Shown: in pieces, positions 1 to 64,000 of the stretch | Position numbering within the stretch: the first letter of the stretch is position 1 | Layout of the letters: each line of letters starts with the position of its first letter | Assembly: GCA_958009085.1 (NCBI GenBank) | Contig: OY253670.1 | Span: 1,302,001 to 1,366,000 of the forward strand | Reading direction: 5' to 3' | Source of the DNA: Protoeuglena noctilucae | Taxonomy: Eukaryota | DNA: 64,000 nucleotides | The notes under the pieces: model-generated | What the model was told of the DNA's origin: nothing | Databases searched by the model: none | The model's input: the letters and a program-made list of their open reading frames with translations, nothing else | Position numbers and translations under genes: made by a program

Positions 1-672
1 TCTTCGCCGGGCTCTGGGGTTTCATGACGCCGGTGAGCGCCCCGCAGGCCGTCTCCAGCAAGCAGTGTGCTTTTCATGGGGTAACGAAGTGCGAACGCTG
101 TCCAAGGCTTTTGCCTGGTATTCACAACACTCACCCGCCACCCTCGTCGTGTCTTGCCCCCAGACGGGCGCCATGTGGGGCTGCATCGCCGGCTTTGCGT
201 CGGTCGTGGTCGAGGGCTGGGCCATCCGCGGCAACTTCGCCCAGGGCTGGAGCCAGTTCATCCTCCCCGCGGGCTCGTACGCCAACGAGACGGTCGTGGC
301 CTTCGTCATCGCCGTGGTCTTCTCGGGCTTCGTCGGGTTCGCCGTCTCGGCCGCCGAGCGCGTCTACACCCACGTCGTGCGCACGCGCCGCTACGTCGAG
401 ATGGTCGCGCGCCACCACAAGGTGCGCCGCGGATGCGGCCCCGCGTGCCGGCGGACACTGCGCACTGCGCGCCGTCTGCGCCCTCGCCATGGCCGGGCAA
501 TGGTGCATGCGCGTGTCACACATCCAATGCCGCGGGTCATGGTTTTTCTCTGCAGGTGGACCTGGATGCGATCGAGGAGGAGTTCGCGGGCCTCGTGGAC
601 TACCGTAACAAGAGCATCTTCGACAACAACAAGGACGGCACGAGCGCCACCGACGACGGGGACCAGGTCTGA
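1..672 (+). CDS. 3' end of a multi-pass membrane transporter, probably sodium:solute symporter (SSS)-like; 5'-truncated by the window edge
   Basis: Splicing GT-AG introns 32-163 and 422-556 gives ...AGLWGFMTPTGAMWGCIAGFASVVVEGW...ETVVAFVIAVVFSGFVGFAVS...DDGDQV*. Hydrophobic helices resemble the SSS C-terminal region; family call from resemblance only. Confidence 0.5.
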
Positions 673-924
673 CCCGAACCCGCATCGTCGGCCGGCAGCC
701 GGCCGCCCACGTCGAGCGCCACGCAGGCGGCGCGGATGCTTCTCTTCAGCTTTCGTGCCTCTTGCTGGATGACATGCGTGCTGCGTGCTCGCGTGGGCCT
801 CGCGCGCGGGCCACTCGCTCTTGAAGACGGGTGGCTGAGAAAGAGCAGCACGCATGCTTTCAAACCACGAGCGGGGCCCAGCACCTCTCCCAAAAATGCT
901 CTGGCGCCCCTTGCTGTCGTTCCA

Positions 925-2074
925 TCACGCTGCCTTGGCGACCCTCACCACCTCGTCGACGTCTGCGTACCCAAGGATGCCCTTGTCCGTGTGGAGCCAA
1001 ACGCGTTCCGGTCCCCTCATCACCAGCGTGCCACCCCGCTGCAGCAGCAGCTCGTCGTCCCGCGGCCGCAGGACCTCCCAGTCACGCAGAATGTCCGTCA
1101 TGTTCAGCAGCCTGCGTGTCACAGGAAGGACTTGGCAAGCCTTCCAGACGCGACACGCCTCGACGGTTGAGTTACGACAAACCACATGCTGAGACCAGCC
1201 CTCGCTCGCTGTCCCCTGCGTCTCACCGGAGCGTGGCGAGCTCGAAGGGCCGCTGGTACCCCTTGCCGACAACGTCAAAGAACGGGGCCCAGGCGATCTG
1301 CCGCGGATCCTGGGGGCTGTAGTTGAACACCTGGCCCGCTTGCCGGTCACCCACGTATCCTCGCAGCACCTCGGGGAGCGTGCCGGGGGACCCGATGCCC
1401 GCACACATTGCCAGCAGGCGCATGTAGGCGTTGACGCCCCCCGCCTGCAGCCCCGGTGACAGGCCGAGTGCCCGGTGTGCGGCCCCCGAGGGGTCTGCCC
1501 AAAGGAACTCCTTGGGGAAGGACGTGAGGTCGCAGAAGCGACGCGCAGCTTCCAGGGACCCGATGCCGACGCAAACGACGCGCACCTGCGGCGGACGGGT
1601 CGGCGAGGCTCGCACGCATCCCACGCATGCCTGGGTGCCGTGCGTGGTGCGTGCTCAGCGACCAAGCCACGGCTGGGTCACCTTGGCGTCCGCGAGCTCG
1701 GTGATCTTGGACCGCAGACGCTGCGCGTACTCCCACGAGTCGAAGTCGGCGAAATGAGTGAGGAGGGCGAGTGTCACGACTTGGTTCGCGCCCCACAGCT
1801 CCGTGAGGTTCTCCTCCACGCCAGACGAGCAGTGGAAGACCCTGATGCCCTGAAGCTTCGAAAACTCGGTCGATACGGGAGCCGGCGGTGGAACCGGGGC
1901 GGAGATGGGCGCAGAGGCCGAGGACGAAGAGCTGAAGTCCTCGCCCCTTGGCGTCGCACGCGCGAGCCCGCAGCCGCGCGCAGGGCGATCTGCAGGGACG
2001 ACTCGCACTCCCCGCAGATGGACGCTGCGGTGAGAGGTAGCGGCGACCGGTGCTGTTCGCGCGAGTGTCGCCAT
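925..2074 (-). CDS. AhpC/TSA-like (peroxiredoxin-like 2 / thioredoxin-fold) protein, probably plastid-targeted; 3 exons
   Basis: Ser/Ala/Arg-rich N-terminus, then LLTHFADFDSWEYAQRL, VGIGS, ADP, MCAGIGSPGTL, YQRPFELATLR and QRGGT motifs typical of the cyanobacterial/algal AhpC-TSA_2 family. Two GT-AG introns restore the frame. Confidence 0.75.
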
Positions 2075-2395
2075 GGCGCCACTTGAGGTCTTGGAACTCT
2101 CTCGATAAATGGGACAGGACCGATGTGTATCATCAACGCGTCAGTGCGCTTTGTGAACTTGTCATGTGTACGTCTACCAGCGGCGCAGGGGGGTTGTAGA
2201 GGTGGCAAACCCTACCGCTTCTTGCAGCATGTCGTGCCCTCAGTGCTGCTCGAGGCTGCGTACACGCAAGGAGTCCCCAGCCTACGCCATGTGGAGCACT
2301 GGACTAGCAAGCGGGGTCTGAGCGTGGCCTACCTTTCGGTCTCCCTAGTCAACCCCCAAAACCACCCTTGACCGATGCCAGCAAGACACTTACCA

Positions 2396-5300
2396 TGAGC
2401 CGTGAGGGCTCCCGTGACCTGCCGGCGTCCACGTCCGGCCGCGTGGCCGCGGCGCGAGGCGGTGGCAATGGCTTCCTCCAGTCCCCTCTTGCGCGGATGC
2501 AGGTGACGCGCACCAGCTCTCTGCATCCTCCGCGGGTTGCAGCGACACGTTATGTCTGCCAGGGCGCAGTCCCTTGAGCGCGCCTGCGAGGCCCACACGG
2601 ACGCGAAGGGCACGGCAGCGACGCGCGCATGCTCGCGGCGCCTGCGACTGCCGCATCGCTTCTGGGATACATGGCATGTGTCTCGCTTCGCAGGAGTTTA
2701 TCGGAAATGTAGCGCGCCCCTCGGAGCTGCCGTCCTTCCAAGAGCGGCCCCGCAGCGGCGGTGCAATCATGACGACCTTGTGGCAGGGCCCCGAGGACAG
2801 CGGAGGCGAGGCCGGCGCCGCGCGTAGGACGGACACTCGCGAAATAGAGCGCCAGGGAAGAATCGGGGCCTTTTTTAGCGTCGCTCGCTTCACACGTCAC
2901 ACCCGCCCCTGTCTCGCAGGGGGCACAGGCCCAGGGCAGACCTGGGGCGCCATGCCCGCGGGAAAACGCGGCCCGGGAAACCACCTCTACCCTGCGCGTC
3001 TCGGTCGCGCGCCAGACATGAACCTCAAGTCCCTGCCGCAGCTCTCGGACCGGTGACCCTTGCGGCTCAGGCTACGAGCGTGCTCTCCACTGCCCTGTTG
3101 GGCCATCCAGCCCGGCTGTCGTCGACTCGACTCTCCTCTTTTCTCCGCCGGCCTCGCCCGCAGCCGCTTCTCTCCGTCCTGGTTGGCCCAGGAGGTGCCC
3201 CCGATCAAGCACCCGGCGGTGCTGGAGCCCCTGCCACGCCCGGGCCTCCCCACCGCGGCCCGCACGGCCACGCAGTTCCTCTCGGCGACGGACGCGAAGC
3301 CGCAAGCTACGCCCTCCCCACTGGGTCTGAACGTGGGCGTCGCCCCCGACGTCCGTGTCTTCATATCTGCGGAGGAGCTGAGGGACCTGGGCCTCCCGAG
3401 CATCTCTGTGGAGAAGCTCAACGTGGCACTCGCCGCACTCAGCCGGGGACTCGACACGCGCACGCTCACCAGCACGGGTGAGGGCAGCGCGGCGGTGGAT
3501 GCAGATGCGGGGCCGTGACCTCATTGGTCGGTGGACGGAGGCGGCTTGTTTCATCTGTGAACTGTGAGCCCGCGGCGTTGTGCGCAGCGGAGGTGTGGAT
3601 GGCCATGCTGCTGGCCTGCAAGGAGGCGCTGGCGCTGGGGTCTCTCGAGGAGCTGATGGAGATTGGGACAGGCGAGGGGAGGGCATGGGGGCTGCAGTGA
3701 TGCTGGAGACGGTCGAGGGGAGATGAACAGGCTTTGTGCGGTGGGGAGCCAGAGATACCGGGGATGAATCGACTGTAATGGCGATACACAATCACCCGCG
3801 CCGTTTGTGACCCAACTCAACCCCGCGTGTCGTGCAGCCCACGGCCACGGCCTGTCGAGCTTCCTGCCGCGCCTGTGGCTGTCCATGATGCACCACGTCT
3901 TGTACAAGCTCCGGGCAAAGCCCCAGGGGGAGACGTACGACGAGGTCGGCCAGGTGCGTGACTACTGTCTCTGGCTGAGCTTGGCACGTTGCTGGTGCGC
4001 GTGCCATGTTTTGACTCGTCCCGCTGGCCGCCCCACCAGGTTCTCGAGACGATGGCGCAGCGCCTGGGCATCCATGTGGCAGTGGCCAAGCAGGCGGCGG
4101 AGACGGCGGAGGCAGAGATGACGGGGGGCGCCAAGACCAACACCCGGGGGTACCGCAAGATGGTGAGGAGTGGGGCGTGGTTATGGTAGTGGAGGCGATA
4201 ATGGTTCCCTTGCGACACGGTGCCAGAAGCCACGCTTCGATAGCCCATAACGTCGCCCATTTCCTCTACCCTCGCAGGTGTCTGAGTTGCAGGGGCAGCT
4301 GGACCGTGTGTCGGAGGACAACGCGCGTCTGGCGGCCCACGCGCGTATGATGGCGGAGGAGCTGAGCGCAGCGAGGGAGGACATGGCTTCTGTCGTGGCC
4401 GTGTGGGGCGACATCGCGTGGCTGCAGGACCGGCAGGACCAGGTGGCGGGTCTGAACCGCCTGCCGGCACGCGTGTCGGAGCTGAGCCACCGCCTGCACC
4501 GGTCCATCCAGCGGGCGGACGAGGTGGCGGGGGAGCACGAGCGCGCGATGGAGGCGAACGAGGCGCTGCGGGGCCAAGTGGGGTCGCTGCAGAAGGAGGT
4601 GCAGGAGCGGACGGCCCAGGCGGGGCGGCTGAGGGCCGAGGTGGAGGCGGGGGCGGCCATGGTCAAAAGCCAGGAGGAGGGGAGGGTGCGGGTGAGGCTT
4701 GGGTGGGAGGGGTTGAGAGCTGGGAGTAAAGGGGGGTGCGGGTGAGGGTCCAGAGGGTGGTGCACAGCGAGTCAACAGTGGCTGACTCCTACAGCTGCGT
4801 GTGGCATCTCTCAAGGTCCTTTTCACGGCAACACGTCTGTGAGATGTGTTAGTACCCTCCTCTTGTCGTCCCTGATCGCAGATCATGGAGCAGCTGGAGC
4901 AGACCGACCGGGACCTGGAGGTACAAACGAGGGACGCGACACAGGCGGCCGCAATTGGGGCGGAGCTGGGCAAGCAGCTGGACCTATCGCAGGAGGCGCA
5001 GAGGAGGGCGGAGGCGGAGCTGGCAGAGGCGCAGGAGAGGGAGAGGGAGCTGTCGGCGCAGCTGCGGGAGGCGCGGACGGTGGCGCAGGACATGGAGGTG
5101 AGCGGGGGTGCGGGGAGGGGTGCGTGGGATGGTAGCACGTGGAAATGGACAAGGGTGCTGGGCGCATCCGCACCCCACTCTCCACCCTCCTCTACCCACT
5201 CTCCACTCAACCCTCTCCCCTCTCCTCCCCGCTCGCAGATCCAGGTGCGTCGCCTGGAGTTGCTCCGCGCCAAGGACGCCGAAGAGACGGCGCACGTCAA

Positions 5301-8300
5301 GGCGCTTTTCGCCGAGATGGACCCGGAGGCGAGGGACCTCGTGGGGGGGTTCGAGCGGGCGCTCAAGAAGGCGGAGGACAAGGCTTTGAAGTGGGTCAAG
5401 CGGATGAAGCTCCTGGGGACCGACCTCGAGACGGCCAAGTGAGGACGCAGGGGCTGACAGTGTGGAACACTGGGAGGGTCCTGGTCATCACTCTGCGACA
5501 TTCGTAGGCTACTGCTCACTGTTCGTCATATGCACAGCTCTGCGGACGAGGACACCTCGTCATCACGGACTCTGGACTGCGGTACCGAAGCAAGGGCTTT
5601 ACTGGTGGTCCCCGCATGCCGCCATCCCCGCATCCCTTCCCTCCCTGCCTTACGCAGGAAGGTGGAGCTGCACGAGGTCCGGCAAAGCATGCAGCTGGTG
5701 CGCCGCGAGGTTCACGCGTCGGTGGAGCAGGTCTGGGCGTGGTCGAGGGACACGGTCCGGCGTGCCCTAGCCGCGTCGGTGGGCCTCGTGCAGGCGCGGG
5801 AGTCGACGATCGAGTCCTTCAAGACGCAACTGGCGCAGACGGAGGCGCAGGTGTGATGGGGGGCTGTATAATGCAGGCAACGTTGGGCACCTCCCACGGT
5901 GCTTGGCCATCGATGGTGCCAGCAATCCCCTGCGTCTGCCCAGGCACCCGCGCCCGCTTGCTGCCCTCCAGCCGCTTGCTGCCACAGGCCCCTCGTCTAC
6001 CTGGGCCGCTTGCCCATTGTCAAGCAGGCATCCATGCGATGCGCACGCACATGCCCTCTCATCGTTTGCAGATGGTCGCGGAGCGCACGAGGTTCCAGGG
6101 CCGTATCGGGGACCTGGAGGTGCTGCTGGCCGCGGCCAACCGCACCATCAACGAGCGGGACGAGGAGATCGTGGGGCTGCGGAAGGAGATATCGGACCTG
6201 AACGCGCAGGCCAAGCGGGTGCGTGACGGCTGGGCTGCAGAGCGGCAGGCGTGGCATACGTGTCGCGTCTCTGACGATCGAATGCAGCGGCATAGCCATG
6301 CTGTGCATGCAACATTTGCCAGCATGTCTTTGTTAACAGAGCTCCCTGCGCTAGAATGGCATGGCATGGTGCCATGTTTGGCCATGCCTGAGAGAGACTC
6401 TGTTGCTGCTCTGCAATGTGCAGTTGGAGGCCGAGCTGGATCGGGAGGTCCAGGAGCGCGAGCGCTGCGAGGGGGTCATCCGTGAGCTGGAGCAGATGAT
6501 CGCTGAGCTGCGGAAGGCGAGTGGGCGGGGGGCGACTGCGATGGCCGGCCCACACGCCCGTCTGCCTGCTTGCAAATGCCCATGCATTTCCCTTGCTCCT
6601 CTCATCATCACATCCTTCCCTCACTGCAGTCGGAGGAGGCGCTGTACCAGCTGCAAGTCGAGCTCAAGGTGAGGAGCGCATGCCAAGTGATGACTTCACG
6701 CAGACAATCACTGTGCTCGGCCACGCTCGATCGGACTCGCGTCACTCGCTTCGGCTGCCAAGACCCCGCGTTTGCTACGCTGCATTTGATACTCTCCATC
6801 ATCCGCGACACGCAGCATCCGTCTCTCATCCACAGGCGCTGCGTCAGGAGCACGCGGAGGTGTTGGGCAAGGCCGAGCGACTGGAGGCGCTGGCGTCCGC
6901 GCAGGCTGACGAGCTGGTGGAGGCGCGGGCAGAGCGCGAGAGGGCGCGGGAGCGGGCCGTGGACGCCGAGAGAGACGTGAGAGGGCCTCTCATGGGGGCA
7001 GCCTATAGAAGCCCGTGCTGCATCGCTGTGCGGCATCGCTCCTGTATTGTCACTGCACGTGTCCAGCCCCTGATCACTTCCTCCCCCCTGCCCAGCTCTC
7101 ACTGCCACCGCCTGGGTCATCCCCGCAGCTCTTCATCACAAAGCGCGCAGCCGAGGCGGCCCTCTCCGAGCAGGAGCGCCTGGCCTCTGCGCTGTCCAAG
7201 ACGACGCAGGAATACGCCAAGGAGAAGGCGCTGCGGCAGAGGTGCGTGACATTTGGGATGAGGCATGCTGTGAGACGTGCCACCATATGTGCATGCGCGA
7301 CGAAGAGATGCCATGAGAGACCCGGCTGGCTGTCTGTTCCGGCCACGCAGCCGCACGGTCGCTGCCACCGCCCCGCACGTTACTGTCGCTCACACGCCGC
7401 TGCGCCGCTGCCCTCTCCGCAGTGCCGAGGCCGAGTGCAACCGCCTCAGCAAGAAGCTCGACCGGATCAAGAGTTCCGGGATGGAGAAGATGGCCTTGAA
7501 ATACAAGGAGCTGCTCGAGAAGGTGCTCAACGCCAAGGTCGGGGCCCTCAAGGCTGCGGCCGATGCCCCGGGGCCAATCGAGTACCCCAAGGGTGGCTTC
7601 TCGAGTCGATCTCCGCTGGTATTGGACGACGAGGGGCATCGGTCGCCGGATCCGACGCATCAGCCGAACCCGGGTGAGGAGCAGGGGCAGTGGGAAGCGT
7701 GGCGGGTGCATGGTGTGTGCGCACGCGCTTCCCATGCATGCCAGCACACCTCTGCGCCTCTGCGAAAGGCGATAGTCCATGCCATGCTATGCAATTTCAT
7801 AACACATTCCGCGTTCTCCTTGCTCCCCCCAGCGTCGGCAGTGGCCGCGGAGATGCTGGGGGAGATCGAGGACGCGGGTGGCCCTGCGTCTGCCTTGATG
7901 AAGGAGCGCGCGGAGCAGACGCTGGCGGCGAGGCGAGCGCGGTCCGAGGCGCAGCTGGAGATCCCGGAAGACCTGCTGGACGACGGTGAGCCACGGATGG
8001 GCAGTCACGACACTGGTCACTGCACTGCACATGGCGGGCAGCTGCGGTTGCCACATTGGGCCAGTGGCCAGCTCCGGATAGCACGCCACGGCTTCCATCT
8101 GCATCGACCCCCGCATCCCTTGTGGGCTCCTGCGGTCACACTGTGGTCCCATGCGGTGGACGATACCATCGTCAAACACAAGCAGCTTGCCTTGAGCCAC
8201 TCTTGCTCCTCATATCTGCAGATCCGCTGTCCAAGCTCTCCGACCAGCAGCTCCTCAACCTAGTCGAGGGCCGCGACCTGAATTACGGCCTCCCCCAGCC

Positions 8301-9972
8301 GCGGCAGGAGGGGCGGCCCGCCTACCACCCCATGACGCAGGACCAGGCGAGGCGCAGCTGCTGAGGGGGAGCCATGGGGGTGGCCCATTGAGCGCAAAGA
8401 CAGGCGTCCCAGCACCTGTGCGAGTGGGAGATTCAAGACCCAGAGATGCCCACGCCTCTTCACCCCTCGCTCAATCACCCTCGTTGTCTCTTCCCTCCTC
8501 AGGTCGCCTCGGGCGCCGCCCCCGGCCCCGCCGTCTTCGACACCGCGGGGCAAGACGCGCCCCGTCCCCCGCTGCACCCCGCGCCCCCGCCGCCCGCGCC
8601 CGCGTTCGCATCCCCGGCGCCGGTGCGGTCGTCGGCCGACGTCTTCGCTGAGGCGTCTGAGGGTGGTGTCCCCGGCCGGCTCCACATCTCCGTGCAGGCT
8701 CCCCGCACCAGCCGCGGCCACCTGCGTGGCGTTCCCGAGGGCGCTCCCTCTGAGACCTTCTCCGACGCTGTGTCGGACGTCTTCAACCCCAATCTCATGG
8801 ACCACCCCCTCGTGAAGCTGGTCGACGCCATTGAGCCCGCCATGCCCGAGGTCGACAAGTACAGGGTATTCCGCGTGCCCCTGGTGAGCCGCGACAAGAG
8901 CAGGCGGAGCATTCATGGGTGTTGCTCTGCATAGCCCCGGTCGATTCGCCCATCACCTGGCTGTGCGTGCCCGCCGCCGCGCTGCGCCCGGTGTGACTCT
9001 GACTCTCCCGCGCGCTCCGCTCGCCGCAGCAAGACGGTTGGGGATCCTGGCAAGTGGACGAGCTCAATTTCCTCGTCATCCGCGGACTCCAGGCCAACTT
9101 CCCGGGCATCCTCATCCCGCCCCTCCCGCCCAACCTCGTCGTCCCCAAGGAGGGGGAGGCGCGGCCCGCGGCGCCACGCATGGCCCTCCCCGCCGCGGCG
9201 CCCCCCGCGCTCTTCATGGTGAGGACCGGACAGGGGCCGTGGCGTGCAGTGGCGGCTGGGCACTGGAAAGGGCTTGGAGACATGCAGTGGCTAGCCGGCC
9301 ACGGACCACGCAGCGTGCATCAGAATGCATCCCTGCCATGATGGCTCGCGCCCTGCATCGCTTTGTGCTGAGAACGCGTCGCCCTGTCCCTGCCCTCAGC
9401 TCGAGCGGCGGGTCAAGGGCGTGGCCAAGTGGACGGAGCGGCACCTCGATCGCCGCACGGCGCTCCCCATGGCGAGCCGCAACGTCAACGCGGACTCAGA
9501 GATTCTCGAGGACATCGCTCTGCAGGCCGACATGAGCCTCCCCCGGGTGCCCGCCCACATCGTCGTCACCGACCCCACCGTGCGCGCTCAGGTGCGGCGC
9601 GGCGCCTGTGCACTGCCCCGCTTGCCAGGTCCCGATGCGCTCCGACATCCACAACCATCCTGTGATTCGCAGTTCTCGAAGCCGAATTACGGCGGCCCCG
9701 ACGGCGACCGGGGCGGGGGAGCGAGCATCCGGAGCCCTGGGCAGCGGAGTCCCCGGCGCCCGCGGCCCATGTCCCCACATCAGGAGGACCTGGAGGTGGT
9801 GCCGCGGTCCGCGTCGCTGGACTCTGGGGCGGTGCGGCCCATGCCGGCAGGGCAGCAGGGGCGCGGGCGTCGCCTGGGAGGCAAGCGCATGTTCGTGGGG
9901 GTCGGCCACCTGAAGAACCAGCGGCAGTCGTCCGACGGCGCGATTGGGCTGCCGCAGATGGACGAATGGTGA
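2396..9972 (+). CDS. Large multi-exon (about 20 introns) coiled-coil protein of unknown function with a Pro-rich C-terminal part; start uncertain (2396 or 2468)
   Basis: Chain of E/A/R/Q-rich exons joined in frame by GT-AG introns and three GC-AG introns (3672-3837, 6517-6629, 8347-8502); ends ...GLPQMDEW* at 9972. Confidence 0.6.
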
Positions 9973-10434
9973 CGTCATGTCTCTCCATGCGCGGGTCACT
10001 GGCACCTGCGCGCGGTCTCTTGCGTGCAGCGCTGAGCAGTCTGCCGGCGATAGCGGACCATCAATTGCATCTCGTCTCAAGCTCTTGAATTCCACGTGGA
10101 CATTCCGCAGCTGCGGCCGCGCTGAGCCTCCGCACGAGCAAGCCGGTGAGGGCGCCTCCCGCCTGGCTCCCCACGTCAACAGTTTAGATGCGTAAAGTTA
10201 TTGTGATTGGGTGCGGTGGGGTGATGGGGCGCCGCCAGACGGGGCGCAGCGCAGGGGTGCTGCCCCTCGCGAAAAGGCGGCCGGGCGCGACCAACTGACG
10301 CGTCCGCTCGTCCGTTCTGAGCACGCTGCACTTTCTTCGAGCCGTGAGAACTTGCATGAGTGCCCAAGCTCTCCCCCGCGCGCGCAGGGGACCGAGAAAC
10401 TCCAAGTGCTGCTCCCCACCTTTGCCGGGCGGCC

Positions 10435-12412
10435 ATGGAGCCGGTGATGCCGCGGCAGCCGGCTCCTGGGCACAATTCTGCTTCCACCGCAAATGCTGCT
10501 CAGGCGCAATCGCTGCACCCTGCGCCGTATCGAGGGGACGCGGTTTTGCAACCGGAGGCAGCCCCTGAGAGCCCTGGGCCGTCCTCGCGGCCGCCACCGA
10601 GGCCCTGGTGCGCTTCTGCTCAGGAAGAGCTCACACGCCAGGGATTCGAGCTGACGGCCAAAGCTCTGGTGGTGTGCCCCACATGTGCGGCGTTCCGTGG
10701 CACCCTCAGGGCCGTCAAGGTGAGGAGGGCGGGATGCCTTGGCCCCCTCAAGCTAGAGCGGCCCTCAAGGTTATAAGGGCTTACATAAAAGTCGCGCAAC
10801 GCACCCCCAGGTCCATCACTTCCGCGCACACGACGCGCAGCTGTCCTCCGAGGGCATCGCCAGGAGCATGCTCCGCAACCAGGGCCTCTGGCCGGGGCTG
10901 TGGGGCGGCCGGGTCGTCGCTGAGCCGCCCCATGCCATTGCGAGATCGGCGGGGCCCCCGACACCTGCCCGGGGCATGGGCGCAGGGACCAAACGGCCCT
11001 TTGAGGACAGTCGCCCTCTGGAGGCCTTTGCCGAGCTCGCGCGGCCCTGGCCCGGCTACCTGTGTCGCCCCGTGCCCGTGCACGTCGCGCAGAGCCTCGT
11101 GGGCACAAGTGCCAGGAATGAGGCTTCCGAGGTGCGGGGATGCATGACAGGCAGGCTCGCATGACGAGTGGAGGGGGCAGCTTTCGCTGACATGGTCGCG
11201 CATCTTTCCACCTCCCGCAGCCCCAGACCCCAGTTCTGCTGTCAGGGACGCCAGCCGGGGGCACAGGGGCCCGCCCACTGCTCATCAGCACGCTGGACCC
11301 GCCTGCTGCGTGCCCCTCGTGAGTTCAAGCAGGGCAAACCTCAACCAGGGAACTTCTTACACTCCGTTTCAGCATGAACCTCCCTCGATGCGCTTTTCAT
11401 TCTCAGGGCGGTTCGCATCCGGACAGACCGTGGTGCCAGCACTGTCATGCATGCCCTGGGTGAGGTGCTCACACACGCATGACACCCTTTTCTCATCGCC
11501 CCCGGCATCAATAACGGTCATGTCTCGGGCACGGCGGTGGCTGTGCAAAGCGCCCGCCGCCCTCTTGGCCGCAGCTGGGCACGACCGCCTGGACTACGAC
11601 GCCGGCCTGCCCCCCTTGTGTGACCGGAGCCCGTCTCCCGGTCCCGTGCCCTCGCCCTGGCCTGGCTCCGGCCACATCACACCACGGGAGTCTCTGACCG
11701 GGATGTTTGGCTTTGTCCACGGGGACTGTGCCAGGGGCAGCCAGGGCGGCGAGCTGGTGAGACGATGCCATGTGCCTACTTACAGCGCATGCAGCAACGG
11801 GGCACGCGTCTGAGGAAACCACCCTCGCTTTGTTGACACCCCGGGCGCTCCTTCCCTCGCTGCAGAAAACGCTGACGCCGCTGCCACCTGCGGGGGCCGC
11901 TCCGCCGTGCCTGGCGGTCTCTCAGGTGTGTGCGTGACAGATGAGGCCACTCTAATCCCGCGGCGCTGGCAAGGCTAGAGTGAACGCTAACAGCCACCGC
12001 ACGCTGTCCTCCTCCATCCCAGGGCGGTCAGGGGACCTGGGACCGCGCAGGTGGGCCCCTGGCCAACGTCCCCAGTCACGACATGCTCAGCCCCCGGCCC
12101 TTTCCCCCGCTGACTCCCGTCGCCGACCGCGCCGCCTGCATGGCGGGCCGGTCGAGCCCCGCGGGTCGGCCCAGCACCTTCGGACCCTGGGCGCCCCACA
12201 AGCCCTGCCCTGTGTCGGTGGCGTGCGCCACGCGCCCGGGACGCAAGGCGCGTCTGCTGGACCGCGGGGGGTGGCCTGCTCGGCGCGAGGCGGCCGCGGC
12301 GCGGTCCCCAGATCTACTGCAGGCGCGCGACTGCTGGCCCACGGGTCAGGGCATGTGGGTAGACGTTGCGATCGCTAACGTCACGCACCTCCCCAGCCCG
12401 ACGCCCCAGTGA
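10435..12412 (+). CDS. Orphan Pro-rich protein with a single C2H2 zinc finger; 3' end uncertain
   Basis: Splicing AAG|GTGAGG (~10720) to CCCCAG|GTC (~10810) gives CPTCAAFRGTLRAVK|VHHFRAH, i.e. C-x2-C-x12-H-x4-H. Further GT-AG-bounded exons continue the frame. Confidence 0.5.
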
Positions 12413-12955
12413 GTGGGTTTGCGGGGCAGGGGGCGCTCACTGCACGAGAGCATGCACGGTTTCAAGCCATGTCCCAGGCACATAGACAGGCAGACAGGCA
12501 GACGTGGCGCAAGGTTGAGCGTGGCGGGGCGCCACTGTGGGCATGCCCATGCTGACAAGCTGCGCTTTGGAGGGCAGCCAGTCCTACGGCGACCCGGGGG
12601 TCCCGATCGTGCTACGCCAAACTGGAGGGCAAAGGTACGGCTTCGGGGAAGGGCGCAGAGCAAGGAATGCAAGGATGTGAGGGGTACGAGGAATGTTACG
12701 CTGAGTCATGGAAGAGACCTGCAGCGGGTCGCAGGGGGCCCAGGGCTCCACATGCTGGCACCGATGGTCCCAACTACCGACCACAAACGTTGCAAACCGA
12801 CCCGGCTTGACCCCGCATGCACGGCGCGGGAGCGCGCGGGGAGGGGACTAGGGTAAGCCACCCGAGGCGTCCGCCAGGGACCAGCGCAAGCAAAAGTGTA
12901 CTGATACTCTTTGCGTAACCCCGGATACCGCTCGGAGGTGTTCCGAACTGTGAGA

Positions 12956-15496
12956 TCACCGTTGGAATCCGTCGTACGTGGCAAACAGCGACGTCTGGTT
13001 GATCCGGACCTCCAGGCTGCTGCGCGCCGGGACGGCCGCGGGGTCCTCCTTGCCAGCGCGCAGCGGTTGCGCCTGGGCCGCGGCCGCGGCCCGGCTGGCG
13101 TCGGTGGACATGCGCTTGCTTCGCTTGGCCAGCTCGGCACTCGCGCGCTGGATGGAGGCGCGGAGGCTCCCGGCCTTGAGTCGGCGCTGCGGAGACGAGG
13201 GAAATGGCACAGTCAGCAATCATGGTCGCCTGGCCCGGCTAACTAAGGCAAGCCTGAGGCCTGCCCAATCCTCACCGCTGCCACGAGGTCCGTCAGCTCC
13301 GGGTGCCGCTCCGTGAAGGGCTTCAGCCACTCCGTCTGCAGGAGCAGCTTGGCCTCGGGGCGCGCCTGCGGGTCCGTCTTGAGCATCATCCGCACGAACG
13401 TCACCGCCTCGGGGCTGAAGGCCGTGACGCGCGACAGGGGCTCCCGGACGTCCGCGGGGAGCGTCGCGTCCTCGAGGATGTGGCGCCGGCGCGGGGAGGT
13501 CACGTCCCCGGCCGAGCTGGCGTGCTCCGACACCGACGTGCCCATCTGCGTGCTGGGCCGGGGCTGCCCCGGCCCCGTCGACACGAGCCGCGACCGGCGG
13601 TCCGCCAGGTCCTGGCTCCCCCCGGGCGACCCCGCCTGCAGGCGCAGGAGGATCTCGAGCAGGACCCGGCCCAGCGCCCACACGTCCGCCTTGTGGTCGT
13701 AGGCCGGCAGCGAGTCCTCGTCGATGCCGCGCAGCACGGCCAGCTCAAAGAGCTCCTCGGTGGTGGGCTTGGTGCGCACTTCGGGGGCCATGAACCCCTC
13801 CTGCCCGACGCGGGAGATGGCGGCCTCCTCGTCCCACATGATGGCCATCGACAGGCCCCCGAGCCGCGCCTCGCCCCGGTCGTCAAACAAGACGTGCGCG
13901 GGCGAGATGCGGCGGTGCAGCACGCGGATGCCGTGGAGCATCGTCAGCGCGAGCACGAGGGGCGCGGCGATCTTCTCCACCACGTCCTGCTCCGACTGCA
14001 AGCGCCATGGGCCCGGCACACCGTTCGCTATTCGCCCGGCAGAACCATCGCCGCCACGCCAGCCCCCTGGCGCTAGTCGGGCCTCCCTCCCCGCGCTCGC
14101 CTGAATCTCCAATGCGAGCGACGAACGGTCCCGCTTCTCCTTGTCCCCGGCGGCCCGCTGCAGCTGCAGGACACGTATGGACCGGTGGCTCGTGGTCCTC
14201 TCCCTCGCGCCCGACATGCGGCTCTTCCCCACGTTGAAGGCCTGCTCCAGCGTACCGCCCTCCATGAAGGTGGATACCAGGACAATGCGGTCCGCCGTCT
14301 CCCAGTCGGCGCGGTACTCTGGGAAAAAGCGCGCCCCCGCCAGCATGCGCATGATCTCGATCTCGCGGCGAGACTCGAGCACTTGGAGCGGCGACTGGAT
14401 GTCCTGGAAGCGATGGGAGCCACGGAGAGGGTCGGGGCGAGGGCTGGAGCCAAGGTCGCGCGCACCAAGCTGGCAGCGCGGAGAGGGCACTCAGCGGTGC
14501 GGCGGCGGGGGCGCGAGCGTCTGCGGAGCGCGTCTCCCCGAGCTTACCTTGTGGAACTCCTTTACCATCAGGATTGTCCCCGTCGTCATATCGTACGACT
14601 GGTAGAGCTTCCACGTCGACGCTTTGTGGAACTCCATCCACCGGCCCATGTCCGCCCGGGACAGCGCCCCCTGGGCAGGCACGCGAGGAGAGATCAAACG
14701 TCGCTCCAGCGCGGCGGGCGCGGGCCGGGCGCAGCCCCGGGTCGAGGCGTGAAGCAAGCGTTTGACTGCCCCCTCCCTCCGTGGCCGGCCGCGCGGCCCG
14801 CGGCCCCCGCACCCGCGCTCACCCGATGCAAAATCACCCCCCCGTCCGTCACGCGCGACGGCATCGCTCCGAAGAAGCTCTGCGACGCCAGTCGCGGGTC
14901 CTTTGGCTCGGCCCGGTCCTCTGCGAGGGCGGGGCATTGCGCCGGGCGGTGGGCGGCCCCCTCCACAAACGCCACCGAGGCGTGCGATGACCCCGTCTCC
15001 TGCCGCCCGGGACCTTCAGGGGGCTCCCCCCGGAGGCCTTGGCGGGCCCCATATCTGGCGTGCGGAGCGGCGAGGCGTCCCCGCGACAGTCAGGCCCGCG
15101 AACACTGATCACGATCGAAATTGAGGCGGCAATCTCGCGGCGCGGGGCCGCAGGGTGTGCTCCCGGGCCGACAGCGAGGACCTGGACGCTCCAATGTCTG
15201 CGCGGCGGGCGCGCCGGGGCCGCGGGAGCCCCGAGTCCCGCGCATCGCAGCTGCGACCGTCGACTATTTCGCCGGGCGCCCCGGGCCCGGCCTCCCCCGG
15301 CCCAGCGTCGCTCACCGCCATCATCCTTCGCGCCCGACGACCGGCGCGGGGAGGACACGGGCCTGCGGACGTCGATGGGTCCCCTGCGCACGTTTTCGGT
15401 GTTTAACGGCGCCGCACTCCACTCGTCCTCGCTCGAGCTCTCCTCGGCGCCCTTCTTCCGCCCCCCCTTGCCCCCCAGCAGTCCCCAGAGGGGCAT
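12956..15496 (-). CDS. Ser/Thr protein kinase-fold protein (Aurora/CAMK-like), probable pseudokinase; 5' exon structure uncertain
   Basis: ILMVKE, RREIEIM, FMEGGTL, VLHRRISPAHV, FMAPEV, YDHKADVWALG and DPQARPEA motifs; GC-AG intron 13996-14100. Confidence 0.75.
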
Positions 15497-15825
15497 GGGC
15501 CACCCGGAGCTCCTTTCCGCCGCTTAAGCTAGCGCATCAATCAACAGCGACGCGTTTGGTGCGCTGCGGGGGCCCCGCAGCCTTCAGCGACCGGGGACGG
15601 GCGATGTCGAGGCCGGGACGTCAGATAGCGTGCCGGACGCTCGGGTCGGAGCATAATCTGTGTGCAGTCCGAGCCTGGCGCGCGCGCTTGGCCTCCTGGC
15701 CCCCAGATATTTTGCGCGTCAGACAGCCAGAAACTAGCCCCGGTCGCAGGCGGATCGGACCCGCGCGCCCGCGAGCCCAGGCAATCCTTCGTGCCCGCCG
15801 GCCCTCCGATCCGGCCGAGGTTGCC

Positions 15826-18800
15826 ATGGCCCGCGTATTCAACAGCTTCGACGCCCTGATGGGCGGGGCCGGGCCCGCGCCCGCCCGTTCGGCCAAGAAG
15901 CAGGACTCCAAGCCCAAGGGGGGCGAAGCCCGTGGTCCTGCCCCTTCCGCGCGGCCCGCCCAGCAGGGAACGGCCCAGAAGCAGGGCCCCGTGCTCAGCA
16001 CGGATGCCGCCATGCACCTGGAGTACGCGGCGACGGAGATGAGCTCGGGCGCCGAGCGCCTTCGGCTCTGGAAGGACTGGGCAGGTGGGGGAGCCTTGAA
16101 CGGTCGGGGGGACGCGCGGGGGATCGCACGGGCCTCGATCTCCCTTCGAGCAGCTCAATTGGGATCTGAATCTCCTCGCGCCGTCTCGGGACGGGCCCAA
16201 GGTGCTCCCGCGCGGCGCGCATCGCTCGTCCCCGCCCCCTCCCCTGCAGGCCAGCTCGCCAGCGATGGGAGCGACGCCGTGACCTACCAGGGTCCCGATG
16301 GGTCGCCGGTGACCTTCCGCGAGGTGCTGCTTTCGTGCTCGTGCCTGGAGATCTCCCTGGAGACGGTGCTCACCAGCCCGCTGGACCCAGCGCATGCGCC
16401 TGCCCTGAACGCCCTGCTGGCCGCTCTGGTGAGCCTGGAGTGCGGGATCCCGTGCATGGAACCCGATGTAGCCGCTGGGATCGGCGCTGGTGCTGGAAGC
16501 CGTGCCCAGGACGGGTTCGACCCCAGTCCCCTTCCGCGGACGCAGTTCGACAGCCCAGAGGCCCCCGGCGTCGCCCGGACCCTCACGGATGCAGTGCTGA
16601 CCATGTCTTCCGCTGCTGAGAGCCAGGTGAGCGACCGCCGAGCTTGCGGGCCGAGCAGGCCGAGCAGGCCAGGCTTCGGGAGTCAGCACGCCCGCCTCTC
16701 TTCCGCAGAAGGCGGCCGGCGGCGTCCTGGGCGCTCCCCTTGCGGCCGCCTTGCGCGCCGTCGTCTCCGGCCTCCGCCAGCTCCGCGCCGCGCTGTCCGC
16801 CGCGCCCGCCTCGGGCAAGGCCAAGTCGCGGGGGGCACAGATGGCCGACAACGAGGCGCAGCTGGGCGCGCTGCAGAGCCGCCTGGACGAGCTGACCTCC
16901 AAGCACAGCACGCTGCCCGCCAAGACGGTCGTTCGCGAGCAGCTGCGCTTCTCCGCGGACGCCGCCAAGCTCATGAGCGCGCAGCTGCAGCTCGCGTCTG
17001 ACGCGCCCATGCTGCCCGAGGCCGTGCGCGTGCAGCTTGAGGTGCACGGCCCGGAGGCCCTCGCGGCCCTGCGCCGCGCCCTGGACGCCCTGGCTCGCGC
17101 CGCCCAGGGAGCGGGGCAGGCCAACGGGCACGGGGGCAAGGGCGCAGGGACGTCCGTGGCGCAGGGGCTGGCGGCCGAGGACGCGCAGCTGCAGGGGCAG
17201 GAGGAGTCCATCCAGGTGGGGCTGGGGAAGCGGACTTGTGGGAACTTTTTGCCGCGCGCCGTCACATGGACCTGCACGCTGCCTGGCCTTGGCATGGCTT
17301 GACGCCGTGGCGATGGTTGCGCCCGCAGGCTCAGATGCGGGCGCTGGAGGCGCAGATGCGGACGCTCCAGGCTCGCCTGGACGCCACGCGCCGCCGGAGG
17401 GCGGAGATCGCGTCCATGTCGGCGCCGGGGGCCAAGGGCGCAGCCAGCGCCGAGGGTCCCGCGGCGGCGCAGCAGCGCACCCGCGCCGCGCAGATGGCGG
17501 TGGAGGGGCAGATGAAGGCGCTGGCCGCTTTGGAGCAGGCCCTGGGCAGCGGCGCCAGGTACGCGCAGGCAGGCGGCTCACAGCCAAGCCGTGGCTCGTC
17601 TCTGCGGCCCTTCGACACTCTCGCTCGCTCGCTCGCCTGCAGCTCGCTGGCCGGGTCGGCCTCGGCCGCCGGCCGCGCCCGCGCCCCCACGTCCGTCACG
17701 CCCGCGGCGTTTGCGCGCGCCGTGCACGTCCACCTTGCGTGCCGCCACAAGCAGCTTGCCGAGATCCGCGCCAATTTGGGCGACAACGCCGCGCGCCTGC
17801 GGAGCGCCAAGGACAACCTGGTGAGGCGGCTCGCGTTATCGCCCGAGATGATCACGCTTGTGGTCTGCGCGCGCCTGAATGGGCGCGGGCCGCGTCTGTC
17901 CCCCGTGCTTGCCACGTTGAGCCACTGCGAGGTGTGAGGGTGCTGATCGCCGCAGATGCGCTTCGAGCGCGAGGTGGCGAGCGGCGCCGCGACGGCGGAC
18001 AACGTGGACAAGCAGACCAAGCTCGTGGCCGACCTGGAGGGGCGCCTGCAGAGCCTGGCCGACGCCGCGCGCGAGGCCGCCCGGGGGGCGCGCTCCACCT
18101 TCGCGTGCCTGGAGGCGGCGCTGCCCGCGCTGGCGGCCATGCCGGGGTCGGGCGTGAACATCGTTGCCGAGGCGGCCACCGCCCGCGCCCAGGTCGAGGC
18201 GGCCGAGGCGGAGGCGGGGGCCCTCGCCCGTGCCGCCCAGGACGCGCAGGCGGGCGTGGGCATGGCTGCGGCAGCGGCGGCAGCCAACGAGGCGTCGAGC
18301 AGGCGAGTGCCGCTGGCGTTGCGCTCAGTGGTCTCGGCGCCCTGACTCGCCGGTCCTCAGGCGCCGCATACTAAGCCCGCCGTCAGCCTCCATCGCTGAC
18401 ATCGACCCGCTTTTGGCCCGCTCCCAGGGAGAAGCAGCTGGAGCAAAAGCTGGCGATGCTGGAGGCGCAGCTGCGGCAGCAGAGCACCGAGGCGGCGGCG
18501 GCAGAGGGGGAGGCGGTGGGGGATGGGTTCCAGGAGGTGGGGGGCAGGGGGCGTGGCCGGGGGCGGGGGAGGGGGCGCGAGGGCAGGGGTGGCCGCGGAG
18601 GACGCGGACCCGCAGCGTCGGCCAAGGCGTCGTCCGCGGCCGCGGAGCCCGCTGCGAAGGTGCCCGTTGCTGCGCCCGCTGCCACGCCCGCCCCGGCACC
18701 CGCTGCCCCTGCCGCGGCGGCCCCGGCGCCTGCCGCGGCCCCGAAGGCGAACCCTTGGGGCCGCGTGCCGTCCAGCGCCGGGCCCGCGCCTGCGGACAGC

Positions 18801-18845
18801 AGCGAGCCCACGCTTGCCGACGCGCTCAAGAAGGGGCGCCGGTGA
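15826..18845 (+). CDS. Ala-rich coiled-coil protein with a C-terminal RG/RGG tract, possibly RNA-binding; 8 exons
   Basis: MARVFNSFDAL... joined through 6 GT-AG introns and 1 GC-AG intron (18303-18427); ends GDGFQEVGGRGRGRGRG...KANPWG...PTLADALKKGRR*. Confidence 0.65.
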
Positions 18846-19117
18846 CGTGGGTCGCCGTGGGAGCGACGGGGAGAGGGGATGGGCGGTTGCGGAACGAATG
18901 AGGGTGGAGCTTTGCATGCCGCGGAGGGGCCTTTACAGCGCAGTTGGCGGGCCAAAGGGAATGCAATAGTATAGTCTGCCGCGACACCGCGACGATCGAT
19001 TGGAGCATCTGTCAAGCATATCTCATGATGTCCGTGCCGTTCGCGACACTCCATGGGGCCCGTTGAAGTAGCTGAATGCACGTTTTAACTGCGGCACGAT
19101 GCCTTTTCTACCCGGCG

Positions 19118-20700
19118 TTAGCCGCCTCCCGCACCCGCCTCGCCATTGCCCCTCCCTTTCGGCGCCTCTCCCGGCTCCTCGAGCTTGGCCAGGTCGGTCA
19201 GAGACACCGTGGCACTTCCCCGTTTCGCGGCTCTAGGCTGGTCCTTGTGTGGCGCCCACCCCGACAGGTACATGACGCTGACCGTGGCTGGGACCTTGCG
19301 AGATGGGGCGGGACCCGGCCCGTCCTTCCCAAACATGGCCTCGTAGACAGCCGCTGCCGCCAGGAACGTCTCCAGACGCTGAGAGGGAAACGGGGGCCGC
19401 GCTGATGCGAATGAGCATTGGGCGGGTGCGGGCACACCATCCGGCTCAGTTTGTGGCCCGCTCACCAGCGGTGGCGGCCGGCTGGCCACGGCGTTGCTCT
19501 CCCCAAGGGCCCGCAAGTGCCGCACCAGCGCCGTCGCGTCCTCGTACATCACCTCCACCTCATCGACGTCCACCGTCGGGAGGGCAAACCCGGCACGCTC
19601 CAGCAGATTTCCACCGTCGCGCACTGGGAGGGCCGGGACGCGAGCGGGGATGAAGACGCAGGCGATGACTCGATGGCACGGAGCGTGCGGCCATCTCAAG
19701 TCCTGCCACGGCCCCAAGCGTTCACCCGACGCCTCGTCTGCGCTCACCCCGGGCCATGGGCGACACGCGCGCACTGACGCCCCCGCGCCGCTCCATCTCC
19801 GCCACGCTCAGCGCAATCCGCATCTCCTGCAGGGTCTCCCCGCCCACCATGGCGGCCAGGAACATGCCGTCTGGCCGAAGCACGCGACGGCACTCGGCCA
19901 GCGCCCGGGGCAGGTCGTTCACCCAGTGGAGCCCCAGCGGCGCCAGGACAACGTCCACCGTCCCGCTCTCCAGCGGCACGCGCTCCTCGTCCGCCAGCAG
20001 GAACTCGAACTCCATGCCTTCCCCCGGGCCCGTGCGGAGCGCATGCGTCGCCTTGGCCCAACGCTTGAGCATGCCCTGCAAGTGCTCCCACACAGGAGGA
20101 GGAGTCGGCACGGCATGAACGCGCTGCTGCGTCAGTCGCTTGGGACAGCTCAGATCATGGAAGGCCGCCTGTGCGCCACGTGCGGGCCACCTGAGACGCA
20201 TCGAGGAGGTAGACCTTCTTGATTTGGGCCCGGGAGGCCGGGAGGCGGGGTAGAACATGTTCCGCTGCTCCTCCGAGCACAAGGCACGTCGGGAACTCGC
20301 GGACGGTGTCCTGGAGGCGATCCGCCAGGCGTTCCTGCAGGGGCGCCATGATTCGGCGTCTCCACGGTTCAGCGACGCGCGCCCGCTGCCCCTCCGTCAC
20401 ATCTTCGCAATATCAACGGCTTGCTTGCGCCATCACCGCTATCTGACGCTGCAGGGCGTCGCCACCGGGTCCAAGGAGACGCGCGGCACGGTCACGATGC
20501 GCAGCTTTCAACTCCCGATCGAAGACGTTCATCGTCCCTGCGGCGCCCGCGTAACTCCGAGCTGGCGCGCTCTCTGCCAAGCGAACGTGCGCGCCGAGCC
20601 AGCTGACGTCCGGCCACGCTGCGGCGTGCGGGCAGAAGTGCCCAGGCAGCCACGGCAGCGAGCGAAGTCGCCGCGCGGCGCGCCAGGATGCAACAGTCAT
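19118..20700 (-). CDS. NDUFAF5: Mitochondrial complex I assembly factor, SAM-dependent methyltransferase-fold arginine hydroxylase
   Basis: MNVFDRELKAAHRDRAA, ADEERVP, LHWVNDLP, LRPDG, GGETLQEMR, RRGGVSARVSP, AGFALPTVD, LRALGESNA, AKRGSA. Four GT-AG introns. Confidence 0.9.
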
Positions 20701-21269
20701 GATGTCTGTGGCAGCATACGAGGTGCGGCTGGGATCGCCCAAACTATCACAAATGCTGGGAGCAAAAGTGTGCCGGGGCTATCGCTAAGGCACCCGGTCG
20801 ATGATATCGCCAGGCTAGCCCAGCCTGAGGACGCGAGAAAATGTGGCACGTGGAGGAGAATCCCAGGACGTGTCCCGCTGCTCGGCAACTCGGGTGCCAG
20901 ACCCTGCCTTGCTTCAAGCTTGAGGCAGTGCGCGCCAGAACCGACCCTCCAGCCGCGCGCTGCCATCAGCCAGGCACACTCCGCCCTACGGTTGCGGCCG
21001 CCCCCAGCACTCTCTGCTGGGACCTAGCGAAAAGGTGGCTGGGGGGCACCGTACCAACGCAGCCGGCACGAGAACTTTTCGGCCGACCGGAGCTTCCCGC
21101 GAGGTCCCCCGCCGCGGTACTAGTCCGGCCTAGCAGATGGGCGCGGCCGCCGCCCCGCACCCTCCCCACGCCCCCCGCACGACACGCATGCACCCGGGGG
21201 ACGTGGGGGACGAGCGCAGAGCCCGCAGAGCATCCAGGGACGCTTCCACCCGCCCGATTCCAGGGCCGC

Positions 21270-22772
21270 TTAGGCCGAGGTGAGGGCGACCAGCTTCTCC
21301 TTGAGGGCCTGCTTGCGCTGCTCGTACGTGAGCTTGGGCTGCAAGGGGGAGCAGGAGGGAGAAGCTCAGCGTCCCCAGCTGCCGCCAGGTCCCAGAAAGC
21401 CACCGGGCTCGCCGCATCCAACAAAGCGCGGAGACGCATGCGCGGGAACACGGCGTGTGGGCCCACCACCTGCCACGGACCCTGGTGAAGGCTCTCGCCC
21501 CATCGCCCTCTCCACTCGCCTGCAGCCACTTCTTCTTCTCGGCCGGGGCCTTGCGCGGGGCCTTGTGCACGCCCGGGTCCTTGCGGATGGCGGCGTGCAC
21601 CTTCTTGAGCGTCGCCTCGAGGTTCTCCGCGTTGAGGCCGGCCTTGATGAACTGGCTGAAGTGGGCCTTGTACTTCTCCGGGTTCTCCTCCTGCATCATC
21701 TCTGCGGGAGCGAGGCGGGGCAAGCCGGGTGGCACCGCACCCCAGGGGCGTTGCGCGTCCGCCCCGCCTCGCGCTTGCCCTCGTGGCACCCCTCACCCAT
21801 GTACTCGGCGACGTGCCCTCCCAGGATGTACTTCTTGAGCGTCTCGGTGTCGAGCGACTTGCCGTCCTTGCTGTAGCCCACGTAGCGCTTCTCCGAGTGG
21901 GGGATGTCCAGGCCGCCGTCCAGGGCGCCCTTCATGACGGCGAACACCTTGGAGCCCGTCGAGGTGCGCTTGAGGCCCGTGTCCAGCACGCAGTGGAAGG
22001 GGCGCGGGGCGTCGTCCGCCTCCTCGACTTGGTAGTCCTCGCCCGTGGCCTCCTCCACGCCCTTGTACGTGTCGGCCAGGTTGTACTTGGCCAGCACGCG
22101 GCGGGCCACGAGCAGGCCCACGCAGTAGGCAGCCGCGTAGTTAGTCAGGCCGGCCTTGAGGCCGTAGCGGGGGAGCTCGTGCGCGTAGGCGGAGGTGACC
22201 ACCTGGGGAGGCAGGACCACGGGCCGTAGAGTGTGGGTCGCGGCGGGGCCCCGCTGGCCCCACTGGCGGCGCGGAGACCGGCGCGGCACGGACCTCATCG
22301 CCGGCGATGGTGGCCTTGACGATCTGGGCGATCACGTCCGAGTTGGTGAAGCGGACGACCAGGCGGTGCTTGGGCGTGTTGTACTTGTTCTTGTCCTGGA
22401 CGCACAGCCGCAGGCGCGCCCTGCGGACGTGAGGAGACGGAAAGCCGTCGATACGGCGCACCCGCGCAGGCGGAGGCTGTCCCCCGGCGCCCCGACGGCC
22501 CTTCAGGGCAGGAGGTCGGCTCCGGCTCCCCCCGGCCTCGCTGGAACCCCGGGCAGCGGCAGCCTTGGCAGCCAGCCGCAGGAAATCCCGCGAGAAGCAG
22601 CGGGGGGGACCGGAGCGCTGCTGTCGCCCCCCACGCGACGCATCGACCCGCAGAAGCGCCGGCGGCGACCCGCCCCTCGCCTGTAGTCCGTCTTGCCGAG
22701 CCTCCGCCTCCGGTACTTGACCTGGTACCGCGAGAAGTACGCGGAGGTCTTGATGGTCTTCACGTACGCCAT
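21270..22772 (-). CDS. RPL5: 60S ribosomal protein L5 (uL18); 5 exons
   Basis: [64 protein letters not shown]. Introns 1 (22421-22680) and 4 (21339-21519) are GC-AG. Confidence 0.97.
22421..22680 (-). other. GC-AG first intron of RPL5
   Basis: TACAG|GCGAGG...CCGCAG|GGCG restores the conserved KTDYRARLRL. Confidence 0.93.
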
Positions 22773-23251
22773 CCCGACCCCAGCGAGCCCCGACCCCGAC
22801 GACGCCGGTGTGTGTAGGACACGAGTGCGGTGTCCTAATGGGAAAGGGCGGGCTGGGGGCCGGGGAGGCGCGGAAGACGGCGAGCGCCGTGAAACCAAGA
22901 AAACTGGCGTCAGATTGACGTGTCGATCCCCGGCTGGTCCTCGCGACCCCGCGCGATGCCCGATGCCACTCCCGTGACGATTCCAAGCGCGTGCGGTCGA
23001 TGTTGTAGTGAATCAGTGGGAGGCCTGTCCGTACCCTACCCTGCATGTCCACGCCTGCGCCGCGCAGCCAGCTCGCGCTCGGTAAGCTCCAAGCCCCTTC
23101 CAGCTCATTGTAGCGCTATTCTCGTTGCTGCCATCTACTCAGCTACTCCTCCGACTGCAAGCCTGCACCTCGCGCGCGGGCCCAGCACCGGCGCCTCCTG
23201 TCGCGTCCTGCGCGCCCGCTGGGCTGACTGGCTGGGCCGGGGTCGGTGCAG

Positions 23252-24719
23252 ATGACGCGGGACCTTGATGCGAGTTACCTGACACGGGGACGCGTGCCCC
23301 CGGCGGAGCCCATCTCCGAGGCGAGTGCGCACAGGCCGGCGAGGCCAGCACTCCGCTTGCTCGCGCTCGCTCGTCGCCGCGTGCCCACTCTTCGAATCCG
23401 AAACGTGCGCAGTACGTGCGAGAGTATACTCCGAAGAAATCTCACGGCAGGGCCGCCCTCCCGGACTGGGTGCTGCGCTCCCAGTACCAGCCCCTCGTGG
23501 CGTCCTCGGACTTCCGCACCACGAGCCGCACCGACTTCCCTGCCCACCCGGGAGCTCGTCCCCGGGACAAGTGAGTGGCGAGGCTTCCACAGGCTTAGAT
23601 GATATTTCACGTCGGTTGGGGTCACCGTAACCGAACCTGAAGCCCGCGCCTGCAGGAGCCGATGGGCCTACCGCGGGCGCACTGTTTTCCCGGACCGGCC
23701 CGCTGAGAAGGACAGCGAGTACCGAAAGTCTTTCCAGGCGAGCAATGCGGCGCCGGCGTTCTGCGGCGCCTGGGCCACTCATGCAAACGAGACGCTCAAC
23801 ACAACGCCCAGCCGCTCGTGTGCAGGGGCGCCCTGCCCCGCCGTCGGACGGCAGGGTCGGCAACGTGAACCAAGCGCGTGCGTGGATGACGGGCGAGCCG
23901 ACACCCTACGGCTTTCCGGACGGGGACGAGCCGCGCAGCCTGTACACACAGGACTTTGCAGCACACCCGGACCACAGGCGAGTGGGGGAGTATCGGCTTG
24001 GCCGTCGTGTGAATGGACGAGCTGTGCGTAACCGACCGTCGACGGCTGGCCCGCAGGCCCCCTGCGCCCGTGCGGTACGCGAAGCCCAATAAGCTGGACA
24101 AGCCCTTCGAGGCCACGTCGCTTTACGCGGACAGTTTCCGGCCCATCGATTCGTCTTTCGTGCCCGAGAAGCGCCAGCGGAGGCGCAACGGGTGAGCGCG
24201 GTTCCGACAGCATGGGGGTGAGGCCACGCCACACCCTGCCACACACTCCACCACGCAAGCTCGCCGCGTTGCGCCCTGCAGGATTGACATCTTCGCCTCG
24301 AAGCTGCAAAGCCAGACGACGTACTGGAACATGAGCAAAGAGAACAAGCTGCTGGGCTTCCACCAGCGTGGCTGGGGCAGCATGGACGTCCCCGGGCACC
24401 CGCAGCCGGACGAGACGGGCCACGTGCCGCTCATCGTGGGCACGGCGGTGCCGCCGGAGGACCGCCTCGAATTCATCGCCACTCTCCGGTGACCGCGCCA
24501 ATGGCGACTCGTCCGCATTTCTCTCCAATGGATTGGACCCTGAGGCTGGTGGTGCGACGCCCACCGCCGATGCATGCTCACAGGAAGGGCAGCGGGCAAG
24601 GGCTACTCGAGGCAGGGAAGGGCTTCCACGGCGAGTCGACGTACCGGAGCGCACACAGCCAGCCCGAGCTCATCCGGCAAGCCATGACGTGGAACAAGCG
24701 GGCGGAGGTGCACCGGTGA
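23252..24719 (+). CDS. SAXO/MAP6-type Mn-motif repeat protein (candidate ciliary microtubule inner protein); at least 7 exons, start uncertain
   Basis: Spliced product has about 7 [ST]-x-[YS]-x3-[FY]-like motifs (SEYVREY, TTSRTDF, SEYRKSF, SLYTQDF, SLYADSF, TTYWNMS, STYRSAH). Needs GC-AG introns 23321-23412, 23738-23825 and 23978-24056. Confidence 0.6.
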
Positions 24720-24803
24720 CGCCAGTCGACGGCTCGACTGCCCTCGGAGCCACGCAAGAGTATCAATCACTGTTCGCGGACGACACGCAGCTAGCCCAGC
24801 GCC

Positions 24804-26453
24804 CTAGCCTTCCCGCAACGCCTCCACCATGCACTGGTAGATGAATGCGTACTGATCGAGCCCCTGCACCATGCCGTCCCGCTGTTCCCTGAAGAAACGA
24901 AGTTGCGGCTCGCTGTCTGTCACGCTCAGCGCCCGCGCTGCGCTGGCCGCGACGATGGCCCCAATCGTCCTGGGCGGGCCTTGCCTGAGGTTTCGCACCA
25001 AGGCCGGCACGCCCACGGCACTTGCGACCGAGGATGTGTCGGCCGAGCCCGCCTCCGCCAGCAGGTCGAGCCGCCTCAGCGCGACGTCGACGGCGACGAA
25101 GGTGCCCGACCGCCCAATGCCCGCCGAGCAGTGCACGACCGGGCGGCAGTTGCTGGGCAGGTGCAGAGGGACCAGCTCTGCGGGAGGGGCCGCCGCGGGA
25201 GATGAGCGACGGGACCCCGCGTCGAAGTGCGTATGCGCCCCGGTCGCCGGCACCCACCACGCAGCCACCGGCACATGGCACGCATGGCCGTCGTGTCGGG
25301 TGGCACGCCGAAGTCGGGCCAGGAGCGCATGAATAAGTGATGAACGGTCACGGGGCTCCCTGCGAGACTCGACTGCACCTGCAGGACCCGCACCTCCACC
25401 CCCGGAGCCAGCGCGGCACATGACCTGGGGCGGCGTTGCGTCTCAGGCCTAAGCACGTCGCCCGCCGGGGCGGCCTCGCAGCCGAGGACAGCGCCTACTC
25501 ACTGCGTGTCGACGCGGAAGGTGGCGTCCCCGGCCGCGAAGGTCTTGCTGCCCCCCGCCTTTTCGGCAAAGTAAGCCCAGCACTTGGCCTTGGCTCCCTC
25601 GGCCACGGGCGTGAGCATCACCACCACGGGGCACTGCTGCTCGATCACCATGCGCCTGCGCAGAGGCGGGGGCGTGGACCTGGTCTGCGCGCGACGGGCA
25701 GGCAGGCAGCACGCGGCTATGCTCGCGGCGCCCGTCGTCACCAGAAATCCCCCGAGGTCCCTTCGAGGGGTCCCTGCGAGGCGATGTAGCCCCACTGCAC
25801 GCCCTGGAACTCCTGCGATATCAGCGACGCGTTGATGTACTGGCCATCGCCGAGGTGCACGCGGTTAAAGTCGTACGGGACGACGTTCGTGTAACGGTTC
25901 CTCCTGGCGTTCCCCGGCAGGGTTGCCGTCAGCGCCGGCAGCACCCGGTGTCGAAGCGCCTCATACTCTTCCTGCAGATGCGGCGCAGGTTGCGGGTGCG
26001 GGTCGCACGGATCGATCCACGCCTTTCTGTTGGGCATGCTCGGTTTGCGCTGGCTCACCGCGAGTTTCACCGCCGCACGGTCCTTGTGCGCACTCTGTAG
26101 ATGACGCTCGAGATATTCCAAAGCAGCCCTGCGCCCAATAGGTGCCGAGAAGCCAAAAGTGAGGGCGACTTTGCGCATAGTCGGGGGCCGCAGAGTGCGG
26201 AAGCGCTAAAAGCTTTTCCCCACCTGCTGATGCCAGCCTTCCCTCCGCGACTGAAGGTTTCTCCCATTGACCAGCGGTGCCGGGGACAAGGGAGGCCCTC
26301 GCCCCCACGGCACGTGCCGAAAAGTGGGACCTCTGGGAGCTTCTTGCACAGGTGCCGGAGATTGACACTGCGGGCGGCAGGCCTCGTCGTCGTCCCCACT
26401 GGCCCACCACACTGGGGCGGCCGCTGGCTTTGTGGTCCCTCAGCATCGGCCAT
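24804..26453 (-). CDS. Classical protein tyrosine phosphatase (plant PTP1-like); start 26453 or 26178
   Basis: RNRYTNVVPYD, YINAS, YIASQGP, WPDFGVP, VHCSAGIGRSG. The Q-loop LREQRDGMVQ is formed by GC-AG intron 24889-24984. Confidence 0.9.
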
Positions 26454-26590
26454 CGCGTCGCCCAAGGAGTCTGGCAGTGCTTGTTCGTGAAATCGGGTCC
26501 ACGGTCATTGCTGTCTTGCTAAGCGTGCCGCATGCGGGTTAGGGGACAGGGGGACTAGCCGTGGGTGGCTCCGCTGCCGAAGCCGGCCTC

Positions 26591-29500
26591 ATGACGCCCC
26601 AGGATCTCGATGCCGCGGTGGCGTTTTGGCGCGCGGCCGACGTGGCTTCTCTCCAGGAGGAGCTACGTCGTGCACAAGAGGCGGCGGAGAATGCACGTGC
26701 AGCAAGCACCGACTCGCGGCGAGAGCTCGCGGAAGCGACCCGCAGTTTCAAGGCTCTGGACCGAGCTGAACAGACGCGAAGCACTTTCCGACTTGTGCAA
26801 CGCTACCAACGCGAGGTAGATGCCTTGACGGATCGCGCTACCAACGCGGAGAAGTTCTTGTTCGAAGCCTGCAAGCGCCTCGCGAGGGCCCCGGACCCTG
26901 CAGTCGCGCTGGCACGAGCCGCGGAGGACGCCGCTGTGTTGAGGTGCGTGGCGATGCGACGGGGCGCATTTTTGTGGTTACGTGTGCGATGAGGGTCCAA
27001 GGCCCTGCGTACGTGCTTGCAGGAGACGGGCAAATGGCACGCCCGAGTCATCCGAGTTGGCGCAGCTGCGCCGCAAGTGTCAGAAAATGGAGCGGGAGCT
27101 GGCCGAGTGGGAGGAGGAGTCGAAGAGTATCAAGAACCAGGGCCACGTGATTAGGCGAGTGAGCGCTGGCAGGGCTGTTCAGTGAAGGTGTCTGCGGGGC
27201 GCCTGGGAACCCGAGCCGCAGCCTGCGTTCGGCTGTCTCAGGAAGCTTGAGGAGCGAGTGGCGCTGCTGGAGCGGGAGCTGGAGGAGCGGGACCGGGAGG
27301 CGGCCGAGAGGGATGCAGCGGGGGAGGCAGGCGGTCGAGAGGTGAGCTGAGGATGGTGGATGGGAAACCCATAAATGGCTACCAGGGAAGAGCGCCGAAC
27401 GGGGCAGGGAGGGTCGCTCTGTAACCGCTGGCCTGCTTGCAAGCGGCAGAGCTGCTTGTTGTGCTTGTCCCCTCCAAGCCTCGAGGCTCTCCTGCCGTGG
27501 CTGCAGGCAGAAGAGGCGCTTCGGCGCGTGGCGGAGGCGGAGGCGGAGGCGGCGCAGTGCCGGGCGCGGGTGCAGGAGCTGCGGGCGGCCGTGGCCATGG
27601 CGGAGGCGGAGGCGATGCGCGCGCGCCAGGAGCGGGACGCGGTGGAGGCGGCCAGGGCACACGCCGCCGAGGTGGAGGCGGCGGCGCTCGAGGAGGCAGA
27701 GGTGAGCGGGGGCGGGGCGGCGGGAGCGTGGCGTGGCTACCAGACAGGTGTATGTGCATATGGCATATGTGGCTGTCGTTATGGATGACAGACACCCGCT
27801 CGTGACACCCGCCCTGCAGCGCCGGTTGCGGCTGGCGGAGGCTGCGAACGAGGATCTCCGGGCGCGACTGGCGGCCGCGGGAACCAGCGGCCCTTCAGGG
27901 AGCGTGGCGACAGGGAGCTCAGCCGCCGCGGCGGAGCTGGCGGCAGCGACGGAGGCCCGGAGGCGATTGGAGGCTGAGGTGAGGACGCTGCTGGTGCTGC
28001 TATGTCGATGGCTGCATGTCGTGTTTGTGCTGCGTAGGTGTGGCCCCAATGGCGGGTGACATGGGCGGCGTGTGGGTTTGCCCTCTGCAGTTGCAAGCGG
28101 AGAGGGGCCGGGCGGCGATGGCCGAGGCGCAGCTGCGGGAGGCGGATGCCAAGTGTGCCTCGCGGGTCGCTGACCTGGAGGACCGGTGCGCTCGGATGGC
28201 GGAGGAGCTGGCGAGGAGCGCGGGGCCGGACGAGGTGGCGCGTCTGCGGGGGAGGGTGCGGGAGCTGGAGGGGACGGTGCGGGCGCATCTGGGGGGTGCG
28301 GGGAGCGAGGAAAGCGGGGAGGAGGGCCAGGGGGAGGGGGCAGGCGTGCACGTGGAACGGCTGCTGGCAGAGGTGAGCGAGGATGCAGGCCGTGTAGGTT
28401 GCAGGGCAGGCACGCAGACTTGCCTGTGGCTCTTGCAACAGACAGTCTTGCGTCCGCCCTGTGCAGAAGTGCCGGCGCCTGGAGTCGGCCCTGACGCAGG
28501 TGCGGGAGGAGCTAGCGCAGGCGCAGGAGCGGGCCCAGCGGGCCGAGGGTGCTGCGAAGAGCGCGGAGGTGAGAAGCGAAGAGAGGTCTTGAGCGTCTCT
28601 ATCCGGGTTTTCAGGACAAGTTTCAATAAGCAAAGGTGGCACCCGTGGGTCATACGCGCCCTGCTGCCACCGTCGCAGGCGCGCAATGCGTCACTGTCGC
28701 GGGAGCTGGCGTCGGCACACGCGGAGCTGGAGGCGGCGCAGAGGGCCCTGGCGGAGACTGTCGGGGCAACTGGGCCCGGGAACGAGGGGGCAGGCGAGGG
28801 TGCACGCGTGCAGGGGCCTGCAAGCCACGCAGCATGCTGTGAAAGGCGGTGGTGGGGCTGTGATAGAGGTCTACCTGGGGACCTCTTACGGAGCTCTTAA
28901 GCCCACATGTCGCCTCTCGCCCTTCCAGGTGCCCTGTCCCCCGCGCCTCCCTCTCCGACCCCCTTAACCTCCCCCGCGCCCCCCGGCAGCGACGCTCTGG
29001 TCGCGGCCCTATCCGGCCAACGCGACCGCCTGCGCCGTCGCGTGGGTCAGCTAGAGGCCGCCGAGGCACATCTCCAGGCAGAGGTGCACCGGCTGACTGG
29101 CGAGGCGGAGGAGCTGCGGAGGGAGAATGTGGCTTTGGTGGAGCGCATGCGGTTCGTGGAGCAGTACGGGCGGGGGAGGAGGTGAGAGGAGGATGCGGGG
29201 CACGCATGGCGTGCGGGACCCACCACTGCTGCGATTCGACTGCCAGCTTCCAGGCGTCGCTGCTTGAGCTGTCAGCATTGTGCCGTGTGGCAGATGCACG
29301 CCCGCGCATTGACCGCGCAGGCAGGGCCCGGGGTCGCTCCGAGGGGACCTGGAGAGCGGTGCGGCGCCCGATGCTGTCGCGGTGGTCCACAAGTACGCCA
29401 GGCAGCTGGACAGCAGCATCGACCCTTTCCAGGAGTTCCGGAGCAAGCTGCGGCGGCAGAAGCTGACGCAGCTGGGGGTGCCGGACCGCACCCTTCACCG

Positions 29501-29819
29501 CATCGGGCTGCTCATCGTCGACAGCGCCCCGGTGCGCCTCTTCGCGTTCGGCTACCTCGTGGTCCTCCATCTCATCGGTGCGGGATGCCGAGTGGGCGTG
29601 CGGGTGTGGCTGACGCTTAAGATGCCACCCTGGGTACCTTACAGACTGCTGCCCTGTTTCCCTGTCCTCGCAGTCACGGTCGTACTGCTGCGCCTGTCCG
29701 GCGGGATCCTCTGGCATATCCACACAAACGACTGGCACTCGCTGCACCGCGACGAGATCGGCAGCCAGTTCGAGCGGACGCAGCCGACCCAGGGAGCCAC
29801 GCTGTGCCTGTCTATCTAG
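26591..29819 (+). CDS. CASP: CASP / CUX1-N-terminal golgin (Coy1-like) with C-terminal transmembrane anchor
   Basis: N-terminal YQREVDALTDR..AE..F....LARAPDP, long coiled coil, LSGQRDRLR, LRRENVALVERMRFV, YARQLD..DPFQEF, FAFGYLVVLHL (Tyr/His TM motif). GC-AG intron 27155-27241. Confidence 0.85.
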
Positions 29820-29960
29820 GAAGCGTGATGGTACATGAACGCGTGCAGGGTCCATGCGTGTCATTGAACCGCAGATGCAGCGGATCATTTCATCTAAATG
29901 CTTATGAGGCGCAGAGTTGGTGCTAGCGTAACCTACTTGGACACCCAAGCAGGGCGCATG

Positions 29961-32454
29961 CTAGCTGTCATCCACAAGCGCTCCCTGCGCAGGCCCCTCC
30001 TGCATCGCCGACTGCCGGAGGTACGCCTGCAGAAGCCACGGTGGTACCGCATGGAATTTGAGCTGCAATAGCCATTGCGTGGTAGCCAGGCTGTTGCAAA
30101 AAGCAAACCCTCATCACCGAGCCACAGCTGCAGCCCACACACCTGGAGGAAGGCGTCAATGCCACCGTCCAGCACCGCCTGCACATCTGACGTCTGCACG
30201 CCCGTGCGCACGTCCTTGACGAGCTTGTAAGGGTGCTGCGGGGGATGGGCAGGGTAGCGACGGCTGACACTCGCACAGCGAGACAAAGCAGCCCTCGCGG
30301 CCGTGGCTGCGGCCATGCCAATTAAGGGACACCGAGCTATGTAGAGACGGCCAGGGCATGGGATCAGAGGTCGCTTTGCAAGTCATGCCGCACCTGCACG
30401 TAGTTGCGGATCTGCTGCCCCCACTCCGCCTTGACCAAGTCCCCACGGATGTCGGCAATCTCCTTGGCCCGCTGCTCCTGCGGGGCAGAGCAAGCAGCCA
30501 CGGGGCAGCGTCCAGGCAGGCAGCGGACCCCATCCCCAGACACGCCCGCCGCTGTCAGGCAGCCCTCACTTGCGCGATGACCGCCAGCTTGGCCTTGAGG
30601 TACGCCAGGGCTCGCTTCTTGTTCTCAACCTGCGTGCGCGCCTCCGCGCACCGCACCGTCACCCCGGTCGGCAGGTGCTTGATCCGGACGGCTGTCTCGA
30701 CCTTGTTCACGTTCTGTGAGGCAGAGATGCACGAGCGATGGCACGCTGGGCGAGGGCCGAGCTCGCCACGGCGCACAGCCCACGCAACAGCCACGGGACC
30801 GTCTCACAGACGCCCGCGTGCCCGGGCTCTGCCACCCTCGCACTCGCCTGCCCGCCCGCTCCTCCTGCCCGCATCGTCGTGATCTCCAAGTCACCCTCGG
30901 GAACCTCAATCGCCCCGGCCGCATTGTCATCCAGCAGGGGCATGACCTCCACGCCCGCGAAGGACGTCTCCCGGGTCCCCGTGTTCTTCAGAGGGTTCGT
31001 CCGCACCAGGCGGTGCGTCCCCTTCTCGCCCTTGAGCAGCCCGTACGCGAAGCGACCGCGCACCTCGAACTCTGCGGCCACAGCGGGGCGCTCTCAGGAA
31101 TGCGCCTGGGGCCGAGCAGGGTCCACAGGGCGAGTCGTTGCAGGGTAAGCGACACGCAGCACTCGCTTGGAGTTGCGTGGCCCCTCACCGGAGCTCTTGA
31201 TGCCCGCCCCCTCGCCCTCGGAGCGCACCAGCGTCTGCACCTGAAAGCCACGACGCTTGGCCCACTGCGCGCTTGGAGAGCAGCGCCTACTCTCACTCCT
31301 CGCAGCTGAGAATGGCTCACGCATGCAGAACGCCACACCGACCCGCACCTGCCCGGCCTTCGCGATCACCTGCTGGTACATGCGCTCGACCATCTCGGCC
31401 CAGTCCTGGGCGTCCAGCCCCCCCACGCCGGCATTGACCGTCACCACCGCGTCCGACTCGTCAAAGGGGCCCCCAAGCACCTTCTGCAGCTCCACCTCGT
31501 CCACCAACTCCGCCAACCGCTGGGACAGCTCCGAAGCCTCCCTGAGAGAAAGCGCGAACGGTACCATTGGATGACTGGCAGGGCGCCCGGTGTACCGTGG
31601 GTCATGCCAGCCACGCGCTGCTCGCCGGAGGAAGTCGGCGCGTTCCTGCTCGTCCACGTCGGCAGACTCGGCGAGCTCAATGGCCGCCGCGAGGTCCCCT
31701 GCGTGCCGCGAAGCAGGCGGCAGACGCTTCACAAGGCGCGCATGTGGGGCGGCCCCATGGTACCTCCTTCTCTGCCTCACCGTCCAAAGCAGCGAGTTGC
31801 TCGGCCTTGGCCAGGTCCGCCTTGACCCCGGACGTCCGCTGGAGCAGCGCCCGCGCCTCGTCCGGCGCTTCCCACAGCGCAGGGTCCGCGGCCTGCGCAC
31901 GCGCACCATGGCGAGGCGTGGCACGCAGGTAGTATCCCACGGGCAAAGCGCTCTTGCGGCGAGGAGAATGACGAGCGCGCCACCATCGGTGGCTCTCACC
32001 TTGGCCTCCAGGGCCTGCAGCGTCTGGCAAAGGCCGTCGACCTTCAGCACGTCCAGGCACGTCTGCACGCGGTGCCCCAGCTCCGCGTGGGCAGCCTGCG
32101 GCCACCAGAGCGTGCGGGGTTCCCATGGCGGCCCTTCATCACTCCCAGACCGCGCGATCGTGTCGCGCAGGAGCCCCTCGCCTTCACCGAGGCGAGCGTG
32201 TCGAACGCGCTGGCCGTGGGCGAGGTCGATGCCTGGCAAGTGAGCGACCTTGGACGGGAGCACGGGCAAGAGTATTCAACGAGGGCCCCGGGAGCCGAGG
32301 CGCGCCCCGCGTAGGGACTCCATGTCGGGAGCATCGGCGGGCGGCACGCCGCCAAGGGCACCCCGTGGACGCAGGCGGGGATGGCCGCGAGAGCGCTTCG
32401 GCGGAATCGCGTGGCGAAGGCTGACAGAGACATCACGCTCCAGGAAACGCTCAT
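29961..32454 (-). CDS. prfB: Organellar (probably plastid) peptide chain release factor 2 with an atypical codon-recognition loop; 10 exons
   Basis: Transit-peptide-like N-terminus; AGVGGLDAQDWAEM, GIKS, YGLLKGEKGTHRLVR, TSFAGVEVMP, RAGGAGGQNVNKVETAVR, EWGQQIRNYV.HPY, VLDGGID. GC-AG introns 30714-30847, 31542-31625 and 32096-32181. Confidence 0.92.
30714..30847 (-). other. GC-AG intron immediately after the GGQ catalytic motif of RF2
   Basis: CAG|GCGAGT...TCACAG|AAC; its removal is required to give GGQ-NVNK. Confidence 0.9.
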
Positions 32455-32762
32455 CGCGGGACCATCGACACTGCCACGACACGCGACTCTCTCCGCGAAG
32501 CAAAAGCACCTGTCTGGCCGCTCCCGTGGGCGTGCGGACGCGACCTGACGCCGCACTCGGCGCGAATCTACCCCCCGCGATGGCCGGGGCGACGCAGGGG
32601 CGTCGCGCGGTGCGGATGGCGGTGCCAGTCCAAGCGTGTCAGCGAGGCGCATGCGTCCGGCGAACCGCCCGCGCGCCCTGCCGCCACCTGCCAGTCCGCA
32701 GATCGCCCTCGTGTCCATCTCGCGCGGCCGGGTGCAGTTGGGGCCGAGATATGCAGGGCGCG

Positions 32763-34835
<2,073 letters not shown>

Positions 34836-35072
34836 GCGCCTCGCCTGCGCACCCAGTCCAGGCCCAGCTGGGCGCCCCCGTGTGTCTGGCGGGAAGGCAC
34901 TCCGCCTGCGTGTCCGTAACCGCCCTTTGCTAGACGCCTAGGTCCCTCTTGAAGGGCGAACGGATAGGGAGGCCCGTACTGCTCCATGCTACGCTTCAAC
35001 AGGACGTTCGGCACTCGGTCATGCACTCACAGCCCGGGGCGGCCAGCGCCTCCCTAGGTCGCGCGGCTGCGC

Positions 35073-36657
35073 TCAGTTGCGCTTGGCGGTGTTGGGCTTG
35101 AGCCCGGGCGTGAAGGGCTCCAAGGGCTTGACGAAGCGCGACCCCCGCGATCCGTCGTCCGTCTCGTCGTCGCCCCACGCCACGTACTCCTCCCGCGTCT
35201 GCGGAGGCCACGGCGTCGGCTCGGCGTCGTCCCAAGCTCACCACGCACACCCAGAACCGATGGAGCCAGACCCGAGCCCCCCCACCCACCTTGGGGAACT
35301 TGCGCGTGTCGCCCTCGATCTTGAACGTGGCGTCGTCGCCGCCAATGATGGAATCGATCAGGCCGTACGACTTGGCCTCCACCGGGGACATGTACCTGCG
35401 CACGCCACCCGATGGTGCCTCCCATGCCTCGTTCACTTCCCTACAGAGGCGCGCATTGCTTAGTCTCTGACGCGTCGCTCACCTGTCGCGGTCCGTGTCC
35501 TCCTCGATCTTCTCCACGGGCTGCCCCGTGTACCCCGCCATGATCCGGTTCAGGTTCGCCTTGTGGTACATGATCTCGCGGGCCTGGATCTCAATGTCCA
35601 CCGCCGCACCCGAAGCGCCGCCCAGGGGCTGGTGGATCATGATGCGCGCGTTCGGCATCGACGACCGCTTGCCCTTGGTGCCCGCGCCCAGCAGGAAGGC
35701 GCCCATGGAGGCGGCCAGGCCGAAGCTGCGGGCGGGGTGGGAAGACGTCTCTTCAAGGCTGAGCTGACGCAGACGGTGGGCCACCCAGCGGCGGCACGGG
35801 CGCCCCGCTCCTACGCCCACTCACCACACCGTCTGGACGTCCGCGCGGCACATCATCATGGCGTCGTAAATGCCCATGCCGGCCGTCACGGAACCCCCCG
35901 GGGAGTTGATGAAGAGCTTGATGTCCTTCTTCGGGTCCTGCGCGTCCAGCAACAGCAGCTGCGACACGACCGCGTCCGCAGAAAAGTCGTTCACCTCGCC
36001 TCCCAGGAAGATGATGCGCTGCGGGCCCAGGATAGGCCGGGGGAGCTCGCCACCTCTGCCTGCGCCCCGCCAGCGCGCCACGCCGCGCGATGGGCCGCAG
36101 GCGCTCGCAATCGAGCGCTCACCTGCTTCAAAAGAAGGCCCATGGGGTCGCCGTAGGCGTCGTTCGTCCTGAGGGCACGGGAGGGGGGGGCGGGGAAGTA
36201 GGAGGCTGTCGCCCACTCCCGGGCAGGCGATCCAAGCGGGGGCAGGGTCGTCTGGCAGACGAGCATGCAGTGGTCACGTACGCCCGAGAGAGCCAGGAGC
36301 CGGAGGACGAGCACCACGGGACGAGAGCTCGGTCGCGTGCCCGCGCCTCGCGCGAGCGACCCTGTGCTGCCGAGGCCCCGCCGATCCCGTCTGCCCCCGG
36401 GGTTCACCAAGGGCTATCGACGCACGGAGTCGCCACGACCGGGGCCGCCCGGCGCGCGGCCGGCCGGAGGATAATTGCTTGGCAGCCCACCTGGGCGAGA
36501 CGACCGGCTGCGCGGCGCGCACGATCGACAGATCCCGGTCGAAGTCCCCCACAGCACGAACCGAAACATGACGCCGGACCGGGAGAGCAGGGCGGGCCGG
36601 GCGAGCCGCCGCGCTGCTGGAGCAGCAGGCCCCGAGGGAGGCGCGCTGCGCGTTCAT
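35073..36657 (-). CDS. clpP: Nuclear-encoded plastid ATP-dependent Clp protease proteolytic subunit; 6 exons
   Basis: Transit peptide, [18 protein letters not shown], catalytic [15 protein letters not shown] and DTDRD. All five introns GT-AG. Confidence 0.93.
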
Positions 36658-36927
36658 GGCTCTACAAGCGACGGCAGGCCATCCCTTGCGTCCAGAATCG
36701 GCACTTGTGCGCGCGGGGGGGCCGTCTCGGCGAGCGGGGGGCTCGCAAAATCATTCTGACATCTGACAACGATTAAAAAGGCCTTCCTCCGCTCTCGACA
36801 GACCACCGCGGGACATTTCGATGCGTTGATGCGGCGGCTCGCGTCAGCGGCGCCAGGGTCCGCGGTCAGGACCCGGAGCGTGAGAGGAGAGGCACGCGCG
36901 TAACTGGGGAGCAGCACCGGGGCCACG

Positions 36928-38100
36928 ATGGCGCTGGTGAGCCTGACTGTCGTCGAGACTTCAAGCATATCGCAGTGGCATGGCAGGGCGCCAGCTCTCG
37001 CTCAGCCCTCGGCGCCGTTTCACTCAGCTTACGAGCAAAAGTGCGCCCCGCTGCCACGGACTCCTCGAATTACGCGATCCCTTGTGACGTCCGTCTGAAG
37101 ATGCTGCCGATGGAGCCGATGATGAACCCGGCTCGCACCGCGCCTTCGCTGCCAGCGGCCAGGGGCACGGTCAACAACGGCCTGCGCTTCGCCTCCCCGT
37201 CCCACAGGACGTCAAGGTGATCCGAGACCTCGCGAAGGAGCTTGCGGAACTTCAGCAGAGCCCCGTGGAGGGGGTCCGCGTGGAGTTGAACGAGGAAAAT
37301 GTGGCCGACATCCGTGCCGAGCTGCAGGGCCCAGGTGGGGGGCGCCGGGGGCTGGCAGGTCTCCGCGACGAGCAGAGAGCTGCCTTGTTCTTCTCCTCGC
37401 TGCTTGTGTCCCTAGTCACGCCGTCCGGCCCCTCGCGTCGCAGCGGGGACCCCTTTTGAGGGTGGCGTGTTCCGCATGCGGCTCGAACTCGACGGCCAGC
37501 ACCCCGCGGTGGCACCCAAGGGATTCTTCGAGACGAAGATCTTCCATCCCAACGTCTCGGCGACGGGGGAGATCTGCGTCAACGTGCTGAAGCGGGACTG
37601 GAAGCCAGACATGGGCGTCCGGCACATCCTGATGGTCATCCGGTGCCTTTTGATCGAGCCGAACCCGGACAGGCGAGACGCGTCGAGCGCTTCCATCGTC
37701 GCGAGTCGAGAGATGGCTCGCGTCCCTCATCAACCCCCCACGGCCGACGTATCTCCGCAGTGCATTGAATGAGGAGGCGGGGAAGCTTCTGTTGGAAGAC
37801 TATGAGGAGTTTGCGAGGCGTGCGAGGCTCATGACGAGCATTCACGCGCAGGTGCGGGTCGCGAGATGGAAGGGACTCGTTGCTTCTGTGGTGCGCTGTT
37901 TGCATGGCGTTTGCACGACAACCTGAGCACGAAGGACCCTCTTTGCCCCGCAGGCGCCGGGGAAGCAGCCGCTGACGGCGTCGGGGGCCAACGCCAACGC
38001 GAACAGTGCCGACTCCGGCAGTGGATCGCCCGCTGTCAAGAAGGCCAAGGGGGCGGCGGGGGCTGCCACCGCACGGCGCAAGGCGGCCAAGCGTCTTTGA
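36928..38100 (+). CDS. UBE2S: Ubiquitin-conjugating enzyme E2 S-like; 5 exons
   Basis: [54 protein letters not shown], basic tail ending AAKRL*. GC-AG intron 37673-37760. Confidence 0.9.
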
Positions 38101-38381
38101 GCAAATGGGTTCCTTGCCAAGTTAGATAGGTGTTCGCGGAGCCGAAAATAGAATATAGATGCGGCGTGCACGGCAGCTGCCCGCATAGGCTGAGGCGCAC
38201 ATAGGCACGTCGGTCATGCCGACGGCACCAGTGGCCAGCCACCTCTCTTCAAGCCACTCTCCATTCAACGACACACCCAGCGCAACGCACCCGCCCCTGC
38301 CCGCCCTCGCCCACCCCTCCACCCAAGCGCCGGCCCTCCCGCAGCTGGGACAAGCACCCACAACCCTGACCGCGTCGATGG

Positions 38382-41300
38382 TTAGAACTTGAACCGCTCC
38401 TCCTCCTGCGTCTCCTGCTGCTTGCGCTTGGCGTCCGCCTTGCGCGCCTGCTGCGCCGCCCTCGCCGCCACCATGTCCGACAGGTCCCCGCCCCCCCGCT
38501 TCATCTGCTCCTCCAGCAGACGCTGCTGGTACAGATCCCGGATAGCCTCCTCGTCCAGCCCCTCGATCTCCGTCGCGTCGATCGACACGTCCACGCCCGC
38601 CGACCCCACCTCCCCGCGGATGGCGTCCAGCTTGGCCAGGGCAGCCGTGCGCTTGTCCTGCGGTGCGGGAGGCAATTGCGAATCTCTGACAGGAGACTGT
38701 CAGAAGTGTTGGTCACCAAGAAAAGGCTCAGGCCCAGCTGAAACACCAGTCACTCTCGGCTCCGCATAGTTGTCCTCCCCATTCGCTCACCTGCCCCGGC
38801 AAGACGTAGACATGGTCGCTGCCCATGAGCCCCTGCCCCAGCGCCGTCTTGCGCTCCTCCAGCACCGTGTAGAGCTGCTTGGGGGCGCCCGCGGGCAGGG
38901 GCGTGGCCGCCGCGCTCTCGGGCGCCTGCTTGCGGATGTCCACGGCCCCCGGCGTGTGCAGGCCCTGCGGCACCGTCGACGCCACCGACGCCACCCCCGT
39001 CCGGATGCCCTCCCGCAGCCCGGGCTCCTCCCCCTCCTCGTCCTTCCCCTCCTCCTCCTCCTCCTCAGACGACTCCTCTTCCTCCTCCACCTCGGCAAAG
39101 TCACCCCACTGCGAGACGCGAGGACGAGGCAGGGAGGTAAGTCGCGCCAGTGTGCGCCGCGAGCCACGCGGGGTCACCCAGCACCGCCAACGGTTCGATG
39201 AGTGCTGATGCATCCACCAGTGACCTATCCCGCCTCTCACACCGCTGTTGACGTGTCCTTCACAACACATGCATATGCCCCAGCAACCCCGTCTGTGCTC
39301 GTCACCTTGGTGGACTTGTCCACCTGCTGCTCCGCCTGGTTCATGTGCTGGTACCAGTTCCCAAACACGTCCCCGTACAGCGGCCGGCCCATCATGTCCA
39401 CGGGCGGCTTGCCCCACTGCCCCTGCTCATAGCCGAACTGCGGGGGTCGAGGGGTAGACAATTGTTGGAGCTCACATAGAGAGGCACGTCACGATGTCCG
39501 TGTGCGCGATTGAGCCATCCCTGCCGTGTTGGCACGTGCGAGGCTCACCATGGCCCCGGGTGGGATGGGGGCGTTGAGGCCTGGGATCTTGAGCTCTGGG
39601 TAGGATGGGGGCGGGCCGTACCGCTGCATGTTGCGCAGCCAGGGGGGCGGCGCCGAGTCGTTCGGCATCCCCAGGGCGTCGCGGAGGGCGGCTGCGGGTG
39701 CGGGACAAGGGGCGGGGAGATGCGGACGCGGGTGCGCTGGCGAGGGCGACGAGCGCTGGCAAGAGACACGGCAAGAGACACCGACGGAGTCGACGAGTGA
39801 TGAGAGATGGCGCAGGTAGCAACCGTGTTTGTTTCGCGCAACGCCCTCCACCGCGCTCACTGGACACCACCCCCGGAATGAGGTTGTCTGGCCGGTGCTC
39901 AAACTCCTTTCCCTCGTAGTACAGGTCCCCCACGCGCGACATCTTCGGCTTCGTCTGGTACTTGAAGAAGGCGTCGTACATGATGCCGTACTCGATTTGC
40001 AGCTTGCCCATCTTGGGCCGCATGCGGCTGCGGGCCACCTGCTTCTGCTTCGACTGCGGGGGGCGAGGGGGGTGGACGCGTGACGGGGACGCTGCTGAGC
40101 TGCAATTGAGCTCATTTGCGGTGCTGACCGCGGCGTCCCGGCCAGGCATCAGCGGGCTTCACAATGGCGAGCAAAGCATGGCCCGTCGCTCCCTGCGCCG
40201 CCCTCCTCACCTGCGCCTGCTTCTCCAGGTACGCGTCGCGCATGTCGGTGATGCCCGTGGCTTCGATGTAGTCGGGGAGCTTGAAGGGAGGCTTCTCAAT
40301 GCCCCGCTTGCCCTGCAGGTAGGCGCGCTTCTGGGACCAGTGCCGGGGCACAGGCACCGAGTTCCTGTACGTGCGGGCGGGAGTCGTCGAGTGAAATGCA
40401 TGCGCTAACGCAGCTGCGACAGGTGCGAGCCGGTCCCGAGCTGCCCCTCGGCTCACTTGTACGCCTTGAGGTGCACCAGCAGGTGCGGGTCAGGTGCCGT
40501 CACGTCCCACACCTCCACCACGTCCGGCCGCGCGCACGTCCGCTTCAGCTCCGCCACCCGCATGCGCGCGGCCAGCTTGGCTTTCTTCTTTGACGCCTTC
40601 TCGCCCCCCTCCTCCCCGTCCTCCGCGCCCTCATCCGCCCCAAAGATGTCCTGCAGCCGAGGTAGAAGACCGCAACCATTCGTAACCAAACAGTAGTCCA
40701 TTACCATCCGCCATCGGCGTGGTCGCCTGCAGCTGTGCGACTGTGCCGGGTGAGCTTGTGCTCCGCAAAGGTCCCACCTTGGGCTCCTCCTTCACTGGGC
40801 CCGCCTCCGCCGCACCCTCCCCGGCCTTCTCCTCCTCGTCCCTCCCCGTCAGGCGGAAGAAGGCCCGCCGGATGTCCTCCATCACAGACCTCTCCGACCC
40901 CGGACCCACACCCGCCCCGTCCATCTCCACGTCCCCGTCGGCCTCCGCGATCGAAGCCACGATCGGCTTGCTTTCCATCGTCACATCCGCCTCCAAGATC
41001 TCCTGCGCAGACAGCGACGGCCGCCAGCCTCGCTCGACAATCCAGCATGCGCCACCCAAGACGCCACACGCGCCACAGCCCGAGGCATGCGCCCTCGGGC
41101 CTTGCCCGCACAGACCAAACAACCGCTCGACTCGCACCAATCTCGAGCAAGCCAAGACGCGCACTCCGCAGCCTCGCCTTGGGCAGCGGGGCCTCAACAT
41201 ACTCGAGAATGACGCTCTCCTCCCCATCGGCCTTTCCGTTCGCATTCTGCCCCTCCGCCTGCTTCTTCTCCTGTTCCTTCTTCGCTAACAGCTCCCTGCG

Positions 41301-41752
41301 AGCCAAGACCGGGACGGAGAGGCAAGACGTTGGCTCCCACGCGCTACCCACGCCGTTGGGGTGCGCCGGCGCCGCGGAATCGGGGCCGCTGGCGACCGGT
41401 CATTGCGAGAAGAACGCTCAACATACAAGGAACCCAGGATCGTTCCATCGCAGCCAGAAGACGTCCACAGCGGCGGCAGGGGACCAAGGCGGTGCGGTCC
41501 CGTGCGCAGGGCGTCCAGGCCCTCGGAGGAGCCCCAATAGCAGGCGGGCCGCGACCACCTCAACGGCAGCATGACAAAGCATGCGCGGGTGTCGCAGGAG
41601 GGGCTTGCAGGGCAAAGACGGGGCCCGTGCGCCCACCTCAGCTCCCGCCGGTGCTGCTTGGCATTCTTCTTCCGGAGCTTGCTCTTCTCCGTCTTGCTGC
41701 GCTTCCCATGCCCAGCCGACCCATTCTGCTCCGCCGCTTGGGCAGCGGTCAT
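38382..41752 (-). CDS. SF3B2: U2 snRNP splicing factor 3B subunit 2 (SAP145/Cus1); 9 exons
   Basis: VAELK...RPDVVEVWDVTAPDP, NSVPVPRHWSQKRAYLQGKRGIEKPPFKLP, GDLYYEGKE, PPWLRNMQRYGPPPSYP, GQWGKPPVD, C-terminal FKF*. GC-AG intron 41003-41177. Confidence 0.95.
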
Positions 41753-42453
41753 CCCGCAGCCCCGGCGACCGGCAGAAGCAATGCACGCGGAGCCCCTGCG
41801 CCTCGGAGATCCTCTCTCTGGACCTAAGGCGCAACGTCCGATGCTTTTGGACAATTTGGACGATCTGGGGAGACGTGTTGCCGCGGGATGGCCATGGCTG
41901 GTTCTCTCTGGCGCCAGAACTGCCGAGCTTCGTCCTCCGCTGCGATGGCCGCGTGCGATGACCTAAAGACATGTCATTGCTGTCGCTGGCGAGCTGACAC
42001 AGGGTCTCGTGCCGCCTGCAGCGCGTGAAACAGCGCATCTTCTGTCGTCCCCGACTCTCAGCTCGGACGCGCCGGCTACGCGGCCCCTCCCCGTCGCGAT
42101 GGGATTCAACGCCCTTGTTCCATCGACAGCCGGGACGATCGAGGAAGCGGCGGACTTCGGGGGGCCCAGCCAGGTGCGCCAGCACTGCTCGCCGCGTGCC
42201 CGTGCGGGACCATGGGATGGCCTCGCGTGCCGAAGCCAGCACATCCTGCTTTGGCGTAAAGGGTTGTTTCTGCTTACACCGCGCAGCCCGGTCTGCTGAG
42301 GCCCATCTGGGTTCTTATCTTCCACATCCGCAGCTCGCTGCACAGGGCGGCTCGCACGGGGTGGCGCGCAAGTCGGCCAGGTTCGTGACCAAGCGCGGCT
42401 GTGGCATCGCATCCATCACTGCGGCTGCGGTCGCCCGCTCGCCGACCGGTGGG

Positions 42454-44143
42454 ATGGAGGACCCTTCCCCCGCGCATCGCGCCCCGCCCGCGGTGAGCCG
42501 TTGCGATGGTTGCGAAGTCCACACCCTAAGCGTGCGCGCCACATCGTCCTCCGCCCTTTCGCATGCTTCTCCCGCTCCTCACCCCCTGCTCTTGCCTGAG
42601 AGTGCACACAGCACATGACCCCCACTCACCCTTCCCTCAGGGCCCGCAAGAAGTGGCCATGGTGGCGTCCTCGGCGACCGAGACCCGTGCGGTTCCCAAG
42701 GGGGTGCCTCAGTGGCGAGTGCTGGCGGGCGACCTTGCGGCAGGGGCAACGGCGGGGGCGGCGGTGGAGGCGGCCCTCTACCCCATTGACACCATCAAGA
42801 CCCGGCTGCAAGCCATGACAGAGTGAGCTGACGTGCGAAGGGTCTCGGTGGCATGTGCTGCACAGGCCTCCACGCCTGTTGACACTCGGAAGAGACTGAG
42901 TGGCACTCAGGCGAGGTACAGCCTTACGCTCATCCCTCGTTCGGCGGGTCGCAGGGGCGGTGGCATCCGCGCGCTCATCCAGAGGGGCGGGGGCAAGTCT
43001 CTGTACGCGGGCGTGTGGGGCAACCTGGCCGGGGTCATGCCTGCCTCGGCCCTCTTCATGGCCATCTATGAGCCAGCCAAGGTCCACTTGCCACCCCTGC
43101 TGCCAGGCGAGCCAGCCGCGCATCTGTAACGGGCGGCCAGGCTGCGTGACTGGCTGCCCATGGCGCCGTGCCGGCACGGGCAGTCGTGCCTGGGTGTCCT
43201 CGCGAATGACGAGTGGGCCGCCTTTGCCTACCCCCGCGTACCCCCGCCCACCCCCGCAGCCAACCTCGCCTTCCTCGCCCCCTTCACCGCCGGCGCCGCA
43301 GCTGGCCTGGGATCCTCGATCATCCGCGTCCCCACCGAGGTCGTCAAGCAGCGCATGCAGGCGAGCCGCACCGTCGACGCCCCCAGCTGCATCGCTCCCC
43401 GTGTCACCGCGCCGACGGAGCTTCTCCGCGTCGTTTCGTCTCGCAGACCGGCGAGTTCAAGCGGGCCACGACGGCCGTGCGGACCATCCTGGCCCAGGAA
43501 GGCCTGCGGGGCATGTACGCCGGCTACTCCTCCTTCCTCCTGCGCGACCTGCCCTTCGATGCCATCGAGTTCTTCTCCTACGAGCAGGGCAAGACGCTCT
43601 GGAAGGCCGCCGTGGGGGGCCGGGAGCTGACGCCAGGTGGGTGCGGGTGGGGCGTGGCCCCCGTTATAGCAGCGCTTTGGCCCCGGGAGGCTCACATGCT
43701 GCCAGCGCTGCGCTCTGCTCTCGTGCTGCTAGGTACCGAGTGCCAGTGCTGACGCGCCCCATCCGTCAACCGCCCGCAGTGGAGACGTCTGAGATTGGGG
43801 CTTGTGCCGGGGCGTTTACAGGGCTCATCACCACCCCGCTGGACGTGCTGAAGACCCGCATGATGACCCAGGGGTCGACCAAGGCTTACTCCGGAGTCCT
43901 GGACTGTGCAATGAAGGTGCGTGGGGGGCGCATCAATGCCGACCGAGCCAGTGCCTGACGATGGCGCTCACGGGGCGACTCACTGCGCCGCAGATCGCCA
44001 AAAACGAGGGCGGGGCGGCCTTCTTCCGCGGCTGGGAGCCCCGCGTGACGTGGATCGGCATTGGCGGATGCGTGTTCTTCACGGCGCTCGAGGCCAGCCG
44101 CAAGCTCTACGCCCCCAAGGCACAAGCCAAGGAGCTCAACTAG
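42454..44143 (+). CDS. Mitochondrial carrier family protein, S-adenosylmethionine carrier (SAMC)-like; start 42454 or 42659
   Basis: Three PX[DE]XX[KR] signatures (PIDTIKTR, PTEVVKQR, PLDVLKTR), RDLPFDAIEF, GIGGCVFF. GC-AG introns 43107-43259 and 43361-43446. Confidence 0.88.
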
Positions 44144-44263
44144 GGGACCCGTTGAACGTCTCTCACAGCGCCAATACCTGGCACTCACGCTGACAGCGAC
44201 GGCGCGCTGCCCAGGCTGCTGCAGTTCAGGACGTGGTGTTGCATCTGCGGGCAAAGAAGCTCT

Positions 44264-46402
44264 CTAGTTGCCACACCGCGCGCGCGGGGCGGGCGGGGCG
44301 GGCAGACCCGGCGCCAGCGAGCGTAGGGGCCTCACCCTCCGGATGAGGGCGTAGCAGAGGACGTGGAGGGCGAGCAGATAGGCGGGCACAGCCAGGCGCG
44401 AGGGCGGGTAGCGCTTGAGGAGGGCCGCGCAAGCGAGGGTGCTGCGGTCCACGGCGCGCAGAGCCGAGACCACCGGCGATCCGGGGCGGCTGGACGACGT
44501 GAGGCGGCTGAACCACCTGGGGAGGTGAACAGCGGAGAGCGCTGCACGGTTAGCCCCCGCGCCAAGCCACTACCAACACTGCAAGAGATGTGGCAGGTGT
44601 GCCTGAGAGGCTCACCCAAACGACTCGAGAGGCACCAAGTCGTCGATGAGCATCCGCGGGCGTGCCGCACTCGCAGAACTCTGTGCTTGGCTGGCAGCTC
44701 GCAATGCCTGAAGCTCTCCTCGCAGGCGCTGCGGAGGGGATGCGGGAGCGGACCTGGTGCCTGCCAGCGACTCCTGCATGTTGCACCCTTCCACATGTTC
44801 ACGCCACATCTTCATATCCTCACCTGCGCTGTCTGCTCAGCCAGGGCAATGCGGACGGACGCCTCCTGCCTCTCGCTCCGCTGCTCCTCCTGCCGCTGAA
44901 GCAGCGTCTGTCAGCGACCATGAAGGGCTACTTGTTGGTCTTGGTCCCAGAAGCACAAGGCAAGGCCGCCATCACACACACGTCGCCTGTCTGGGGCCAT
45001 AAGCGCCAACGCAGCCTTCGTTCACCTCTGTCAGCGACTGCACGCGGGACTGCAGTGTCGCCACCTCCGCCTCCCTGCCCGGGTCTGCCCGACTCTCCCC
45101 CGCCCGCCGGTCCCCCCCGCCTGCCCTCGTCAGCTGCTCGCTCATCGCGCGCACCCGTGCCTCCAGGTGCATCGCCCGTGCCTCGGCGTCCCTCGCTCGC
45201 GCCTCCTCCCTCCGCAGCGCCTCTTTTGAAGAAGCGAGCTCGCCCTCGGCCCTACGCAGCCGCGAGGCCAAGTCGCTCCCCTCCCCCGGCGCCTGCCCCG
45301 CCTCCCCGCGCCGTGCCGCCTCCGCGCGCAGCTGAGCCATGGCCCGGTGCGCGTCCTCCAACTGCGCAGCCGTCTGACTGGCGCCCCGCTGCAGCACGCC
45401 CATGGCCGCCGCAGCCTCGGCGAGCTGTGCCTCCAAAGCGGCCTGGTGCCTGGGGACGGCATCCTGATATCGTGTAATGTTTTATCAAGACACGCGAGCG
45501 TGGCCAGCAACGGAGTCACGCCCGCTCGCCTGGCGGCGTCGCCACGGGATGCCGCGTGCTGCTGCCGCTCCTGCTCCAGCTTGGTTTCTAGGGACGCCAC
45601 CTCCTCTCGAAGACTTTTCTGAGGCAGTGACGAGAGAACATGCACAATGGCCCCCACCCTTGCACCACAGACGCAAGGGTCGGGCACGTGCACAGGTGCC
45701 GCAGGCTCCTCACCATCGACTCGTCTTCAGACTGGTGGCGCTGCTGGACATCCCTCGCGACGCGCAGCTCTGCCGCCGCTTCCTCTGCCGCCCGCTTGGA
45801 CGCCTTGGCCTCCTCAAGCTGCAGCCCACGAGGCACCAGGACCTTCACAGCGCCACCGGCAGAGTTTCGCGCCCTTTGCAAGAGCCCAAGATGGCCCAGC
45901 CACTCGCCTGGCCTGCCAGGGACGCCACCTGGGCCTGCAAGCCCTGCACCGCGGACGCGTGCACAGCGTCCGCATCAGCTTTCTCTGCCTTCAGCGCAGC
46001 GAGCTGCCGCTGGAGCGCATCCGCCCGGTCTGCGACGCAGACAGGCTCTCTCCGTCTCATATGGCCAATCGTGCCCGTGCCTATCCTGCCCATGCTGGCG
46101 ATGCGCGCCGGGCGACGCCCGGTGTCCTCACCCGCATGAGATTGAGCTTCTTGATCCGCATCCCTGAGCAAATCGCGCAGGTTCTCGTTCGCGAGACGCA
46201 GATCGTGGACTTCTCGGCGCTCATCGCTCCCCCGCGGGGCATGAACTGTGTCCGCTACATCATGGGCGCCGTTTGAGACCGCAACGCCCTCCGCAGTGGG
46301 CTCGGCCGGAGGCGCTCCGCGAGTACGCGATCTTGCGCTGCGATCGGAGCCTTCCAACGCGTTTTCTAGCCCTTTCAGTCCTTCCTTAAGCCACGACGCC
46401 AT
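44264..46402 (-). CDS. Golgin-84-like coiled-coil protein with C-terminal transmembrane anchor
   Basis: N-terminal MASWLK...LENALE..DR, coiled coil, C-terminal VDRST...LLKRYPPSRL...YLLALHVL matching the golgin-84 tail pattern. GC-AG introns 45450-45529 and 45819-45907. Confidence 0.7.
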
Positions 46403-46523
46403 GAAAAATGCTGCGGTGTCTCTGCCATAAGCTGATCTGCCACAAATGCTATCGTCAGAGCAAAGCGTTTGCCAAATAATACAAGACCCACGCTGGCGGA
46501 GCACAGCAGGTGAGGCCAATTCG

Positions 46524-47458
46524 TCAAACTTGCACCGCGTCCTTGCGATACGTCGTCTCGGGAAATCCCCCGCGCATGGATGCGAACCTCGCTGCCGTGA
46601 ACAGGTAGTCGCTGAGCCGGTTGAGGAAGCGCGCCACGATGGGGTCCGTGTCCGGGCTCGCTCCTTCCCCATCTCCCACAGTGAGCGGCAGCACTGATCG
46701 CTCCGCACGTCGGCAAACGGACCTGCGGACAGGGCAGGGCAGGGACGCCACTGTGGCGCTTGTTCCACGACAGCGACGCGATGGCGTCCCGCGGGATGGC
46801 AGGCACCCCCCTTGGCAAGCTCACCGGGCAAGGTGGAGGTGTGCGCCCGCCATGCCACCCGAAGGGAGGATGAAAGAGGAGAGGGGCGGCAGCTGGTCGT
46901 CCATCTCATCTATCCACCTCTCGAGCTGCTCCACACTTGCCGCGTTGAATTGCACCCGTGCCGTCTTGAACTTGGAGCTGCAAATCGTATAGCGTTCGCG
47001 ACTCAGCTGAGCAGCGCACAGTCTGGGCGCTGTCCAAATGCTTCATGTGCGAGGCAATGCACTCACGAACTCGAAGCCGGCGTGGCAACGGCAGACCCAA
47101 CGTCCAGGAGGCGCGACTGGATCTCCATCAGTTGCAGGGACAGCTCGTCGAGGCCGCCCTGCTCCCGCACGTACTCCCGGCTGACGCCCACGACAGAATT
47201 CTGCGCTCCAGCGAAAGATATGCACGGTGAGGCCAGCGCGGGCGCGTGAGGACGACCAGCACGAGCGGGGATGCGAAGTGCGAGTGGTCCCCACGTTCCA
47301 GCTCGCGAATTCGATGGTGTAGCGAGCGTCACCAGCTCATCGACGTCTCCAAGAGCCTGGAACACCGGGTCCTGCTTCGACCGCCGCTCCCCGCTGAAGA
47401 GGGAAGACGTCCCGTCGTCCCCCGTCCGCGTGTAGCACCGGAATCGCTGCTGAGACAT
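46524..47458 (-). CDS. MMAB: ATP:cob(I)alamin adenosyltransferase (PduO/MMAB type); 4 exons
   Basis: [72 protein letters not shown]. Three GT-AG introns. Confidence 0.93.
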
Positions 47459-47892
47459 CGCTCTCCGGTCGCCGGTGTCACAGGGGGCGGATGGTGGCCG
47501 CGGGTTATCTATGGAATGGGCGGGATGAGCAGATGGTCACGGAGTCGAGGAATGTGCTGCAGGTCTGGCACTCACGTCTCGCGCCGCAAACCGGGATCTT
47601 ACTAGGCCTTCACTACGCTGGCCTCGCTCCATTGCGCGCATCCCTCGTAGCCCGATCTGCGTGCATTCCGCACACGCATTCCACCGCTGCTGCGATCCCA
47701 TCTGCGCGCAGCAGGGCTGCTTGGCATCACAAGGATCGCGAGAGAGTGCACGCGTTGGAGAGCCAGGCTGTGACTGTGTCGTTCTGCCTGGGGCAGCCGC
47801 GCGGTGCCTGGACCTCCCGCAGCAGGCACAGCGCATCGTGCGTGGCCTAGCCAACCCGCTTACCGGGGCCTTGTGCCGCCGCGCGAGCCAAG

Positions 47893-50800
47893 ATGTGCAC
47901 GATTGAAAAGATGGAGATCCGGGGCATCCGGTCCTTCAGCCCGCTATCCAGCTCAGGCAAGCACGCTCCCTTGGTTGCTGCTCCTGCCGTCGCGCACGCC
48001 TCCTGACGACATCGACGACGACCGTGCCGTGTCCTTGACCCCGCAGTCATCACGTTCTCCAAGCCCCTGTGTCTCATCGTGGGCCACAACGGCGCCGGGA
48101 AGACGGTGAGTGCCGGGGCGGGACGAGCTGCGCCTTGGCTCTGTCCTCCGGCCCTTCCTAACGCGGATGCGAATTCAATTCGATCTCTCTCAACTCCCCA
48201 GACCATTATCGAGTGCCTTAAGCAGGCCTGCACGGGGGAGCTTCCCCCCAACTGCCGCAGCGGGCACAGCTTCATCCACGACCCGAAGGCGAGCAGGCTG
48301 GGTACATTAATATGCATGTTCTCACCCGTGCACCTGTCAGATGACCCGCTGCGTCGCGTGTCGGGGCCCCGGGGGCTGCTGCACCCTGTCATGGTCTTGC
48401 TCTGCGTGTCGCAGATTTCCGGCGACCACGAGGTGCGAGGGCAGGTCAAGCTCAAGATCATAGGAACGCAAGGCGTGCCCGTGGTCGTCACGCGCTCGTT
48501 CATGGCGAAGCAGACCCAGAAGACGCTGCAGTTCAAGTCCCTGGACGCCAGCCTCACCACGCGGTGCGGGCACTGCAGCAGCCACAGCGCCCGCTGCCAC
48601 CCGCGTGCCCCTCGCTCACTCCGTCGCTTGCGATGTCGCCGCCCGCAGCAAGGAGGGGACTAGCAAGGCCGAGTCCATCTCGTACAAGTGTGCCGAGGTC
48701 GACAAGATGGTGCCCTCGATCATGGGCGTGTCCGAGGCCGTGCTGGAGAACGTCATCTTCGTGCACCAGGAGGACTCGACCTGGCCGCTCGCAGAGGGGT
48801 CGGTGCTGAAGAAGAAATTCGACGACATCTTCGCCGCCACCAAGGTTGGTGGGCTGTGCCGCCTTACACCGCCACTTCGACGTTGCCAGCCGCTGCGCTC
48901 GCTCACCGCGTGCCTCTGCTCGCGCGCCGCAGTACTCCAAGGCCTTAGAGCAGCTGCACCGCCTGGTGAAGGAGCAGAAGGCGCTGGCCAAGGAAGCCAA
49001 GCTGAAGCTGGAGACCTGCCGGGTGGTCAAGGAGCAGGCGGAGAAGCTGCGGCGGGACATCCGGGACAACGGTGAGCGCCTTGACCGACGCCCAGGCTCG
49101 TTTCAGTGGACCTGGGCGCCTTGCGTGCCCTGCGAGGTCGCATTGATGCCCAGCAACCTGTGAGCCTTCTTTTGTGTCCGCAGAGCTGAATGCGCAGAAT
49201 TTCCAGGAGAAGATTGAGGCGGCGCGTGCGCGCGTGGAGACGCACAAGGAGCAGCTGCGCGCGGCCAACGAGAAGCTCAGGCGCATCGCGGAGCTCTCGC
49301 AGGAGATCACCGACCTGCAGGCGCGCCACGAGGTGCAGCACAAGGTGAGCGGGGAGGGGGGGTCGTTCGACGTTGGCGACACGTGGTTATGGACGGGTGC
49401 GGGGTTGGGGCTGTCGAGGAGCTGGTTTGTGACGGTGGGGCGTGCTCTGCTCGCAGCAACTGACCGAGCTGCGGACGAGGATGGGGCCCCAGGCGGACTT
49501 CAAAGAGACGCTGGAAGAGCTGGAGAAGGCGAGGAGCTGTGCGCAGGCTGGGCTCTGGACCAGATCACTCAGTAGCATGCGTGATGACTCATCGCGTCTC
49601 TCCGGGTTTGTCCTCAGGCGATGGACGAGCAGGTGGAGGGCAAGATGGCGGCGATGCGCGCCGAGATGCACAGCCGGCGCCACGACATGTCGCTCAAGGG
49701 CCAGGAGCTGGACGCCATGAAGGCGGCATACTCTGACGCATGCAAGCGGCAGGGGCGACTGGTCGCCGAGGTGCGGCTGGGCTGGGGTTGCGGTCAGCGA
49801 TGCATCTTATGGGATCGTTGACTGAGACGCGACGTGCATGCGATGCCCACTTCAGCGGGTGGAGATTGGGTCGTGTGTTGATGGCCGCCTCTCTCGGCAT
49901 GCGCAGGTGGATCAGCTCACGGAGCAGGTCAAGCAGCGGGACGCGCTCCTCTCGGCGGAGGGCTCCAAGCTCGGCGTCACGGGCCTGGGCCTCCACGACG
50001 GGCGGCTGTCCGACGACCAAGTGCAGCACGGCCTCCGGTCCCTCTCAGCCCTGGTGAGCAACCTTCAGCGACCTCTCGCTCGGCCCTTCTGATCCGTGCG
50101 TGTGCTGAGTTAGAAAGGTGCGGATGAGTCTTATGACCCAACCTCGCGTGGTGCTGTCGCAGGCGGACCAGTGTGTCGCGGAGCTCCAGGCCATGAAGGA
50201 CCGTCACCGTCGAGCGGACGAGGCGCTGGCGGCCAGGGTGGACGCGGCGACGGCCGAGCTCACGGCCGCGTCCGAAGTGCGCAGGGCGGCCCTGGGGCGG
50301 AGGGAGGCCAGCGACCGCAAGGCCGCGGCGCTGCAGGCGCGGCTCGCGGGGATGCCGGCCACGGGCGATGCGCTGCGGGAGGCGGAGGAAAGGGAGAGGC
50401 AGGCGAGACCGCGCGCTGTGAACCTGCATTGCACGTGCGCTCGGCGTGCCACTGCCCAACCAACACATGTCGCACCCCTGCAGGCACGCGAGGTGTTGAT
50501 GCGCAAGCAGCAGGAGCTCTCAGAGCAAGACCTGGAGTCGAGGGCCGACGAGCTGGTCCTGCAGGTCGCGGACGCCACGCGCAAGGCGCAGCGGCTGCGG
50601 GCGCGTCGGGACCAGCTGGCCCAGGCGGCCGCCAGCACCGCGCGGCTCAGGCGAGGGCCGGGGACTGGCACGCGCTCATTGCTACCACCCGCCCGGGTCC
50701 CTGCGCGGCTGACGTGCGATGCTCGTCTGCTCGTCGCAGGGTCAAGCGCCAGGACCTGGCCTCGAAGGAGCAGCAGCTGGAGGGGGTCGTGACGGGCGGC

Positions 50801-53800
50801 CGGGCCCAAGTGGAGGCGGTGCTGGGCGTGGCGCCGGGGGCGGACCTGCCGGCCCCCGTGGCGCTGGCGGACGCGCTGGACGCGCGGGCGGGGGAGCTGG
50901 GCGCGGAGGCGGAGCGGGTGGAGGCGCGGGCGCAGGCGGTGACGCACCGGTGCCGCGAGCACGAGGCGGCCCTGGCGGTGGTGCGGGGAGAGGCGGCGCG
51001 GCTGGGGGCGGAGGAGGAGTCCCTGCAGTCGCAGCTGGACGCCGTCATGGCCACGCAGGCGAGCGCACGGCAGCGCCGAGGCAGCCTGGGCAAGAAGCAA
51101 TGACGATTTCCGCTGGGTACCCCGGGTGTCAAATACGCTGCTACCCTTGGCACACTAACTGCGTCGTTGCTGCTTCCCGTCCCTCGCAGATGCCGGGTCC
51201 CTCGGCGCCCCCGCTGCAATCTCAGGCGGGGTTTGAGCAGGCCCTCCAGGACCTGGAGGAGCGGCTGCAGGCGCAGATGACGGCACGGGAGGGCCAGACG
51301 GTGCTGATTGGGACGTGGGAGGCCTTCGCCAAGAGGGGGCGGAAGCACGGCAAGTGCGCCGTGTGCCAGAGGGCATTCCACGGCGAAGAGGAGCTCCACA
51401 CGTGAGGGCAGACGCAGACAGAGGCCGCTGGTGCGACCCCATGGCTGTCACTAGCCCTCGTGGAATGCGGGTGCCGAGGCAGCAGGGGGTGCAATTGCTT
51501 TCACATGGCTTGGTCGCCTTGCATCCGGTGTACTTGCTGCCTTGCATCTGTCTGAGTCGGCTGTGCTCCCCCGCAGGTACGTGACGTTCTGCGAGCGGGA
51601 GCGCGCGAGGCTGCAGGAGAGCTGGCAGCAGGGGGACGCGGAGGTGTCCGCGGACCAGCGCCAGATGGAGCGTTTCAAGCTGGCGCAGCCGCTTTGGGCG
51701 CGGCTGCGGGAGGTGCAGCAGTCGCTGCTGCCGGACGCGCGGACCCGCGTGGCGGAGCTGGAGGCCGAGCTGGCGCGGCACAAGGAGCGGCAGGAGGAGG
51801 CGGACGGCGCGGCAGAGCAGGCACGGGGGCGGGCGCGGCGGGCGGCAGAGGCGGCCGCGGGGGTGGGCGCGGAGGCCCGACGTCTGGCCAAGGAGGCAGC
51901 TGCTTTGCGGGAGGAGGTGGGGGAGCTCGAGGCGCGAGCGGGGGCGGCGGGTGGCCCCGTGGGCGACGCGGAGGCGGTGTCGCGGGAGCTGGAGGCCGAG
52001 GAGGCGCGGCGCACGTCGCTGGAGCGGGAACGGGAGGAGGCGATGCGGCAGCTGGCGGCGCTGAAGGACGCGGTGGTTGCGGCGGGCAATGCCTGGAGGG
52101 ACGCGAAGGAGGAGACGGCGGGGGTGCAGGCGAGGGGACTAGCTGGCACGACTTGGCTGGGCTGCATGCATAGTGGTGGTGCCGAGAGCGGGGGCTTGCT
52201 CGTGGGTCCTGTATCATATCGGCGCCTGTCCTGTCGCTTCGTTCGCTTCGCTGCGTTGGTAGGACTCTTCTCGCCCGTGTGTCCCCAGGCGCGGCTGCGT
52301 GAGGGCGATGCTCTGCGGGAGCAGCTGGCGGAGGTGGAGCGGGAGCGGGCGTCGGCGCTGGCGGAGGCGGAGAAGGCCGGGGCGGCAGAGGCGCCGCTGG
52401 AGGCGCGGCGCGAGGAGGCCCGGGCGCAGCGGGCGCAGGAGCGCGACGCGGCTGCGAGGGCCGAGGCTGCAGGGGAGGAGCGGCTGCGTGCGGCGCGGGC
52501 GGTGCTGGACCGGGTGCGCCAGGCGGCCGAGGCGGTGGCGGCTCTGGAGAAGCGGGGGGCGGCGGGGGAGCTGGCGGCGCTGGGGCGTGAGCTGCAGCGG
52601 CAGGAGGGGGCGCAGCGAGCGCTGGAGGAGGAGATGCGGGCGCTGCAGGCGGACCTGGACGGGATGGCGCAGAGCGTGAGCGAGACGGAGGCGATTCGAA
52701 AGGCGATGCAGGAGGCGGTGGACCTGCGGCGGTTGGAGAAGGACGTGGCAGCGCTGGGGGCGCGGGTGCGGGCGGCGCTGGAGCAGCGGGAGGCGGTGGG
52801 GGACGCGCGGGACATCCAGCAGGCAGTGGCGCGCGCGGACGCGGCGTCGCGGGAGGCGCAGCACACGCTGAGCATGGCGGAGGGCGCGCAGGCCACGGTG
52901 CGGCACCAGGCGCAGCGGGCCAAGGAGGAGCTGGCGGACGTGAAGTATCGGGACGTGGACGAGCGGTACCGGGCGCAGAGGTGAGGGGAGAGGCTGTTAC
53001 GGTCTATTGCACGTGACTGGGGCCCAGGGTGACACGCGCGCATTGGTCGTGGCGCTGCTTGCGAGCGTCGCACAGGCATGTGGCGCCGGCCATGACGGTG
53101 GTCACGGCGTTTGCGCGTGGTCCCCCGCAGCGTGGAGCAGCACACGGCGGAGATGTGCATCTCGGATCTGGAGAAGTACTCTCGTGCGTTGGAGAAGGCG
53201 TTGCTGGCGTTCCACGGGGAGAAGATGGAGGAGATCAACCAGACGATCAAGGAGCTGTGGCAGCGCACGTACCGCAACCAGGACATCGACTCCATTCAGA
53301 TAAGAGCCGAGGCCGACACGACGTCGGCGAGGCGGTCGTACAACTACCGTGTGGTGATGCACGTGGGCGGGACGGAGCTGGACATGCGGGGGCGGTGCTC
53401 GGCGGGGCAGAAGGTCCTCGCCTGCCTCATCATCCGCCTCGCGCTGTCCGAGACCTTCTGCATCAACTGCGGCATCCTGGCCCTGGACGAGCCCACCACC
53501 AACCTCGACACGGAGAACGCCGCCAGCCTCGCCGAGGCACTCAGGCCAGTCGATGGCGGGGGCAGCGCGATCCGCGGCGGCGCTTGGAGAACGCGTGCGC
53601 GTACTTGCAGCAGCGCAGTGCGCCTGTGGTAGCGCGGCCCATGCAACGCGCCCAGTAGATGACCGCGCGTTGCCTGGGCCCAACGCAGGGCCCTCATGGA
53701 CGCCCGCCGTCAAAACTCCAATTTCCAGCTGGTGGTCATCACGCACGACGAGAGCTTCGCGCACAGGGTGGGCAGCCGGGAGCTGGCGGACCACATGTGG

Positions 53801-53854
53801 CGGGTCACCAAGGACGCCAACCAGCACTCGCGCATCGAGAAGGAGCTCATCTGA
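47893..53854 (+). CDS. RAD50: DNA repair protein RAD50 (MRN complex ABC-ATPase); 18 exons
   Basis: GIRSFSP, Walker [22 protein letters not shown], zinc hook CAVC, signature [10 protein letters not shown], Walker [13 protein letters not shown]-loop ITHD. 8 of 17 introns are GC-AG. Confidence 0.96.
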
Positions 53855-54109
53855 CAAGGATTCCGCTTTGTGGGCGGTCTTGCGAGGGTCGAGTTGCTGC
53901 TTATGGATGTTTGCCTTTCAGCGCACATAGGCCAGGATTGGCTTGGCATATGAGAGTTGACGCCCAGTTCTGGCTGGCTTGGAGAGTTTTGCATTGTTCT
54001 GAAGTCACGAGCGCAGCAGTTCATATGCGACGAGGCGAGGTGACAGCGGAGCTTCTCGTACACCGCCGACGGCGCCTGCCCGTGCGACGGGAGCACGCTT
54101 CCTGTCCCG

Positions 54110-55018
54110 ATGCCCAAGCTCGTCGACGTGACGACGACCCTCTGGGGCATGGAGTACTCCGTGCATGGTGACAGATGATCATGACATCGGGCACTGGGAG
54201 GGGGCGCGGGGGGGACGCGAAAGCGCGGCGCAGGGAGGCCATGCATGGGCAGGCCTCGCCGCGTTCAATTCGCAGCCGCACGCTCTCTGTAACCCGCGAT
54301 TTGGCACGACATGATACAAATGCGATCGGCCGGCGAACATCCTTCCATACTCGGCGCTCCCAGAGGTGCCGAAGAGCCACCGCGACGAGGTGGCGGCCGT
54401 CTTCCCGGGGATGGACATGACGGGCGCGCTGGTGGTGCCGACTTGCCAGCAGGTGCATATGTCTCGGAGAAGACCCGAGGGACTGCTCGCGCGATGCCTC
54501 GTTTCCTCGCGGCGGTCGCCGGGCTCCTCAAAAGTGGTTGCGATCGCACGCAGTCTCGCCTCGACCTCGTTAACGTCGGCCCGGACATTGAAGCGGAGAA
54601 GGACTATTGTCTCGAGCGCTTCATGAGCTGGGCATCGCAAGTCTGCGATACGCTCGTGGCGCGCGGGTTTTGGGCGGACTTCATCGACCCATGCTCGGGG
54701 CTCCCCATGGCGAGGGCCGCGCGATCCCTCTGGCCCAGCAAGCGTTGCATTCCGCTTCATGTGTGGCATCAGACGTCCTCCGCGCCCTCGCAGCGGTCCA
54801 AGGTGAACGGGGGCGTCTACCCGGAGGTGCAGGCGCTCTCGACGCTGCTGAACTACCGCACCTCCAATGCGGGGTGCTGCCGCGTCGTACTGCACCCCAA
54901 GTGGGCCACGTCCGTGTACCCCGCGAGTCTCTTCGCCAAGGCGCCCCTGGAGGAGCTCCTTGCCGCCATCAGGGAGGCGGAGGCAAAGCTGGGCGGGGCG
55001 AGCCATGAGGCAGGGTGA
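54110..55018 (+). CDS. MMADHC: Cobalamin trafficking protein CblD/MMADHC-like; start uncertain
   Basis: MEYSVH, VPTCQ, EKD..LERF..WA..VC..L...GFWADFIDPCSGLPM, GCCRVVLHPKWATSVYPASLFAKAP. Third intron GC-AG, 54710-54793. Confidence 0.85.
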
Positions 55019-55337
55019 CTGCTATGGGGTGCCACCCCTGCGCCAGCTCCCTTGATACCATTGACAGGTCGGGCATCATGTGTCGTCAGTTCCTGTTCGG
55101 CCATTACTAGTCTTGGCGCTGTTTACCCCTGGCTGCCTGTGCAGGGACCCATGCAGCGTTTACCACAACCCCACAGCAAGCACCGCGACCATATGCCCGC
55201 TGAGCCCGGCTTGGCCTCGCTCTTGGTTCTAGCATCCTTCGAGTAGCTTGTTGAAGGCTCTAGCAGCGTGTAAACATGGGCCCCTGCCCTTGCGGGCATT
55301 GGACGTGAAACGAGACGTGGGCATGACGAGATTGGGT

Positions 55338-58300
55338 CTATGCCAGGGTGCCCGCGGCTGCCCTCTGCTGGAGGCTCGCGAGGGCGTTGAGCTGGTCGCG
55401 GTACCGGGACTCCCATTCGGACCGCCGGCGCTGGATGCCCGACAGGCGCTCCTTCAGCCAGGACAGCTCTGCCTGCAGCGTCTCACGGCTCCTGAGGGGG
55501 ACTCGCGGGGAGGATGCGGGCGTGCGGTGATGACGGTACCGGGGCAGGTGGATAAACGGACATGGAGAGACTCAGCAGCGGGGCGCATGACCAGTCATTG
55601 GTGATCAGTCATGGCGCCTGCCATGCTTCCCACCTGATGTCGCGCGAGAAGCTCTCCTCCTCAGCGGCCAGCAGCGTGTGGTCCCGCGCCAGCGTATCCA
55701 CCTCGGTGGCAATGCGGCCCGCCTCCCCCGATGCAGCACGTGGGCCCAGCATCGCACGCAGCCTCAGGATCTTGTCCCCCGCGCGCTGTGCCGTGGCCAC
55801 CACCGAGTCTGCCAGCTGCTGCATGCGTCGGACCTGGCCCTGCGAGACCCCGAGTCCCTCAAATGAGATAACCAAGCCAGCCGCGACCCTTCTGCACATG
55901 TGCATGCCCCATGCAGCGTACACAGGCCTGCAACGAACTCCCCACGGCTCCTGCTCACCTCCGTGGGCGAGCGGCTCGCCCTCGTCCCGCTCGTGCCGCG
56001 GCTGGGCCCCTCGCCAACCCCACGCTGTGCCCCCCCCAGCTCCGACTCCAGCTGCCGCCGGACCGGGACGCCGGCGGGGGGCAGCCGCGCGGCGGGGGCG
56101 TCGCTGAAGAAGCTCCCGTTGGGCCGGGCCGGGGAGGCGAGGGCCGAGACCGGGAGACTCCCCCGGCCGCTGGGGGTCCGCGGGGCTGGGCGGGGTGCCT
56201 GTGGGGCCCAGTGAGAGCGAAGGCATGGGTGGAGTCGAGGGTCGAGGAGGCGATGTTGGGGGTTGTTGTTCGTGAAGTTCACTCCTTGAGGAGTGCAAAC
56301 CTCGCGTGCCCTCCCGCCCCTCTGTGCATGATGCCGCCCCTCACCTCCCTCACGGCGCTCCTCGCCAGCTCCTCCGCCACTGCCCGGGCCTCCTCCACCT
56401 CCGCAGCGTACTCATCCAGTTCCCGACGGCGCCTCTCCGCCTCCCGGTGCGCCGCCACCACCTCGCCCTGCCTGTCCACCAGCGCGTCGGCCGCCTCCGC
56501 CACCCTTGCCTGGGCGTCGCTCAGGGCGCCCCTCTCGGCGTTCAGGTCAGCCTCTCGCCGCTCCAGTCGCCGCCACTGCTCCTGCAGCTCCTCTTCCCGC
56601 GCCGCCAGGCGCTGGCGTGCCTGCGGGAGTGGTGTTGTGCTGGCAAGATCGTGCCATTCCCATGCCGCCCTGGTAATGGCAGTGCGCCACCACAGATGCC
56701 CTCGTGTCACGCATTCCAAGAGCAGACAGTCACCTTCAGGACCTCCACGTTGTGTGTGTTGGCTGCCGCCGTCATCTCGGCCTCCCGCTCGGCGATCTCC
56801 ACACGCATGCGCTGGAGGTCGGCCTCGCGGCGCGCGAAGGTATCGTGCTCTGCCCGCAGGTCGGCCTCTCGCTGCACCAGTGCCAGGCGCTGCGGCCAGG
56901 ACGAGGGCACACGGCCGTGAAGGTCCGGGCGGCGGATGCGCATTCGTGCAGTGGGCAAGGTGAGCGGCCCCAGCAGACCACTGGCAACGCGTACCGCAGA
57001 CGTGCCTGCCCTGCTCGTCCGCGGCCCTCACCGTCGCTTCGATTTCCTTGCGGCTGGCATTCAGCTCTTCCTCCGCCTGTTTGCTCTGGCGCTCCAGCTC
57101 CCTCGCCCTGGCCTCTGCGCGCTGCTCCGCCTCCTCCAGCTGCCGCCGGCGTTCCTTGAGCTCACTGGGGACGGCAGCAGGGCTTAAGCTCACGTCGCCG
57201 ACAGCCACGGGCGACGGGGCGGCAGGCGGGGAGCAGTGCATCGCCACAAGCTGCTCGTGCACTAACAGCTCACCTCTCCTTGCGCTGGCCCTCCTCCCGC
57301 CTGCGCTCTCGCTCTGCCTGCACCTCAGCTTCCCTCTCCTTGGCACGGCGCAGGGTCGCCTGCAGCGGTCAAGGTCAGCTCCCGCCTCGGTGACGCCCCC
57401 TGCCAAACAGTGGCAGCAGTCGCAGCCGCACATGCGATGCACGTCCATGACTCCGCCCCTGCCCACCTCAGCCTCGCTCGCCATGGCCCGCGCCTTCAGG
57501 GCCGTCTCTGCCAAACGCTGCTCCTCCCGGGCAACCTCTCCCCGCCGCGTCTCCACCTCCTCTCCCGCCGCCTCCAGACGCCGCTCCAGACGCTCGGCGC
57601 GCGCCACCCTCCGCTCCACCTCCTCCCGCTCCGCCGCCACCTCGGCCCTCTGCAGGCATCGCACGCGAGTCACGGTCCCTTGCTTACTCGCCCCGTGCGG
57701 TCACCCGTCAGCGTCACCCATCAGTCACAGCCTCGAGCGATGCGCACATGTCCACGTAGGCATCTGCAAATCCTCCTGTGCCAGGCTGTGGTTTCTGGCA
57801 TCACACCTGCGCCTCCACGTCCCGCGCCTGCTCCTTGGCTGCGGCCACCAGCTCCTCTAGGCGCGCCCGGCCCCTCCGCAGCGCCTCCCTCTCCTCCGAC
57901 ACCCGCCTCGCGTCCTCCTCCACCCGCAGAGACGTCTCCTGCAGCAGCCGCTCCCGGGCCTGCAAATCCGCCTGCGGCAGGCAAGGGCGCGGGCGACAGA
58001 TTTCCAAACAGCCAGCAGGCCAGAGCGGAGCAGCAAGAACGTCGCAACCCTCTGCTCGAGCTTCAGCTCCGCGGCCCACTCGCCCCCGCCGCTGCAATCT
58101 CCGCCTCCCGCTCCGCCATGGCGGCCCTGGCAGCATCGGCCTCCCGCTGAACCTCGTTGGCGAGGTCGCCCTCCCTCTGCGGACGCGCGCAAGGCGATGC
58201 ATGGAGCACGTCGGCGAGATGCAACATGCTGCGTGGGCCCAGCAGCCAACCCTGTGCGCCACCCATGTCGCGACTGGCATGCGTCAGCACAGAGGAGGGC

Positions 58301-61300
58301 CTCATCTGCGCTCCCCACCTGCGCGGCGCTGGCGTTGCGCGCAATGGCCCCCTCCAGCGCCCGCTTCTCCTCAGCCAGCGCCTGCAGCCGCTCCTCCAGG
58401 CGCTCCGCGTCCGCCCGCATCTCCGCCACCTGGGCCGCCAGGCGACGGTGCTCGGACTTCTGAGGGAAGTAAGGAGCCAGTTTGACGCTATCGGTGACAT
58501 TGCCAAGTCCGCGCATCCTTCCGTAACAACAGGCAGCACCCCCCCGGCGGTGTCCCACGCTCCCCACCTGGGCCAGCAGTCGGTCCTCGTCCTTGGCCAC
58601 TGCCTTGGCCCGCGCCTCCACCGTCGCCACCGCCGCCTCCCGCGCCGCGAGCGCCACCTCCGCCTGCCGCACGAGCTCCTCCCGCCCCGGCAGCTCCTCC
58701 AGCAGCGCAAGGCGGTCCGCGTGCCTCGACACCTCGGCCCTCACCGCCGCACGCTCCCGCTCCACCTCCAGGGCCAGCGCCGTCCGCGCCGCGTCCAGCA
58801 CCGCGCGCTCCTCCGACAGCCGCCCCGCGGCCTCCTCCTGCTCCACCGCCAGCTCCTCCACCCGCCGGCGCCGTGCCCCCGCCTCTGCCGCCGCCTCCCG
58901 CGCCTGCCGCACCTCCGCCCGCGCTGCCGCCACCTCCTCCTCTGCGGCCGCCTCGCGCCGCCTCAGCTCCTGCTCCCTCGCCTGCAGCGCGCGCTCCCGC
59001 AACTCCACGTCCGCCAGCCGCGCCGCCTGCGCCTCCGCCTGGGAACGGTGGCGCTGCTGCGCCTCCGCCAGCGCTGCCTCCCGTTCCCTCAAAGCTGACT
59101 CCAGGCGCGACGTCTCCGCAGTCGCCCGCTGAAGCTGCACGCCACGTGGGGCCAAGGCACAGGATCGGCCACGGCACGTTGCGCGACAACTCCGTGAAGC
59201 CTCGGTACCACCACGCCATGGCCCTCGCCTGCTTTTCCATCGCCTCCACGTCCCGCTTGGCACGCTCCAGCTCCACCTCGTCCTGCATCACCACCTCGGC
59301 TTGCGCCAGCTTGGCCGACAGCACCTCCACTTGGGCCCGCAGCTCCCGACACTCCAGCGCGGCCTCGTCCCTCTCTGCAGTCGCGGGTCGTCTTGCTCGC
59401 AAACAGCGCAGTAAGGCGTGTCTGCGTGTCAAAAGCTCTTGCTAGGCATGGACAGACGGGCTCAGCAGATGGGCTGCCGCCTCCCTCGCTGACGCTCACC
59501 GACGTCCATGGCACGCCGCCGCTCGGCCACGTCCACCGCGGCGCGCTCCAGCTCCTCCTCCCGCGCCCGCAGCGCCGCCTCGGCCCGCCTCGCCTCGCGA
59601 TCCCTCTCCTCGGCCGCCCGCTCCCGCCCCCCCACCGCCGTCTCCCGCTGTGCCAGGGCCGCCCGCTCCCTCTCCGCGTCCGCGCTAAGGTCCAGGTACC
59701 GCTGCCGCTCGCGGGCCGCGGCCTCCCGCTCCCGCTCCAGCCTCGCCGCAGCGTCCCTCGCCTCGCCCTCGGCCCGCATGACCGCCTGCTCCCGCGCCGC
59801 CACGCTCTCGGCGCGCCCCGCCATGGCCTCCACCCACCGCTCCCGCTCCGCCCGCGCCGCCGTTTCCTCCCGCAGCGTCCGCAGCCCGCCCGCCAGCGCC
59901 TCCTCCCGGTCCGCCAGGTCCTGCTCCATGCGTGTCAGCCTTGCCTCCTTCTCCCTGACGTGGGCCATGAGGCGCTCGGTGCGGGCGTGCTCGTCCCTCA
60001 CGGCCGCCTCCAGCTCCAGCATCTCCCGGTGCTTGGCCTGCACCGCCTGGCCCGACCGCGCGTGCCTCTCCAGCCCCGCCGCCACCTCCTCCTCCGCCGC
60101 CCGCATCTGCGCCACCGCCGACAGCGCCGCGCTCGCCTCCAGCTCCAGGGCCACCGCCCACTGCGATGGGCAAAGACGGGAGTGAACTCAGGACGAGCCT
60201 CAACCGCGGAGCACCGATGACAAGTCACCCCTGGACCATCGCAGCAATGGTGCGGTCCCTCTGCCGCCCCGCAGCGCTCGCCTGCTGCACGCGTCCCTCC
60301 CGGGCCATGAGCTCCGCGCGCCGCCCCTGCAGCAGCGCGGCAATCTCCTCCGGCGACCCCTCGCTCCCCGCCGCCGCATCTGAGACGGCGCGGGAGGGGC
60401 CACCCGCCACGTCGCCCGCGCCCGCCATCTCGTCCACCAGGGCTTGGATGGCCCCCAGGGCGCGAGATATGGGCCGCGCTTGGGGCCCCAGGTCCGCCGC
60501 GGCTGGGCCATCCCCGGCGCGCCCGGGGCGCAGCTGTGCCTTGTACGTCCGCCACAGCGCCTGGGGTCGGACCATCGCGGCCATTGGTTTTCCACCAGCC
60601 AAGCGTGTCTGCTTCATCCATGTTAACCTATTTCAGCGTATCCTCACCTGCACCCGGTGCTCCTGCGCGTGCAGTGCCTCCTCCAGCGACTGCAGTGCCT
60701 CCCGGCCCGCCTCCACGGCACGCCCCTCCCGCTCCACCCGCGCCACCGCCTCCGCCACCCGCTCCTCCACCTCCCTCACGTTGCGCTCCGCCTGCTCCCG
60801 CTCCCGCGCCAGCACGCCCGCCTCCGCATCCCGCCGGTCTGCCGCCACCGCCTCTTCCCGGCGCTGGATCTCCACCTGCAGCGCCTCCAGCCTGCGAGGC
60901 GCGGGGAGGACGCACCATGGCATTGAAGCTGCGATACCCAGCGAGGGCAGCGCAGAAGCGGACAGAAAGGCACTCGGCGTGTTGCGAGATGCGTCGCGTC
61001 GCAGTTGGTCCCAGTCCCCCCCACCTCTGGAGGGCCTTGGTGGCCCGCTCCTCCCGCTCCTGCGCAGTGGCCGATGCCTCGTCCGCGCGCTTCTCCCGAG
61101 TCAAGACGTCCTTCTCCCGGTCTCCCAGGACCTTCTCCCGGGTGTCCAGGCGCAGGGCCATGCGCTCCTGCTGCGCCTCGCTACGCTGCGGGTGTTGGAG
61201 TAACACAAAGCTGCTAGGGAGACGCTCACGGACACAACGGCGGGGCCCTTAGTCATACAAGCGCCATGCATGGAGTGGTACAGGTGTCGCCGTCACACCA

Positions 61301-64000
61301 TCGTGTCAGGCGTGGCACGATGCTCAGCCAGAGGTTGCAGTGAGGTGGCGCCACCCCGCCACCGCTCACCTCCACCTCCTGTTGCCGCTGCTCCAGGTCC
61401 CCCTTGAGCTTCTCCAGGTGCGCATCCAGGGAGTCCAGCGCCTTGGAGCGGCGGTCGGTGCGCTGCGCCTCGGCCGCCAGCTTCTGCTTCTCCAGGGACA
61501 GCGCGTTGGCCTGCTCCTGCAGGCGCTGGGCCATCTCTGCGCACAAGCACAGGCGACGCGGGACATGCCGAAGCGACCCGCTCCACCTTGGAGACACCAG
61601 CGCGGAGGTGTCCACCTCTCCTGCCCCCTCAGCGCCTGCCTGTCACTGCAGCTCGCCTCTCCCTCACCTCCCAGCGCCCGGTCTTTCTCCTGCGTCCCCC
61701 TGCGCGCCTCCCGCAGCTCCGCCTGCATCTCGTGCAGCCGCCCCTCCCACTCCTCCAGCACGCGCTGCCGGTCCGACAGCTGCCGCGCCGCGTCCTCCTT
61801 GGCCTTGCGCGCCCCCGCCTCCACCGCGCGCTCTCGCTCGTCCGCTGCCTCCGCCCTCGCCTGCGCCTGCGCCATCATGCGCTCCGCCAGGCCCCGCATC
61901 GCCGCAGCCTCCTCCTCCCGCACGGCCACGCCCTTCTCCACCTCCAGGAGCCGCGCCTCCCGCAGCGCCAGCTCCTCCGCCATCGCGTCCACGCGCCGTT
62001 GCGCCACATCCACCTCCGCGCGGCCCCTCTCCACGTCCGCCTGGGCTGCCGCCAGGTCCACCTGCGGCCGTCGAAGAGGCACTGGTCGTGCTGGGCTGGA
62101 CATGATCCCACGGCCGTGTGGCGGCACGCAACTAGGCCCCCTGCTGCCGCGTGCAAGGTGTCGCCGCACTGGGGTGTTCATTGCGGCCCTCGTCACCTGC
62201 GCTGCCCGGTCTCGCTCGTTCAGGCGGTGCTCCAGGGCGGACAGCTCGTCCCGCACGCGTAGCTTCTCCGCCTCCCACTCGGAGCGCTCCCGCTGCACCT
62301 CCAGGCGGGCCTTGGACCGCGTCTCCTGCGACGGGGCAGTGCGGGGACGTCGGCACTCCAGGCCATACACACACATGGAGCGGAGAGCTCCCAGGCCTCC
62401 TGGCAAGCAGAGATGCCCGACATTCGCGCACGACCACCCGTCACCTGGGCTTCCTTGGCCGCCTGCTCGCACTCCTTCCTCCACCGGTCGCGCTCCGCTG
62501 AGATGCCCTGCAGCTCCCTCATGACCGCGTCGTACTGCGCGAGAGGCACGGGGGCGTGCATGCGTGCCCTGCGCGGTTCACAACCTTCAAGGCACCCTTA
62601 GAGCCAGCACCCGTCTCGCCCCATCCCCACACGGCTCCCCTCACCTCATCCCGCACTGCCCGGACCTCCCTCCGCGCCTGCTCCAGCGCCTCCTCCGATC
62701 GAGATCGGGCCTCCTGCAGGCCACGCACCGCGGCCCGCTCCGCATCCACCGCGCCCTGACGTGACCGCTCCAGGTCTTGCAGCCGCTCCCGAGCCTGCTC
62801 CGCACGGGACCTGCAAAGACACGCGGCACGACCATTCTACCAGAACTGGAGGCGAGCAGTGCCGCGTTTGGTGACATCACCGCGGTGCTACAAGCACCGG
62901 CGGCAGTGCTGCGCTCGCAAGGTTGCCAGGCCTGCAAGTCACCTGAGGCCCGTCTCCTCGGCCCGAAGTGCCGCCACCGTCCGCTCCAGCTCCGCTGCCT
63001 CTGCCGCTGCCCTCGCCGCGCCCCGAGACGTCTCCGCCGCCTCAGAGTGCAGCCGCGCCACCTCTGCCTCCTTGCGCTGCGGGAGGCAGGAGGCATGCAG
63101 GTGGCACTGTGGTGTGCCACTTGCACACCTCGTGCACAGGCCCATCCAAGGTCCTGTAGTAACCCTGGCAACTCAATCACCTGCAACGTCTCTTCCCACG
63201 CTCGGAGCTCCTCCTCCCTGCGGCCCACAGCGCCCTCGAGCCGCGACAAACGCTCCTCCTTCGCACGCACCTCGCGCATGCGCACCTCTGCATCCGCCTC
63301 GCGTCTGCATAGCGGGGCGTGTCTGGTGATGAGGAGATGAGAACAAAGCACCTGCTCAAAGCCACCTGCGACTGCGAGAGCCCCTTTCCCCTGACCCTCA
63401 CCGGACCAGCAGGCTCTCGCGTTCGTTCAGGGCCCCCTCAAAGCCACGCAGCATGGCTTCCCGCGCCTTAAAGGCCTGTACGCCCTCGTCCATGCCCCCG
63501 AGCTCCGCCTCCCGCGCAATCACCGCGCGTTGCGCCCCCAGCACCTCCCTCTCACGGCGGTCCACTGCGGCAGGGGGCTCGCCAAGGTCAGTCGTGGCCG
63601 GTCCCAGCGGGGTGCAGGGCCCGTCCAACGGATCGGCACTCACCGCTGTCGGTTATCTCGCGCAGCTGCGCCTCACGCGCCGCCAGCTCCTCCCTCTCTC
63701 GCTGCAGACCCGCCCGCGAAGCCTCGCGCTCGGCCGCCGAGGCCCCTGGGCGAGGGGGTGGTCAATGAGTGTGGGCGCGATGCCGACCGGTTCGCACAGA
63801 CAGCCCGGCGTCCACCGCGCGCGTCACCTGCCGCGGCCTCCTCCATGGCTCGCATCCCTGACAGATGCACCTCAGCATCCCGCAGTTGCTCGCGGACCTC
63901 CCGCAGCCGACGCTCCGCTTCCCGCGCCTCGTCCGCCGCGTCGTCCCGGGCGCGGGCCTCCCCCGCGCGCGCCCGCTGCAGGCCCCCCAGCTCCTCCTGC
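55338..64000 (-). CDS. Very large E/R/A-rich coiled-coil protein of unknown function; 5' part lies beyond the window
   Basis: More than 20 exons of REA/ERE-rich heptads linked by consensus splice sites (including GC-AG 59135-59228), a Pro-rich segment near 56000-56270, and stop ...AAGTLA* at 55338. Confidence 0.7.

Follow-up and report, generated by a model that had tools for sequence, protein, structure and literature searches.

Introns that begin with GC instead of GT are rare in model eukaryotes, where they make up 0.4–0.9% of the total and where U2-type GC-AG introns display a stronger consensus elsewhere in the 5′ splice site (Sheth et al. 2006, PMC1557818; Kralovicova et al. 2011, PMC3167603), which has been read as compensation for the mismatch between +2 and U1 (PMC1557818). 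GC-rich algae are described as departing from this. Iwata and Gotoh (2011, PMC3033335) give GC-AG shares of 39.6% for Aureococcus anophagefferens, 22.2% for Micromonas pusilla and 7.7% for Chlorella sp., and a preprint (bioRxiv 10.1101/2024.10.30.620910) gives 14–17% for Aureococcus and ~14% for Pelagomonas; the authors ascribe these shares to GC content. In the haptophyte Emiliania huxleyi, a marine alga with 65% GC, GC donors are the majority (~60%), and their use has been confirmed with ESTs, RNA-seq and RT-PCR (Feldmesser et al. 2014, PMC4028052).

The window analysed here is a stretch of 64 kb with a G+C content of ~68% from an intron-dense, marine green alga. In our curated set, 36 of its 148 introns (24%) are GC-AG, confirming that GC donors are truly abundant in the window and that about a quarter of its introns start with GC, not GT; a genome-wide share would be an extrapolation from 64 kb of one genome. 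The original prediction of about 33 GC donors among roughly 150 introns is thus borne out, and its remark that frequent GC donors might already be known from GC-rich algae was correct (PMC3033335, PMC4028052, bioRxiv 10.1101/2024.10.30.620910): the high share is a trait already published for other GC-rich algae. Like Aureococcus, Micromonas, Chlorella and Pelagomonas, with genomes of ~66–70% G+C, the window has a share that exceeds the ~1% of model species by one to two orders of magnitude and lies within the published range. It is, however, about three times that of Chlorella at similar G+C, and the best named protein matches are to core chlorophytes (65–71% identity), not to those species. 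The pelagophytes among them are intron-poor, with under one intron per gene (bioRxiv 10.1101/2024.10.30.620910), whereas gene models in the window contain 4 to 26; E. huxleyi, in contrast to this green alga, is a haptophyte with a GC majority, although in both the acceptor remains AG. As in model eukaryotes, acceptor signals are the same for GC and GT introns (mean scores 3.74 and 3.58), but the preferred core is GCGAG, with G at +3 matching the alga's GTGAG donors, instead of GCAAG.

Both strands were parsed with our own gene decoder, which is blind to intron base +2, complemented by a more sensitive run and a GT-only run. Among 141 introns the +2-blind decoder chose GT 100 times, GC 31 times, and the control bases G and A 8 times and twice, respectively. 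It recovered 14 of 15 junctions known from RNA, and its accuracy on known junctions was 22/25 and 10/14. Errors in prfB, SAMC, PTP, MMADHC and RAD50 were corrected by hand, and before the final count four weak GC calls were removed and one, at 6249, was reassigned to a GT donor lying 30 bases upstream. Such wrong calls are what one would expect if GC donors were annotation artefacts, with nearby GT donors really used or the supposed introns being coding sequence, and 22 of the 36 GC introns are supported by the decoder alone, three of these decoder-only introns being in frame and open if retained. Transcripts and homology decide against this reading.

Public RNA contigs, which are unable to measure splicing efficiency, were aligned to positions 34900–54899, where 58 joints were reported and 15 of them listed. 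One listed joint, a chimeric skip of 12,377 bases, was set aside, and the other 14 together with one junction from contig pieces form the RNA set (n = 15), which resolves, within the stated ambiguity, into 13 GT-AG and 2 GC-AG introns. Of the latter, one lies in a UBE2S-like gene (37673..37760, plus strand, cag/GCGAGA, the slash marking the exon–intron border), its joint being present in contigs from runs X1, X3 and X4; the other is the last intron of RAD50 (53545..53688, plus strand, cag/GCCAGT), for which contig pieces 53129–53541 and 53686–54035 leave GC-AG as the sole GY-AG reading. No GT option exists inside the ambiguity of either.

The prfB gene is covered by P0379, a protein of 437 residues on a 2,582-nt jgi contig with 100% identity over the query exon, which maps colinearly to 11 blocks. 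Every set of GY-AG junctions that yields this protein comprises 7 GT-AG and 3 GC-AG introns, all on the minus strand: intron 1 (32096..32181, aag/GCGAGG), whose donor the decoder had misplaced, intron 4 (31542..31625, ccg/GCGAGC), a sole GY-AG solution, and intron 7 (30714..30847, cag/GCGAGT). We take P0379 to be transcript-derived because no contiguous genomic ORF call could yield it; its independence is conditional on this, and would be lost if P0379 were a gene-model prediction. Three GC introns had been claimed for this gene and are found, albeit among 10 introns and not 9. RNA contigs and P0379 together fix 25 junctions exactly, 20 GT-AG and 5 GC-AG. GC borders are thus used in RNA, and instead of falling back on nearby GT donors the transcripts contain five GC-AG junctions that leave no GT option.

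Nine more GC junctions are confirmed by Pfam continuity or homologue alignment. Profile positions are continuous across both GC introns of RPL5, on the minus strand (intron 1, 22421..22680, cag/GCGAGG, with a split codon between Ribosomal_L5e positions 17 and 19; intron 4, 21339..21519, cag/GCGAGT, at about position 35/36 of Ribosomal_L18_c), across prfB intron 7, already fixed by P0379 (RF-1 positions 25/26), and across the GC intron of MMADHC (54710..54793, plus strand, atg/GCGAGG, hand-read from three frames; Pfam MMADHC positions 211/212). On the plus strand, homologue alignments are gap-free across atpC introns 1 (32841..33508, cag/GCAAGT; 10 homologues) and 3 (33812..33915, aag/GCGCGT), across two introns of the S-adenosylmethionine carrier gene SAMC (43107..43259, cag/GCGAGC, 9 homologues; 43361..43446, cag/GCGAGC, within the conserved, ungapped VVKQRMQ/TGEF), and across 7 of the 8 GC introns of RAD50. 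In addition to its last intron, already fixed by RNA, these include intron 1 (47957..48046, cag/GCAAGC, over FSP.../VITF), intron 3 (48289..48414, aag/GCGAGC, FIHDPK/ISGDHEV) and 50651..50739 (cag/GCGAGG), where a conserved ..RL/R.K.. spans the junction ungapped; the exon upstream of intron 3 (48202–48288, Pfam AAA_23 34–64) escaped the first decoder run and was recovered through homology. Beyond the nine, three RAD50 GC junctions sit in gap-free alignment. Decoder calls at 50403..50483 (cag/GCGAGA; in frame and open if retained) and 52130..52288 (cag/GCGAGG) have gap-free alignment across the 10 columns on each side, the call at 49529..49617 (aag/GCGAGG; frameshift if retained) has a single gapped column next to the junction, within a coiled coil of low conservation, and at 51059..51189 (cag/GCGAGC; frameshift and stop) the alignment is variable and uninformative. 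The claimed per-gene counts were reproduced for RPL5 (2/4), atpC (2/4), RAD50 (8/17), UBE2S (one) and MMADHC (one). For SAMC, claimed at 2/6, the alignment supports both GC introns, but the total is 5. The single GC intron of SF3B2 (41003..41177, minus strand, aag/GCGAGG; frameshift if retained) was found again from the decoder alone, and PDB searches with its flanking exons gave no match. The GC intron claimed for PTP is unconfirmed, the 51-nt GC call made there having disappeared in the more sensitive run.

The other GC introns come from the decoder. On the plus strand, a coiled-coil gene contains three, at 3672..3837 (cag/GCGAGG), 6517..6629 (aag/GCGAGT) and 8347..8502 (cag/GCGAGG), whose retention would cause a frameshift with a stop, a frameshift and an in-frame stop, respectively; the GT-only run splits the gene at the first and third and must skip an exon at the second. 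An unnamed gene at 15826–18845 has one (18303..18427, cag/GCGAGT; frameshift and stop). In the unnamed gene at 22838–24719, 22880..23251 (acg/GCGAGC; in-frame stop) appeared in the more sensitive run only, and the same run gave 23321..23484 (gag/GCGAGT), whose flanking exons share a short repeated peptide motif, 23738..23825 (cag/GCGAGC) and 23978..24056 (cag/GCGAGT), each a frameshift if retained. A CASP-like golgin gene has two whose retention gives an in-frame stop: 27155..27241 (tag/GCGAGT) and, from the sensitive run, 28794..28928 (cag/GCGAGG), with a downstream exon matching Pfam CASP_C 83–144. On the minus strand are 45450..45529 (cag/GCGAGC; frameshift) and 45819..45907 (cag/GCGAGT; frameshift and stop) in a golgin-like gene, and 59135..59228 (cag/GCGAGG; frameshift) and 60161..60281 (cag/GCGAGC; frameshift and stop) in a large unnamed gene at 55338–63999. 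Two minus-strand calls are weaker cases: 57972..58083 in the same large gene (ggg/GCGAGT; decoder only), whose exonic context is poor although retention gives a frameshift and stop, and 13996..14100 in a protein kinase gene (cag/GCGAGC; decoder only), whose retention would preserve an open frame and which may be coding.

Overall, 30 of the 36 GC introns would cause a frameshift or stop if retained. With donors restricted to GT, the parse loses 262 log units of score on one strand and 218 on the other, and genes fall apart at GC sites. The GT-only models of atpC and SAMC lack conserved protein segments present in the GC-allowing models, including a universally conserved exon of 20 residues at atpC intron 3, and at UBE2S, prfB and RPL5 their borders differ from those fixed by RNA, cDNA and Pfam continuity; GT-favouring ab initio models likewise mis-predict junctions in E. 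huxleyi (PMC4028052). Together with the preference of the +2-blind decoder for C over G and A, the five junctions without a GT option and the nine confirmed by homology, these results largely refute the artefact reading, which we consider very improbable; even if all 22 decoder-only sites proved to use GT donors, the share would fall but the phenomenon would persist.

GC donors are confined almost wholly to a perfect AG/GCGAG-type context. In the curated set, donors that match the consensus at all five flanking positions comprise 30 GC and 24 GT, those with one mismatch 6 GC and 74 GT, and those with two mismatches 0 GC and 14 GT. Among independently confirmed junctions, the full context is found in 10/14 GC versus 5/31 GT donors (Fisher p = 5e-4). 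Of the 35 sense-strand occurrences of AGGCGAG in the gene models, 22 serve as donors, compared with 1 of 7 for AGGGGAG and 0 of 10 for AGGAGAG. For the weak cores GNGCG, GNGGG and GNGAC, the fractions used as donors are 9/21, 10/15 and 7/7 when +2 is T, as against only 1/29, 0/24 and 0/5 when it is C. Within full-context donors C occupies +2 in 56% (30/54), against a C/(C+T) of 0.63 in intron interiors, a neutral benchmark that may itself be under constraint. This upholds that part of the original prediction which invoked GC pressure offset by the exonic AG, extended to the full context; the proposed broad tolerance of +2 C finds no support, given how rarely weak cores are used with C. The available portions of PMC3033335 and the bioRxiv preprint contain no context-dependence analysis of GC donors.

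The same numbers bear on whether an altered splicing machinery (a variant U1 5′ end, U6 ACAGAGA box, U1C, Luc7 or Prp8) reads C at +2 as well as U. The nearly neutral level of C in full-context donors implies very weak selection against it, and Iwata and Gotoh raise base modifications or U1 snRNP proteins for Aureococcus and Micromonas pusilla (PMC3033335). Yet tolerance is narrow, compensation would be needless for a U1 that pairs with C, and the U1 5′ end is reported as canonical in both of these extreme species (same source), so that we regard a changed machinery as unlikely. A search for snRNA genes in the 64-kb window found none, and U12-like donors numbered 0 of 148.

Introners, mobile elements credited with intron gain in some algae, have been reported in Micromonas pusilla and Aureococcus. 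These hosts are also the two extreme GC-AG species in PMC3033335, and some relatives are without introns of the window (atpC intron 3 in P0003 and P0025, atpC introns 2 to 4 in L001, the last RAD50 intron in P0230), as might be expected if GC-AG introns were recent introner-like insertions bringing their own GC donor. However, when the 148 introns were compared with one another by blastn, no same-strand match reached E <= 1e-3 and a single reciprocal pair emerged, 32 bases long with its members on opposite strands. Median lengths are alike (112.5 for GC, 117 for GT). Within the window this origin finds no support, and we consider it very improbable. Selection of GC donors as weaker sites for regulated intron retention or alternative splicing would add to the main explanation and not replace it. 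Such donors are described as enriched in alternatively spliced genes (PMC2490688), and E. huxleyi pairs many of them with frequent intron retention (PMC4028052), but in the window they occur in housekeeping genes of both high and low expected expression (RPL5 2/4, atpC 2/4, RAD50 8/17, ClpP 0/5); we regard such a regulatory role as unlikely.

GC pressure with context compensation, acting on the U2-type introns of a GC-rich, intron-dense alga and leaving about a quarter of donors with C at +2, offers the most attractive explanation, to which we assign a probability of roughly 0.8. Strong GC-biased substitution pressure would turn T into C at +2, at the cost of one base pair with the 5′ end of U1 snRNA. 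This loss would be tolerated only where all other contacts are consensus (exonic AG; +1 G, +3 G/A, +4 A, +5 G), and at such donors T and C would be nearly interchangeable, allowing C to rise towards its neutral level. The +2 change probably arose by point substitution; at one position, the GC donor of prfB intron 7, the ORF P0380 of a relative has GT at the orthologous site. Recognition is presumably by canonical U1 and U6, the U1 5′ end being canonical in Aureococcus and Micromonas (PMC3033335). The context dependence of GC donors in the window is best read as classical compensation for a +2 mismatch with U1 under strong GC pressure, and the data do not point to a changed spliceosome.

The curated gene models of the window comprise 148 introns, 112 with a GT donor and 36 with a GC donor, a GC share of 24% that applies to this window only; the original prediction of about 33 GC donors among roughly 150 introns is thereby borne out. 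The G+C content lies between 0.655 and 0.725 per 4 kb, and dense, intron-rich nuclear genes occupy both strands, with 4 to 26 introns per gene model. Pfam scans of open frames placed RPL5 (21.3–22.8 kb, minus strand), a tyrosine phosphatase (PTP; 24.8–26.4 kb, minus), a CASP-like golgin (27.1–29.8 kb, plus), the organellar release factor prfB (30.0–32.4 kb, minus), the ATP synthase gamma subunit (atpC; 32.8–34.8 kb, plus), ClpP (35.1–36.5 kb, minus), a UBE2S-like ubiquitin-conjugating enzyme (36.9–38.1 kb, plus), SF3B2 (38.4–41.8 kb, minus), an S-adenosylmethionine (SAM) carrier (42.7–44.1 kb, plus), RAD50 (47.9–53.9 kb, plus), and MMADHC (54.1–55.0 kb, plus); several further genes are without a name. 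The closest named proteins, at 65–71% identity, come from core green algae: a pedinophyte, Micractinium, Astrephomene, Raphidocelis, and Coccomyxa. RAD50 is bracketed, over about 8 kb, by an MMAB-like cob(I)alamin adenosyltransferase (Pfam Cob_adeno_trans; 46824–47042, minus) and MMADHC (54110–55018, plus), a putative cobalamin-handling pair which suggests that the alga uses B12.

RNA and cDNA together fix 25 junctions, five of which are GC-AG. The RNA came from four marine metatranscriptome runs, in which 35–47% of the words sampled from a 10-kb stretch are present. Across 34900–54899, contigs from these runs gave 58 joints, 15 of which were listed; 14 usable joints and one junction read from contig pieces give 15 junctions, which, resolved inside the stated ambiguity, comprise 13 GT-AG and two GC-AG introns. 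Of the latter, one belongs to the UBE2S-like gene (37673..37760) and the other to RAD50 (53545..53688); for neither is a GT reading possible inside the ambiguity. A joint from 38516 to 50894, present in three runs, was set aside: it skips 12,377 bases, has 21 letters on its shorter side, and was most probably created in assembly, where two coding stretches of GC-rich, low-complexity sequence were fused. A 30-letter loose contig end at 52284 was discarded because it does not match the upstream exon end, and a loose end at 39306, a near match to 39079–39108 that would favour a GT junction, was left out of the count. One run, X2, gave short, shallow contigs that follow the genome without interruption and are therefore uninformative on splicing; since some cross intron positions (for example 39164–39578 over intron 39438..39548), this "RNA" library also contains DNA or unspliced precursor. 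The same run shows a poly(A) after 34966 and a poly(T) start before 34983, ends 17 bases apart that fit polyadenylation of two converging genes, atpC on the plus strand and ClpP on the minus strand.

The cDNA evidence concerns prfB. A protein of 437 residues encoded on a 2,582-nt jgi contig (P0379) is 100% identical across the query prfB exon and maps colinearly to eleven genomic blocks of the gene. Enumeration of all junction pairs left one GY-AG solution per intron that reproduces this protein, resulting in seven GT-AG introns and three GC-AG introns (32096..32181, 31542..31625, and 30714..30847). We take the protein to be transcript-derived, since a contiguous ORF call on genomic DNA cannot yield it; its independence as evidence would be lost if it were a predicted gene model instead.

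Beyond the five from RNA and cDNA, Pfam continuity or alignment to homologues fixes nine more GC-AG junctions, and all of these introns begin with GC and end with AG. For the Pfam test, single exons were submitted and the profile positions on either side of a junction compared. The positions run unbroken across four GC introns: RPL5 intron 1 (Ribosomal_L5e position 17, a split codon, then 19), RPL5 intron 4 (L18_c, about 35 to 36), prfB 30714..30847 (RF-1, 25 to 26), and MMADHC 54710..54793 (211 to 212). The atpC model with two GC donors aligns gap-free with ten ATP synthase gamma homologues, whereas the GT-only model lacks the N-terminal exon and passes over a universally conserved exon of 20 residues. 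Both GC junctions of the SAM carrier sit in conserved, gap-free alignment stretches. In RAD50, an exon missed by the first decoder run (48202–48288, TIIECLK...HDPK) was found by its homologues and ends AAG/GCGAGC, the slash marking the exon/intron border. The homology-corrected model has 17 introns, eight of them with GC donors, which reproduces the count of the original prediction; 15 of the 17 junctions, including six of the eight GC junctions, are gap-free within 10 columns on each side, the seventh GC junction adjoins one gapped column, and the alignment around the eighth (51059) is variable. For the GC intron of SF3B2, PDB searches with the flanking exons returned nothing.

To call introns across the window we used a small Viterbi gene model of our own, trained on the window, whose donor score covers positions −3 to −1 and +3 to +6 and ignores +2. 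It reproduced all but one of the 15 RNA junctions and 22 of the 25 RNA/cDNA junctions, and its 141 calls comprise 100 GT, 31 GC, eight GG, and two GA introns. Because G is as frequent as C in the DNA of the window, the GG and GA calls gauge the false positives; several of them are in fact GT donors placed three bases off. Under varied penalty settings the GC share ranged from 22% to 30%. Counted on the sense strand of the gene models, the strong motif serves as a donor in 23 of 24 occurrences of AGGTGAG and 22 of 35 of AGGCGAG, as compared with one of seven for AGGGGAG and none of ten for AGGAGAG. With the decoder restricted to GT donors, the parse score fell by 262 log units on one strand and by 218 on the other, and genes were split or truncated at GC sites. 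For the 14 confirmed introns mis-annotation is excluded as the source of the GC donors, and for most of the others it is unlikely.

The curated set was built from a more sensitive run that allowed GT and GC donors only, corrected by RNA, cDNA, and homology, with the PTP and MMADHC models rebuilt by hand. Four weak GC calls were removed (1850..1944, 1990..2641, 18551..18802, and 26095..26428), and a GC call at 6249 gave way to a GT donor lying 30 bases upstream of it. In PTP, a GG "intron" called at 25178..25530 proved to be two GT introns, and a 51-nt GC call at 25972..26022 vanished in the sensitive run; the GC intron originally proposed for this gene thus found no confirmation. By strength of evidence, GC donors account for five of 25 introns fixed by RNA or cDNA, nine of 20 fixed by homology or Pfam, and 22 of 103 called by the decoder only. 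Retention of the GC intron would cause a frameshift or stop in 30 of the 36 cases. The donor forms are those originally described, with GCGAG dominant (32), followed by GCAAG (2), GCGCGT (1), and GCCAGT (1). G occupies +3 in 96% of GT and 92% of GC donors, which makes the cores GTGAG and GCGAG, not GTAAG, and −1 is G in 92–100% of donors throughout the window. An unnamed gene at 22838–24719 (plus), which has no Pfam match, has GC donors in four of its seven predicted introns; each of its predicted exons carries a short recurring peptide of the type S/T-x-Y-x-x-x-F, such as SEYRKSF, SLYTQDF, SLYADSF, or STYRSAH.

The two donor classes differ sharply in their surroundings. We scored each donor by its matches to AG/GYRAG at the five flanking positions: with five matches there are 30 GC and 24 GT donors, with four matches six and 74, and with three matches none and 14, so that the share of C at +2 falls steeply from 56% to 7% to 0%. 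Put differently, the full AG/G.RAG context is present in 30 of 36 GC donors versus 24 of 112 GT donors, and in the independently confirmed junctions in 10 of 14 versus five of 31 (Fisher p = 5e-4). As the decoder is blind to +2, the method itself does not produce this contrast. Among weak cores, GNGCG is used in nine of 21 occurrences with T and one of 29 with C, GNGGG in 10 of 15 and none of 24, and GNGAC in seven of seven and none of five. In a perfect context, then, a C at +2 costs almost nothing, whereas in any other it is all but excluded. The ratio C/(C+T) is 0.63 in intron interiors and 0.87 at third codon positions, which places the 56% C at +2 in full-context donors near the unconstrained level. 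Median intron length (112.5 for GC versus 117 for GT) and acceptor strength are alike in both classes.

This context dependence bears on the two mechanisms offered in the original prediction. A splicing machinery that is itself altered, tolerating +2C broadly, is hard to reconcile with the near-absence of C at weak cores, and the narrow context dependence speaks against U1 pairing with C; moreover, published extreme species keep canonical U1 5′ ends (PMC3033335). In an Rfam scan of the window no RNA family reached the gathering score, and the 64 kb thus contain no snRNA gene. The alternative, GC pressure with compensation, is supported by the confinement of GC donors to the full context and by the near-neutral 56% C at +2 within that context. 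The mismatch with U1 at +2 would be compensated by the other donor positions, the known pattern of U2-type GC-AG introns (PMC1557818), made frequent by GC pressure. The data fit an account in which mutation pressure and U1 compensation suffice and new machinery is unnecessary. We regard as improbable a lineage-specific relaxation in which U and C at +2 are effectively neutral given the other five consensus donor positions, the later U6/Prp8-dependent check having lost its preference for U. If true, such a relaxed catalytic-stage check of the 5′ splice site would go beyond U1 compensation, and the alga would offer a natural setting in which U1 recognition and the later steps can be told apart.

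U12-type splicing is excluded, as none of the 148 donors is U12-like (RTATCC or GCATCC). Within the final 45 bases of one GC-AG intron, 47957..48046, there is a TCCTTRAY-like box, and in the following intron CCTTCCTAAC was noted by eye near 48150–48165; their donors, GCAAGC and GTGAGT, are both U2-type, and the boxes are therefore read as chance or ordinary branch sites. An origin of the GC-AG introns from introners, that is, mobile elements, is not supported, blastn of the 148 introns against each other giving no same-strand hits at E ≤ 1e-3. A regulatory use of the GC donors, in addition to the main explanation, is considered unlikely.

A metagenome scan yielded two identical contigs of 19–20 kb (L001 and L002) from a relative whose G+C content is 68.6% and whose protein identity is 78%; other loci from the scan have 45–48% G+C and 49% identity. 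Residues 30–356 of the relative's ATP synthase gamma are encoded in one open frame free of introns (L001:3839–4822, and L002), a span that holds three introns in atpC of the window. Intron density thus differs sharply among related GC-rich green algae, and this frame offers no orthologous donors for comparison. The proposed search for switching between GT and GC in orthologous introns found a single usable site, in prfB, where an 81% identical read-through ORF of a relative (P0380) reads GGQ/VRG, which corresponds to a GT donor, and the orthologous position in the window is GCGAGT.

The suspicion that raised GC-donor use had already been described in GC-rich algae proved correct. Iwata and Gotoh (2011; PMC3033335) give GC-AG shares of 39.6% for Aureococcus, 22.2% for Micromonas pusilla, and 7.7% for Chlorella, tied to G+C content; Feldmesser et al. 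(2014; PMC4028052) put the GC donors of E. huxleyi at about 60%, with checks by RT-PCR, and describe junctions mis-predicted by GT-biased gene models; and a 2024 preprint (10.1101/2024.10.30.620910) gives 14–17% for Aureococcus and about 14% for Pelagomonas. Model species have 0.4–0.9% (PMC1557818). Like the GC-rich algae of Iwata and Gotoh, the window combines a G+C content of about 65% or more with a GC-AG share far above 1–2% (36 of 148, and five of 25 by RNA/cDNA, in one window). The phenomenon has been known since 2011–2014; this alga supplies one more example of it and opens no new question. In the literature on GC-AG introns in algae, with subscription journals thinly covered, we found no intron-dense core chlorophyte at this level.

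The main practical value of the finding is a warning for annotation: gene finders that accept GT only or strongly prefer it would break or truncate about one-quarter of the junctions in this alga. Indeed, the GT-only run split RAD50, a long coiled-coil gene, and the SAM carrier gene, and skipped the conserved atpC exon, the same GT-bias problem that affected the first gene models of E. huxleyi (PMC4028052). In biological terms, the short list of GC-rich algae in which GC-AG introns abound gains an intron-dense green alga.

Follow-up and report, generated by a model that had tools for sequence, protein, structure and literature searches.

To our knowledge, no proteins other than release factors recognize codons directly, and their "peptide anticodon" very rarely changes in nature; every natural case known to us has pointed to a changed organellar stop-codon set. 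In RF2, the tip of helix alpha-5 (GG-x-E/D) reads the first codon base (U), while the Val of HRLVR and the Thr of TSF read the third (A). RF2 specificity can be widened by mutations close to the recognition loop, as in Escherichia coli RF2 E167K (PDB 8p16). Vertebrate mtRF1, which derives from RF1 and exists as a paralogue beside mtRF1a, carries insertions in both alpha-5 and the loop. It reads AGA/AGG (PMC12574857). The Ser of the RF2 tripeptide SPF lets the factor take either A or G as the second codon base (PMC6821328). In labyrinthulean mtRF2a and peDinoflagellate pRF2, the GGQ motif is kept and the invariant Ser is replaced by Ala, Gly, or Cys (PMC12574857, citing Zihala et al. 2020, Mol Phylogenet Evol), and the peDinoflagellate pRF2 shows further substitutions and a two-residue deletion after the Ser change (PMC12574857). 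The link of these factors to UUA/UCA stops rests on organelle genomes, and a change in position-2 acceptance was proposed (PMC12574857). "Ser204" of that paper is equated here with the S of SPF by proximity of numbering only. PrfB3/mtRF2b (AT3G57190) has no GGQ and does not act as a release factor (PMC3472500).

The window analyzed here (i.e., the whole 64-kb stretch of Protoeuglena noctilucae DNA; G+C content, 68.5%) encodes an RF2 in which NPL stands in place of SPF (Table 1). Similar nuclear G+C contents have been published for Prasinoderma coloniale (69.8%) and the pedinophyte YPF701 (70%). The gene contains 10 introns (seven GT-AG and three GC-AG), and its spliced exons yield a 430-aa open reading frame identical to residues 8 to 437 of protein P0001. 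The chloroplast gene atpC also lies in the window; the nearest named protein reaches about 75% at best. The lengths of the longest contigs (9,910 and 11,254) match between the two protein clusters, a hint that RF2 and atpC may be syntenic in a relative.

Table 1. Features of the RF2 gene, with positions in the window
Feature	Position	Strand	Remarks
Plastid-type RF2 coding region	29961..32334	-	ATG at 32334, TAG at 29963-29961; 11 exons, 430 aa
Exon 1	32182..32334	-	First ATG in assembled RNA; 44-aa N-terminal extension and start of RF2 body
Exon 2	32000..32095	-	RNA contigs
Exon 3	31781..31892	-	RNA contigs
Exon 4	31626..31698	-	RNA contigs
Exon 5	31370..31541	-	PCRF domain; alpha-5 tip AGVGGLDAQDW, reader of codon base 1
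Exon 6	31189..31264	-	RNA contigs
Exon 7	30848..31071	-	Holds recognition loop and GGQ
Codon-recognition loop HRLVR-T-NPL-KNTGTRE-TSF	30959..31015	-	Residues 247-265 of the 430-aa protein
NPL codons AAC CCT CTG, replacing SPF tripeptide	30989..30997	-	+ strand, cagagggtt; same in DNA and RNA contigs
GGQ catalytic motif	30848..30856	-	Final codons of exon 7
GC-AG intron, donor GCGAGT	30714..30847	-	Directly after GGQ
Exon 8	30570..30713	-	RF-1 domain, NVNKVETAVR...
Exon 9	30394..30477	-	RNA contigs
Exon 10	30143..30235	-	Clade-specific E-to-Q change in RTGVQTSD
Exon 11, coding part	29961..30026	-	TAG stop included
Other GC-AG introns	32096-32181 and 31542-31625	-	RNA contigs

The exon translations matched PF03462 (PCRF; E values, 1.2e-9 and 4.4e-12) and PF00472 (RF-1; E value, 1.2e-14), in agreement with the precomputed Pfam domains of P0001. 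The closest solved chain was an RF2 (E value, 2.2e-80; 274 bits), and the best RF1 chain gave an E value of 1.6e-43. Judging by these matches, the protein is an RF2 and not an RF1. Its structure model, in which the fold and the loop are well modeled (although a model cannot show codon contacts), superimposed on free RF2 (1gqe) with a TM score of 0.82. The nearest relatives found by search were chlorophyte pRF2 and cyanobacterial RF2. The first-pass annotation had called the protein an organellar RF2; the top matches and the tree placement (see below) bear this out and point to the plastid/cyanobacterial type. The alignment with bacterial RF2 starts near query residues 67 to 75. The 44 N-terminal residues are rich in Ser, Thr, Ala, Pro, and Arg (12 S+T, 7 A, 6 P, 3 R+K, and 1 D+E), and residues 1 to 45 of the model have pLDDT values below 50. 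This N-terminal extension, basic, disordered, and rich in hydroxylated residues, is probably an organellar transit peptide, which may direct the protein to the plastid, the mitochondrion, or both.

The replacement of SPF by NPL, first noticed in the DNA letters, was confirmed by the reverse complement of positions 30989 to 30997. One alternative is that NPL reflects a sequencing or assembly error or a decaying pseudogene. Nothing was found in its favor, although one base change suffices for S to N (AGC to AAC) and one for F to L. The letters of RF2 are identical across the gene in the DNA contigs of runs X2 (depth, about 340) and X7 (another sample), and the NPL exon is also present in RNA contigs of the metatranscriptomes X9 and X11, which are spliced at all 10 introns. 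The two DNA runs and the two RNA runs thus agree over the motif, the transcript is spliced, and the 430-aa frame is intact. The same loop also occurs in three other lineages represented in other data sources. Given the agreement of independent contigs and this recurrence, we reject the artifact or dead-gene reading, the probability of which is negligible. The RF2 gene is real and expressed.

Exon 7 reads ...GEKGTHRLVR-T-NPL-KNTGTRE-TSFAGVEVMP...RAGGAGGQ, and NVNKVETAVR follows past the intron. The spacing HRLVR-x-XXX-x7-TSF is common to all 239 RF2 homologues collected, and the alignment to solved bacterial RF2s has no gap across the loop; the change is a substitution and not a frameshift or indel, as the first-pass annotation had held. 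In these 239 homologues, the tripeptide is SPF in 230, SPY in 3, and NP(L/M) in 6, which fall into four clusters. In the column comparison (see below), the Ser is present in 228 of 228 canonical sequences. NPL or NPM, followed downstream by KN(T/S)GTRE-TSF, is found in three more lineages of the databases, so the motif is no isolated quirk. Four loop positions are altered in these sequences: Ser to Asn, Phe to Leu or Met, the next Asn to Lys, and the Gln before TSF to Glu.

The protein shares with cyanobacterial RF2 and the canonical pRF2 of Arabidopsis (AT5G36170, which we take to be HCF109/PrfB1) the order of the PCRF and RF-1 domains, GGQ, the HRLVR and TSF flanks, and the GG-x-D tip of alpha-5. 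It shows 46 to 53% identity to canonical RF2 rows over the alignment, and the length is the same apart from the N-terminal extension. It differs from canonical pRF2 in carrying NPL (NPM in relatives) for SPF, in the N-to-K and Q-to-E changes before TSF, and in an E-to-Q change in domain 4. The elements that recognize codon bases 1 and 3 have not changed: AGVGGLDAQDW, HRLVR, and TSF are all present, and D195, V257, and T270 (P0001 numbering) are retained at invariant or nearly invariant columns. We examined 137 columns that are at least 90% conserved in canonical RF2. Twelve of them are changed in the NP(L/M) clade: 4 of 14 in the loop and 8 of 123 elsewhere. Outside the loop, the motif RTGxETxD of domain 4 shows E to Q, and several alpha-5 residues differ as well. 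The enrichment of changes in the loop is modest (one-sided Fisher test, P = 0.021), with the columns chosen after the motif had been seen. None of the 45 conserved columns in the GGQ domain (residues 285 to 375) is changed, in accordance with the earlier statement that GGQ is intact, as is the remainder of the protein. Since the catalytic motif is kept, peptide release should still be possible.

Phylogenetic analysis, which the first-pass annotation had proposed along with an alignment, placed the NP(L/M) sequences in a single clade inside the chlorophyte plastid-type RF2 group in both trees (65 and 43 rows, with no mitochondrial-type RF2 as outgroup). Its SH-aLRT support was 99 when the loop columns were included and 96 when they were removed. 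The trees came from a quick search, which is less reliable for long branches. The stem branch of the clade is long (0.95 with the loop columns and 0.38 without them). In the loop-free tree, the clade stands beside the YPF-701 pRF2, with an SH-aLRT value of only 88. P0001 and P0122 are 59.8% identical overall and identical at 24 of 24 loop positions, which argues that the new loop is under purifying selection. By this comparison, selection maintains the conserved altered loop within the clade. Four coordinated loop changes on a long stem, followed by strict conservation, suggest a functional shift.

We propose that this nuclear gene of a GC-rich marine green alga encodes a plastid-type class-I RF2 of cyanobacterial descent, the stop-codon loop of which would have been rebuilt in one ancestral episode and then held nearly unchanged. 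The position-2 reader would have changed, with the readers of U (position 1) and A (position 3) and the GGQ domain left untouched. Such a factor would still terminate translation on organellar ribosomes at codons of the U-N-A type, with a changed acceptance of the middle base; the outcome may be lost UGA reading or the gain of an additional codon (e.g., UUA or UCA). We put at roughly 0.55 the probability that the protein works as a release factor and that its specificity is altered at codon position 2. Release activity, altered specificity, and the organelle served are all predicted here from the protein sequence and its comparisons.

The four loop changes may instead leave specificity as it was. 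NP(L/M)-KN-GTRE might read UAA and UGA (or UAA alone) equivalently, having been fixed by drift and compensatory changes in a lineage with little plastid UGA and later locked in by co-adaptation within the loop. Such equivalence would fit the retention of GGQ and of the position 1 and 3 readers. The Asn side chain both donates and accepts hydrogen bonds, like that of Ser, so the acceptance of A and G might persist. SPY (3 of 239) indicates some tolerance in the tripeptide, and pRF2 persists in chlorophytes without UGA use (PMC3472500). In chlorophyte plastomes, UGA is used seldom if ever, and yet canonical pRF2 is retained (PMC3472500 and PMC12574857); thus, disuse of UGA alone does not predict the loss of SPF. 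The Ser is invariant even though the canonical set includes chlorophytes with little or no plastid UGA. A neutral replacement also fits poorly with four coordinated changes in a 10-residue loop, made on a long stem branch and strictly conserved thereafter. NP(L/M) occurs nowhere else among the 239 sequences, nor among the 80 metagenome loci listed (79 SPF and 1 SPY), although the search patterns for these loci were generic and the loci have no bearing on the rarity of the clade. We consider an equivalent loop unlikely.

Comparison with the described variants gives the altered-specificity reading its context. Substitution of the invariant Ser with retention of GGQ is common to this RF2, the peDinoflagellate pRF2, and the labyrinthulean mtRF2a; here the residue is Asn, and there is no indel. 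Vertebrate mtRF1 is likewise a class-I factor with a rebuilt tripeptide region and a retained GGQ, and it reads nonstandard stops. E. coli RF2 E167K is a laboratory mutant at another site with SPF intact, while the change described here is natural and lies in the tripeptide. Novelty had been left to a literature check, which gave a divided answer: there are precedents for substitution at the tripeptide serine, but an RF2 with NPL or NPM turned up nowhere in the literature searched (Fig 6B and the S7 Table of PMC12574857 and the supplementary motif table of PMC3472500 may contain this residue or others). Substitution of the same serine has already been linked to UUA/UCA stops in other lineages. 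Tentatively, and at somewhat less than even odds, the NP(L/M) RF2 may be the nuclear footprint of an undescribed organellar code variant, in which a U-N-A sense codon (e.g., UUA or UCA) serves as a stop or UGA has ceased to be a stop and RF2 persists to read UAA. In that case, the position-2 serine would have been replaced in a third, independent way, by Asn. If the alga belonged to the Prasinococcales, published work on Prasinoderma organelles, which is left out of the evidence here, would point to a standard mitochondrial code and to a plastid that has trnL(uaa) and trnS(uga).

The NPL copy could also be a neofunctionalized paralogue that acts in quality control, rescue, or termination of special messages on organellar ribosomes, with a canonical SPF pRF2 present in the same alga. 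Release factor families have repeatedly given rise to specialized paralogues (PMC3472500), the stem branch of the clade is long, and vertebrate mtRF1 and the noncatalytic PrfB3 offer parallels. PrfB3 is plastid-RF2 derived and lacks SPF, as is the case here, but in the present protein GGQ and the entire catalytic domain persist, so that the contrast with PrfB3 (SPF and GGQ both lost) drawn in the initial description holds. The unchanged catalytic domain and the retained readers of positions 1 and 3 also set the protein apart from ICT1 and the Microchloropsis mtRF2a. There is no second release factor gene within the 64-kb window, and no canonical sequence could be linked to this alga by comparison of amino acid composition. 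A paralogue with such a role is, in our estimation, quite improbable.

Because the clade has altered its position-2 reader alone, with the catalytic motif and the recognition elements for positions 1 and 3 preserved, it offers a clean natural experiment on middle-base discrimination by RF2. If specificity proves to be unchanged, the clade would show that RF2 can accept A or G as the middle base without Ser. The organelles of this alga may read stop signals differently, and the clade directs the search for a new organellar code to this marine lineage, namely to its plastid and mitochondrial genomes.

The first-pass annotation had read the tripeptide NPL in the codon-recognition loop, where canonical RF2 has SPF, with unaltered spacing and an intact GGQ motif; these readings and the frame were all confirmed on the window sequence. 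Bases 30997 to 30989 (minus strand) are AAC CCT CTG (i.e., N-P-L), within GEKGTHRLVR-T-NPL-KNTGTRE-TSF. We compared Logan contigs from four coded runs with positions 29900 to 32400. A single DNA contig of run X2 (depth, ~340), which may be the window's source run, spanned the whole interval with zero differing letters, and DNA contigs of X7, a different sample, covered 29 of 30 bins, including the NPL motif, with zero differences. Two metatranscriptomes (X9 and X11) yielded one RNA contig apiece, each skipping ten segments; since such spliced forms cannot derive from DNA, the RF2 gene is transcribed. The joined exons form a 430-aa ORF (ATG at 32334 to TAG at 29963 to 29961) identical to residues 8 to 437 of P0001, a transcript-derived database protein.

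An assembly error behind NPL, considered in the first pass, is excluded by the identical DNA (X2 and X7) and RNA (X9 and X11) contigs, and a pseudogene is excluded by the spliced transcript and the intact ORF. With joint ambiguity allowed for, the introns comprise seven of the GT-AG type and three of the GC-AG type; the latter have GCGAG donors, and one of these three comes immediately after GGQ. This GC-AG share (3/10) is unusually high; about 1% is typical in eukaryotes.

Coordinates of the RF2 gene and neighboring features in the window
Feature	Position	Strand	Basis or remark
Multi-exon RF2 gene, PCRF and RF-1 domain matches on exons	32334-29961	-	Domain search of exons
GGQ motif	30856-30848	-	Sequence reading
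GC-AG introns	32096-32181, 31542-31625, 30714-30847	-	Confirmed by spliced RNA contigs
Chloroplast-type ATP synthase gamma (atpC), with redox Cys-x-x-x-x-x-Cys loop	33400-34835	+	Window gene
ClpP protease gene, two exons (PF00574)	35464-36273	-	Just past atpC
Rad50 gene	48007-53629		Window gene
MMADHC-like (cobalamin trafficking) domain in green alga	54293-55015	+	Adjoins Rad50 gene

Against solved structures, the protein matched RF2 at an E value of 2.2e-80 and RF1 at only 1.6e-43, and the recognition loop aligned gap-free. A model predicted from 51 aligned sequences (mean pLDDT, 83) superposed best on free E. coli RF2 (1gqe; TM, 0.82 by target), with its first ~45 residues disordered. The 44-residue N-terminal extension, counted from the first ATG in the assembled RNA, is rich in Ser, Thr, Ala, Pro, and Arg and has one acidic residue, a composition that looks like a putative organellar presequence. 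Two further in-frame ATGs lie upstream (32433 to 32454, minus strand), past the RNA contig end (32386); were they transcribed, the presequence would be ~30 to 40 residues longer. The closest relatives are chlorophyte plastid RF2s (pRF2s) and cyanobacterial RF2s, and identity to canonical rows is 46 to 53% over the alignment (48 to 52% in seven computed pairs).

Among the 239 fetched RF2 homologues showing the HRL(V/G)R-x-XXX-x7-TSF frame, the tripeptide was SPF in 230, SPY in 3, and NPL or NPM in 6. The six, from JGI, ENA, and Logan records, form four 90% clusters, i.e., P0001 (NPL), P0005/P0122 (NPL), P0003/P0121 (NPM), and P0002 (NPM). All six share KN(T/S)GTRE-TSF downstream of the tripeptide; this segment reads N-x-x-x-x-R-Q-TSF in canonical plastid and cyanobacterial RF2s. 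A metagenome contig scan with generic patterns, which does not gauge the abundance of the clade, showed no NPL or NPM among the 80 loci listed, all of them canonical (79 SPF and 1 SPY). The gene itself occurs in marine metagenomes and metatranscriptomes, as well as in runs whose organism label is coded.

The first-pass annotation had proposed aligning the protein with pRF2 orthologues and building a tree, and this placed it among the chlorophyte pRF2s. The first tree, from a quick IQ-TREE search (LG+C20), held 65 sequences picked from the 239 for names and diversity; P0002 (translated intron in the prediction) and redundant cluster members were left out. In it, the three usable NP(L/M) rows were monophyletic (SH-aLRT, 99) on a long stem (0.95), within the chlorophyte pRF2s (48 rows; support, 93) and with cyanobacteria outside. 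When the loop columns (P0001 residues 246 to 272) were taken out (43 rows), the clade was still monophyletic (96) on a shorter stem (0.38), and grouped weakly with the pRF2 of pedinophyte YPF-701 (P0142) at an SH-aLRT of 88, under the level trusted for a quick search. This grouping is a possible hint about the lineage's affinity; the YPF-701 nuclear genome also has ~70% G+C.

The window (68.5% G+C; no N) carries ordinary green-algal nuclear genes (ribosomal protein L5, Rad50, ubiquitin-conjugating enzyme, ClpP, atpC, and others). The RF2 gene and atpC stand head-to-head ~1.1 kb apart, so that, with ClpP, three organelle-related nuclear genes are adjacent. For a relative with the NPM form, the longest contigs reported by the atpC and RF2 protein clusters match (9,910 and 11,254), which suggests that the atpC-RF2 pairing is conserved there. 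The closest named atpC matches reach only 69 to 72% (YPF-701 and Chromochloris), and the atpC cluster has no NCBI, EukProt, or MMETSP member.

We aligned 231 of the 239 sequences, having set aside four predictions as chimeric or redundant and another four as too short (<200 aa). Of 137 columns conserved in ≥90% of canonical RF2s, 12 were changed in every NP(L/M) row having the column: 4 of 14 in the 19-residue loop segment versus 8 of 123 elsewhere (one-sided Fisher p, 0.021), and none of 45 in the GGQ domain. The loop changes (P0001 numbering) are S260N, F262L/M, N263K, and Q269E, and the S260 column is Ser in 228/228 canonical rows. The others are two sites near the N terminus, A191V and T194L/V by the alpha-5 tip, L203V, R209Q, Y246L, and, in domain 4, E399Q. 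The residues that we take from RF2-ribosome structures to be the readers of codon bases 1 and 3 are unchanged: Asp in GG-x-D, Val in HRLVR, and Thr in TSF. P0001 and P0122 are 59.8% identical overall (208/348) but 24/24 identical in residues 249 to 272, where P0003 has 3/24 differences. Judged from these alignments, a burst of change focused on one functional loop and followed by strict conservation looks like a function shift rather than relaxed constraint.

No earlier report of an NPL or NPM RF2 was found among the papers searched on organellar RF2 and variant codes. In the portions available, Duarte et al. (PMC3472500) give SPY, described as harmless, as the only nonclassical RF2 motif, and the pRF2 tree of PMC12574857 (S11 Fig; Trebouxia, Chloropicon, Micromonas, Ostreococcus, Picochlorum, Chlorella, Auxenochlorella, five pedinophytes, Cymbomonas, Monoraphidium, Tetradesmus, and volvocaleans) has no taxon that need match the clade. 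The first pass had left novelty to such a check: substitution of the codon-region serine is precedented, and it is the NPL/NPM form that appears new in the sources covered. In the accessible text of PMC12574857, the invariant Ser204 is Ala, Gly, or Cys in the mitochondrial RF2 (mtRF2a) of labyrinthuleans, where UUA serves as a stop; in green-plastid dinoflagellates, where UUA and also UCA do, the pRF2 has Cys or Ala there. This Ser204 is probably the S of SPF; numbering varies between papers.

The SPF serine is described as the residue that makes both A and G acceptable to RF2 at codon position 2 (PMC6821328). Asn, too, can donate and accept hydrogen bonds, and the loop might thus be an equivalent solution with unchanged specificity, the main alternative, though a rather unlikely one. 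Still less probable is a specialized paralogue beside an unseen canonical copy; being catalytic, to judge from its motifs, it would differ from PrfB3, the paralogue without SPF and GGQ. Chlorophytes are reported to have lost mitochondrial RF2 and to use plastid UGA rarely, nonetheless keeping a canonical pRF2, which may act in mitochondria (PMC12574857 and PMC3472500, as far as covered). Considered alongside the serine's role, the Ser204 precedents, and this chlorophyte setting, the reading that we favor is, with a probability of roughly 0.55, a working release factor that would have a changed acceptance at codon position 2.
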